From Macrostomum lignano (taxonomy: Eukaryota): a DNA stretch of 64,000 bases. This document shows, in pieces, positions 1-64,000 of the stretch. The DNA lies in assembly GCA_002269645.1 (NCBI GenBank), contig NIVC01003037.1, positions 1 to 64,000 on the forward strand, given 5' to 3'. Below the pieces are notes generated by a model. It was not told the DNA's origin and ran no database searches. It was given only the letters and a program-made list of their open reading frames with translations. Each line of letters begins with the position of its first letter. Within the stretch, counting starts at the first letter, position 1. A program made the translations under genes and the position numbers.

Positions 1-743
1 ACTAGCTCGTACCCAACAAGACTCGGTGCAAAGAGACGCTCTGCAGAGTATCCATTGCTCACGCTAATCTAGTTAGCAACTAAAGAAGCAAACATGCACA
101 AGATAGCAAGCAGTCGTCTAGTGTAGACACAAGATTGAGTCTGACAGGCCAAAAGCAGATTTGGCAGCACCGATGACAGCAGCCGCATTAGATGCCAGGA
201 TGCTCCATCACTTTTAACGCCTGTCCCATTATCTCGCCAACCATCTACATCGCTGATTTCGATCAGCTCCAAGCATCGCCAAGCATCAAACAGTTTTCTT
301 CTTTCTACAAAACCATCAACTTGTCCAGACGGCCTCGTCGCCAGGCAGCTTGAGTCTGCATCCGGCAACTGACTCGGACTTCTTGAGTTGCCAATGTCTG
401 CAGCAACAACAACAACTGCTGCTACTGCTGCTGCTACGTGTTCAGCAGCTTCGGGACCGGCAACTGCAGGACCGTCAGAACCGTCCCCCAGCGGGCTGCA
501 GCAGAGCGGAGCCGCGACGACTGTTGGTGGAAGCCAAGAAAGAGAAGTACGCTTGTGACACTTGTACGCTTGTACAATGACGCTCGACCATCGTGTAAAT
601 TTTGCTGCAAAATGCATTGGCAAGACATATATGATGTTTTCAGCTTTTTAGCGCTGGATTTTAGCACCTCCTAGCCTTCCAAATAATATATATCAATAAA
701 TATTTGCAACCGGGTTGTTAGCACTACATCTTCCCACAATCAG

Positions 744-870
744 TACTGACGGCAATTATGCCCATTCCGGTGACCCCTGAGTACACACTAGCGCTCCCAT
801 ACTGTACGCAGGCTTGCACTCGTACACACGATCACACAGGGTGTACAGCGTGTACACACGCTCACCCTTT
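744..870 (+). repeat. Short dispersed repeat fragment, related to ~6955-7050 and to the 3' tail of the SINE at 40350-40686
   Basis: ATTATGCCCATTCCGGTGACCCCTGAG...ACAGGGTGTACAGC resembles ATTACTGCCCATTCCGCCGACTCCCCTAAG...ACAGGAGTGCACAGC at ~6957-7036. The 14-mer ACAGGGTGTACAGC (836-849) recurs exactly on the minus strand at 40364-40377. Confidence 0.4.
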
Positions 871-2123
871 GACTTTTTAATCACCAATTATTGAACAGTT
901 TTGTTTTACTAAGCTAGGGGTCACGATAAAATTCAATCTGAAAAAGCCTCTTAATAGAAAAGAACAAAGAACGAATGAGCTGGGAACTGGGAACTTTCTA
1001 TCTCGAAATGAATTCTTCAGTGAAAATTGTCCAGCAACAAAACTTGCTCGTCTTCTGCTTTAGTTGATAAGAGCAACAGGTATGCGTGTTGCGTGAGTGT
1101 CAGGAGCGTGGTTGATATTTTCAACGATAGCCCTAATTACTGATTCTTTTAGTTATTGACGCTACTGAAAATAATAATTACGTTTCCTTCAGCAGTTTCT
1201 TTTAAAAATAAAATACACATGCCGTCTTACTACTAGTTTAAATAGTAGAATAATAAACATTTATCTGTAGAATTTTGATTGTTATAAACGACTACACAGA
1301 AATTATCTTTCTAGATCGTCAGCGATGGTTCAACAGTCTTGAGCATCGGCGTTCGATCAGCCTCATCCAGCAGCATCTCCAGCAGCAGCAGCAGCAGCAG
1401 CAGCAATTGCATCTTCAACAACAGCAGCAGTTTTGGCAATGGAAGGAGAATCTGGGCTCGCTGACTGGAAGTGCAGTGTGACGATAGCTGCTAGGCAACT
1501 TTAATGTGCTATAAATCAAAACGCGTCATAAGATCTCTATTTTAAACTATTCGCTAATCGCAAAGCGAACTATTTCATATCAATCTACTTGAGTTTGAAA
1601 ACAATTTACTTACAAATTTAATGTTCTTTTTTAACATGTCAAAAATGTATAATTTATATTGTAATAATTTTTCTAAGAATCTATTATAATTAACACTGCA
1701 TTTTCTAGGCAAACCATCTATCTGGAAACGCGATTTCTAGTATTTCTAGCCATATTGCATCTAGCAGGCCTAAGGCGTATTGAAGCGAGGTTTAAAATAA
1801 ACGCTCGACAGTCCTGTCGGCTGAGAATGTCTATGGCCAAAATCCATTTGATCCAGTGTGAAACGGCCGCGGTCTGGCTGTCTGTGGTCAATCCTCACTT
1901 GGCGCTATGCTGATAATATTGATTGACTGCTTGGGAAATAACGACCATAATGTATCGATGAGCTCTTTTAAGCACTCGTAACTCGTCAAAATTGTTTTCA
2001 AATAAAAACGTCTTGTAGAAAATTTTTGTTAAAACCAGTGCATTGTCTAATGAAGCCAGCTATGCAAACAGTGTTTAAACAAGTGTTTTTAATGGCTCTG
2101 GCGCCCCTTGATGCTAAATCATC

Positions 2124-2730
2124 AAACCCAGTTTCCACTGACCGAGCAGGAACTGTTAGACAAACCCAGTTTCCACTGACCGAGCAGGAACTGCTAGACA
2201 AACCCAGTTTCCACTGACCGAGAAGGAACTGTTAGACAAACCCAGTTTCCACTGACCGAGCAGGAACTGCTAGACAAACCCAGTTTCCACTGACCGAGCA
2301 GGAACTGCTAGACAAACCCAGTTTCCACTGACCGAGAAGGAACTGTTAGACAAACCCAGTTTCCACTGACCGAGAAGGAACTGCTAGACAAACCCAGTTT
2401 CCACTGACCGAGAAGGAACTGTTAGACAAACCCAGTTTCCACTGACCGAGCAGGAACTGTTAGACAAACCCAGTTTCCACTGACCGAGCAGGAACTGTTA
2501 GACAAACCCAGTTTCCACTGACCGAGAAGGAACTGCTAGACAAACCCAGTTTCCACTGACCGAGCAGGAACTGTTAGACAAACCAGTTTCCACTGACCGA
2601 GCAGGAACTGCTAGACAAACCCAGTTTCCACTGACCGAGCAGGAACTGTTAGACAAACCCAGTTTCCACTGACCGAGCAGGAACTGTTAGACAAACCCAG
2701 TTTCCACTGACCGAGCAGGAACTGTTAGAC
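2124..2730. repeat. Minisatellite, 38-bp unit, ~16 copies
   Basis: AAACCCAGTTTCCACTGACCGAG(C/A)AGGAACTG(T/C)TAGAC repeated head-to-tail with no spacers. Confidence 0.97.
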
Positions 2731-4143
2731 AAAGCCAGCCATTTTTTCTCATTCAATAATAATCTCTATTACGTTTTCCGCACGAATCGGGTGGTGGAGA
2801 TGCGAGTTGAGAGGCGCAAACCGGACGTATATAGGCAGCTAACTGCCGACTCTCCCACCATGCAGCGTCAAGCCCTGCTCAAAAGCATTGTTTCATACGC
2901 AGCTAGGCTGCCTAATGCAGTCCCGCACTGCCGGTGAAAAACCATTATCGCATGAATACGAGCTACATCAGCAAATTTAGCTTGAAAAAGTTGATAGCGA
3001 TTCACTGAAGCTTTTTGAATTTAAAACGGAATCTCTGTTTTTGCATGGTGACGCTTCCTGTCGAGGCTTAAAAAATTATACTATAAATTTCTGAACTGAC
3101 TTACTCTTTGTATCGGCCAAAAAATCTGCTTTTTTTCTTATTCTGTAAGCAAAATAAAGTAATGCATAAGTGTAATATTCTCGTAGTGCACTTGTTTTAT
3201 CCACTAGTTTCAGAAAGGAAATTAAATTTGGATCTATTGTCTGGGTTTTCTACCAATGACAATAGATTCAGTAATTCTCCACAGAAAAGCTATGTAATAT
3301 CACGTGCCTATAATCTAAATCCGATGCACTTTCTACAATAATTCCTGAGTAAAGTAGTTTAACTGTCTGTTTTACAGAAAGTCCTTATTCGATATGCTTT
3401 TCATGTCACATGTTGCCTCTATTCGAAATTGTGGTGGCGTGTGAAATGTGTCTGGGTTGTTGGTGCTGGGTTGATTTGTGTGTTTCGTAGGGGTTGCGCT
3501 GCTCTGGCGTTATTTTGTCTTCTCTCTGTACTGCTCTGGCGTTTTAGTCCCTTTCTACGAGTACAATAAATCGTTGTCGAATATATAAGTCGAGTATACC
3601 AGCCCAACTCTGCATCGCGTGGCGCAATAGCGTCACTCAGAAGTCAATACTGGGCCTAGAATTTACTCCGCACTCTCAAAGCTGGTGACTTTTTAATGTT
3701 GTTGAGTATATTTAAAATCTGAAAAGTAGGATACTGAGAATCTTGCGCATGCCTCATCCATGCTTTTCTGTCAGACGAAATTCAAGAAGAAGACTCTCCC
3801 TGGAATCTACTTGGTTCATTCACTATTCGGAAGTCCGAAAGTTTGGACTTCCGTTACCGTCAAAAATTAAAATTACGATCTTTTTTCTGCAAAAAACCGG
3901 CCGCATATTTCGAAATCTATAAGCTTGAGTAGCATCTTTTGATTTTGCTAATTACAGGATTGTACTTCACGAGAAAAAACTTTATTCAGTGCAAAACAAT
4001 GAATGAAAAATAGGCACGCCTAAGTTCTTCATATTGTTCTATTGAATATCCAAACTCTGTTGAAAATTCATTCTTTGCAACAGGATATTGAGGAGGCCAT
4101 CAACACATAGGGGATGCTTATTTTTCATTTTCACTGTCTCTTT

Positions 4144-6340
4144 TTACCACAGACGGCACTCATCGGAGGCGAGCTCGGGCTGGGAAGTCGGACAGCCGAA
4201 CGCTCTGAAGAAGTCGTCATCGCCGGAGATGAGGCTCCGTATGCGCAGTCTGCCTGGCGTGTGGCTCCACGTCTCGCTGCCAGTCTCCATGAAGTGATGT
4301 AGGAACTCTTGGCTACTCTTCGAGCAAAAAGTCCGCAGGCTGGCAATGTAGAGCAGCTGCTGCGGTGAGTAGCGCTCCATGAATCCTGGCAGTTGTTGGT
4401 CGATGCCCGACTCAGCTAGAAGTTCGATAGTCACCGACAGACCGATCCTGTCTGCGAAGTCCTCCTTAACGTTGGTCTTGTTGAAGCCCAGTCGGAGAAG
4501 CAGACTTTGTCTAAGGCAAGCGTGCTTCTCCTGGAGTCGGGCACCAAATGAGGCATTTAATATCCCATCGTCATGTTGATTGAATGAACCAAATACAGCG
4601 TGCGTGAGCTCGTGAGCGAGCACCAGCGCTTGAGTACCGACACTGACTGCCGCTGGCTGGTCTGACAGATAATGCGGATATTCTAAGAAAGCTGGCGTCA
4701 GAATCACTGCCTTCTGATATGCGTTATAATGCGGCGATTCCTGGTCAAAAGTTTCCTCCATCGTTCGAAAGATCAGGTAATGTTGAAGAGCCAACGCTCG
4801 GACTAGAAAGCAAGCCGGGCTAACTAATATTGTGCATCCTCTGGGTGGCATCGAGTCAAACGCTTCGCCAAAATGCTGCACCAGAGCAGTCTCGCTGACT
4901 TGCTCTGTGAAAAAATTCAACTTAGTTTGCTGCAGTCGTCGCTTCAACACGGCCTTGTCGGGCTCAGGAATCCAAGTCTGCGACTCCAATGCCGACGCGT
5001 AGACCGTCTTGATTCGGTGGAAAATATCAAAGATTTCAGCTTCAACTGCGAGACGCTCCTCTTTTAACATCCTGGCGTAGCGACCGTGCAGCAGGGGGCG
5101 AAATGCTCCTTCAAAGTTGACAGTCGAACTCGATGACTCGCTTCTTACTTTTCCGAATAGAACGTCCAAACATTTGGCATTTTTTGGAGTTGAAAAGATT
5201 GCAGCGCCCAGCACGCAGATTTGGTTGAGTATGATCAGTTTAGGCAGCTCTGTGAATCGCCTACCGCATTTTTCTAGAACGCAAACGGTACGCAGAAAAG
5301 ATTTCGTATCTGGCAGCACCAGCGGTGTCAAATCATCAGCAGGCGGATGTCCCGACAACTGAAGGTTCAGCCGCAGAAACTCGTCGAACCCGAAGGTTAA
5401 GTTGGCTCGCCGAAGCTGCCGCTTAGCGTCGCCCACCGTCTGTACAGGTAATTCGTCTGCAACAACCCTTTCTGCGGTTCGGTTGCAGGGATCATTCCAC
5501 AGAAGCAGGTCGGATTGAGCACGTCGTATAAGGCCAAACAGACTGCCGCCGCGTGATCTAAGCTGCAGCAATCGCATCATTCTGTAGGCCTGAAACGGCA
5601 GATTTCTCAACAACGGCCCGACAACCTTGAGACCATGAAAATTATCGTTAGACGTCAGCAAAATTGCCGGTCTGCCAGCCGCATTCGCAACGCCTGGTAT
5701 AACAATCATCGGGCTGATGAAGCTCTTTGCCGACTGTGCCGGCATCAGCTGTTCGAGTCTCAGCTGTTGCCGCATATTCAATCCTTTAATCGCGCGATCT
5801 GCAATTTCGTCCAGAATCTCGGCTCCGTTGGCCAGCAGCATTCCATGGAAGCTCCAGTCTTCAAGGGTTGTTTCTAGCAAGGCGCACTCTCGGAAAGCTT
5901 TCACAGCCAGCTGCTCATAGGCTTGAAGCCTTGTCGAGTTTGGCTGCCCGGGCTGACCGGACCCTGTGCAGTTGGCGTCCCAGCAACCCGTCACTAGCTG
6001 CTCGGTCACTCGCTCGCTGTACGCGGATCCGGTCCGCTGAATGTAGTCTAAATTGACGAATATCCTCTGCACCAGGCTCTGGCCCGTGAACTGCTGTTTA
6101 GAGCGGAATCCGCCGCACAGGAATTCTTCAAAGTCCTGACACGGATCAGACGAAGTGTTCAACGTGCTTTGCAGTTCCATCGACATTTTCCAACAGTTTA
6201 GCGTTCGACAAACTCTTGTTCCATTTCGTAGCAGTTTCGTTGGCAGCTCCAAATGGTGGGAGCAAAGACATCAAGGAAGCGGTCAAGAACACAATGTTGC
6301 CTACCAGTGGCTTCAATGATGTCAGTCGAAGCTCTGCCAT
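4144..6340 (-). CDS. M13 family (neprilysin/ECE-like) zinc metallopeptidase, apparently intronless. The N-terminal hydrophobic leader (6340-~6253) is out of frame with the 702-aa body
   Basis: HELTH (HExxH), EDFAD (ENIAD-like third Zn ligand), N-terminal VCRTLNC...DPCQDFEEFLCGG, C-terminal HTPGRLR...AFGCP...CRLW. Upstream ATG at 6340 gives MAELRLTSLKPLVGNIVFLTASLMSLLPP in a different frame; the body frame has TGA at 6271-6273. Confidence 0.92.
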
Positions 6341-7439
6341 CTTAAAAATTTAAGTCGATTGCTAAGCATAAATAAAGTGCCTGCTGTTTGAACAGAGAAA
6401 ACAGCTGCTACGGCCTTATAATTTATATTCGTTTATTTCGTAGTTCAGAAGCGTTTGAAATATTGTTTATGTTAAATTACTATCTGATATAAAAATCAAA
6501 GAGGTCTGAAGGGTGAGAAGAGGTGCCCCAAGCGATGATGGTGATACGATCCAGCACATGTGGTCTTGAAATTTTTCACGCAGGATTGATGCGGCTAGTC
6601 AGATAAAGGTCTAATTAAGCACCGAACGCAGATAATTTTGGCTTTCTTTCACAGTTCAGCCGCTTGCCCGGCTATTCAGTTGAACCAACGCAAAAGTGCG
6701 CATGGTCAGGGCTAGTTATTTTTCAATGCTTCTTTTTTCACAAATCGGACCATATTTTCAAAACTCTACTGACTCATCACTTCTATAGGAAAATTTCAAC
6801 GTAGATTTTCGTTAAAATCTTGCATAAACTGATTATTTTTGTAATCAAACTAGCGCGCAGATGCAGTGCAAGTGCACTAGTAGCTGGCCCCACGTATTTT
6901 TATGTAGAGGCACCCTGGCGCACTTTAAGCGACACTGTCACACAGCCGGCGAGAGGCATTACTGCCCATTCCGCCGACTCCCCTAAGCTGGTACGCAGTC
7001 ATACGCACAGGCACACACTCACACAGGAGTGCACAGCGGCCTTAACTTTATTTATCGTTAGGTATGTGTGCGCGTTAGACTCTGTGTTTGAGCGTTTTAT
7101 TTTTTGCTATTATTATATTCAATCAAATATAAAGTCAACTAGTTTCAAATTTGCTTTCGAAATTCGAAATTCGAAAGTTCCATATGGTCTAAGCATTAAG
7201 ATTTTGTGTTTAATCGCAAGGTTTTGCGTTAATATGCCTCCGTAACTTTTATTGGCCTTTGCAATGCTTAGTTTGTTTATTTCGTTCCGCATACGATTTT
7301 AAAATTTCTCATAATTCTTATTCGTTATTTTCAAATTACACTGTGAACTTATCAGCCAGGCAACATAACCACTTTGCGGTCACAGTCAAGGTGAAGTCGT
7401 CAAGAAACTTCCTCAAAGATTTGTCCTTAAACGGTTGGT

Positions 7440-8264
7440 TTAATCGAACAGAGACAGGCACTCGCAGAGGGCACCTCGCAGGTCCGGATCGTTCTCCCAG
7501 AAGTCAGATATCTTGCTGGTTTTATACTTGCCGAGAGTATTCTCCCTATCCAAATAGTTGCTTGGCTCCTTCTCTGCCCAGTAACTGGCGTTGAACGCGA
7601 TGTTGCAAGCGACCCAGTACCAGCCATCGGCAGCATGCGCACTTCCAGGTGCTTGAAAGCCTCCAACAAAGAAGTAGCCAATGCTGTAATTGTTGTAGAT
7701 GAAGTCCAAATGCTGCAGCTCAGTAGTGCTCGTCATGTCAGCCATGATCGACAGGCTCCTTTGCCCTGCTGCCACGACATTGATGCTGGACTCGAAACGT
7801 AGTTTAGCCTGTACTTCACTCCGCACAGGTCGTCTCCGTAGCCAGAAGGACACAGCGCGCCCGCCTCGAGTCCCGGCTGCTGCTTCACAAACACCCGGCC
7901 TCTCCTGGAGCAGCCGCAGTCCCTCACCGACTTGCTGCACTTGTCGAACACGAACAGCTGGCACGGACCGTCAGCCAGGCTGAACGCCTGACAGTGCCGG
8001 TTGCGGCTGCACATCAGCGAGCAAGAGAGCTCGTCGGTAGCCATGCCGAAGGTCTGCACAAACTCAGGGTTGATACAGAGAAATCCATTGATTGGTTTGA
8101 AAGAAACCTCGTTCGAACAGTCGTCCTGAGCAGTTCCATAGGTAACCAGCAGGTGCAGCAGTGAACAGATCAACGCCACTCTAAAGTGTAGACCTAGTGA
8201 GTTAATTTTTTGAGCGCATGAAATCACAGAAATTTGCCTCAATTTACCGTAGCTTGTAGTCCAT
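7440..8264 (-). pseudogene. PAN/apple-like + C-type lectin paralog 1 (CTL-1), frameshifted at ~7749-7750. Exons 8264-8248 and 8180-7440
   Basis: ATG GAC TAC AAG CTA CG|gtaaat...tttag|A GTG GCG gives MDYKLRVALICSLLHLLV (signal peptide). After ...GKGAC the frame shifts; the lectin C-terminus (IMADM...FFVGG...WYWVAC...WAEKEPSN...LCECLSLFD) is in the other frame. About 19 nt are missing relative to paralogs (CESESGLVIM). Confidence 0.8.
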
Positions 8265-9013
8265 CGTTTCAATTTTCCGAGGCATGTAAATTAAGTGACA
8301 TCCGGCCTAGAACTATATACGAGTACCCATCATGCCAATTCGCTTTGATTGGCTGCTACTCGCGCGTATCTATTAATTTTATTTGGAAGTGAATTTTGAG
8401 ACTTTAGCTGGAAGTCGCTGACTAAAAGTAATTTTCAAAGTAGTTCGTACATTCATGACTATCTTGCAAAAAGTCGGAACGTACGTCTTGCACATTTTAG
8501 AAACGTCACGGGCAAGGACGCTGATTTACAGTAAATAATCCAGTCACTGCTACTGTTGTCCAGAGTACACAGTCTTGGCAGAAGAGACGAGATGACTAGA
8601 GAACTGCACTCACCGCTGCTCTAAAAAGAACTTCGTAGTCGGAAAGACTCTCAAGCGAAAAAAGCTTGTCAAATTACCGGCGTAACTTTCGACAGAATAT
8701 CTGCAGTTGAAAACATTTGTAGCATTCTTTAGTGCTGAATAGAGTAGTACTGTTCTAAACGATTTCTATTTTAAGACAACTTTCTTTTGCGTGAAAATTC
8801 ATCATTAATATTTTAGTCGACAGGTAAATTTTTAAAAACTTAAGGCGCAAAGAAACTTTCAGGTTTTGCGGAAACAAAACTCATTTTAATAATATATGCA
8901 TAGCTAATGCTGCTTTCACATTGAATGTGTACCCTATACACAGTGTATACACAATGCGGATACGAAGTTGGTTTTTCTTCCGGTAAAACTAATATTTCAT
9001 TTAGCTGCGCATG

Positions 9014-9846
9014 TCAGTCGAGGGGAGACCAGCATTCGCACAGGACGGCTCGTGGGGTAGCGGAGAAGTCTCTGAAGTCGGACAGCTTGTCGTGATCGAA
9101 CCACCTTCCGATAGCATTCTCCGGATCCTCGGGCTCTCCGCTGCCCCACAGGCTGGCGTCAACAGAGATGTTGCAGCCGACCCAGTACCAGCCGCCTGCT
9201 GGCTCCGGGCTGCCAGCCGGCTGGAGGCCGCCCAGCCAGAACGAGGTGCCGCCCGCCCGGCTGTCGTAGATCGAGTCCACGTGGCTCATCTCGGAGGCGT
9301 CCACCACGTCGGCCATGATCACCAGACCGCTCTCCGACTCGCACAGGCGTCTGCTCGGCCACCAGAAATCGGCGTTAAAGTGCAGCTTGTACTTCACTCC
9401 GCACAGGTCGTCTCCGTAGCCAGACGGACACAGCGCGCCCGCCTCGAGTCCCGGCTGCTGCTTCACGAACACCCGGCCTCTCCTGGAGCAGCCGCAGTTC
9501 CTCACCGACTTGCTGCACTTGTCGAACACGAACAGCTGACACGGACCGTCAGCCAGGCTGAACGCTTGGCAGCGCCGGTTGCGGCTGCACATCAGCGAGC
9601 AAGAGAGCTCGTCGGTAGCCATGCTGAAGGTCTGCACAAACTCAGGGTTGATACAGAGAAATCCATTAATCGGGTTGAAAGAAACCTCGTTCGAACAGTC
9701 GTCCTGAGCAGTTCCACAGGGAAGCAGCAAGTGCAGCAGTGCACAGAGCAGCGCCACTCTAAAAAGTAGTGAGTCAATTTGTTTTTTTCTGCCGCATGAT
9801 CAAATCGCACAAAAAACTCCTCAATTTACCGTTGCTTGTAGTCCAT
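9014..9846 (-). CDS. Secreted PAN/apple-like + C-type lectin paralog 2 (CTL-2), 253 aa. Exons 9846-9830 and 9758-9014
   Basis: 71-nt GT-AG intron (9829-9759) joins MDYKQR to VALLCALLHLLLPCGTA (signal peptide). PAN-like C..C-x3-C-x5-CQAF..C; CTLD with CPSGY, WLGG, WYW, LWGSGEPE, LSD, VLCE. Confidence 0.88.
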
Positions 9847-10184
9847 AATTATTTTTCTGTTTCCAATACCGAAATGTTTGAAATAGGTACTACATGTGTG
9901 TCGAAAATTTTGACTATAGTTCTGAATTATATAGCTGAAAAATCTCCCCTGTCAGTCTTGGCGTTTCACTACTTTACCAACATCCATTCGGGAGTGAGTT
10001 TTGAAACTTTGATGTGCCTTGCTCCTACTAAGTGTTCAGACCATTAGCAAATTGACTGGCTTGATGCTGCTATTATAAAATGGCGCTCTTCCTAGAATTT
10101 GCTATCCTTTTGTCCTCCTTGGCCCAATATCGGTAGATTCCTGAATATCATCGCTAAAAGCTTTTTGCCATATAACCAATCCAT

Positions 10185-10198
10185 GTTTCTATGGTAAC
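10185..10198. promoter_or_regulatory. Possible RFX X-box
   Basis: GTTTCTATGGTAAC fits the X-box consensus and lies ~340 bp upstream of the CTL-2 ATG. It is a single short motif. Confidence 0.25.
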
Positions 10199-12789
10199 AA
10201 CAGCCTCCCTCCAACGGAGATCGCAGCTGTATTGCTAATGGTGTGCGCATTACCGAATCTGCGAGAATGGGTCGTCACCGAACCTGAGATAATGGTGATA
10301 ATTTGATGTAAAATTTCATGCCTAGTTTTGCGGTCATATTCATGAAACGCTTTATTATAACGACGTATACTAAACGCAACTTATTTTTATTTGGTCGTCG
10401 ATTATGCCTTTTGGTTTGTCAAGCCGTGTTTTCAAACTTACGAAATACGACTATTAAGACGTTTTGTTTATGCGATTATTTGATGTAATGAAATGATGTA
10501 ATGAAGTTTAAAATGAAATGGCGAATTGAAATGCATGCAGATATGGATATAAAATTGAAAAGCTTCACAAGAAGCAAAATTGATTAAATATAGCGTAATA
10601 AATTATCTACCATGAACTCATAAGTTCCTGCTTTTTAGATCGGCACTTTTCTTGCCATTTGCAATGCCCCACTAACTATATACAGCGCATAGCCCCTGAT
10701 CTACTTAATGACATCGGAATGCAGAACCTATCAACCCAAAAAAGGGCATGCTATTGTGGTAGTGCGAAGTAAAACGCGAGTGATAGTGGCAAGAGTTATA
10801 GTGAAAAAAGTAAAAAAAGCCGCAGTTTTAACTAAAATGTTACAGATTTGATTTGTGATCTCGCAATCTGTCCTTCTCAACTTTTAAGGACCCCCAGCTA
10901 TAGCTGGGCAGGCTGGTTGCTCTTTCTGCGTGTGTCGTTCCGATTTCCATCTCGCAGACAATCGTCGGGCCGGGCGAAAACGAAGCCAAAATAGCATTGA
11001 GATTGTGTATCAAGGCGCTGACCGACAAGCTAAGGAACTTTCACGATGTCAGTCGTTCATCTAGTCTGGTGCCCGACGTCCGCGAGGATCTGCAGTGTCG
11101 CCGCGTGCTTGTCTGGACTGTCTTTAATTCTGTGAGGGTGATTCGTGATTCTGCAGTCCAAGAGAGGCAACGGCGACAGACAAGTTCGAACAGCAGGAAG
11201 TTGACTCTTCAAGATCAGCGACGAGCGAGATACCAACACGGCACTGTATTGTGGCGGGGCCTAGCTGGTCCGTCCAAGCGACCTGTTGCGCCCTCGGTGA
11301 CGTCAGCTGGCAGGCCGAGTCGTACTGCCCTCAGCCGGTGCAGGAGGTGCTGCTGCTGACTCTGCAGTCACCCAGCTACCGGCACGTACATTTACTCCGC
11401 CTTTCGTCGACTGGGTTCCAGCTGAGGCCGGTTTGCCAGATCAAAGTTCGGTGGCGAAAATCGCGATAAAAATAATCAAAAGCACGTGACTTTGCAAGAC
11501 TGTTGTCTGGCGTTAAAAATTGGCTCAAAGTAGGGAAAAGGGGCAAAAAACGCAAAGAGCCGCCTGCTAGTAGTCCACACGGCAAGAGCTCAATATGATA
11601 GTATATTAAAAGTTTTAAAAGAATGAGTCCTCATCAGAAAACTGCAAAATACTTTTTGAGTGGCCCGTGTAAGCATCTGTAATGAATTGGTGTTTGTTGA
11701 AACATCTTGTTCACATTTCAACAAGCAAGTTTCTCAGAGGGTGTCACAACTGAATGCAAAACTATTGAGTTGAAAATTGACGCGAATAAAAAGATGGCTT
11801 TCTCTAAGCAGCCTGTCTATCAATTCTATTGTTTACCTGCGAAATTTAGAGTGGCCTCACGTCAACAAAGCAACCCTGGCAGGTTCCTCAGGCATGAGGA
11901 CTACATGCTTCTTTCCAGGTCACTCAGGGTTACAAAAGAAATTGTCAGAATTAGTTGCAGCCATCATTCAACATCAAATGCGAAGAGCTCTTGCTACTCA
12001 CCTGCCCACAGATACTCGAGGCAGATGCATCTAGGAGAACAGAATAAGGAGAAATGCAAAGCCCTGTGGAAAGTATGCAGACCTCTTTTGTGCTATAGTT
12101 GTCGCTGAAAAGTAGAAAACAGAGAACAGATACGAAGTTATCCACATTCAGGGACGAAATTCACGAATACCTCAAGGTGATGCGGATGTGAATACCGTGA
12201 GCGGAGGTTGATTTCTCCACCGGAGATTACCCGTGTCAAATGGGTCACTCGAATGACGATTTACTCTTATGCTCTTATGTCATGTACGTCCTCTAGTTTT
12301 AAAAAAGGCAAAACCTTCATCTCAGTCGAGTTTCCATAACAGCCCCAGTGCACAATGTTGAATTAATGAACGATACGTCAAAATAGTAAGACTTTTTGGA
12401 ATTGCTAAATAGAAAGAAAAAGCAAACCAGCTGTCACTAGAAGTGAAGAAGCAGACTTCATTTCAATTTATTATGAAAAATATTTTGATTTTATTTGATT
12501 CATTTTGATTTTAGCTCGTAATGGTACTTTAGGTAAATAACAAGGCGCTGCTGAAAACGCTCAAATCCCTTAGTGCTAAAGAAACTCATTACTTTATATT
12601 ACGATAATTAATTGAAAATTTCTCTAAAAGCAAATCGATAGAGATTAAAATTAATAATAAAAATGAGCCAACCTAGACGAGGTCACCTGGAACGTCACGA
12701 ATAAGTCGGTTGTCTACAAACTGCGCAACAAAGTTAAATGGAAAGGTAAAAATTAGCCTGCTTAAATATTGTAAATTTAGCTGGGGATG

Positions 12790-13518
12790 TTAGTCGAAGG
12801 GAGACCAGCATTCGCACAGGACGGCTCGTGGGGTAGCAGAGACCTCTCTGAAGTCGGACAGCTTGTCGTGACCGTTCCACCTTCCGATAGCATTCTCCGG
12901 ATCCTCGGGCTCTCCGCTGCCCCACAGGCTGGCGTCAACGGAGATGTTGCAGCCGACCCAGTACCAGCCGCCTGCTGGCTCCGGGCTGCCAGCCGGCTGG
13001 AGGCCGCCCAGCCAGAACGAGGTGCCGCCCGCCCGGCTGTCGTAGATCGAGTCCACGTGGCTCATCTCGGAGGCGTCCACCACGTCGGCCATGATCACCA
13101 GACCGCTCTCCAACTCGCACAGGCGTCTGCTCGGCCACCAGAAATCGGCGTTAAAGTGCAGCTTGTACTTCACTCCGCACAGGTCGTCTCCGTAGCCAGA
13201 CGGACACAGCGCGCCCGCCTCGAGTCCCGGCTGCTGCTTCACAAACACCTGGCCTCTCCTGGAGCAGCCGCAGTCCCTCACCGACTTGCTGCACTTGTCG
13301 AACACGAACAGCTGGCACGGACCGTCAGCCAGGCTGAACGCTTGGCAGCGCCGGTTGCGGCTGCACAGAGCGGCACAGCCGATCTCAGAGTGCGAGCCAG
13401 GTGGAGTTTCAATGAAGTCGCTCCTGATGCACAGGTAGCCTTTGATTTGTCTGTAGCTTTGTAGCACTGCACCTGGAAGTCCAAACGCCAAAAGGATGAT
13501 CACCAGCTTTGCTGACAT
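12790..13518 (-). CDS. Secreted PAN/apple-like + C-type lectin paralog 3 (CTL-3), 242 aa, single coding exon
   Basis: ORF begins MSAKLVIILLAFGLPGAVL (signal peptide). Same Cys core as the other paralogs; lectin domain ~97% nt-identical to CTL-2. Confidence 0.9.
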   Translation of the reverse strand: MSAKLVIILLAFGLPGAVLQSYRQIKGYLCIRSDFIETPPGSHSEIGCAALCSRNRRCQAFSLADGPCQLFVFDKCSKSVRDCGCSRRGQVFVKQQPGLEAGALCPSGYGDDLCGVKYKLHFNADFWWPSRRLCELESGLVIMADVVDASEMSHVDSIYDSRAGGTSFWLGGLQPAGSPEPAGGWYWVGCNISVDASLWGSGEPEDPENAIGRWNGHDKLSDFREVSATPRAVLCECWSPFD

Positions 13519-15246
13519 TTGATTTTTCGTAGCGCGGATATGATCGGTGAGTTAAAAGTCGGTAAAAATTAGTTGAAGCACGAGACGGACGGGTGGTTAC
13601 TAAATGGAATGTTTTGTTTTATCCAACGCTCACCGAATTTTAATGCTATGAAAGAAAATCTACCAGAGAACCTCCATGCTTGTTCATATCAAAAAACTTT
13701 TCTGTTGCGAGGTTCGGGGAGTGTGGATTGCAATGGATACCAGCGTGGGCCGGATTGGCTGGGCCACGGAGTTCTAAACAGAGCACCTGAATTGTACAAT
13801 GAAGTACAAGAATCAATCACTTAATTAAGTTTGGCATCCCACTTCTGTCAGATGCTCAACCACACAGTAAAATAGGCGTAGCGAACATGTACATGTACAT
13901 CTATACAAGTAACTAAGAGCTAAGACAGCGAGAGACAAGTAGAGAGAATTTAAAAGGTACAGAGATTAGCTAATCTCGAAGTCATAGCTGCTCAAAACGG
14001 CACGCTGCATCTACAGGATTGCACTGACCATGACGGAACAGAGAGGGATGTTTGCAAGCAGTTCTTGCGCATACACAAGTCTATTGGAGAATTTAATTCC
14101 CAGAAAGAGAATTTTCATGTACCCGTACTTGAACTTTCACGTGTTTGGCCTTAAATGTGTCAAATCGACGGTTAGCGCTGGCGCAGAACTAAATGTACAT
14201 GTATCAGAGCATTTAGTAGATCACCGCCTTAGGGAATTGCAGCGTCAAACGGAGTTCGAGCGACGTGAGAATTTTTGCAGTAGCTTGTTCAAAGAGGTGC
14301 GGTTTGGTGAGCGCGTCCACGTCATCCTACTGTTCCCGGTCATGAGCGGCCCAAGAGCTCAGCATGCAGCTGAGTCATCACTGACAGCTGAATTGCTTTT
14401 TGCAAAATATACTGGACAACAAAAACTTGTCCAGTATCATCGAAAGCTAGCTTTGACTTCAATTTTTTGACGGCTTACTCTTTAAGTTGAATAAACTCTC
14501 TGCAAGCTCGCATCAGTTTAAAGTAGTTAAGGGCATCATTATATTGTACTCTGAGACGTTGTGAGTGCATGTACTTCACATACCATACTACTCGTAGACA
14601 AGGTGTGCAAACGGATTAATTACCTTTGAATTCGAAAATTGCTTACTTACTTAGCTCCGAAGAGCAGGTAAAAAGCAAATTTTAACGGTTGAGCGTGTCG
14701 TCCAAAGCAAGATTTGACTTGTCAGCCAGCTCATTAGTGCTCAACCACAGGAAATTATTAATTACTGTCAGATTTATGCATGTATATTGACAATAGTTAT
14801 CTTTTGCCCTATTTTCCTTTATGTACTTTTGCGTTTAGGGGCCCCCAATTGGGCCGTTTTCCTTTTCCTGTTGTGTGCACTTTAAATATAGCCTGGCCCT
14901 CGCCTCGGTCTCTCAATTATCTCTTATCTCTCTCTCCTCGCTCTTCCGTTTTTACGCTCGTACGACCGTTTAAATACGCCTGTTGCTAAATTAGTTCTGT
15001 GTTAGTTCATTCCTAGTCAATTACTAGCAATCTACGCCCCCCGTTGGGGAGCCAAAGAAATGCAATACACGTTTTTTAATAAGCTACATGTATCCTTGAA
15101 ATCTTAAAAAATCTCCTGTCAAACCTTGTAAGCCTTGACATGTCAGTAATTCCCCCCCCACAAGCTTTAACATATCAACTTCCCCCCTTGACATCTCAGC
15201 AATGCCCCCAATAAGCCTTGGAAATCTAAAAATATCTGTCAACTTT

Positions 15247-15306
15247 CTAACCCTAACCCTAGCCTAACCCCAACCCTACCCTAACCCTACCCTAACCTAA
15301 CCCTAA
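15247..15306. repeat. Degenerate interstitial telomere-like (CCCTAA)n tract; weaker copy at ~15700-15750
   Basis: CTAACCCTAACCCTAGCCTAACCCCAACCCTACCCTAACCCTACCCTAACCTAACCCTAA. Confidence 0.8.
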
Positions 15307-16139
15307 AGCATTGAAATAAAGCATTGAAATTTCAGTAATTCTCTCTAAGAGTCATTATAGCACTACTACAGCATTATAGCGATTCCCTGCAAGCCTCGAC
15401 ATCGTAGGGATTCCCAAATGAATCTCTTAACTTCGACATGAAGCTTCTTTTATTTTTTACATTACGCTTTTTTTATCAGCGATCCCTCCCCTGAGGAGGC
15501 ATCAAATAATGTAATAAAAAGTTTTCAATAAACTACATGTAGCTTCTGACTTTAGCCTTGAAATCTCATTTATACCCACGTGAGCCTTGACATCTCAGCT
15601 ATTCCCCCCGTAAGCCTTGACATGTCAGCGATGGCCCCCATAAACCTTGAAATCTAAAAAATCCCCTGTTATTCTGTTAACCTTGAAACCCGATAAAATA
15701 TAACCCTCAACCCACACCTGACCTAAACCTAACTTTAACCCAACCTAAAGCCTTGAAATCTCAGCAATTCTTCTCCCCTAAGCCTTGAAATTTTAGTGAT
15801 TCCTTCTTTAAGAATCACAGCATTATAACGATTTCCACCAAGCTTTGACATCGTAGCAATTCCCAAATGAATCTTTTAACTTCGACATGACTTTTCTTTT
15901 ATGTATACATAGTGCTACTTTTATTTTTTTACATGACTCTTCTTCTATCAGCGCCCCCCGTGGCGAGCCAACAAAGAATGTAATGAAAAAATTGAGTAAA
16001 GTACATGAACTTTGAAGTATTGCAATAGCTTCTGACTTTTGCTTTGACATCTCAGAAACCCCCCCCCGTAATCTCAGTTATTCTCTGATAGCCTTTACGT
16101 CTCAGTTTTTCTCCCCAGCACAGCATTATAGCTGCATTT

Positions 16140-16320
16140 AATTTTTTACATGACACCCTTCATGTCTGACATGACGCTTCTATGATTTTTTACATGACGC
16201 TTCTATGATTTTTTACATGACGCTTCTATGATTTTTTACATGGCATTTCTATGATTTTTTACATGACGCTTCTATGATTGTTTACATGACGCTTCTATGA
16301 TTTTTACATGACGCTTCTTT
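16140..16320. repeat. Minisatellite, ~23-bp unit, ~7 copies
   Basis: TTTTTTACATGACGCTTCTATGA repeated. Confidence 0.9.
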
Positions 16321-16938
16321 TTAAAAAGTCTTTTAGTTTTCCTGACGTTAAAAAGCTTTAATTAAAAAAATTATACTTTATGAAAATTCGAACCAATTCG
16401 AACCAAACTGCATTTAGCAGTTCAGTTTGTTTACCTCTAGGCTAGCTCTCATCGTTTTGATAACACCAAATTTTGCACTTATATAATTCAACACTTTAAA
16501 ATCCAAGCATAGAGTAAATCACACAAAGCAGTTATGACATAATCAGTTTCTCAGTCAGTCAGTATCAGTTAACAATATGGTTACGCAATTTAAATCAAGT
16601 CTGGTGCTACACTTCCACACTGCATTTTCAATTCAAGTCGGAGTTACAATTCAGTTATGATGCAATCTATTTCAGAATCAGAATTCAACCAGTCAGTTTT
16701 TTTTCTAGCATTCTTACAATGCATTTCAAGTCGAAAAGTTTGCTTGACCTTTGCAAAAAAGCATGTTTTTCGAATATTTAATGCCTTTAGCATCGAGCAA
16801 TTTCTTAGCCACGATGCATGTACAGTCACGGGAAAATTTCTGATCGAACAGTGCAAGTCTTATGAAAATCGGTTAAGCCATTTTTTCTGTAATCGATTAC
16901 AAGCAAGCAAGCAAGATTTTCATTTTTAGTATATAGGA

Positions 16939-19900
16939 CTAGCCAATTCCAACCCCCGTTGGGGCTTTCCGTCAGAACTCCTACCAAAGTTTTCCCACGC
17001 AAAAGAAATTCACCCAACTCAACCCCCCATCCAAAGAATCTCTAATCCATAAAGTCCCTGATGCAAATAATCTCACATGCAAAAAACCCTCATCCAAAGA
17101 ATCCCATACAAAGAACCCCCCATCGACAGAATCCCCGATCCGAAGAATTCCCCATTCAAGGTGCCTCTATCTGTAGAATTCCCTATTTAATGAGTCGCCC
17201 ATCCATAGAATCTGACATGCAAAGAATACCAATCCTTCCCGTCCCATCCCCATCCCATCCCATTGATAGAATCCCCGATCCGAAGAATGAATCCTCCCAT
17301 CTGAAGAATTCCCCGTCCAATGAATCCCTTATTACAGAAATAAGTCCGTTGGGGCTTTCCGTCCAAACTCCAATCACAGTTTTCCCTATCCACAAAATCT
17401 CCGATGCAAAGAATCTCACATGCAAAGAATCCTTTATCCAAAGAACCCCCATCGATTGAATCACCGATCCGAAGAATTCCCCTTTCAAGGAATCCTCCCA
17501 TCTGAAGAATTCCCCATCCAATGAATCCCCTACTCAATAAATCCTCATCCACAGAATTCCCATCCAAAGAATCCTCCATCCATCCATATCCAAAGAATCC
17601 ACCCAAATAATTCATATCATAATCCCCATCCACAAAATCCCCATCCAAAGAAACCAAAGAATCTCCCATCCAAATAATCCTCCTATCAATAGAATTCTTG
17701 GCCAAAGAATTTCCTCATCTAAAGAACCCCGTCCAAATAATCCCCATACAAAGAATCCAAAGAATCTCCCATCCAAATAATTCCCCTATCAATAGAATTC
17801 TTGGCCAAAGAATCCCCTCATCTAAAAAACCCCCGTCCAAATATCCCCCATCAAAAGAATCCTTTATCTAAAGAATCCCCCGATTCAAAAAATCCTCCAT
17901 CGAAACAATGCCCCATCGAAGGAATTCCTCAATGAATCAAAGATATACATTAAAAGCATCCCTCATCCAAAGAATCATCAATCCATAGAATTTCCCCCAA
18001 GGCTTAACATCTCAGCCGTTCCCCCAAGCCTCGACACCTCAGAAATTTCCCCCAAGCATTGACATCTCAGCAATTCCGGCGCAAGCCTTGACATCTTACC
18101 AATTTCTCCCCGTCCAAAGCCTTGACTTCTCAGTAATTCCCCTCCCCAAGCCTTGACATATCAGTAATTCCCCCAGTAAGCCTTCATATCTCAGTAATTC
18201 CTCCAGTAAGTCTTGACATCTTAGCAATTTCTCCCCGTCCAAAGCCTTGGCATCTCAGCGATTTCCCTCCCAAAGTCTTGACACCTCAGCAATTCCTTCT
18301 TAAGCCTTCACATCTCAGCAATCCCCCCAAGCCTTGACATCTCAGAAATTCCCCAAGCCTTGACATCTGAGTAATTCTCCTTCCCAAGGCTTGACATCTC
18401 AGGAACTCCCTCTGAGCCTTGATTCCCCACAAGCTTTGACATCTGAGCAAGTCCCTCTTAAGCCTTGGCATCTCAGCAATTCCCCGACGGCGACAAGATT
18501 AGACATCTCAGCAGTTTACCCCTAAGACTTGACATCTCAGCAGTTTACCCCTAAGACTTGACATCTCAGCAGTTTACCCCTACTAAGACTTGACATCTCA
18601 GCAGTTTACCCCTAAGACTTGACATCTCAGCAGTTTACCCCTAAGACTTGACATTTCAGCAGTTTACCCCTAAGACTTGACATCTCAGCAGTTTACCCCT
18701 AAGACTTGACATCTCAGCAGTTTACCCCTTAGACTTGACATCTCAGCAGTTTACCCCTTAGACTTGACATCTCAGCAGTTTACCCCTTAGACTTGACATC
18801 TCAGCAGTTTACCCCTTAGACTTGACATCTCAGCAGTTTACCCCTTAGACTTGACATCTCAGCAGTTTACCCCTAAGACTTGAAATCTCAGCAATTCCCC
18901 TCACAAGCCTTGGCATCTCAGCAAGTCTCTCTTAAGGTAAGATTTTATACATGTATCTCAATAATTCCCCTGTAAATCTTGACATCTTAGAATTTTATTC
19001 CGAGCAAGCATCCCCCAAGAGAAAACGTCCTTCTGATAGCAATCATCCCTTGATAGAAAGTACCCCCAGCAAGATTAGTGAAACAATTTCCTCAGCTAGC
19101 CAATTCCAACCCCCGTTTGGGCTTTTCGTCCAAACTCCAACCACAATTTTCTTACACAATAAAATTTAACCCAACTGAATCTCCCATCCAAAGAATCCAC
19201 CACCTATAGAATCCACGATACAAAGAATCTCACATGCAAAGAATACCCCATCCAAAAAACCTCCCATTTATAGAAACCCCTATCCGAAGACTCATCTAAA
19301 GAATCCCCGTCCAAACAATGCCATATCCAAAAGGATCCCTTTATCGAATGAATCATTCATCTAAAGAACCCCCCATTCAAAGAACCCTCCATCGAAAGAA
19401 TCCCCCATCGAAGGAATTTCCCAATGAATCACCTATCTAAAGATATCCATTAGAAGCAGCCCTTGTGGAAAGAATCTCCAATCCATAGAATCCCCCCCCC
19501 CAAGAATTGACATCTCAACAATTTCCCCCAAGCTTGACACCTCAGTAATTCTCTCTTAAGCTTTGTTATCTCAGCAATTCGCTCTCAAGACTTGAAATTT
19601 CAGGAACCCCCAAGACTTGACGTCTCATAAATTTTCCCCAAGCCTTGACATCTCAGCAGTCCTCCAAGTAAGCCTTTATATCTCGGTGATTCCTCCAGTA
19701 AGTTTTGACATCTTAGCAATTTCTCCCCATCCAAAGCCTTGCTATCTCAGCGATACCTCCCCAAGCCTTCACATCTCAGTAATTCCCTGCGTAAGCCTTT
19801 ATATCTCAGTTATTCCCCCCGGTAAGTCTTGAAATCTTAGCTATCAAGGCGTCCAAAGCCTTGACATCTCAGAGATTCCCCCACGCCTTGAAATCTCAGC

Positions 19901-21275
19901 AATTTCCTCTTAAGCCTTGCCATCTCAGCAAGTCCGTTTTAAGCCTTTGACATCTCAGTAATTCCCCCAGTAAGCCTACATATTTGAATAATTCCCCAGT
20001 AAGTCTTGGCATCTCAGCAATCTCCCCTGAGCAAGCGTCCTTCCGATAGCAAGCATCCCCTGATATAAAGTACCCCAAGCAAGATAGTAAGAAAATTTCC
20101 TCAGCTAGTACTCGTACAATAATTAATTTCTTATCTAGTGCAATAATCCTTTTCAAAAGTTAAAGTTTAATAAGAATTTTCGAATACACTACATGAACGC
20201 TCGTAGCTTCTTCTCTTTTATCTGATTTATTTGACGTTTTTTAAAGTTTCCTTCAACTGTCTTGAAATTAAAATTTTTAAGAAAAAACTTTTACACTCTA
20301 AAAATTCGAACCCACGTCGCTGCATTAGCAGTTCAGTCTGTTCACTTCTAGGCTAGCTCTCATCGTTTTGATAACATGAATTTTAGCACTTATATATTTC
20401 AACACTGAAAACTCCAAGCATAGAGTAGAAATCGCTCGAAGCAAGTTATGACATAATCAATTTCTCAGGCAGTCAATATCAGTTTCAATTATTAAAGTCA
20501 ACAATTAAAGTCAACAATATGGTTACGCAATCTAAATTGAAATCCAATGGCGCTGGTTTGAATTTTGGAGTTGCGATAAAGTAGGGGTTTGCGTTATGGG
20601 AGAGTGTACAATGAGTATATATAGTAAAATGCATAGAAATCTTCTTTTTAATGCTGTGCTTTTAATTTTTCGAATCTCAGCAAACAAATTATATTCCCGA
20701 ACTCAGCGTTTCTAGCTCTTTCCAGCAATACAAGGCTCTCTTCTGAAAGTGAAAAACTCGAAGCAAAAATAACAATTGAACATTCCTGCTTTAAAGCATT
20801 CAAATTCATAAAGGTGTACATTCAGCGCCAGTTACAGTGAGAGGCCTGCAAGTTGATCCATTAAAATTAACAACCAAGCCAATGCCCAGGACTAATTGAA
20901 TAGCGACACCCGCCCTTCAATTTCAGTATCTAAAATGTGTTGCGCAACCTTTCAACGCTTGTAGCTCTCCACGCGAGTGTAGAGAACCAATGCTATAGTT
21001 GGCACTGAGTTATGATGCAATGCAATTCCATCGGCAGTCAGACTGCTTCTCAATCGGAAAGAACTGTTTGAACTTTAAAAAACGGGGTAAAAAATCGAGT
21101 TTTTCGAATATTTAAGCCCGAAAAAATAAAGCAATTTCTTAGCAAAATTTTGTGTACCAGCGCACCATCAATACGCATCGAATGCAGAAAACCCCACGAA
21201 ATTCCGACCATGTAGAGTGAAGTTAAGCGAAGGTTCCTATAGGTACATAGTTTTGATTTTTAGTATATTGGAGGA
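16939..21275 (-). mobile_element. Non-autonomous Helitron-like element B, head-to-tail with A, internally duplicated and filled with AAAGAATCCCC-type and CCTTGACATCTCAGCAATT-type degenerate arrays
   Basis: Minus-strand 5' end A|TCC-TCCAATATACTAAAAATC (~21275) resembles the 5' end of A. The 3' end is CCCCAACGGGG, 11 nt, CTAG (16942-16939), directly abutting the TC of A. Another 3'-end copy is at ~19096-19120. Block 20300-20545 is homologous to 16380-16610. Confidence 0.55.
18502..18885. repeat. Homogeneous minisatellite, 29-bp unit, ~13 copies, inside element B
   Basis: AGACTTGACATCTCAGCAGTTTACCCCT(A/T) repeated; a recently expanded variant of the surrounding degenerate array. Confidence 0.95.
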
Positions 21276-21807
21276 TTTGTTCCACTAGCAATTCGACACT
21301 AACTATTTTCAACGCGAGAAGCGGATTTTTTCCAGCTGAAACTTTTCCCACACGACCCCAATGTTCGGACGATTTGCCAGCTGGATTAAAGCACAGGTTT
21401 AAATCTTTGTCTCATTCAATTGTCTGCCAATATCATTCAGACAGGAAATCGCTATTAAAATTCATAGATGAGTGACGTAAACTCCTGATCGACTCAACAA
21501 GAGAGACGTTCTCCTCATCCAGCCCAAAACAATCATAACCAACGGCATTCTTCGGTAATAATAAAAAAGAAGTTTGTAGCAGTATTAATTTTCCTTTTAA
21601 TCAATTTATCGACGGATGCGTGAATTTATAGAAGCGCATATTACGAGTATTTATTAAGTCTAATTGTCAAGAATTTTATTGTTTTCCTTGAGAATTACCA
21701 AGCACTGTTGCATTCGTTACTCACAAAATGCATTCAATTTAGTACGGGTACTTAAACAGCATAGCAACCGGAGAATATCGAGCTCTAACATAGAATGCCA
21801 ACTGGCT

Positions 21808-22122
21808 TTTTGACCATAGACAATGAGTTAGACCTTTGAGTTTTGACCATAGACAATGGGTTGGACTTCTGACCATAGACGATGGTAAGCCATTGGTAAG
21901 TTAGGCTTTTGACCATAGACAATGAGTTAAGCATTTGACCATAGACGAGTTCGGCCTTTGACCATAGACAATGAATTAGACCTTTGACCATAGACAATGA
22001 GTTAAGCTTTTGACCATAGACAAGTTAGGCCTTTGACCATAGACAGTGGGTTAGACTTTTGACCATAGACAATGAGTTAAGCTTTTAAACATAGACAAGT
22101 TAGGCCTTTGACCATAGACAAA
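21808..22122. repeat. Degenerate minisatellite, core TTTGACCATAGACAA, ~11 copies
   Basis: Repeated TTTGACCATAGACAATGAGTTA with variable spacers, ~230 bp downstream of the IPO11 stop. Confidence 0.9.
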
Positions 22123-22356
22123 ACTGACTCATTAGTAGCTCATTGGTAAGGCATTATTCTCCCTGGGATGAAAGAATACATGACCATAGACACGTCCTAG
22201 ATAAATTAGCATTTCATTAGCTAAATTTTACCCGCGTATTCTTTCATCAAAACGAGCTTTAGCTGCCGTCAATGGGCTTCCTGAGTAAGTCAAGATTGGC
22301 ATTCTACAAGCATATATGTTGACGCTCAATATTCTTGGATAGCAACAAGCAATATT

Positions 22357-25300
22357 TTAAGAACAAGCGCCAACAGTTCCAGACCCAACCAGCTCCATCA
22401 GTTGAGTCCGAGTAGCAGCGTCCAACGATTCGAATAGTCGCTTAGTCGCCTCGTTGCCTAGCGACGAATTCAAAGCTAGCAGCTCCCTGCGCAGATGCTC
22501 CTGCACTGAAAGTCGCTGGACACAATCGGCCGCGTTAGCCAGCATCTTTCGAACCTCGTGACTAGATTTGTCTTCTTCTTGCTGTTGCTGTTGTTGCTGC
22601 TGTTGTTGCTGCTGCTGCTGTAGACCATCCGAAGCGTTATCAGCAGTGCCGGAGCAGTGAACCAACACGCCGACAACTGCTTCAATTATGTCGGCAAACA
22701 CAGCGCCAGCTGAGTCAGTCTGATTATTATTAACAAGAGCTGCAAAGCCGAAAGCCAGCAGCCCTAATCCGAGCAGTTTCAAATCCCGCAGTTTAGCCGA
22801 ACGTTTACAAGCTGCAATCCAAGCGGCCAGGAGAGCCGATGGCAACGCTTGGCTGGACTGCGACGGCAGAGCGGCCAGCAGCAGCAGCGGCTGACTGAGA
22901 GCCACCCGGCTCACCAGCTTCCAGAAGGCCACCCGATTGGCGGCCAGGCAAGAAGAAGCGGAGGCTGTGTCCAGGCAAAAGCTGGATAGTAGGCCCGGCA
23001 GTAGGGGGACCAGCAGCTGGGCAGATGGTTGAGGCGACACCTGCAGAGACAGATTGGCGATTCAATGGGACAGAGTAGTTCCCATCACGACCCCTGGTTC
23101 GATTCCGTGCATGCCTGAGATAATTTATCGCTCAGGTGTCTATTAATCTTTCTAGATAAGACTCACCTTTAGCAAATCGTTGCACAGCAGCAGAGGCTGC
23201 AGGCGGCGCTCTGAGCAGCAGCCCGGCACGGCTAGGCAAGCTTGGCAGGCTGCCAGCAGAGCGGCGCCGTGAGCGGCCAAGTAGCGATCGCAGTCAAGGT
23301 AGGCGCACACCTGCAGCAGCCTGCGCTCCGGAGATTCCATGCAGGCGCGCTCGGCGATGCGAGAGTGCAGACAGGCCAGGCTCTGAGCGAAGCAGTCCTG
23401 GGTTGGCGGGGATGGCGATTATTGCTTAGAGGTGGACAGTAGTTTAAAAGAGGTGGTTGGTGCCGGTATGTATCGAAATCATTTAAGAGAAAGAAGAAAA
23501 AGTGGGACAATGAAGGCGAGGGGGGAGGGTGAAAGGGTAGAGAGAGAGAGAGAGAGAGAGAAGAGTGTGAGAGGGGGAGGGGAGAGGGTGAGTGGAGAGG
23601 GCAGATGGTGAGAGGAGATATGATGATAGGAGGGAGGGCAAAGGGTGAGAGGGAAGAGAAGAAGAGGGTGAGAGGGGAGAGTGAGAAAGGAGAGGGTGAG
23701 GGGAGAGGGCAGATGGTGAGAGAAAAGAGAGGAGAGGGTGAGAGGGGAGAGGATGAGAAGGGAGAAGGTGAGAGGGAAGAGGGTGAGAGGGAAGAGGGTG
23801 AGAGGGAAGAGGGTGAGAGGGAAGAGGGTGAGAGGAGAGCGGATAGGGAATGGGGTGAGTGGGTGAGAGAGGAGAGGGTGAGAGAGGAGATAGTGAGAAG
23901 GGAGAGGGTGAGAGGGGAGAGGGTGAGTGGAGAGGTTGATGTGAGAGGAGAGAAGATGAGAGGGTGACAAAGCCGCACCTGTTCAGGATAGGTGTGCAGA
24001 TGGCAGAGCAGGTACAGCAGCAGGTGCAGGCCGCCCTCCCAGAACAGGTCAGGCCCGGTGAGGCAGGCGTGGGCCAGAGGCAGGGCCAGATGGCCCAGGC
24101 TGAGATCGCCCAGCTTGGCAAGCTCGCACAGTACGGACAGCACGGCTAGGCGGGCCTGGTCCCCTCCAGCCGAGTCCCACATGCCCGGCAGGTGCGGCAC
24201 AAGAGCTGGCAGGCAGGGCCGCAGGTCCGCTACTGAATATCTGGAAATGATTTTGCAAAACCATAAATTTGATAATTGTTCAACACAACAGATCATCACA
24301 TTCACATAGTATTTAATTGTTCGCATGGGGCTTTAGGGGAACTGGGCATATCACACAATGTACATTTCCCCATCTACCTCTGTCTCGCCGTCTACCTCTC
24401 CCAGTCTCACCCTATCTACCTCTCCCAGTCTCACCCTATCTACCTCTCCCAGTCTCACCCTATCTACCTCTCCCAGTCTCACCCTATCTACCTCTCCCAG
24501 TCTCACCCTATCTACCTCTCCCAGTGTCACCCTATCTACCTCTCCCAGCTTCAACTTATCTACCTCTCCCAGTCTGTTTCTATCTACCACTCTCATTCCC
24601 TCCCTATCTACGAGTCGTACCTCTCTATCTCGCTCTCACCTGAGAAAGCTGGCCACCACAGTGAGCAGGTGCACCTGGGCCTGATCAGACCTGACCTGGG
24701 CCAGCAAACCAGCCAATCCGCTGAAGCAGTCGGCAGCGTGAGGCTGGAAAGCGTTAGCATCCAAATTCAAGCTGGTCAACAGAGAGTGAGCCAGCCTGGC
24801 AGCTTGCAATCTCAACAGCGGATGCCTGCTAGGCGACATCAGACTGGCCGCTGACTGACAAGCAGCGCCAAACAATTCCGTTGGCAAAGCGTCTGGCACA
24901 TCGGCCCAAGCTGCTAGCAGCATCACAGCTCGGCGCTTCAATAATAGCGACCATTGATGGTTAGATTCGTCGTCTACTTGCAGTAGCATAGGCAGTATAT
25001 TGCATGCCTGGCATAGGTCAGGAAATCTGACGCATTTGGCCAGATCGTACGGACAGGAGGCTAACAGGGTCAGGGTGGCTTCCAGTTCGCGCGGAGACGC
25101 GGTTGAGTTGGCTGCCGAGTTCAGCTGCGCCTCAACGATGCGTTGCACCGCAGCTAGAGCTCGTTGCGGCAGCTCTTGTAGCAGCGACTGGAGCAGGGCC
25201 TCGCCGGCGTGCCGGCCGGACAACAGATGGGCCTGGGGTGAGGGAGGCATGGACGGCTTTTGAAGCTATATAGACACCTGGATAGGAAAGCATCTTGTTG

Positions 25301-27525
25301 TAGTGACAAGCCTGATGTAAAGAACTTAATAGTTTGCAAGAAATACTCATATTTAATCTCAACCTCTTAATTGATTGTAGTCATCAATTATAGTCATTAA
25401 TTGGTTGGTAATCAGATGGTAAGATCGTATGAGTATGACAGCGTTGGTTGGCAACCTTAGTGATGGCGCCTCTGGTGATGGCACCTCTGGTGATGGCACC
25501 TCTGGTGATGGCACCTCTGGTGATGGCACCTCTGGTGATGGCACTTCAGGTAATGGTGCTTCTGGAGATGGCGCCTCTCGAGATGGCGCCTCTGGTGATG
25601 GCGCCTCTCGTGATGGCGCCTCTGGTGATGGCGCCTATCGTGTTGGCGCCTCTGGTGATGGCGCCTCTGGTGATGGCGCCTCTGGTGATGGCACCTCTGA
25701 TGATGGCACCTCTGGTGATGGCACCTCTGGTGATGGCACCTCTGGTGATGGCACCTCTGGTGATGGCGCCTCTGGTGATGGCGCCTCTGGTGATGGCGTC
25801 TCTGGTAATGGCGCCTCTGATAACGCCATAGAAATCAACCCCCCCACCTCATTCCAATGAAAGCTGCTGGCTACACTGATGCCGCCAAGATTTGCTCACT
25901 TTTTCCGGAGTCTGAGCGAATACAGCCTCATCAGGTTGAGTCAGAGCTTCGTCTAACTCATCGCTAGTTGAAGCGAGATGACGGCGGAGCAAGCCGAGCA
26001 CGAGGGCGTCGAGTGCGGCATCCGTTAGCAGCTCATTGAGAGTCTGACTTGCTTGATGCAGTTGATCGCCAGCGTCTATTGGGGAGGAGGGGAGGAGCGA
26101 GAAGTGCCTTAGGATTCACAGAATTCTGAGCACAACACGCAGACATGCACCCTGACTTTCTAATGGTCAGACATGTACACTCACTCAGCCTTGGGGAGTT
26201 GACCATCATCATCGAGCGACGTTAGAGTCGCGTTAAAAACTAGACAACTCACCTGGGGCAGGGGAACCATAGGACTGCACGCACTGCGATATGAGATTGA
26301 GGCATTGTACATTGATACGCCTGTCCCTGTACTCGGCGCTACTATCATTGTTTGGCCAATTCGCATCGCTACCAAACGAAATGCCAACGGCCAGTTTCAC
26401 TGCCGGCTCCATCAGCTGGGCGAAGGCTTGCGGCGCGTGAGTTTGACAGCGTAACAATAGGCGGCCCAGAGAAGTCACTAATGGTTCCAAAGGAGCATCA
26501 GGACTGTTCAAGGCCAGGGTTGGCAGGCATTCGATGACGCAGCCTAACAGACTGACTGGCGAGTTGTCGCCAGACGGTGTACTTAGAGAGGCTAAGCCGT
26601 GGCTAATCAGGTTGGTGCAGCACTTGGTGTACAGTACGGTGCACCAGATGTCGCAGGATGGGGCCGCTCCGGTGCTGCAGCTGAGGATTTAGGTGACGGT
26701 TGGTACAGGTGAGGGGCGGTATAGGTGACGTTGGTACAGGTGAGGGGCGGTATAGGTGACGTTGGTACAGGTGAGGGGCGGTATAGGTGACGTTGGTACA
26801 GGTGAGGGGCGGTATAGGTGACGGTTGGTACAGGTGAGGGGCGGTATAGGTGACGGTTGGTACAGGTGAGGGGCGGTACAATTGACGGTTGGAATAGATG
26901 AGTGGCGGTACAGGTGACGGTTGGAAAAGTGAGGGGCGGTACAGGCGTTCATAGCTGGTATTTACCTAGCCGCTAGCGATTGCAATCTGGGCACCAATCG
27001 GCCAATCAGAAACGGAACCAGATCGCAACTAACCGAACGAAACTGCTGCCTATGCTTTGGCAAAGTTTTCGACATCAACGCTTTAACAATGTGATGAAGC
27101 AATAATAGGCTACGCGATTGCCATTGCTCATTGCCAGCTGTGCTAGGATCGGTCAAGCAGGCGCTCAAACTAGTCATTAGGTCGGGCCAACGCTCCGGCC
27201 AATCAAATCTGGCCACCAAGCCGGCCGTCATGGCCAGCTGAGTGGCCGCCGGCAACTGCTGACTGTGCAGTCGCAGAGCAGCCTCGCGGATGAGACTTTT
27301 ATCCTCCGGCGTCACTTTGAATCGCCACCGGAGCCTCACTAGATTTTTAATACAAATCGACGCTAATAGGCGAACTTCGTTGCTAGGATGTTCGGCGATT
27401 ATTGGCAATAGTTCGGCTACGAAGTTTGGCGATGACTGCATCGACTCGAGCTCCTCTAGGCGGGGCACGTGACCTTGGTTAACGACGCTGCTGCACCAGG
27501 CGGCAAGACTGCCGGAGTTCAGCAT
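22357..27525 (-). CDS. IPO11: Importin-11, ~977 aa. Exons 27525-26966, 26680-26253, 26075-25900, 25232-24640, 24240-23979, 23397-23167, 23040-22357
   Basis: IBN_N-like VRLLASICIKNLVRLRW, ARFDWPERWPDL, LKRRAVMLLAAW, FWEGGLHL, RFESLD-like tail. All six introns are GT-AG with matching phases; exon total is 2934 nt = 978 codons, close to the known IPO11 length. Confidence 0.88.
23515..23965. repeat. Purine-rich GA low-complexity tract in IPO11 intron 5
   Basis: GAGAGGGTGAGAGGGAA-type repeats. Confidence 0.9.
24380..24570. repeat. Minisatellite, 24-bp unit, ~8 copies, IPO11 intron 4
   Basis: TCTCCCAGTCTCACCCTATCTACC repeated. Confidence 0.93.
25460..25820. repeat. Minisatellite, 15-bp unit, ~24 copies, IPO11 intron 3
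   Basis: GATGGC(A/G)CCTCTGGT repeated. Confidence 0.95.
26690..26940. repeat. Minisatellite, 31-32-bp unit, ~8 copies, IPO11 intron 1
   Basis: GGTACAGGTGAGGGGCGGTATAGGTGACG(G)TT repeated. Confidence 0.93.
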
Positions 27526-27724
27526 GCCGGCTTCAGAGCTCTATTTATTATCTAGCAGTTGCCGTTTTTGTAATTTTAAGTTACGGTAACAACATGAAAT
27601 TTATTAGGTTTAATGTTATAACTATTTAATGCAGCTGAGAGACTGAGAGGCCCTATAGGGATCAGAAGGACTTAAGAACTGGGATATTCTAAAGAAAATA
27701 AGGACCTATGGAATTTATGGATAG

Positions 27725-28450
27725 ACCATAGAATGGGGAATTAAGAAACTGGGATATTCCTCACAGTGGGGAATTAAGAAACTGGGATATCCCTCACACT
27801 GGGGAATTAAGAAACTGGGATATCCCTTACAGTGGGGAATTAAGAAACTAGGATATCCCTCACAGTGGGGAATTAAGAAACTGGGATATCCCTCACACTG
27901 GGGAATTAAGAAACTTGGATATCCCTCACAGTGGGGAATGAAGAAACTGGGGTATCCCTCACAGTGGGGAATGAAGAAACTGGGATATCCCTCACAGTGG
28001 GGAATGAAGAAACTGGGATATCCCTCACAGTGGGGAATGAAGAAACTGGGATATCCCTTACAGTGGGGAATGAAGAAACTGGGATATCCCTCACAGTGGG
28101 GAATAAAGAAACTGGGGTATCCCTTACAGTGGGGAATGAAGAAACTGGGATATCCCTCACAGTGGGGGATGAAGAAACTGGGATATCCCTTACAGTGGGG
28201 AATGAAGAAACTGGGATATCCCTCACAGTGGGGAATAAAGAAACTGGGGTATCCCTCACAGTGGGGAATGAAGAAACTGGGATATCCCTTACAGTGGGAA
28301 TTAAGAAACTGGGTTATCCCTCACAGTGGGGAATTAAGAAACTGGGTTATCCCTTACAGTGGGGAATTAAGAAACTGGGTTACCCCTTACAGTGGGGAAT
28401 CAAGAAACTTGGATATCCCTCAAAATGGGGGAATTAAGAAAGTGGGATAT
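27725..28450. repeat. Minisatellite, 33-bp unit, ~21 copies, between IFT43 and IPO11
   Basis: GGGGAAT(T/G)AAGAAACTGGGATATCCCT(C/T)ACAGT repeated. Confidence 0.96.
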
Positions 28451-28766
28451 TTCATGGAAACATAAATTTTTGATAAAATGAATACAAAGGGAATGAAAGA
28501 CAATAAAAAAGCAATACTTAAAAGTATAATTTGCTCACAAACTAAAAATTGAAGCAAAGAAATAATTTCAAGGACAGTATTTATTTACATGTATATAGTT
28601 AAAGTAACTTATTTCCAAAAAAAGAGAAATTGCAAGCACAGCCTTAATTTCAGTTTGTAAACAGTGTTAACAGTTTTGGACGGAATTGAAGCTTATATCT
28701 GGTCGTTTAGTCATCAAGTCATTAAAGCGATGAAGCCACGTGTCTGCGCCCGACATCTTGAGGCTG

Positions 28767-31700
28767 CTACTTGACCGGAACAGCTGTTGCTGTTGCCTCA
28801 TCGGAAGCCGAACCGGAAGCAGCAGTCGGTGGTGCAACCGGGCCAACATCTTGGTCGCCTGTGTCGACTAGAAGGTCACCGGTGACCTCTGCGAACAATC
28901 TGTCCCAGTCCCAGTATTCGTCCGGCTCCTGCAGGTCTTGGTCGGCGGCCAAACACCGGGTTAGAAGTTTCAAATCGATCTCATTGTCCTGCGGGGTGGA
29001 TGGCTATTCCATTGATTGCTTGCAATATGCTGTTTGCAATGCGATTAAGGGCGATTCTTAAATTGGTTTAGGGCGATTCTCAGAAACTTAGAGTGAAGAC
29101 ATTTTTTCAAAGGATCGAAGCTGATATTTTGTTAAGAAAATAACCCGACTTATATTTGACACAGCTAAAAGTACAAACCAGAGTTGCAAATGAAGCGTGC
29201 CGATTAAGGTCGAAATCTAATTCGCGATAAGTGGCCACACGATTGACGGCGATGCTAAAATGTGTGTATAAATTGTAATTAATAAAGCTATAAAAATATG
29301 CTCGTATTTAAATGTCTCAAAGTAAAGGCTTGACAAAATACCTCGGCGCCTTTGCCATCTCGGGCGGTTCGTTTACTGATGACGCAACAGGCGCTTCCTC
29401 CTTCAACTCCGGTATAGCGGCAGCGCCTGAAAGTTCAGTTTGCACTTTTATATTTTATCATATATACAAACTAGCTCTGAGAATAACTGATACGAGCGCT
29501 AGAGACCAACGTTTCGCAACAGACTTCGTGTACATTTTGGGAGAGAAATACAGATAACCCTAGCTTGATTGAGGCCCCAAGCACCCCATTCTGTGTGTAC
29601 ATTGGGGGAAGGGAATACAGATAACCCTAGTATGATTGAGGCCCAAGCACCCCATTCTGTGTGTACATTGGGGAAGGGAAATACAGATAACCCTAGTATG
29701 ATTGAGGCCCCAAGCACCTCATTCTGTGTGTACATTGGGGGAAGGGAAATACAGATAACCCTATTATGATTGAGGCCCCATGCACCTCATTCTGTGTGTA
29801 CATTAGGGGAAGGGAAATACAGACAGTCTTGGTACGATTTAGTCGTATTGGAATTAAGATAATGTTTAAGTTTAGAAAGTGCACACACACGGCAAAATTT
29901 TCAATAAAATTACGAATTTCAATCAAAGAGATGAACATTGTTAGGTGATTGTAAAATTTTAGGGAACTTTTGCGAATCTGTATCCAAGTAACGCGCTGGG
30001 TGGTTTTAAGTAAAAGTGAAAAAAATGTTAATAATATATAGTTTAAAAGTCTGAATTAATTAAGAATGAAGAAATCGTTGACAATATTAGAGAAACTACT
30101 ATTTTAAATGCAATACGAAACACACTGCAATCAAGTTGTAGTTTGTACTACCGGTGAGACGAATAATGAATAAAAAAAGGTTAATGAAAAGACTCGAACC
30201 TCCATCGTCTGAAAAAGTAGTGAACATTTTTTTCATTTTAGCCACATTAACGAAGTATATGACTGCTTAACTCAATGCCAATAAATGATCAATACAAAAC
30301 TAATCAAAATTAATTTAAATTCTTACCATCCGAGTCGGAGAATCGTTTCTCCCTGAATTTGTCGCTAAAATGAAAAAAGTAATTAGAAATGAATTAACTA
30401 TATTGTTAATCTTAAAGGTTTTGCAAAAATGCCCACCCCACGGCAATTTAAACAACACAGTCTGTGTCTTGCGACAGACGATAAACGTATATTTTGAGTA
30501 CTTTGTTGCTTGCTAATTTGCGTGCTTAATATTAATTAAGGATTAATAATAGTACGTGCTCAATAATTCATCCCAAGCAGTGTTACTTGTTTCCGAAATG
30601 GCAAAAACAAAATGATGAAGCCAAATACTGAATTATAATATAGCAACTATTCCTCCCCTATATAAACAGTAAAAAATGTAAATTTTCTGGGATTAAAAAG
30701 GCAAAAAAATAGGTTAGCGGCCGTGGCTAGCAAATTGACCGACAAAAATCGATTCGAGTCACAGCACCACACAGAGCAATAAAGTGGGCCACTAAGGACA
30801 GAAAAAAGTACAAATTTAAGCTGGGTTAAGAACCGCTGGGAGGAGAGTGGGTGAAGAAAGCGCGACAAGAGGGCACAATAGACTTAGGCGGGGTGTACAA
30901 GCCCGGCCTGCAAAACGGGTCCCACTACGTGCCCTAAAGCCGGTTTGCACCATCACAAGCTCCAGTGCAAACCGAAACAGGAGTGGCTGACTGGCCCATA
31001 AAATCGATAAAATTCACACCATTCAAGCCACAGCCGCTCGCAGACAGACTCTCAGAGCAATTAACCGAGGCCAGTAAGGTTAAGGGAGTGACTGACTGTC
31101 TAAACCATAAAATAGATAAAATTCACACCATTTAAGCCACAGCCTTTCGCAGACAGATTCTCAGAGCAATTAACCGAGGCCAGTAAAGTTAAGGGAGTGA
31201 CTGATTGTCTAAACCATAAAATCGATAAATTCACACCATTCAAGCCACAGCCGCTCGCAGACAGACTCTCAGAGCAATTAACCGAGGCCAGTAAAGTTAA
31301 GGGAGTGGCTGACTGTCTAAACCATAAAATCGATAAATTCACACCATTCAAGCCACAGCCGCTCGCAGACAGACTCTCAGAGCAATTAACCGAGGCCAGT
31401 AAAGTTAAGGGAGTGGCTGACTGTCTAAACCATAAAATCGATAAATTCACACCATTCAAGCCACAGCCGCTCGCAGACAGACTCTCAGAGCAATTAACCG
31501 AGGCCAGTAAACTTAAGGGAGTGACTGACTGTCTAAACCATAAAATCGATAAATTCACACCATTCAAGCCACAGCCTCTCGCAGACAGACTCTCAGAGCA
31601 ATTAACCGAGGCCAGTAAACTTAAGGGAGTGACTGACTGTCTAAACCATAAAATCGATAAATTCACACCATTCAAGCCACAGCCTCTCGCAGACAGATTC

Positions 31701-34700
31701 TCAGAGCAATTGAGAGTTGGTACATGCAGACAAAAAAATTATAATTTCTGTAAACAAGACATTGAATTTCTTCAGTAATTATTTGAATGCATATTTTTAA
31801 ATATATATCTAGAAACAAACAAATAAAAAACAGCAAATTGTAGAGCAAAGCTAGTTGCACCTATCAATAAAAGATCATATCACATATCATTGTGCCCGGA
31901 TATGTATTTCTATCTTCATCGAAAGCAAAGCGAGTGTACCCAAAATAGCATAATAAAATAATGCATAAATATCTATACAACGAACATAGTAAGCACCACG
32001 GCACAAAATGGCATTAACTAAATACGAACTGGGGTTTCATTGAACGCTCCACAGAGTCAATTAGATGATCAAATCTCCTGCAAATTAGTTACATTTACGC
32101 CTATATTTCGATATGAAAAGAAATTTAGCATAAGTTGATTAACAAAAATCAACGGAGTCTGTAAATCTAATATTTTCAGATTTTTTATTCACCTAATTAT
32201 TTGCTACATTTCAGACAATTAAGCCAGCAACAGCAACTCACTCTCCAAGTTCGTCGTCGGCACGACGACCGCCGCTACCAGCCGTCCTGGGCGGCTCGTC
32301 TCCCCAACCGCCGCGTCGCTTTGGCTGTACAAGGTGAGGGGAGTGAGGCAGATTGCGTACCTGTGGTGTGACTGGCTGCGATTTTAAATGGGGACCGAGG
32401 AGAGATTCTTGGAAGGGTTGAGGGGCGATTCTCGTAGAGTTTGAGGCATTGAGGGTGATTCATGACGTCGCAGAGGGCCAATTCTCGGGAAAATTTGAAA
32501 GGCAAATCCTGGAGGCTATGGGGCGATATGCTTCGAAGAATAAGGAGATATTGGATCAAAATCAAATAGGAAAAAATTAAATCAGACTTACAGCAGCTCC
32601 GCCATCGGCAGTGGTGCCGCCAGCTGAATCCTCTTCTTCATTGGCACGCCGGCCCATTCTGGCTTTCTATTAAATGGATTGAAAATGAAATAACTGTCAG
32701 TAATGTTAATGGCTAATCATCTCTACCTATAAAAATCAAAACTCTGTCTGTCTGTGTGTCTGTGTACAAATTTGATCGCTATGGACTCCATTTGTACCGC
32801 TCGACCGCCCGACCAACTGAGACCAAATTTTGCACCCGCCCTAAACTTACTACGGAGAATGTCTTAGGCTACCTTAAAATTTCCTAAACTCAAGTCTTCT
32901 TCCTACCTAAAAGTGCAAAAAACTGCTCAAAATTCGCGATTTTTTTTACTAAATCCTCCATAGCGCCGCTCCACTTCTACCGATCCTCTTCAAATTTAAC
33001 ACAATTAATCTTCAACTATTTTGACACAATCGTGTAAAATTCGAGTCGGAAAGTTAATCCTGAAAGGCGCTGTGCACTTTTAAAGTTGGGCTGTTTTTTC
33101 AGCGAGGCAGCCACCCCAACCTCCGCCCGCCTGCCTCTCTTTCCCGATCTGGGCAAAGGGTGTAAATAGGTTTAAAATGACTAAATTTCGGCTGCCATAA
33201 GTTTGCTCCACGTGAAGCGATTGACTTCAAATTTGACACAATTCTCTATTGACTCATTCTCTATCTAAATGTAAAGTCTCAATTCTGTATCTCAATCAGG
33301 ACGGAAACTGTAAGCATGTGAAGTTTTTCTGCTTTTTCTGTTGTTTGTGCCGCTAAATCACTCTCACTCATTCCTCCCGCCCAGACGAAGGATCAGGCGA
33401 TAGGGCTCAATGTACATAGCGAATGTAGAGTGTTTTGGAATAACTTTTTAATAGCCTTCTCTGCACCCCGCGAGTGGAGAGGCGTGAGAGGAGAGACAGT
33501 TTAGCGAGAGATTCAAACCACTGTCCTCTGAATAGACAAAGTCTGCAGCAGTTAAACAAGGATGACAATTAGCAAATCAAGGCGATGTGGGATGGTTTGT
33601 AAAAATAGAGAAAAATTAATGAATAACTGATTACAATGCAATCCTACTAAATTAGTTACACCATGAAAATTTTAACATTAAGATTCGCATAAGGTACTTT
33701 AAAATTTAAATGGCCTCCTAAGAAATGTGTATTTCCTTGGTTGTTAGACTGCTGCAGACTGTGGTGGAGCTGAAGATACACAAATTCTTTACAGGGCTTG
33801 CAAATTGGCAAGAAAGATGACATGATCAAAGCATGAGAACAGCCATGAGAGTACTATATCCCACAAACTGGCTTTCCAAGCAGGAATGGGCAGACTTTTA
33901 CCTCAAAGGCCAGAAAAGAATCCAGCTTATGGCTGAGGGGGCAGTTGAGAGTAGGGATTCCAAAATCCCGACATTTTACAATCCCGGGATTGAATAGTCC
34001 CGAAATCCCGATGCTGTTGAAATCCCGGGATTCAAAATCCCGGAATCCCGGTGCTTTTGCAATCCCGGGATTAAAAATCCCGGGATTCGATTCCCAAAAA
34101 AATCCCGGGATTCAAATCCCGGATTTTTGGCCCCAATCCCGGGATCCCGGGATCCCGGGATTGGAATCCCTAGTTGAGAGTGGAGAGAAGGAATAGACTA
34201 TTCGAAAAGAGGGGAGAGGTGAGAGAGTGAGGACGATGAAAGGAGAGAGTAGAGAGGAGAGAGTAGAGAGGAGAGAGTAGAGATGAGAGAGTAGAGAGGA
34301 GAGAGTAAAAGAGCGAGTAGAGAGGAGAGAGTAGAGGAGCGAGTAGAGAGAAGAGAGTAGAGGAGCGAGTAGAGGAGCGAGTAGAGAGGAGAGAGTAGAG
34401 AGTAGAGTAGCGAGTGGAGAGGAGAGAGTAGAGTACCGAGTGGAGAGGAGAGAGTAAAGTAGCGAGTGGAGAGGAGAGAGTAGAGAGGAGAGAGCAGAGA
34501 GCTGCAGATGAGAGGAGAGCAGAGAGAAGAGCAGAGAGGAGTTAGTAAGAGGAGAAAGGAGAGATGAGAGAGTAAATGGAAGAGAGAAGAGATAAGGTTG
34601 TACAGATGAGAGAGGTGTAAGGAGAGATGAGAAATGAGCGATGAGAGATAAAGGAGGAGAGTGGAGAGAGAAGAGACGAGACAATAGAGGGAGAGAGTAT

Positions 34701-37700
34701 ATAGAAGAGGGAAGAGAAGAGAAGAGAAGAAAGGAGTGAGGAGACAAAAAGAGATGAAAGAAAAGAGTACAGAGGACAGAATGAGAGAACATATAAGACA
34801 GTAAAGATGACAGATGAAAGAGGGAGGATGAGCTGAGAGCAGAGACGAAAATGAACAGACGAGAGATGGGAGAGTAGAGAGAACAGAGGAGAGATAAGAG
34901 AGAAGAGATTACAGAGACTAGAGGAGAGACAAAGGGAGAGAGAGAAGTGAGTCAAGAAGAGAGAAAAGAGGAGAATGGAGGGGAGAGAGTAGAGAGGAGA
35001 AGAAAGATGGGAGAGGAGAGATAAGAGAGAGAGGGGAAGCAGAGAGAGGAAGCAGAGAGAGAGGGGGGAGCAGAGAGAGAGGGGGAATCAGAGAGAAATG
35101 AAAAGAGATAAAAGAGAAGAGAGAGAAGAGAAAGGAGAGATCAGAGAGCAAATACAGACGAGAGAGAAGAGAGGTGAAGGAAAGAGAAAAGAGAAAAGAA
35201 GAGAAAAGAGATGAGATAAGAGAGATGAAAAAGAAGAGAAATGAGGGAAGATACGAGAGAAGAGGCGAGAGAGGAGAGAGGAGAGAGGAAAGAAGAGATG
35301 AGAGGATGAGAGGAGAGAGAGAGGAAAGAGTAGAGAGGAGAGATGAGAGAGTAGAGATGAGAGAGTAGAGGAGAGAGTTAAGAGAAGAGAGAAAAGAATA
35401 GAGAGGAGAAGGAAGAGACGAGAGAAGAGGGGGGAGAGGGGAGAGGAGAGAGAAAACGAAAAAGTAGAGAGGAGAGAGGAGAGGAGAGAGAAAAGAAGAG
35501 ACAAGAGATGAGATAAGAGAGATGAAAGAGAAGAGAGATGAGGGAAGATACGAGATAAGAGGGGAGAGAGGAGAGAGGAGAGAAGAGGAACGAGAGAGAA
35601 GTCGAAAAGAGAGGAAACAGAAGAGACGATAGAAATTTTAAAGGATCCAAGGGACGTAGGGAGAGGCCAGAGTTTGCAATACATGTTTTAGAGTCAGACA
35701 GACATTGCCTGACATTCTGCACAAGCTAACACCCAGCTAACAGTATCAATGTTTGCCTCAAATCCAAATTTTACATGAATGTGTCCATTTTATGTCTACC
35801 TCTATCCTACTAACTATTAACAAGTTTTTGTTTGTGTATGGCCTTAGATTTCAGAATACATGCAAAAGTAGTTCTGGGGATTGGAATTCCCTGGGTTCAA
35901 AATCCGCGGGTTTCAACAGCTTGTTATAATTATAAAATAATTAGTATACTTTCCATAAAAACCTCAAAATATAATCAATTAAATATACATGCATCAGTTA
36001 ATTATTCTAATGTAAGCATGCCATTATTCAACTGAACAATATCACTTATTTTGCACTATTTTCAGTTACATAGCTAGGATTTTGAAAAGGGGGATAGCTT
36101 TAAGGGCCAAAATTTTAGACTAATAAAATAGTTTTTTGTATTTTTTGCTAAAATAAGCATTTAAAATTGCCAATACCATGTTTATTAGGCTAAAAAAACT
36201 TTACTTTGTTAAAATCAGAATAAAGCCAGTAGATGTCTGTCCTGACTAGGACATTCTTGGACCTAGGAATTTGTAGAAATATTGTTTATAACACTTTATT
36301 AGTAATTTATAAGTGAAATAGGCCAATTTTTTGCAATTTTGCTAAGTTTAAGTCACTTTATTTTGCTTTTTTTCTTCAAAAAACCAAATTTTTGTTTCCT
36401 ATAAATCTTCAAAATGGGGGGATATATCCCCATATCCCCCTAGTTATGCTACTGACTATTTTACACTTTTTGCTAGCTTATCTAAAGCTGAGTTAGATCT
36501 AAACATTTTATAGAAATTGATTTTTAGCTACTAAAATAGTAGCTACTATATGCAAGAATTTTTTATTGCTTGATATGTCATGTCATATGAATAAGGTCAG
36601 ATCATGGATAGACCAAGTGGCTGAGAATTGCATATGTGGTGTAGTGATTAATGGTAACACTTATAATGATATATGACATACTAAGAAATCTTGATAGGCT
36701 CCTCCTTATCACTCATAGTCCAGATCATGGCAAGCTTATGCTGGAATTAAAATTCTAGTTTCTTTAATTCTACACTGATTTTGTGTAGAATTAAAGTTGC
36801 TTTTAATTTTGCTTTGCCTCCCCTATAATAAAATTTATGGCAATGTCCCTGTCTAGTGTTGAAGAATTAGAGTTGCTAATATAACAATTAACAATAAAAA
36901 TGAACTCAATTTTATAGTTTACAATATATACAGAATTTAAGTTATAAATTTTTAAATAAAGCAAATTCTCAGTTCAAATCAAAGATAATATTTTATATGA
37001 TTAAAAATGAAATAGGTAATATCAAGTAATTTTTTATCATAAAATAATATAGCCTAATAATAATAAAGGTACAAAGTAACTAAATAGGCTTATATACTAT
37101 AGTATAGACAAAAATCTAGCATTGATATAGAAAATATAAATATGATGAGCTTGCATACATAGCAGCTTGCCTATACATGCGCAACCTTGGGAATCACTCA
37201 GCCGTTTCTATTGGCAACAAACACATGTAAGTCGCTGAGTGCAGTCACGTGACTACTATTCCGCCCAATAGCGACTTACATGTGTGTTTTACCAATAGAA
37301 ACAGCCAGGTGAATCCCTAGGTTGCACCCAAGCATGAGCTTTCCATGTCTACCTAGTGTTTTAATTGTGTACATGGCAGCCATATATGTAATAAGTCATA
37401 TACTATTCAAATTTATTCGCAAATTAACAAAAAAATAGCATTAGCAATGAATTGAGACTACATTGGGCATGCATGGTGTACATGGGATAAAACATGATAA
37501 AACAGTATATATTGTAACAATTTTTAATTAGGTTTAGTTAGTAGCAATGGCAATGCACAGATTTGAGGGAAAGGGTCCTATTCACTAGGCATATACTGCA
37601 GCCAACTGCCAGCCGCTGTGCACACAATTAAAGTACTGAGTGGATAGCCACCATGCACGCAATTAAAACACTAGGTGGTTGGCTGCCGTGCAGGCATGCA

Positions 37701-37976
37701 CGCAAGCTCTCCAAGATAAATAATATCAATCAATGCTGGCCCAATGGCCCTACCTAAATATTAAAAGAAAAAATGAGGACGGATGGTCAGATGGATAGGG
37801 GCACAATACAGGTACTAGGTAACTAGTTTTAATAAATAGCTATCAGCATAGGTTCCAATATATTCATATCATAAGTAGGCCCTTGAATAATGTCATGATT
37901 ATTGATTATTTCTATTGAACAAAATTGATTGTACCTTCTTTCCTTTAGTTGACTCGAGATTGAATTCCTCATCCAT
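28767..37976 (-). CDS. IFT43: Intraflagellar transport protein 43, ~202-218 aa. Exons 37976-37935, 32666-32592, 32324-32242, (optional 32077-32030), 30352-30327, 29426-29342, 29254-29179, 28988-28767
   Basis: Spliced product MDEEFNLESTKGKK-KARMGRRA...KRRGGWGD...IPELKEE...[41 protein letters not shown]...EYWDWDRLFAEV matches IFT43 hallmarks (MGRRA, GGW, RVxTYxxLD, [8 protein letters not shown], WDWDxLFxEV). Phases are compatible. The small middle exons are less certain. Confidence 0.85.
29551..29822. repeat. Tandem repeat, ~67-bp unit, 4 copies, IFT43 intron
   Basis: CAGATAACCCTAGTATGATTGAGGCCCCAAGCACC(C/T)CATTCTGTGTGTACATTGGGGAAGGGAAATA repeated. Confidence 0.93.
30985..31712. repeat. Tandem repeat, 108-bp unit, ~6.7 copies, IFT43 intron
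   Basis: Unit translates as a 36-aa periodic ORF (DCLNHKIDKFTPFKPQPLADRLSEQLTEASKVKGVT) on + and a periodic ORF on -. Confidence 0.96.
33952..34172. mobile_element. hAT-type MITE, 221 bp
   Basis: Perfect 11-bp TIRs TAGGGATTCCA / TGGAATCCCTA flanked by an exact 8-bp TSD GTTGAGAG (33944-33951, 34173-34180). Interior is packed with ATCCCGGGAT palindromes. Confidence 0.9.
34175..35630. repeat. ~1.45-kb almost pure purine (GA) low-complexity tract
   Basis: GAGAGGAGAGAGTA-type degenerate repeats. Source of the Leu/Ser-rich spurious minus-strand ORFs. Confidence 0.95.
36063..36454. mobile_element. Older hAT-type MITE, 392 bp
   Basis: Degenerate TIRs CAGTTACATAGCTAGG / CCTAGTTATGCTACTG flanked by an exact 8-bp TSD ACTATTTT (36055-36062, 36455-36462). 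Confidence 0.75.
37181..37325. mobile_element. Fold-back palindromic element (MITE-like), 145 bp
   Basis: 56-bp arms GCAACC...GTTTCTATTGG...ACACATGTAAGTCGCT / AGCGACTTACATGT...CCAATAGAAAC...GGTTGC, ~80% complementary by eye, with a 33-bp spacer. No clear TSD. Confidence 0.65.
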
Positions 37977-40349
37977 TTATCTGGAGTGTTTCAAGTTATT
38001 GTAATAAACGTAAAGTTCACCTAGGTCCTAGGCCTACTAATTAGAATCCGAGCAAGTGTAAAATGTACAAACAGCAGCAACAAAGCTAACTATTGCATAA
38101 AAAATTTGCTTTTATTCACCGAAACTTAGCAACTAAATTTTGAGGGAATTCCTATATTTTTTATTTACACATAGAAACAGCTTTATCCGATGCAAAGTAT
38201 TTTTAAATCATATTATCTTTGTAAATAAAATACTCTGTAAGAAAATAAAGAATCGTTTTGCTATTTAGTATTTGTTTAATCTACCTAAAACAGCGTACGG
38301 ATTCTTTTGCCACAAGCACAGTTTTTCTTTATCATTCTGAGCTCTATACGAGAAGTCAAGAACTAAATAACTGAAGTAGTTTAAGTGCAGTTTTTCCCTA
38401 AAGGGTCCTGAACCTATTGAAAGTTATAGTCTGCATTTTTCTGTCCTGAGACACGAGCCTATAGAACTGGCAAGTTTTCAAACTGGCCGTGTGATTGTTG
38501 TTTCAAAGTTTCAAACTGGCAAGTTTCAAACTGGCACTGGCGCAAACATGCCGTGGGGTGGGGGCGATCGCCCACCTTAGCTGCGGAGACCTGAAAAAAT
38601 CAAATTGGGGACGAAACGAATTTTCGCCAAAACACAGTGCATGCAATCAGTCAAGTCACACCCCCGCGGGCCAAGATCCGCCAGGCCAACATGTACATGT
38701 AAATTAAATTATGGGTCTAATTTACAGTATATACCCAAGGACCGCAGGAACACTTCGTTATATCTAGTCTAGTAATATACATGATAGTCTAGTAGTCCTT
38801 GTATATACATATAACAATGTACCCTCTGAATCCGCTAGGCCTCAACAAATTTCTGGTTGCTCTATCGCGGCCGGATGCACCCAATCGATTATGATTGTCG
38901 GACCAATTTGTTAAAATCCAAAGCCAGATATTCTAATTAGTTAATCCCTTGCAGTTTTCTACCCATCATGCAAACCCGTTGAAGGCAAAATTAAATGCAT
39001 CTTACATATGTACATCACAGACCACGTGGGAAACTGCAATGTTCAAAAATGAAAGGACAGTTATAATTAAAATCACTCAATTTTGATACAAACTGATTTA
39101 GATTCCAAAATCACAATAAAAATATCAGAGAATTAAAAGATCGATCACAATTCAGAAAAGATCGAAAAAAGAACTCTTTAGGTCAAACAAGCTGGTTGTC
39201 ATAATATACATATGACAACGTATAATCATAATATACCTTAGATATCGTTAACGCTTCAAAAATACAAACGTGCGTTTTGATATGGTAAACATGAGAAACA
39301 AACAACGCCTGTCCCGTGATCGTAATTTTCCTAGACTATAACCCAGCGTCTGCAAAGAAGACCCACAGGCCCAGGCATGCCAGCTGGCGCATGTGGTGGC
39401 CGCGCCAATTGCTACTGAATTTGGTGATTTATAACCAGGAAATTAGCTACATGTATGCTGCACTGGTACATGTAATAGAAGCTATGGAATAAATTAAATG
39501 CCACTGCTAAGAAATGCCATTGAATTGTTACTTTCAGTATTAAAAAACAACAGTACAATATAGAGCGAATGTCCAGGAGTTTATTTACCGATACATATCA
39601 AGACTATTATCCCGGATCCGTTCGCGTCTTGATCTGCATGAGTGCACTGCAAATTAAGTCACGTAAAATTGAGCTACATGTATATATAGATAAACTTTGC
39701 TCGAAGACATTCCACTCTAGAAGACATTGACTTGTTGATTTTTAAAACAGATCTTATATAACTTAGGTAAACTTACCAGATCTGCTGGGCAACTTGCTAC
39801 ATCGTACAAGATCTTAATCAATAGCTTTTATATCTTTTTATAGCTTCGAATCGCATATTTTCTTTTTTGTCCCATTTTGTCATAAAAGCTAGAACACTTT
39901 AGCCAAATGAATAACAAAACAAATGTACGCCCCATCTTAGAAGATCCTGCAAGAACCGAGCAGATTGAGAAGATCTGCTTAGAATGGCACAGAGACAAGA
40001 TCTGCTAACTGTCTGTCAGTATGCTATACTGATCTGTCCTCTAGGGATCAGTATACAATGGGGCCTTGTTGCAGCTCCAACGCATACAAGAAGTAGCGAT
40101 CAATTGATTGCCACATGCATGCATTCAGCTACCTGCAGGCTTCGTATTTGTATAGTCGTGTTCAGGGCAGCGGAGTTCACACTTAGTTGCTAAGTAATTA
40201 CAGGGTAAATATGCATTCATTCTGTTCCTCGATCCGAGGATTTTTGTATTAGTATAGGTGCCTGACACTCGATTACGTTGGCCTGGTTGATCGTCATTGT
40301 TTCAGCTGCTCCTGGGCGTAGAGAGTGTGCATGTACATGCCTCACGATG

Positions 40350-40686
40350 AGAAAGTGAGAGCTGCTGTACACCCTGTATACGAACTACAGCAGGGTGTCA
40401 GCTCAGGTGCCGAGTACCTGCCCCCAATTGGGCCAGATGTGCGACCGACAGCTCAGCCGCAGCTATTGCTGCGTACGGCTGTCCAGTCCAAGGACTGGGG
40501 GGGGGAGGGGTCGCCACACACCCTCAATTACCCCAGCTAATGCTGGCACCCATTTTACAGCTGAGTGATCTGGAGCAGTGCAGAGTTAAGTGTCTTGTTC
40601 AAGGACACAAATTGTTCCGAGTGAGTCGGCAATCGAACTCCCAACCTTCAAGTCGTGAGTCCGATGCTCTAATCACCAGGCTATTG
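40350..40686 (-). mobile_element. tRNA-derived CORE-type SINE
   Basis: Minus strand: A-box-like TAGCCTGGTGATTAG, B-box-like GGAGTTCGATTGCC, then CORE-like TGTGTCCTTGAACAAGACACTTAAC...CAGCTGTAAAATGGG (40609-40549). The 3' boundary is approximate. Confidence 0.75.
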
Positions 40687-41329
40687 TCTACAAAACCTAC
40701 TGATTCAACTAAATCAATGCATAAAGCCAAAAATTGTCAAGCCTTTAGGATTTGACAACTGTATGATTGAAGTTCTGAAGATTTATTAGGGATAAATATT
40801 CAAGGTTGAGTTAAATTGCGATGAAAAAAAACAGAAATCGAGTTGATCCTTAAATGTAAAAAGAGAATGGGGGGATCACAGGTGGGAGACGGTCGAGGTG
40901 TCAACCATAAGGGCCGACATCACAAAACACAGAGAGGCGCAGTAAACTGTTTGTGAATCTTAGTTACCAGAGTGCATCAGGACCAGACACTATATTCTAA
41001 AACCATTTTAAAAGAAGCGATTAATATTAATTTGCGTTTTAGGCAATAAAACTGACAGCAATCTAATAATAAAATAGCGATTTGATAGCGACTCATACGG
41101 GTAAAAGCGGTTGACGCTGACACGAAATGACGAAATGTCCTTACATGCACAGAACTTGCTTATGAAAGGAGTCGCTATTACATATACATTAATTTAAAAG
41201 ACAAAAAAGAAAGGAACGGAGAGGAATTACCGCAGCAACAAATGCGGCTTAGTGATCAAGATTGCTTCTCTGTCATCTGTTTTACGCTAATCGTTGGTGA
41301 TTTTTTGACGTTTTACTCCAGCCACGGGC

Positions 41330-42076
41330 TCAGTTGAATGGCGACAAGCATTTGCAGAGAACTTTAGGGAGGGTAGTAGCCTCACCTATATCAACTAGCT
41401 TTTCACGGTCACTAAGATGCGCGATAGCCCTCTCGCTGCCTCCTCCATTGTTTGGCTCGCCAAAGCCCCACAGGCTGCCGTTCAGAGGAATATCACAAGC
41501 AATCCAGTGCCAGCCTACTTTTGGGCTTGAGGTGTCTACTTTCTGGTAGCCTCCAAGAAAAAATGATTTACTACGGTGAATCCCGTCCACGTGGCTCATT
41601 TCGGCGGCGTCCACCACATCGGCCATGATCACCAGACCGCTCTCCGACTCGCACTTCTGTCTGCCAGTCTGCCAGTTGCCCATTTCACTGAGCAGTTTGT
41701 ACTTCACTCCGCACAGGTCGTCTCCGTAGCCAGACGGACACAGCGCGCCCGCCTCGAGTCCCGGCTGCTGCTTCACAAACACCTGGCCTCTCCTGGAGCA
41801 GCCGCAGTCCCTCACCGACTTGCTGCACTTGTCGAACACGAACAGCTGGCACGGACCGTCAGCCAGGCTGAACGCCTGACAGCGCCAGTCGCTGCTGCAC
41901 CAGAAGGTGCAGCCGGCCATCGAGGCAACGTCAGGGAGGCTCCGAACGAACTGGCGGTTGATGCAGAGGCTGCCGTTGATGCTCGAGTACGAAGCCACGT
42001 CAGCTGCCTGCGCAACTTTGAGCAGGAAGAGAAAAACACAGAACTGCTGGGAGTTGCTCAGCCTTGATGGCGACAT
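41330..42076 (-). CDS. Secreted PAN/apple-like + C-type lectin paralog 4 (CTL-4), 248 aa, EPN motif. Probable 5'-UTR intron 42156-42078
   Basis: MSPSRLSNSQQFCVFLFLLKVAQA signal-like leader. Same core as CTL-1/2/3; lectin part FFLGG...WHWIAC...LWGFGEPNN...LVD...VLCKC. GTAAGT donor at 42156 and TTCAG acceptor 1 nt before the ATG. Confidence 0.88.
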   Translation of the reverse strand: MSPSRLSNSQQFCVFLFLLKVAQAADVASYSSINGSLCINRQFVRSLPDVASMAGCTFWCSSDWRCQAFSLADGPCQLFVFDKCSKSVRDCGCSRRGQVFVKQQPGLEAGALCPSGYGDDLCGVKYKLLSEMGNWQTGRQKCESESGLVIMADVVDAAEMSHVDGIHRSKSFFLGGYQKVDTSSPKVGWHWIACDIPLNGSLWGFGEPNNGGGSERAIAHLSDREKLVDIGEATTLPKVLCKCLSPFN

Positions 42077-42762
42077 TCTGAATAACTGAAAGCGGTAAAT
42101 ATGATGCACTAAAAGATGAAATTCGATGGTAAGATACATGTACATCATATACTTACGTTGATTTCGAACTGTTCAGTAGCAATCAATAAAATTTTTGGAC
42201 AGAGAAACCAAGACTGATAAAGCAGGCTTGTTACTGGGGAAAGTTGGTCGCTAGAAATGCTTTTTGATGCGCACAATCCTTCATGTTTTATACTCTATTT
42301 GCGAGCAGAAAACGTGTTTGCTGTGGAATAAGACACTTGCGCATCAGTTGAGGAGCAGATCGAAATGATTGGCTGATATTCCTAATGCAAGATTTCTCAG
42401 CATTCACCGATGCAGTCAGTATGTTTGCTCAGAATTTATCTCCCGAGTTTACAGGCGTTTAAAATGCAAGCTATTTACCAACTTGCTGGACTAACAGCCA
42501 ACTCACCTCATCCGGTGTCTTCCATCGTTTTTTTGATTGACAAATGATCGAATTTTATAAGTGTGCGGCCTGGGCAGATTCTTTGCCAATGCTTAATGCA
42601 TTTGCATTTATAAATGTATAACATCTCTATTCCTACATGTATGTAGTCACTGGCATTTTTTTTAAAACTTCAATAATAATTATTAAAATAACACTGCTAC
42701 CAGTAAAAAACTACAGAATATTACATTAAGCCCGTCGCAAGCACCTCGCCATTCCTTCACTA

Positions 42763-43902
42763 GGGGAATCTTGGGGAAGATAGGGAATCTTGGGGAAGAT
42801 GGGGAATCTTAAGGAAGATGGGGAATCTTGGGGAAGATGGGGAATCTTAAGGAAGATAGGGAATCTTGGGGAAGATGGGGAATCTTAAGGAAGATGGGGA
42901 ATCTTGGGGAAGATGGGGAATCTTAAGGAAGATGGGGAATCTTGGGGAAGATGGGGAATCTTAAGGAAGATGTGGAATCTTAAGGAAGATGGGGAATCTT
43001 GGGGAAGATGGGGAATCTTAAGGAAGATGGGGAATCTTGGGGAAGATGGGGAATCTTAAGGAAGATGGGGAATCTTAAGGAAGATAGGGAATCTTAAGGA
43101 AGATGGGGAATCTTGGGAAAGATGTGGAATCTTAAGGAAGATGGGGAATCTTGGGGAAGATGGGGAATCTTAAGGAAGATGGGGAATCTTGGGGAAGATG
43201 GGGAATCTTAAGGAAGATGGGGAATCTTAAGGAAGATAGGGAATCTTGGGGAAGATGTGGAATCTTAAGGAAGATGGGGAATCTTGGGGAAGATGGGGAA
43301 TCTTGGGGAAGATGGGGAATCTTAAGGAAGATAGGGAATCTTGGGAAAGATAGGGAATCTTGGGGAAGATGGGGAATCTTAAGGAAGATGGGGAATCTTG
43401 GGGAAGATGGGGAATCTTGGGGAAGATGGGGAATCTTAAGGAAGATGGGGAATCTTGGGGAAGATGGGGAATCTTGGGAAAGATGTGGAATCTTAAGGAA
43501 GATGGGGAATCTTAAGGAAGATGGGGAATCTTAAGGAAGATGGGGAATCTTGGGGAAGATGGGGAATCTTAAGGAAGATGGGGAATCTTGGGGAAGATGG
43601 GGAATCTTAAGGAAGATGGGGAATCTTGGGGAAGATAGGGAATCTTGGGGAAGATGTGGAATCTTAAGGAAGATGGGGAATCTTGGGGAAGATGGGGAAT
43701 CTTGGGGAAGATGGGGAATCTTAAGGAAGATGGGGAATCTTGGGGAAGATGGGGAATCTTGGGGAAGATGTGGAATCTTGGGGAAGATGGGGAATCTTGG
43801 GGAAGATGGGGAATCTTGGGGAAGATGGGGAATCTTGGGGAAGATGTGGAATCTTGGGGAAGATGGGGAATCTTGGGAAAGATAGCGAATCTTGGGGAAG
43901 AT
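42763..43902. repeat. G-rich minisatellite, 19-bp unit, ~60 copies
   Basis: GGGGAATCTT(GGGG/AAGG)AAGAT repeated; stretches fit the G3+N1-7 quadruplex pattern. Confidence 0.97.
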
Positions 43903-43959
43903 ACGCTATACACAGTGCTGTACGTATGCGGAATGCAGGTAGGCCGTTGCTTCGAAATT

Positions 43960-44150
43960 GTCACTGGCAGTCAAATGTCACTGGCAGTCAATTAATTGTC
44001 ACTGGCAGTCAAATGTCACTGGCAGTCAATTCACTGGCAGTCAATTAATTGTCACTGGCAGTCAATTGTCAAGTCAATTGTCACTGGCAGTCAATTGTCA
44101 AGTCAATTGTCACTGGCAGTCAATTGTCAAGTCAAATGTCACTGACAGTC
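43960..44150. repeat. Degenerate short tandem repeat, core TGTCACTGGCAGTCAA
   Basis: About 9 copies interspersed with TGTCAAGTCAAT. Confidence 0.88.
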
Positions 44151-44834
44151 AAAGTCTCACCAATTAAATAACAAAATCTTCCTGTAAACAAGTACCTTCG
44201 ATAAATTAGGAGTACACACAGGTATAATTCAGTACTGGCATATATATATAAATATTACAATGTATTAATAAACAGAAAGTGAGCCCAGATTAACTGAACA
44301 GATTGGTCAAGCCAAACTTTATCAATGGATATATTATTACAGTATCGTATTCTGTAAGAGAAACTAACATGAAAAAATAAAAAATATTAATAACGCACAA
44401 CAAAACAAGACGAAGGAAAATAAGGCAAAAATGATCCAAACCAATTATTAGGTTTGTGCACACACGCGGTTAAACTAATGTCTGGGATGTAAATCTTCAT
44501 ATTTCGGTTGAGCAGACTGGCAGACTAGAACAGAATCAAAACAATCAAAAGAACTCAGCAATGGAAGCTCAGTTATAAACTACTAAAGTCATTTATTTCA
44601 ACGTTGGGATTTTTCAGTCGAAAGAATCTTTTTTATACTCGTAAATAATTAGGCACACGCACACATGCAATGTATTATAATACATTTAATATTAAATTAG
44701 ATAATACAAATGTAGTCAATTGAGATAAAATTCTAGTAAACAAAAATGTTTTTTAAAGGAATAACTTTTGACTGTCACGTGGCAACGAAAAGAACTGTTG
44801 GTCCATGGTATTGCAGATCAGATCTCCAAGGCTC

Positions 44835-45692
44835 ACTTGGGGAATGCTGAGATGTCAATGCTCAACTAAGGGAATTCTGAGACCCCCATGCTCAAAAAGG
44901 GGAATTCTGAGATCCCAATGCTCAACTAAGGGAATTCTGAGACCCCCATGCTCAAAAAGGGGAATTCTGAGATCCCAATGCTCAACTAAGGGAATTCTGA
45001 GACCCCCATGCTCAAAAAGGGGAATTCTGAGATCCCAATGCTCAACTAAGGGAATTCTGAGATTCCAATGCTCAACTAGGGGGGTTCTGAGATCCGTATG
45101 CTCAAATAGGGGAATTCGGAGACCCCAATGCTCAAATAGGGGAATTCGGAGACCCCAATGCTCAAATAGGGGAATTCTGAGACCCCAATGCTCAAATAGG
45201 GGAAATCTGAGACCCCAATGCTCAAAAAGTGGAATTCTGAGACCCCAAAGCTCAAAAAGGGGAATTCTGAGACCCCAATGCTCAAATAGGGGAATTCTGA
45301 GACCCCAATGCTCAAAAAGGGGAATTCTGAGACCCCAATGCTCAAATAGGGGAATTCGGAGACCCCAATGCTCAAAAAGGGGAATTCGGAGACCCCAATG
45401 CTCAAATAGGGGAATTCGGAGACCCCAATGCTCAAAAAGGGGAATTCTGAGACCCCAATGCTCAAATAGGGGAATTCTGAGACCCCAATGCTCAACTAAG
45501 GGAATTCTGAGACCCCAATGCTCAAATAGGGGAATTCTGAGACCCCAATGCTCAAAAAGGGGAATTTTGAGACCCCAATGCTCAAATAAGGGAATTCTGA
45601 GATCCCAATGCTCAAATAGGGGAATTCTGAGACCCCAATGCTCAAATAGGGGAATTCTGAGACCCCAATGCTCAAATAGGGGAATTCTGAGA
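44835..45692. repeat. Minisatellite, 30-bp unit, ~28 copies, just downstream of the RUN-PDZ-PTB stop
   Basis: GGGGAATTCTGAGACCCCAATGCTCAAA(T/A)A repeated. Confidence 0.97.
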
Positions 45693-45769
45693 CAGGACTA
45701 ACGGAGAGACGTTGAGACGCCCTGAAAAAAGTGAGTTTGGCTGCAACGATTTTGTTAATCTGTACCCAA

Positions 45770-48700
45770 TCACAGAGCCCAATGAGTCCGCTCAAAGCCC
45801 TGAGCAATGCTGCACAATATCGTACGGGACTCGTAGTCGCTCCTAGCCTCGAATACGTGACAGCGAAAGTCCCTGGCAATGGTGCAGGTGGTCTCGCCAC
45901 CCATATAGGCTACGAAACGGACGCAATCGAGCCTGCGACCACACGAAGCAATCTGAGGATAGGCGTGGCGCACCAGCACTTCTCCAGTCTGACAGTCGAT
46001 GGCTAAAACTTCTTTCTCGTCTAGTTCTAATCGGCAGGGCCTGTAGACGGCGGGATCGGGGAAGGCGGCCAGGACTCGCTCGATGCCCGGCTCGATAGAG
46101 GACACGCCGCCATTGCTGCCATGGACAGGTTGCCGACGTAGCGGACTGAGTATGTCGGAGCCATGTCGGGATTGGCTGCCGGTATGTCGTCCGATGCGTC
46201 CTCGTCTAGACGGGCGTGAATTGGCATCAGCTGAGATTGCCCAGCGGCGCCGTCCTCCGCCAGTGGATCGTCGAAGTTGACGCCCGGGATGCCGCGGGGA
46301 GCCTGCGGACAGTGGGGAGTGAATATTTGAGTTCATCCTGGTTAAAGTTTCTTACTTAACTAAGTGAGAAACCAGCAATATAAAATTCAAAACCTACAGA
46401 ATGGATCCCACACCTACACAACAGTGAATCCCACACCTACACAACAGTGAATCCCACACCTACACAGCAGTGGATCCCACACCTACAGAGTAGTGGATCC
46501 CACACCTACAGATAAGATCCCACACCTACACAACAGTGAATCCCACACCTACACAGCAGTGGATCCCACACCTACAGAGTAGTGGATCCCACACCTACAG
46601 ATAAGATCCCACACCTACACAACAGTGGATCCCACACCTACACAGCAGTGGATCCCACACCTACAGAGTAGTGGATCCCACACCTACAGATAAGATCCCA
46701 CACCTACAGATAAGATCCTACACCTACAGATAGGATCCCACACCTACAGATAGGATCCCACACCTACAGATAGGATCCCACACCTACAGATAGGATTCCA
46801 CACCTACAGAGTAGTGGATCCCACACCTACAGATAGGATCCCACACCTACAGATAGGATTCCACACCTACAGAGTAGTGGATCCCACACCTACAGATAAG
46901 ATCCCACACCTACAGATAGCATCCCACACCTACATATTAGATCCCACACCTACAGATCGGATCCCATTCCCCTACAGATAGGATCCCACACCTACAGAAT
47001 TCACCCTCACGGGAAATTTCTTGAGTAGAATCTGACGCGGAAATCTCGCAGCTACAAAAGACACAGGCAGCTCACCCTGGGCGCGTCCGGGTGCCGCCGG
47101 ACGTGATTGAGAAGGCCAGCCTGACCGGCAGACTTCAACAGATGCAGCAGCGGCTGATACAGGCTGGCATCCGGTAGTCTGGCCTTGATAAACCAAGTGG
47201 GCACCGGCCAACCCTGATTGTCCTTAATCATCTTGCGTATCCGGGCCCCGTTGAATTTGATGCATTGGCCCAGCAGTTCGTCTAGGATGTCGCCAGGCTC
47301 AATTTTGGCGTCTTCGGCGGCTACGGAACCGGGTAGGACGGCTTCAACCACCTGCCGCACGGAGGGAGGGAGTCCAGTCACAGAGAGTTTGGTTCAGAGA
47401 GGTTTCAGGAGAGACTTCAGAGACACTTCAGGAGAGAATTCAGAGACACTTCAGGAGAGATTTCAGAGACACTTCAGGAGAGATTTCAGAGGCACTTCAG
47501 GAAAGACTTCAGAGACACTTCAGGAGAGATTTCAGAGACACTTCAGGAGAGATTTCAGAGACACTTCAGGAGAGACTTCAGAGACACTTCAGGAGAGACT
47601 TCAGAGACACTTCAGGAGAGATTTCAGAGACACTTCAGGAGAGACTTCAGAGACACTTCAGGAGAGACTTCAGAGACACCTCAGGAGAGATTTCAGAGGC
47701 ACTTCAGGAAAGACTTCAGAGACACTTCAGGAGAGATTTCAGAGGCACTTCAGGAAAGACTTCAGAGACACTTCAGGAGAGATTTCAGAGACACTTCAGG
47801 AGAGATTTCAGAGACACTTCAGGAGAGACTTCAGAGACACTTCAGGAGAGACTTCAGAGACACTTCAGGAGAGATTTCAGAGACACTTCAGGAGAGACTT
47901 CAGAGACACTTCAGGAGAGACTTCAGAGACACTTCAGGAGAGATTTCAGAGACACTTCAGGAGAGATTTCAGAGACACTTCAGGAGAGACTTCAGAGACA
48001 CTTCAGGAGAGACTTCAGAGACACTTCAGGAGAGATTTCAGAGGCACTTCAGGAAAGACTTCAGAGACACTTCAGGAGAGATTTCAGAGGCACTTCAGGA
48101 GACTCAGGACAGGAGTCTAATAAAAGGGTGTCTAACCCTACACAGACAAAGCGCAGCAGATCGAGCCTGCCCCTTTCCTACCTGATGTCCCTGCATGCAG
48201 ACGAGATGCAGGCCCAGCTTAGAGCAGGGCACGAACTCGTAGTAGCAGTATCTAGGCAGCGACCAGCTGCAGTCAAGGAAGGCGGCATTGCGCAGATTTA
48301 GTGCAAATTTCGCTTTGGACAGTTCCAGCAGCAGGCTAGCGAGAATCTCGGCCAGGATGTCGTTGCCGACAATCGAGTAGAGATCGTCGTAGAAGTCGGC
48401 GGCCTGTCGCAGCACCCGGCAGAGTGTCAGCACCGGCCAGTGGATGAGGCGGCGCTGTAGAAGGCAGCGCACCAGAAGGCGTCCGCGGCCCAGCGGCTCT
48501 CGGACTCGAGGCTCGGATTTGGCTGCCTGCCAAAATATAATGCCAACAATTGAGATCCAAGCTCAAACCAATCAGAATTGAGATCCCAGCTCGAGCCAAT
48601 CAGAATTGAGATCTCAGCTCGAGCCAATCAGAATTGAGATCTCAGCTCGAGCCAATCAGAATTGAGATCTCAGCTCGAGCCAATCAGAATTGAGATCTCA

Positions 48701-49148
48701 GCTCGAGCCAATCAGAATTGAGACCTCAGCTCGACAGCTTAAACCAATCAGATTTGAGATCCTAAACTCAAAAGCCTGCCTGAATGAATGAAAAATGATG
48801 AGTCAGCTTGCCTACCTGAATTGCTGCCTCAACCCCGGGATGCAGGTGCCCGCCGCCCAGACTGTCGGAGCCGCCAGCTCCTGGAACCTGTTGAAAGTCT
48901 AACGTGACGCCAGGAGGTCGCCTTGAGCACAAATCCGGCAAGAGAAACATCCAGTGATAGCAATCTCGATGCCCAGAGAACAGACCAGCTGATTGACGTA
49001 AGCCTTTGGCTAGAATCTCTTCAAGAGTTGAACAGAGCGGCTCCAGACTAGGGTGACTGTCTGGTATGTCCGCCTGCGGCGGGTCGCCAACCCGCAACGA
49101 TAGTACGTGTTGCTTCAGCCGTTTTAACAAAGGATCCGAGACTGACAT
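45770..49148 (-). CDS. RUN + PDZ + PTB(PID) domain protein, ~495 aa. Exons 49148-48816, 48526-48182, 47351-47076, 46302-45770; -1 frameshift at 46119-46120
   Basis: RUN: LCSTLEEILAKGLR...GRGRLLVRCLLQ. PDZ: VVEAVLPGSVAAEDAKIEPGDILDEL. PTB: YSVRYVG...LVRHAYPQIASCG...FRCHVFEA...ILCSIAQGF. Three phase-0 GT-AG introns. YVGNLSM and GSNGGVSSIE are in different frames and join if one G is added. Confidence 0.82.
46400..46995. repeat. Minisatellite, 20-24-bp unit, RUN-PDZ-PTB intron 3
   Basis: ATCCCACACCTACA(GATAGG/GAGTAGTGG/CAACAGTG) repeated. Confidence 0.95.
47395..48105. repeat. Minisatellite, 22-bp (11+11) unit, ~32 copies, RUN-PDZ-PTB intron 2
   Basis: TTCAGAGACAC-TTCAGGAGAGA repeated. Confidence 0.96.
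48560..48760. repeat. Minisatellite, 28-bp unit, ~7 copies, RUN-PDZ-PTB intron 1
   Basis: GAGCCAATCAGAATTGAGATCTCAGCTC repeated; each unit has CCAAT and the palindrome GAGATCTC. Confidence 0.93.
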
Positions 49149-49224
49149 TTTTTATCGGAATGCTGTTGCTGTTGGAATCATTCATTGGATTGTTTAAATA
49201 TTTATATTAGCTAATTAATCTGCG

Positions 49225-51665
49225 TCTAACTGGAGTAGCTCAGGATGAGCAGTTGAGTAGTCTAACTAGAGTAGCTCAGGATGAGCAGTTGAGTAGTCTA
49301 ACTAGAGTAGCTCAGGATGAGCAGTTGAGTAGTCTAACTAGAGTAGCTCAGGATGAGCAGTTGAGTAGTCTAACTAGAGTAGCTCAGGATGAGCAGTTGA
49401 GTAGTCTAACTAGAGTAGCTCAGGATGAGCAGTTGAGTAGTCTAAATGGAGTAGCTCAGAGTGAGCAGTTGAGTAGTTTAACTGGAGTAGCTCAGGATGA
49501 GCAGTTGAGTAGTCTAAATGGAGTAGCTCAGGATGAGCAGTTGAGTAGTCTAACTGGAGTAGCTCAGAGTGAGCAGTTGAGTAGTTTAACTGGAGTAGCT
49601 TAGGATTAGCAGTTGAGTAGTCTAACTGGAGTAGCTTAGGATGAGCAGTTGAGTAGTTTAACTGGAGTAGCTCAGAGTGAGCAGTTGAGTAGTTTAACTG
49701 GAGTAGCTCAGAGTGAGCAGTTGAGTAGTCTAACTGGAGTAGCTTAGGATGAGCAGTTGAGTAGTTTAACTGGAGTAGCTCAGGATGAGCAGTTGAGTAG
49801 TCTAACTGGAGTAGCTCAGAGTGAGCAGTTGAGTAGTCTAACTGGAGTAGCTCAGAGTGAGCAGTTGAGTAGTTTAACTGGAGTAGCTTAGGATTAGCAG
49901 TTGAGTAGTCTAACTGGAGTAGCTCAGGATGAGCAGTTGAGTAGTCTAACTGGAGTAGCTCAGAGTGAGCAGTTGAGTAGTTTAACTGGAGTAGCTTAGG
50001 ATTAGCAGTTGAGTAGTCTAACTGGAGTAGCTCAGAGTGAGCAGTTGAGTAGTTTAACTGGAGTAGCTTAGGATGAGCAGTTGAGTAGTTTAACTGGAGT
50101 AGCTCAGAGTGAGCAGTTGAGTAGTTTAACTGGAGTAGCTTAGGATTAGCAGTTGAGTAGTTTAACTGGAGTAGCTCAGGATGAGCAGTTGAGTAGTCTA
50201 ACTGGAGTAGCTCAGAGTGAGCAGTTGAGTAGTCTAACTGGAGTAGCTCAGAGTGAGCAGTTGAGTAGTTTAACTGGAGTAGCTCAGAGTGAGCAGTTGA
50301 GTAGTCTAACTGGATTAGCTCAGGATGAGCAGTTGAGTAGTTTAACTGGAGTAGCTCAAAGTGAGCAGTTGAGTAGTCTAACTGGAGTAGCTCAGGATGA
50401 GCAGTTGAGTAGTTTAACTGGAGTAGCTCAGGATGAGCAGTTGAGTAGTCTAACTGGAGTAGCTCAGAGTGAGCAGTTGAGTAGTTTAACTGGAGTAGCT
50501 CAGGATGAGCAGTTGAGTAGTCTAAATGGAGTAGCTCAGGATGAGCAGTTGAGTAGTCTAAATGGAGTAGCTCAGAGTGAGCAGTTGAGTAGTCTAACTG
50601 GAGTAGCTCAGGATGAGCAGTTGAGTAGTTTAACTGGAGTAGCTCAGGATGAGCAGTTGAGTAGTCTAAATGGAGTAGCTCAGGATGAGCAGTTGAGTAG
50701 TCTAAATGGAGTAGCTCAGGATGAGCAGTTGAGTAGTTTAACTGGAGTAGCTCAGGATGAGCAGTTGAGTAGTCTAAATGGAGTAGCTCAGAGTGAGCAG
50801 TTGAGTAGTTTAACTGGAGTAGCTCAGGATGAGCAGTTGAGTAGTCTAAATGGAGTAGCTCAGGATGAGCAGTTGAGTAGTCTAACTGGAGTAGCTCAGG
50901 ATGAGCAGTTGAGTAGTCTAACTGGAGTAGCTCAGGATGAGCAGTTGAGTAGTCTAACTGGAGTAGCTCAGGATGAGCAGTTGAGTAGTTTAACTGGTGT
51001 AGCTCAGGATGAGCAGTTGAGTAGTTTAACTGGAGTAGCTCAGGATGAGCAGTTGAGTAGTCTAACTGGAGTAGCTCAGGATGAGCAGTTGAGTAGTCTA
51101 ACTGGAGTAGCTCAGGATGAGCAGTTGAGTAGTCTAACTGGAGTAGCTCAGGATGAGCAGTTGAGTAGTTTAACTGGAGTAGCTCAGGATGAGCAGTTGA
51201 GTAGTCTAACTGGAGTAGCTTAGGGTGAGCAGTTGAGTAGTCTAACTGGAGTAGCTCAGGATGAGCAGTTGAGTAGTCTAACTGGAGTAGCTCAGGATGA
51301 GCAGTTGAGTAGTTTAACTGGAGTAGCTTAGGGTGAGCAGTTGAGTAGTTTAACTGGAGTAGCTTAGGGTGAGCAGTTGAGTAGTTTAACTGGAGTAGCT
51401 CAGGATGAGCAGTTGAGTAGTTTAACTGGAGTAGCTCAGGATGAGCAGTTGAGTAGTCTAACTAGAGTAGCTCAGGGTGAGCAGTTGAGTAGTCTAACTG
51501 GAGTAGCTCAGGATGAGCAGTTGAGTAGTCTAAATGGAGTAGCCCAGGGTGAGCAGGTGAGTGGATGATCTAGCCTGAGTAGCCCAGGGTGAGCAGGTGG
51601 GTGGATGATCTAGCCTGAGTAGCCCAGGGTGAGCAGGTAAGTGGATGATCTAGCCTGAGTAGCCC
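49225..51665. repeat. Minisatellite, 36-bp unit, ~65 copies (to ~51560), followed by 3 copies of a related 40-bp unit
   Basis: T(C/T)TAA(C/A)TGGAGTAGCTCAG(GA/AG)TGAGCAGTTGAGTAG repeated, starting ~80 bp upstream of the RUN-PDZ-PTB ATG. Confidence 0.98.
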
Positions 51666-53680
51666 AATATAGCACAGGTAAAACATTCCTTAGTAAACTA
51701 ATTTAGTAACAAGCCTACAATTGACAATAAATAAACCAGTTAGAAGGCCATGCTCGCACTTAGAGACTTGAACTAATCAACTTTAAAAAAGTTTATTGAA
51801 CATGGAACAGAAAAATGTTTAAATAACATATATATTATTGTTTTTATTGTTTAGTTTAATTCACAAAAAGCACACAAATTCATTCACAGAAGCAGAACGC
51901 ACACAACGATAAAAAAGGTAATGAGACAACCCATAGGAAAAAAGACTTTGTTAAATTGCTTTATTAAAGCTAATATGGATTATGGATTTACTATTTATAT
52001 TAAGAAAAAATTCTTAAATAGGTATTTTTAAGTAGCTGCAATACTTCGATACAGAGTGGACACAAGCGTGTAATCAAGTACAATTTAGTAAAATAATTTT
52101 ACTAATGAAGCTAATTACATACTTTATTAAAAACAGTAGTAACTTTGTAATATTAAATTTACTAGAGTGAAACAAAAACTAAAAAATGTAAGAAACCATT
52201 TCAAGACCTAAATGTACTTTAACAATTTTTTTCAAACTTTATGTACAACACACGGGAAAATGTGCAACACTCTACTGAATTAACTAAATGAGTAGCGACA
52301 CGGAAATATTTTACAAGTATATGCACATGCTATAGAATAAAGTAATGATAGATGAAGTATTGAGTTTAGTCAAGGCAAAGTTTATTATCTAGTAAAATCA
52401 ATTAAATCTGAATTGGTTGTGTTATTAATGTTTATCATAACAGATTTGCTCTATTCCTACTAAAAGTACAGTAATTACCCGATAAAAACTGTACTCAGGC
52501 CAAGAAGCGTCCCCAGAGTCACTTGCAGATAACACTGGTAAAATAGGAAAGAATTGACTCCAGACGACTCACGTTTAAATTGGAAAGTCAATTTGAGGCG
52601 TTTTTTATTGTTTGCGACTCTGGGGCCGTAGAGAGTCTGGTTCGAATTTACGATTTTATAAAAACCTTATGTAGTCTACTTGGGTTAGTAGAAAGTTATA
52701 GGCTAACTCGACTCGAAAGTTATAATAGGCTTTTTCTTGTTTGCAGACTCTTCAGCGATTCTTGTCACGGTAAGGTTTTCAACAGGTTAAAGCTGATTAA
52801 TTTATTACATCAGCGTGAATTACAAATAAGCAATTTAAAACACATTTAACCAATATTAAAAGCCTGCATATTTCAAGCTTTGCAAGAAGAAAACAGATTA
52901 TTCCTGGAAATGAATTAAAGCAGAATTACTACCCAAAGAAAGCAAGTTACATGAGCAAGCACCAAAACAGGATTTAGTAAATTGAATTGATTCAGTTCAA
53001 GAAAAGTTTTATTTAAACATTATTTATCAAGCAAATTGGTGTGAACTAATTAGTACCTGTTTATGAATTTATACTAACTTTATTAAGTTTTATAGTATGT
53101 ATTATAAGATTATAAATCAACAAAATTCGACCACTCAGCGCTGACTGTCATCCTGTCAATCTATTTGCTTTTGTTTATTAGAGGCATAACTACTGGCATT
53201 TAATTTGTTCCATATAGCGGCTCCATACTTCACTTTAAGATTTTCATTCAGACGAAAGTGAGGCAAGTGAAGAAACGAAAGCGATGCATACATTCGCAAG
53301 AATTGCAACTGCCATGGAGAATCAAGATCAGTCCCTGTATTGTGGACCATGCTAAATGACGTCACCTCGTGTTGGGTGTAGTGAAATTTGCTAAAAATAA
53401 ATTGCATTACACAACTGTAACTCATGCTTGGGTTTTATAGCCACTATGGATTACTTTGGAGCAGCCGAAGCTACTGTCTATGGTCCAAACCGCTGCGCAC
53501 CCAGACAGCTTCAGAAGCCTCCTATTAGGTAGAACACTTCACACAAACCTGACGTTTTAGTGTATCCCTTTTTCTCGTGTAAATAGATATATTTTATGAA
53601 TTTTGTGAATAAGACATTGAGTGGCGTATCTTGCTGATATTCAAATTTGATTATATATTTATAGACGCGGCATACAGAGT

Positions 53681-56600
53681 CTACCGACCAATGAGCTGCC
53701 TGTAGTGGGCGGAGCTGGATGCAGAACCGCCGCCGCCGGCCCCTCCTGGCACTGTTGAGGCCGACGACGAGGCCGCAGCGGCAGCGGCAGCGGCAGCAAC
53801 GGCGGCGGCGGCCGACAAGCTGCTAGGAGTGACTGCGGCTACGGGTGGGACTACAGTAGCCCGGGCTTGAGTACAGGTGGCCATGTGCTGAGGCCAGTGC
53901 TTCTGCTGACAGGCAGTATCGCAGTACGAAGTGTTCCAACAGCAATAAAAGAATGCCTCCTTGCGACAGTAGGCGCACCATTGTTTCTTTTTTGTATCCT
54001 CAATTTTGCGCTTCAATTCGGATTCAAGCGAGTGCAGAGCGTCGCTAAGTACTTTCTGTTTTTCAATGTCAAACGCGGCCCGCTGTTCGCACATGGCTAG
54101 GCGGTGATTGTGCTCCATCTCGTGCACCTGCAGCTGGTGACGGAATACCAGCTTGGCCCGGTCTGCCGCGTGCTGCCGGCTCATTATGAGCAGTTTCTGT
54201 TTAAGGGAGGCCAACTCTTCATCGGCTGGGGTGGATGCTGAGGCAGATTGCTGAGCAGCTGAGACTGGCGGCTGGACAGGATTAGCCGCTGTTGTTTCCA
54301 TGGAAACACCAGATAAACTAGAGGACGAGACTGGTCCGCCACGTGCTAACTGGGCTAGGCTGTGCTCAAGAGCCTGGGCAAATGATTGAACAGCCATAGC
54401 TCGCATCTGCTCAAGCCAGGGATCAGTTGATGAGGGACATGATGAAGCTGTAACAGCAGCCCCGATGGTGCTCAGTGCTGCGGGTATTGAATGAATTTCT
54501 GTTTAAATGCAGAATCAGTACGAGACTTTGGGGTGCTTATATAATGACTCTGGAGACGTAGAGTCGTAGCTGAGGCGTGCTCTGAAAACTTCGCCTCATC
54601 TACTACTGCAAGTAACTTAACATTCAAAAACTGTTTAAAAAAGCCAGAAAACTTCGCACCATTATTGTTAGTTGAAGTCGTGGCGGTGCTGCTAGCTGCA
54701 ACGGATGATGCTGCACATGATGAAACGTTAGTTGACTCTTTAATTGTTGAGTTCTGCTGAGCAGTGGGCATATAAGCGGCAGTATTAGCACTGGCAGATT
54801 TCGCACCGGTAGAAGTTAAACCTACGGACGGATATTAAAGCACTTAGGTCAATTGTGACAAAACAGGATGATTTTTGCTGAGCTCTGCGCAACAGACGCT
54901 TAAATTGGCGCCCTCTAGCTAAAAATGGCGCCTTTTAGCTTAAATTGTGACGTCTTCTAACTAAAAATGGCGGCTTTTTCTTACTAAAATGGCGCCTTCC
55001 AACTAAAAGTGGCGCCTTCTAACTAATAGTGGCGACTTCCAACTAAAATGGCGCCTTCCAACTAAAAGTGGCGCCTTCTAACTAAAAGTAGCGACTTCCA
55101 ACTAAAAGTGGCGCCTTTTAACTAAAAGTGGCGCCTTCTAACTAAAAGTGGCGACTTCTAACTAAAAGTGGCGCCTTCCAACTAAAAGTGGCGCCTTCTA
55201 ACTAATAGTTGCGCCTTTTAACTAAAAGTGGCGCCTTCTAACTAATAGTGGCGACTTCTAACTAAAAGTGGCGCCTTCTAACTAATAGTGGCGCCTTCCA
55301 ACTAAAAGTGGCGACTTCCAACTAAAAGTGGCGCCTTTTAACTAAAAGTGGCGCCTTCTAACTAAAAGTGGCGACTTCTAACTAAAAGTGGCGCCTTCCA
55401 ACTAAAAGTGGCGCCTTCTAACTAATAGTGGGCGCCTTTTAACTAATAGGGGCGCCTTCCAATTAAATGGCGCCTTTTTCTTAGTAAAAGTGGCGTCTTC
55501 TCAATAAAAGGGGCGCCTTCTAACTAAAGTGGCGCTATTTAACTAAAAGTGGTGCTATCTGACTAAAAGTGGCGCCTTTTAACTAAAATTTCGCTAGAAT
55601 CATACCATCTGCTGCACTAGTAACGGTCGCAGCAGCAGCAGCAGCAGCCAGAGATTCTGTAGATTTAGCTTCAACAGCCGGGGATAGGCAGGACACTGAA
55701 GAGCTGCCCCGACTATTAGGCCGAGCAGGATCTGACGGCGCGCCGATAGAAGCTTTAGACGATCGTCTAGGCCGCTTGCCAGTAGTGCTTGCAGCTGTTG
55801 AACTACTATTAGTAGCAGCAAAAGATGACAATGCCGGTATGGTGTGCTTCGGTCGCAAGCTGGTAAATAGTTGGTCGGCTAGGGATTGGGAATAGGGCGT
55901 GTCCGGCGCCGGCAGCTGCAGAGCGTCACCGTATCTGATTGGGGAGAATTATTAAACACAATGATGTCAGTAGCATAAATATGCTTGCAGGTGGGCAGTG
56001 GGTGGTCAGTGAGCAGTCAGTGAGTAGTTAATGAGAAGTCAGTAAGCAGTCAGTGAGTAGTTAATGAGAAGTCAGTAAGTAGTCAATGAGTAGTAAATGA
56101 GCAGTCGGTGGGTGGTCAGTGAGCAGTCAGTGAGTAGTCAGTGAGCAGTCAGTGAGTAGTCAGTGAGCAGTCAGTGAGTAGTCAGTGAGCAGTCAGTGAG
56201 TAGTCAGTGAGCAGTCAGTGGGTGGTCAGTGAGCAGTTGGTGGGTAGTCAGTGAGCAGTCAGTGAGCAGTCAGTGAGCAGTTGGTGGGTAGTCAGTGAGC
56301 AGTCAGTGAGCAGTCAGTGAGCAGTCAGTGAGCAGTCAGTGAGTAGTCAGTGAGCAGTCAGTGAGTAGTCAGTGAGCAGTCAGTGGGTGGTCAGTGAGCA
56401 GTCAGTGAGTAGTCAGTGAGCAGTCAGTGGGTGGTCAGTGAGCAGTTGGTGGGTAGTCAGTGAGCAGTCAGTGAGCAGTCAGTGGGTGGTCAGTGAGCAG
56501 TCAGTGGGTGGTCAGTGAGCAGTCAGTGGGTGGTCAGTGAGCAGTCAGTGAGCAGTCAGTGAGCAGTCAGTGGGTGGTCAGTGAGCAGTCAGTGGGTGGT

Positions 56601-59580
56601 CAGTGAGCAGTCAGTGGGTGGTCAGTGAGCAGTCAGTGAGCAGTCAGTGGGTAGTCAGCGGGTGGTCAGTGAGCAGTCAGTGAGCAGTCAGTGAGCAGTC
56701 AGTGGGTGGTCAGTGAGCAGTCAGTGAGCAGTCAGTGAGCAGTCAGTGGGTGGTCAGTGAGCAGTCAGTGAGCAGTCAGTGAGCAGTCAGTGAGCAGTCA
56801 GTGAGCAGTCAGTGGGTGGTCAGTGAGCAGTCAGTGAGCAGTCAGTGAGCAGTCAGTGAGCAGTCAGTGACAAGCCAAAACAAAATCAAACAACAAAATC
56901 ACCTGCTCTGCAGATTTTTAATATGAGCAGCCAGCTCTTTCAGCGCCAACTCCAGCTGCTGGTCGCCGGAGCTACTAATTTGACTTTTAGCGCTAGCGAA
57001 CTCGGCGCTGTGAAAGGTGACGCAAGTTGAGGGCAGGATGGCCCGATCGTGAGTGCCAAAGAAGACAATTTCTACGCTGCCGTCCGGCCGGGTGCCAATG
57101 ACTTTGCCAGGCCACTGGGCCAGTGCCGCAGGCGGGCCCACACCAGCGGATGGGCGGTTGGGCAGAGGGAAGCAAATTTTCGTTCGCCATTCAAATAGCA
57201 GGACGGGCACTGCTCCAGACTGGCCGCCTCCCGTTTGATAGTCTGCATCAGCTGCTTGGCCGCAGCCGATATTGGCGCCTGTTTGGGGTGGTAACGGCTT
57301 TACTATACTGTAAACTGTACCTAATTACCACTAAACTGTACCTAAGTACAACTTAACTGTACCTAAATACCATTAAACTGTACCTAATTACCATTAAACT
57401 GTACCTAAGTACCACTAAACTGTACCTAATTACCAATAAATTGTACTTAAACACCATTAAACTATATAATTACCATTAAACTTTACCTACTTGCACTCAA
57501 TGTTGAACCCAACCGCACTCAAAGCCGTACCTAATTGCACTTAAAGTTGTAGCTAATTGGCATTTAATTTGCGCCTAATTGCATTCAATCTGTACCTAAT
57601 TGTACTCCAATCTGTACCTAATTGTACTCCAATCTGTACCTAATTGTACTCCAATCTGTACCTAATTGTACTCCAATCTGTACCTAATTGTACTCCAATC
57701 TGTACCTAATTGTACTCCAATCTGTACCTAATTGTACTCCAATCTGTACCTAATTGTACTCCAATCTGTACCTAATTGTACTCCAATCTGTACCTAATTG
57801 TACTCCAATCTGTACCTAATTGTACTCCAATCTGTACCTAATTGTACTCCAATCTGTACCTAATTGTACTCCAATCTGTACCTAATTGTACTCCAATCTG
57901 TACCTCATGGACCCAGCTGTACACAATTACAAGATGTAGCCAAGTCGCAAACAAACCTGCGATCCATTATAAACGATACAATTATGCAACAGCCACTTGG
58001 CTTCGGACAGAAATGCTTCAACGCTAGAAAACTCTTTTTGCAAAGCCCTAGACCGCAGACTAGACAGGTCCAGTGGATGACAGACAAACGCGGCATAGTC
58101 AGGCGCTACATCAGAGGACACTGGCTCGCGGAATGGCATAGACTTCGGCTGAGCAGATATTGTCTCGCACAACAGGCCAAGAGCATCGGCTAATTGATTA
58201 AGTCGTTCCTCGGCGTCAGGCCGATTAGCTAACGCTGTTTCCAGGGCTAGCGATTGAGAACAATCTGCGCACACTATAGCGCTACTACTATTAGTAGCGG
58301 CAGTTGAAGACGAGGAACTACTACCGGAGACTGCCGTTGCTTCATCAATCGCCGGCGATGCTGGATTAATAATTGTGCTCGAACCGCCTGGCGAGCAGCG
58401 CTGATGAAACACCCGAGGACAGGCGGCGCAGTGGATGGCGCCGCTGCCGCCGCTGGCGCCGCCGCCAAACCGGCATTCCCTGTGACAGCGCCAGCAGAAC
58501 CGATCGCTACCAGATTTATTAAAGCCCGTAGTCGCCAATTTGTCTTTATTGTTGTCGTCAGCTGATTGACGCCTCGGCCGTTTGCCGCCATTCAGACTGC
58601 CAATTGAGCTGCGCTTCCTGCCCGCTCCGCGACTCCTGCCCGGTTCGTCATCAAAAGCGTCGGGGGCTTCTTCTTCATCGCCTGTGCCGTCAGCGGCGCA
58701 TCGGTCTTCGTCCATATTATCGTTATTGTCGTTAGTAGTTTTATTACTGTTACCAGGACTGTCGCTATTATTATGATTATCATTACTGTTGTTATTGTTG
58801 TTATTCGTGGATTGATCTTTCTTATCGGCTTCTTCATCAGCTGACGCCGCAGCTTCCTCAGATTCGTCTGCATCGACAGTCGGATCAGCTGGCGACTCGC
58901 GATGATCGGAGTAGCCGGCCTTTGGCGAAACGGCTAGCGGGTATGGAGAATTTTACAATAGCTGATTACGCAACATATAGCGAGTCTTTTATGTGCGACA
59001 GGTGGGGTCAGCCAGAAAGTGAGTCAGTGAATCAGTGGTGAGTCAGTCAATAAGTGAGTGAGTCAGTGAATCAGTGAGTAAGTCAGTGAATCAGTGGTGA
59101 GTCTGTCAGTGAATAAGTGGTGAGTCTGTCAGTGAATAAGTGGGTGAGTAAGTGAATCAGTGAGTTAGTGAGTCAATGAGTGAATCAGTGGATTAGTAAG
59201 TGAGTCAGTGAATCAATTAGTGAGTCAGTAAATCAATGGGTGAGTCAGTGAGTAAGTCACAGAAAAAGTGAGTAAGTCAGTGAATCAATTAGTCAGTCAG
59301 TAAATCAATGGGTGAGTCAGTGAATCATTGATTGAGTCGGGAAGTTAGTTATTGAGTCAGTGGGTCCATCAGTCATTTAATGACAGTAAGTAGTTGGTCG
59401 CGAGATATATAAAATTTAAACAAATAATCGCAACGGGATTGACAAACCAGCCTCACCAGGAGCAGCTGCATCCTGGCCTAACGAAACTGCATCCTCAGCT
59501 TCCATCGGTTCGTCAGGTATTGAGTCGCCGTTCTCCTTAGATACGTCGGCGTCAGTGAAAGCACCGGCAGAGTCTGACAT
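53681..59580 (-). CDS. ZMYND8: ZMYND8/PRKCBP1/RACK7 chromatin reader (PHD-bromo-PWWP...MYND). Exons approx. 59580-59457, 58933-57957, 57278-56903, 55934-55606, 54821-54660, 54477-53681; -1 frameshift at 57117-57119
   Basis: PHD FCWRCHRE...CAACPRVFHQRC; bromo PDYAAFVCHPLDL...KWLLHNCIVYNG; PWWP HPLVWARLRHWP(Q)WPGK...[52 protein letters not shown], diagnostic of ZMYND8. The structure between 54660 and 54477 is tentative. Confidence 0.9.
54900..55590. repeat. Minisatellite, 20-bp unit, ~33 copies, ZMYND8 intron 4
   Basis: AACTAA(A/T)AGTGGCG(C/A)CTT(C/T)(T/C) repeated. Confidence 0.95.
55990..56870. repeat. Minisatellite, 11-bp unit, ~75 copies, ZMYND8 intron 3
   Basis: CAGTGAGCAGT / CAGTGGGTGGT repeated. 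Confidence 0.96.
57300..57905. repeat. Two related minisatellites (21-bp degenerate, then 22-bp x ~14), ZMYND8 intron 2
   Basis: AAACTGTACCTAATTACCACT, then TCCAATCTGTACCTAATTGTAC repeated. Confidence 0.95.
59015..59375. repeat. Degenerate GTGAGTCAGTGAATCA repeat, ZMYND8 intron 1
   Basis: Low-complexity AGTG/AGTC array. Confidence 0.85.
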
Positions 59581-60640
59581 CTGGTTCAGTATTATTTCAA
59601 TGATATTCTACTAGTTCAATTATAATAAACTTTTGTTTAAAGAATTTCTGAAATAAAGATTAGTTTTAGAGACAAAGTTATTTTAATTATGCTATTTTTA
59701 CTTGAGGTAGCCATTTATACATTACTACCACTGCACATTGGCACAGGGTCTTAGGCGATTTGATAGTCCCACAAACGGTCCAAAAGAGACTGAGGCAATT
59801 CTGCCCAGTCCGATGACTCCCGTCCTCATGGGCTATAGATATTGCAGTTAAATAACAGAAAGGAATGCAAAAATAATTATGATGCTGCTCAAATTAACAA
59901 TGTATTTAATTGATTTGAATTAAACAAAGACTAAACAATAAAAACAATAAAAATGATAAAAAAAACTGTTTAAACAGAATGTAAAAGCAGAAACAGAATG
60001 ATCGATTGTGGTAAATGTTGGGCATTAGCATGGATACTGGGAAGTGGCAGTGGCATATATTGAATCAGTAAATCATCTATATCATCTGTATATGCACTAT
60101 TTGAGAACAGAAATAGAGCAAATCCAGCCCACTAAAGGTTTGTATCTCTTCTCATCTCTGCTCTCATTTGATTTCTTATCTTATCTCTTGATTTAAAAGA
60201 AGTTTCAAACTAGCAAACACTAGCAAACTAGCGGGATTCGCCATTCTGTGTATATTCTGTGGGTTACAGTGCGCAATATAAATATTTATGCATATATATT
60301 AATGCGCAATTGAGAAGCGCACAAGTTATTAATTATACCTCGTACACAAACAACCGCACACAGATTTAGTTGGGAGAAAAGAATCCGACAAAAACATATG
60401 AAAAATCCAATGGGTCAAAAGATCAAATATTCGAGATATTCGAAAAAAAACGATGCTTTTTAATGCTTTCAATGTTTGAATATCGATTTTTATTTATTTT
60501 TTGTGGCTTAGTTTGATGTTAAATTGATTATATCAGTATAAATTAACAAAAACATTAACAACACTTATAAAGCTTAAGTTTTCCAGTTTGTTTTCCAGCC
60601 GTCCTTGATAAACAGTGCCATTTGGAATGGAAACTTCATT

Positions 60641-63125
60641 TCAAGCGCTAGACTTTGCTAGTTTATCACTAGAGTTGCAGTCGTCATAATTATTGCCATG
60701 AATTCCTTCAGCGCTGACGCCTGATCCGTCCTTCATCTTATTCAGCGAGGCTGTCAGCGCGTTCAAACGTTCATCAGCTTCGTTTAGATGAGTAGCTAGC
60801 ATCTCTTGTCGTTTAACAATGGTATAACCAAACGAAGCCAGCAGTATGATTACATTGCTCAGCCACCACAATGCTGTTTTAATCTCAGCAAATACAAGAT
60901 AGCCCAGTACAGTTTGAGCACAGGCTTTAGCCGTACCGCTCACATTATGAGTCAGCGGGCTGGTGTACTGAATCTGCAAGCCGGTCACGTAGCCAATGGC
61001 AAAGCCCAGAACACCGGAGCCCAATAGTACAAAGAGTAAATTTACTCTGCCTGACCGAGGAAACTCCATCACGTGACCAATATCGCTAGTAAATAATAAT
61101 ACGGGCAGGAATGCAAAGCTGGCATTGAAATTATTATATAGACTCAGCTTCCAAATGCTATTATCCACTGTTGGCAGAACCTTCTTAGTGTAGATCGCAT
61201 TCAGAGCTACAAATAGCGAGGCTAATAGGCCATAAATCACTCCGGACACGGAGAGAGAACCTGAAATTTATTTTATAAAATAACAAGCATTTATAAATAT
61301 CTGCTCAGGCGTAAAAGTGATTTACTGTGCGGGAATATTTCTACAAAAGAACATCTGGTATGCAATTTTTGAAATTAGAATAATTGTAGCCGGATTGCGC
61401 CAAAAAATATAATTGATGACGAAACTGAAACAAAGAAGCAGGCAATTGCAGAGATTGGAAGAGCTATTTCCAGTGAAAATAAAGGAAATTGTGCAGTGAT
61501 GGCTCATTTGGTATTGGCCTGGACGCTTACAAAGAAATAACAGAGATAGAACTGAAATGGCCAATGACAGTGGCCAATTTCTAGGAATAAAGGAGGCTGA
61601 TTTCTAGGAATAAGGGAGGCTGATATCTAGGAATAACGGAGACTGGTTTCTAGGAATAACGGAGGCTGATTTCTAGGAATAACGGAGGCTGATTTCTAGG
61701 AATAACGGAGACTGGTTTCTAGGAATAACGGAGGCTGATTTCTAGGAATAAGGGAGGCTGATTTCTAAGAATAAAGGAGGCTGATTTCTAGGAATAACGG
61801 AGGCTGATTTCTAGGAATAAGGGAGGCTTATTTCTAGGAATAACGGAGGCTGATTTCTAGGAATAACGGAGGCTGATTTCTAGGAATAACGGAGGCTGAT
61901 TTCTAGGAATAAGGGAGGCTGATTTCTAGGAATAACGGAGGTTGATTTCTAGGAATAATGAACCTTGCTGCTTTCTAGGAATAATGGAGGCCGATTTCTA
62001 GGAATAACGGATGCTAGTTTTGCAAACAGTTATAGGCATGAAAAAGGATAACGGCCTATGGAAAAATGAAAATAAAAAATTATGTCTAATATAGCCAAAC
62101 GAAAACTAAATCGCTCACCAGCTAATTTCTCTTGGTCAAGACCGAGTAGAAAGCCAAACACGATGAACCCGCAGCAGATCCAAGCTTTGAGAGAAGTAAC
62201 CTGGCCCAAAATAGCGTATGACAGTAACGCGTTGAATACTGTGGTGAACGATCGGCCAGCATAATAGAAACTGATGCCAACGTCTTTCAGGCACAGGTTA
62301 TTAAATGTTACCATGCACACGAAAACCAGAGACAGTGGCGCCACGTCGCGACAAACTCGCGGATCGATCTGTTTATGAAATTGTTCAATTTATGGGTAAT
62401 ACTCGAATATATATTATACTCTTATATCCCATTTAGCCTTCTGTATACCATTCTCTCATCTCACCATAACTCTAAACCGCATCTGTTTTTATCCCCACCT
62501 GAATCTATTCTATCTGTACCTAAATCTCACCTATTCTATCTCTACCTGAATCTCATCTATTCTATTACCTGAATTTCATGATTCTCATCTATTCTATATC
62601 TGAATCTCACCTATTATATATCTAACTGAATCTTATCTATTTTATCTCTACCTGAGTCTTATCTATTCTATCTCTACCTGAATCTCATCTATTCTATTTC
62701 TACCTGAGTCTCATATATTCTATCTCTACCTGAATCTCTTATATTCTATCTCCTGTACCTCTTCTCAATATACTAATTGGCTACTCTTATCTCACCATGC
62801 CTACTCAGTGTACAATAAAATATTTTAATGTACAATAAAAACATAATCTGCTAAAAAACCTCACCCTAATGGATGGAAAAGCAATCAGATTAGGCTTCAA
62901 ATATGATAGGCCACGAAGCAGGACGCACAGCGCCACAGACACCAGGCATTGAAACCAGGTGACAAAATATGGCGCATCAAGTTTCAATGAGCGACTACTA
63001 AGCAAGTACTTGTTGACAAAGACTAATGATATAGATACTATCCAATAGGCTGCTACAACAGTAGCAATTGTAATTGATTTGGCAGCAAATGCGCGATCCT
63101 GTAGCATTTTAGATTCTAGTCTCAT
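60641..63125 (-). CDS. SLC35C1: GDP-fucose transporter 1, 376 aa. Exons 63125-62865, 62368-62119, 61260-60641
   Basis: [20 protein letters not shown]...[12 protein letters not shown]; [25 protein letters not shown]; [27 protein letters not shown] introns with matching phases. Confidence 0.95.
61578..62010. repeat. Minisatellite, 23-bp unit, ~19 copies, SLC35C1 intron 2
   Basis: TTTCTAGGAATAA(C/G)GGAGGCTGA repeated. Confidence 0.95.
62500..62755. repeat. Degenerate ~26-bp minisatellite, SLC35C1 intron 1
   Basis: TATTCTATCTCTACCTGAATCTCATC repeated ~9 times. Confidence 0.88.
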
Positions 63126-64000
63126 TTTTATATATGCTTGCTTTTCAAGCTGATATTTTCTATATCAGCAAACAGTGATAGATGAATAGCAGCACTTTAC
63201 AGAAATTAATGTAGAGGCATTAAAAATACAACTGACATAGCCCTTACCTAAATGTAATGTTTCACAGTTTTTGCAATTAAGATTATAAGCAATAATAAAA
63301 ACATGAAAAGGATTTGCATGTAAATAAACAATATATTTCTTCGGATAAGTAGGTGATCACTAATATTTATTAATAGTTGACTTGGGTTTTATAGTTCAGT
63401 GGTGCATAACTCTAGTGGTGCATAAGAGTGCATAACTCTTGTGCCAGTGGCCCCCTTTACTTAAAGTGCAGCACATATTTATACATGTGTTGTGGCCTGC
63501 GCCACAATGACCTTCTCATCAACCTGTTTTTTTTTGGTGCATGCAAACCGCCTGGTCTGCCGGCCAAGCTGGTTTGAGTTGGTTCAGCTGGCTTTGGTTT
63601 TAGGCAGCTGGCGTGTGCTTTGATTGGCTGGCTGGGCCGGCAGACCCTCGCTTTTCTACCCCCCTCGTTTGTAAAGCCTTACCCAGTGCGTGTTTTGATT
63701 GGCTGGGCTAGGGTGGGGTGCTTGCGGGGTTCTATTGTGTGAGTATTTGCCCTCAGGCCGGTTTGGCCCACTCCCCCATTTTTTGGCATACTATTTATTA
63801 GCTGGCTTGGAGCCAGCTGGTGGCACCCTGCTTGGTTTTTGCGGTTAGAGCTACACCAGCAACTGAGTAAGAAAACTATCATAAAAGTACAAAACTGCAT
63901 GAGTAAACTACAGTAAACTCCAGTAAACTATCGGAACAATTCGTAGCAAGCTAATCCGTGCCACCCGCCGTCTCTGAGCTGCCAGAACAGTATGGCCAAA

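Follow-up and report, generated by a model that had tools for sequence, protein, structure and literature searches.

Patchy gene conversion in a cluster of PAN/C-type lectin-like genes of Macrostomum lignano

Four paralogous genes (CTL1 to CTL4) located in a 64-kb stretch of the Macrostomum lignano genome (Mlig_3_7 contig NIVC01003037.1; we call this whole stretch the window) form a mosaic, in which a short, nearly identical core block is embedded in strongly diverged flanks. We found that even the silent sites of the core have been homogenised and that the segments on its two sides support conflicting trees. As a case of patchy concerted evolution, these genes are clear but not out of the ordinary.

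All four genes are encoded by the minus strand and consist of an N-module, the core and a lectin module. CTL1 (7440..8264; N-module A, lectin X) is a pseudogene as assembled and has open reading frames in two frames. Compared with the X copies of two haplovariants of the locus (L004, L007), in which the corresponding 19 nt are intact, it carries a frameshift deletion between 7759 and 7758 and a premature stop at 7733-7735. CTL2 (9014..9846; A and Y) is an intact chimeric gene with a product of 253 aa, CTL3 (12790..13518; B and Y) is intact as one ORF, whose 242 aa include a signal peptide, and CTL4 (41330..42076; C and Z) is an intact ORF of 248 aa. Unrelated genes, including importin-11-like ORFs, lie in the 28 kb that separate CTL4 from CTL3. 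The flank classes assigned in the initial annotation (N-modules A, A, B, C; lectin modules X, Y, Y, Z) could be reproduced. The main ORF of the two A-type genes lacks an ATG and their sequence suggests a 17-nt first exon followed by a GT-AG intron of 67 or 71 nt (CTL1: exon 1 8248-8264, intron 8181-8247, exon 2 7440-8180; CTL2: exon 1 9830-9846, intron 9759-9829, exon 2 9014-9758). A tblastn search of the 64-kb window did not reveal copies beyond these four. They were not found in the protein databases searched, an exact-protein look-up recovered CTL3 and CTL4 from no assembly on record, and the NCBI annotation of all contigs of the locus holds an M13 peptidase as sole gene model within 10 kb and no CTL models.

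The core block spans 7806..8013 in CTL1, being 97% identical to its counterparts in CTL3 and CTL4 by self-BLAST, 9384..9591 in CTL2 and, again by self-BLAST, 13160..13367 in CTL3 and 41698..41900 in CTL4. Four blocks of 185 nt had initially been described, and these turned out to be correctly placed and to encode the expected peptide on the minus strand. The numbers of nucleotide differences were also exact (6 for CTL1 vs. CTL2, 4 for CTL1 vs. CTL3, 2 for CTL1 vs. CTL4, 4 for CTL2 vs. CTL3, 6 for CTL2 vs. CTL4, and 2 for CTL3 vs. CTL4), and the paralogous cores differ by about 1-3%. The near-identity was therefore confirmed, but the length had to be corrected, since the high-identity block actually comprises about 205 nt (203-208). 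Sliding-window identity is 35-60% outside the core, leaps to 93-100% and then falls again. In agreement with the initial annotation, introns do not mark these borders, and the ORFs of CTL2, CTL3, and CTL4 are continuous across both core edges. A second near-identical island, which encodes CESESGLVIMADVVDA.EMSHVD on the minus strand (CTL4 41585..41653; CTL2 9275-9343; CTL3 13051-13119), differs between Y and Z at 3 of 69 nt, and 44 diverged nt separate it from the core. The lectin modules themselves are fine patchworks. GC3 amounts to 0.85 in the core and 0.83 in Y, compared with 0.57-0.78 in flanks without a near-identical partner (N-modules, X, Z), and this pattern fits GC-biased conversion.

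When we compared silent divergence along the genes, we obtained core dS values of 0.02-0.13 between the window paralogs, and values ranging from 1.3 to saturation for flanks of different classes (Fisher P 1e-8 to 1e-17). Between the window cores and two single homologs from other samples (L001, L002), either orthologs or paralogs of the window genes, dS was 0.56-0.88, and thus the silent sites of the core are free to change. The informative sites of the N-module were distributed 25:0:1 favouring (12|34) and those of the lectin part 0:0:28 favouring (14|23), and the core itself contains mutually incompatible sites. Because of the low core dS and the conflicting flank trees, interlocus gene conversion is well supported. 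Equal dS in core and flanks or congruent segment trees, either of which would have spoken against conversion according to the initial annotation, were not observed, and its statement that silent sites are homogenised too was borne out. The subgenomes of M. lignano diverge by roughly 2% (PMC10733133). Since the divergence of the cores is similar, conversion is recent. The homogenisation is local rather than family-wide, because core protein identity is no more than 84-93% for other M. lignano paralogs.

The 5' part of CTL2 is 90% identical to CTL1 from the ATG onward. Its core, the whole lectin module Y and 15 nt beyond the stop resemble CTL3, and this common tract of 593 nt (8999..9591, partner 12775-13367, minus strand) shows 97.3% identity. 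The tract and the core have the same 5' end. Nonsynonymous differences between CTL2 and CTL3 gather near the predicted binding loops. CTL2 is the only clear chimera, and L4a, a pseudogene in another haplovariant, is a weaker second case. Together with L4a, which carries lectin class W, A-type N-modules are paired with three lectin classes (X, Y, W). Known hybrid genes formed by unequal crossover include haemoglobin Lepore and anti-Lepore. Similar to these genes, the hybrid joint of CTL2 lies within shared homology and the order B-Y, A-Y, A-X is that expected for an anti-Lepore product of B-Y x A-X. However, the expected intergenic duplication is absent. We rejected an anti-Lepore crossover as single-step origin of CTL2, since the spacer between CTL2 and CTL1 (8265..9013) is unique (self-hit alone in sensitive blastn) and has no homolog in the window, L004 or L007. 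Simple conversion does not fit either, because the resemblance to CTL3 extends no further than 15-23 nt beyond the stop and gives way to this unique spacer.

Our set of haplovariant comparisons comprised the four genes and three fragments. Haplovariant loci carry fewer copies than the window and these copies are decayed: L004 and L007 contain gene fragments and pseudogenes, and the copies in these two other haplovariants are truncated or dead. The 19-nt deletion of CTL1 is present in two contigs, the window and L005, and lectin module X, and with it CTL1, is non-functional in every copy seen (three haplovariants). An identical CTL3 copy was found in L007, and L005 repeats the paralog-specific core variants. 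L007 appears to be mosaic, with some parts resembling the window and others L004, and L005 contains evident unpolished indels beside a gap.

The PAN plus C-type lectin architecture proposed before was supported, since the family profile matches the apple domain of Eimeria MIC5 (1hky; E 3.8e-5) and several solved C-type lectin-like domains (CTLD; E 1e-4 to 1e-2), and the structure model agrees. The window proteins gave no match to Pfam Lectin_C, even at E<=1, and sub-threshold scores of 11-17 bits for PAN_4, PAN_3, and PAN_2 (cut-offs 21-27). One relative (P0031) scored 25.5 bits with Lectin_C (cut-off 22.6) and nearly reached PAN_1, and another one (P0006) carries the UniProt name 'Apple domain-containing'. 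The AF2 model of CTL4, which was built with 24 sequences, reached a pLDDT of 89.9 and a pTM of 0.84. Foldseek matched it to CEL-I, codakine, langerin, CD23, and mincle (E 4e-8 to 8e-7, target TM 0.74-0.86, about 135-143 columns), which identifies the CTLD fold. These top matches are driven by the CTLD, and residues 30-102 are modelled as beta-beta-alpha-beta-beta-beta with a pLDDT >95. A word-index homology search returned five relatives, and an exhaustive profile search gave 1115 matching library proteins, mostly via the CTLD part, including M. lignano relatives that are available as proteins without DNA. Small M. lignano PAN/apple and C-type lectin proteins (UniProt A0A1I8..., named 'C-type lectin domain-containing' or 'Apple domain-containing') and P0031 (~245 aa, other transcriptomes) resemble the CTLs in length and architecture, and the core motif CQAF...CSKSVR...CP.GY...CGVKY is common to the CTLs and these annotated or transcriptome relatives. 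The window cores are near-identical in DNA, whereas the other family members differ by at least 7-16% in core protein. The literature on C-type lectins of M. lignano concerns adhesion proteins and not the PAN-lectin family of the window. At the sugar-motif position of the alignment, CTL4 carries EPN, CTL2 and CTL3 carry EPE and CTL1 carries EPS, with (S/V)D(F/I) in place of WND. Judging from these motifs, sugar binding is plausible for CTL4; more generally, the CTL proteins are putative glycan binders.

It can be seen from the CTL4 model that the core (residues 66-126) covers the PAN strands 66-70, 76-80, and 96-102, the linker and the CTLD hairpin 118-133. According to this model, it is not a structural module but combines the last three apple-domain strands with the linker and the first lectin-domain hairpin. 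The core is also the most conserved protein segment of the family (69-93% identity to subfamily members, 30-56% for the flanks).

We consider it likely that the CTL genes are old, diverged paralogs for small secreted proteins, which evolve by birth-and-death and by patchy interlocus gene conversion that persists in the core and is blocked by the flanks. The CTL paralogs would belong to a Macrostomum family whose members combine a signal peptide with a PAN/apple domain and a C-type lectin-like domain of the long form. In this family, purifying selection would be strongest on the core segment and keep the copies similar enough for heteroduplex formation, and ectopic conversion would then wipe out even the silent differences. 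With an identity of 40-60%, the flanks would be too diverged for pairing, so that conversion tracts would end at the block edges and the borders would look sharp. Rarer, longer exchanges anchored in the core may have created hybrids such as CTL2, and the same instability would leave pseudogenes and fragments behind. It is probably the similarity kept by selection that confines conversion to the core. Several arguments speak against this model: homologous stretches of 205 nt, and even more so of 69 nt, are close to the shortest at which homologous recombination is commonly regarded as efficient, and any exchange with CTL4 must bridge 28-34 kb. Further points against it are that no simple exchange accounts for CTL2 and that the assembly has many chimeric scaffolds.

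Mosaic divergence by interlocus conversion is known for the AhHMA4 tandem copies (10.1101/2025.10.29.685298), and other precedents for interlocus conversion are Drosophila duplicates (PMC2588116) and mammalian Hsp70 (PMC5865164). The CTL genes share with these systems the tract-limited homogenisation including synonymous sites, the sharp borders, trees that disagree between segments of one gene and the joint action with purifying selection, which maintains the conserved part. They differ from them in that the island is very short (~205 nt plus 69 nt) in otherwise saturated paralogs, in that one partner is located 28-34 kb away past unrelated genes, and in their setting in a neopolyploid with three subgenomes. 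The present evidence reveals no new diversification mechanism. What it would offer is a clean case, open to quantification, in which purifying selection acting on a structural hinge restricts conversion to a tiny island. It also draws attention to a lectin cluster that lacks annotation in a flatworm model species accessible to transgenesis and knock-down.

Repertoires of immune proteins diversified by recombination include MHC segmental exchange, Ly49/KIR, snail FREPs, sea-urchin 185/333, and lamprey VLR. Plant NLR clusters such as RPP8 are another example (10.1101/694240). The initial annotation had proposed that the core is a recombination hub, at which N-terminal and lectin ends are mixed to give a combinatorial system of secreted lectins for mucus, immunity or microbe recognition. 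We regard it as unlikely that the core is such a hub, selected for repeated swaps in the germline or somatically. Several observations are in line with this proposal: CTL2 switches where the core has its 5' edge, three lectin classes are found together with A-type N-modules, the lectin parts are patchworked, CTL2 and CTL3 differ near the predicted binding loops, and the proteins are secreted and lectin-like, with EPN retained in CTL4. A conserved scaffold with shared patchwork segments in secreted or recognition-type proteins is also what the CTLs have in common with MHC, KIR, RPP8, FREP, 185/333, and VLR. However, they differ from these repertoires by their small number, by a dead member and dead haplovariant copies, by swap points that run through domains, and by the lack of a donor-cassette array in the window. 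The proposal did not hold up well, because there is one clear chimera, one of four copies is a pseudogene, none of the three haplovariants has a functional lectin X and the modules are not structural units. As the borders cut both domains, each swap would create hybrid domains, and cores elsewhere in the family are not homogenised. Breakpoints are also located at the core in L004 and L007, but we rejected them as support for a hub, since both are non-homologous: one is a deletion with a 4-nt microhomology (AGTG) and the other one abuts a 3.2-kb insert with a reverse-transcriptase fragment (retroelement). A large donor or variant array was not found at the locus, which has four copies in the 64-kb window. 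Neither a dedicated diversification enzyme nor a signal sequence was seen among the scanned ORFs of at least 200 aa, and the absence of NCBI gene models and of recorded CTL3 and CTL4 proteins also speaks against this proposal. A stronger version, in which the core is a selected exchange point that, together with short-tract patchwork conversion in the lectin loops, creates and maintains new secreted PAN-lectin specificities, possibly somatic or individual-specific, across three subgenomes, seems quite improbable to us; if true, it would describe an invertebrate lectin system diversified by recombination. Since the identical block of 205 nt will yield chimeras in PCR and assembly, claims of new combinations need chimera controls.

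In Mlig_3_7, which was assembled from PacBio data, chimeric scaffolds make up 36% of the length (PMC10733133), and the near-identical cores might reflect collapse, polishing with short reads across repeats or chimerism of scaffolds. Such an artefact would be compatible with the three subgenomes, with haplovariants that were mis-collapsed or expanded and with the chimeric scaffolds (PMC10733133), as well as with the indels of L005 and the mosaic look of L007. Nevertheless, we consider it very unlikely. The cores retain 2-7 paralog-specific differences that recur in L005, CTL3 recurs in L007, and the block measures merely ~205 nt within unique flanks that are spanned by long reads. Moreover, an artefact cannot convert saturated divergence to in-frame identity of 97-99% across four genes, and an M. 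lignano protein from a different assembly (P0007) has a core that is 93% identical. Assembly collapse, which the initial annotation had named as a third objection to conversion, is therefore improbable.

That nucleotide-level constraint (RNA structure, a regulatory or small-RNA target, an antisense gene) preserves the silent sites without conversion is hardly credible, and we rejected RNA-level constraint because these sites vary relative to the other-sample homologs (dS 0.56-0.88), the predicted structure of the core RNA is no more stable than that of shuffled sequence (z = +0.98), and Rfam families gave no match. Long plus-strand antisense ORFs over CTL2 (9011-9769) and CTL3 (12787-13464) might point to such a constraint, but they span the entire GC3-rich genes beyond the core and are absent over the AT-richer parts of CTL4, which fits a by-product of base composition.

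The four minus-strand paralogs of the window that combine a PAN/apple with a C-type lectin part (CTL1-CTL4) each carry the near-identical 185-nt core where the initial annotation had placed it, and minus-strand translation of these blocks yielded the expected peptide, CQAFSLADGPCQLFVFDKCSKSVR(D/N)CGCSRRG(R/Q)VFVKQQPGLEAGALCPSGYGDDLCGVKY. The pairwise core differences (6, 4, 2, 4, 6 and 2) also agreed exactly with the earlier counts. Only the length needs correction: in self-BLAST the high-identity stretch is slightly longer (203-208 nt) and covers, on the minus strand, 7806-8013 in CTL1, 9384-9591 in CTL2, 13160-13367 in CTL3 and 41698-41900 in CTL4. Self-BLAST likewise reproduced the mosaic of shared and class-specific parts around the core (N-module classes A, A, B and C and lectin classes X, Y, Y and Z for CTL1-CTL4). 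The N-terminal parts of CTL1 and CTL2 are 90% identical, beginning exactly at the start codon, and CTL2 and CTL3 have a tract of 593 nt in common (97.3% identity), which spans the core and the entire lectin part and runs 15 nt into the 3' flank. With the other CTL genes, CTL4 shares only the core and a second island of 69 nt (3 differences), and 44 diverged nucleotides lie between the two. No further CTL copies were found in the 64-kb window by tblastn.

When we compared synonymous divergence along the genes, we obtained core dS values of 0.02-0.13 among the paralogs versus 1.3 to saturated for flanks of different classes, and Fisher tests of synonymous differences in core versus flank gave P-values of 1e-8 to 1e-17. 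The segment trees are not congruent either, with informative sites distributed 25:0:1 in the N-module, for (CTL1,CTL2 | CTL3,CTL4), versus 0:0:28 in the lectin part, for (CTL2,CTL3 | CTL1,CTL4). Neither of the sequence-level outcomes that would have refuted the initial annotation (equal dS in core and flank, congruent trees) was thus observed, and these two results provide good support for gene conversion or recent exchange at the core. There are also mutually incompatible sites within the core, and the GC3 values (0.85 in the core and 0.83 in Y; 0.57-0.78 in the N-modules, X and Z, flanks that lack a near-identical partner) are compatible with GC-biased conversion. Constraint on the silent sites at the RNA level was ruled out: core dS amounts to 0.56-0.88 in comparison with the homologs L001 and L002, which come from two further samples, the predicted RNA structure of the core is not unusual relative to shuffled sequences (z = +0.98) and no Rfam family matches the window. 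Thus, silent positions in the core are under no intrinsic constraint.

The proposed PAN plus C-type lectin architecture is backed by the family profile, by profile searches and by structure modeling. In Pfam, all PAN matches of the window CTL proteins were sub-threshold and Lectin_C was not matched. The family profile, in turn, matched the apple domain of Eimeria MIC5 (1hky, E 3.8e-5) and solved C-type lectins including codakine, mosquito GCTLs, snaclecs and DC-SIGN. An exhaustive profile search retrieved 1115 proteins, most of them via the lectin part, and those sampled carry Pfam Lectin_C. The AlphaFold model of CTL4, built on an alignment of 24 sequences, is confident (pLDDT 89.9, pTM 0.84), and its C-terminal ~140 residues superpose on CEL-I, codakine, langerin, CD23 and mincle (TM 0.74-0.86). 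The core corresponds to residues 66-126 of this model and comprises the final three apple-domain strands (66-70, 76-80, 96-102), the linker, and the hairpin at the N-terminus of a long-form CTLD, CPSGYGDDLCGVKY. In the model, therefore, the core appears to straddle the apple/CTLD junction and not to form a module between two domains, and the "N-module" and "lectin module" of the initial annotation would each be only part of a domain. CTL4 carries EPN, CTL2 and CTL3 carry EPE and CTL1 carries EPS, and the WND position is altered; sugar binding is therefore putative throughout and plausible for CTL4.

Protein conservation of the core far exceeds that of the flanks when other family members are compared. 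In the M. lignano proteins P0001, P0003 and P0007 the core is 84-93% identical versus 35-56% for the flanks, and the corresponding values for P0002 and P0005 from other samples are 69-75% and 30-51%. Most parsimoniously, selection on a structural hinge would hold the copies similar enough for pairing, conversion would wipe out the silent differences left in the core, and flanks of 40-60% identity would halt heteroduplex extension, giving sharp common borders. Homogenization is local, the cores of other M. lignano paralogs being clearly distinct. The core differences between the paralogs (~1-3%) are comparable in size to what separates the three M. lignano subgenomes from one another (roughly 2% divergence; PMC10733133), so the last exchanges are recent. 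Mosaic divergence via interlocus conversion has been described for AhHMA4 (10.1101/2025.10.29.685298), Drosophila duplicates (PMC2588116), Hsp70 (PMC5865164) and NLR clusters (10.1101/694240). On present evidence the CTL locus belongs to this known kind of system, as a new and rather sharp case of such conversion in an unannotated flatworm lectin family.

Three more contigs of the locus were reached via the M13 peptidase cluster. The window and L005 (99.77% identical) represent one haplovariant version, with CTL3, CTL2 and a CTL1 that bears a 19-nt deletion. In the second (L007), CTL3 is identical to that of the window, and both CTL2 and two-thirds of CTL1 (its 5' part) are missing. The third (L004) lacks the same parts and carries L4b, a CTL3-like copy truncated ~30 nt into the block, and L4a, a multiply disabled pseudogene (A'-core-W, W being a further lectin class) with ATG changed to CTG, a deletion of ~65 nt, a TAG within the core and a 4-nt insertion. 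In L007 and L004 the upstream region of an A-type gene is fused to the final 9 nt of the core via a 4-nt AGTG microhomology, which leaves an isolated X fragment; L4b adjoins a 3.2-kb insert with a reverse-transcriptase fragment. Non-homologous accidents thus account for two of the three breakpoints at the core. Because of the 19-nt deletion in the first version and the isolated fragment in the other two, lectin module X is non-functional in every copy seen (window, L005, L004, L007).

These data bear on the original proposal that the core is a dedicated recombination hub for combinatorial lectins. CTL2 is a genuine chimera with its switch point located at the block's 5' edge, A-type N-termini are combined with three lectin classes (X, Y and W), and the lectin parts are finely patchworked (for instance, W matches Y at 94% in one 30-nt window and Z at 87-96% in the following one). 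However, the sample is tiny, each swap would yield hybrid domains and dead genes form much of the output. Moreover, neither a simple conversion event nor a simple anti-Lepore crossover accounts for CTL2, since the CTL2-CTL1 spacer is unique. We consider such a hub improbable, and selection-confined interlocus conversion in a birth-and-death family is the likely explanation. An assembly artefact behind the near-identical cores is more doubtful still, and L005 reproduces every paralog-specific core variant of the window.

CTL3 (13518-12790) and CTL4 (42076-41330) are single intact minus-strand ORFs with signal peptides. The main ORFs of CTL1 and CTL2 lack an ATG, but the conserved ATGGACTACAAGC(T/A)ACG followed by GTAAAT...TTTAG suggests a 17-nt first exon and a 67/71-nt intron, and this putative exon would give back a signal peptide, MDYK(L/Q)RVAL... 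As assembled, CTL1 is disrupted by its deletion (between 7759 and 7758), which causes a frameshift and a stop at 7733-7735; the deletion is also present in L005, and the 19 nt are intact in the X copies of L004 and L007. NCBI annotation holds no gene model besides the M13 peptidase within 10 kb on the four locus contigs, and no assembly has an exact record of the CTL3 or CTL4 protein; as evidence against expression this is weak. Long antisense ORFs exactly overlap CTL2 (9011-9769, plus strand, 252 aa) and CTL3 (12787-13464, plus strand, 225 aa) and most likely arise as a side effect of the sense frame's very high GC3. The distant family member P0011 (PAA63283.1; L003, 10001-11386) stands alone among unrelated genes and contains introns, its 261 aa occupying 1386 nt, in contrast to the almost intronless window copies.

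L007 matches the window without any difference across CTL3 and at 99.0% identity over window positions 10074-18229, and its X fragment shows 0 differences from that of L004; this mixture reflects either inter-subgenome exchange or scaffold chimerism. The CTL3 copy of L005 (2274-3460) has several 1-2-nt indels beside an 85-N gap, typical of unpolished long-read errors, and L005 omits the tandem-repeat region at window 13830-20608. On L004 the RVT_1 fragment (3327-3923, minus strand) lies inside an insert (~1700-4941) that is absent from the window and directly upstream of L4b; an accidental 251-aa ORF (4733-5488) joins unrelated 5' sequence in frame with the core.

The M13 (neprilysin-like) peptidase gene of the window is one ORF (4144-6252, minus strand), 99% identical to M. 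lignano PAA88503.1. Locus L006 corresponds to the window itself and places it at positions 1-64000 of contig NIVC01003037.1 (assembly GCA_002269645.1, Mlig_3_7). It occurs on four contigs of the assembly (BOX15_Mlig013943g1, g3 and others), which reflects three subgenomes plus one redundant contig. Exon-like minus-strand ORFs (22357-25250, 53681-58715, 60641-61249) encode importin-11 TPR, ZMYND8 coiled-coil/MYND plus bromodomain, and nucleotide-sugar/TPT transporter domains; those resembling importin-11 separate CTL3 from CTL4, and the other two types are located beyond CTL4. Minisatellite arrays fill the window (27 TRF rows, periods 7-133 nt, up to 65 copies), among others at 2123-2738, 17992-18923, 27734-28450, 30996-31711, 42763-43902, 44839-45693, 47393-48102, 49224-51562 and 54902-56870, and one 19-nt x 60 array begins ~690 nt upstream of the CTL4 start codon. 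Positions 34208-35598 (1.4 kb) consist of low-complexity sequence of the AGAGAGG type, which is rich in purines and extremely skewed in both GC and AT.
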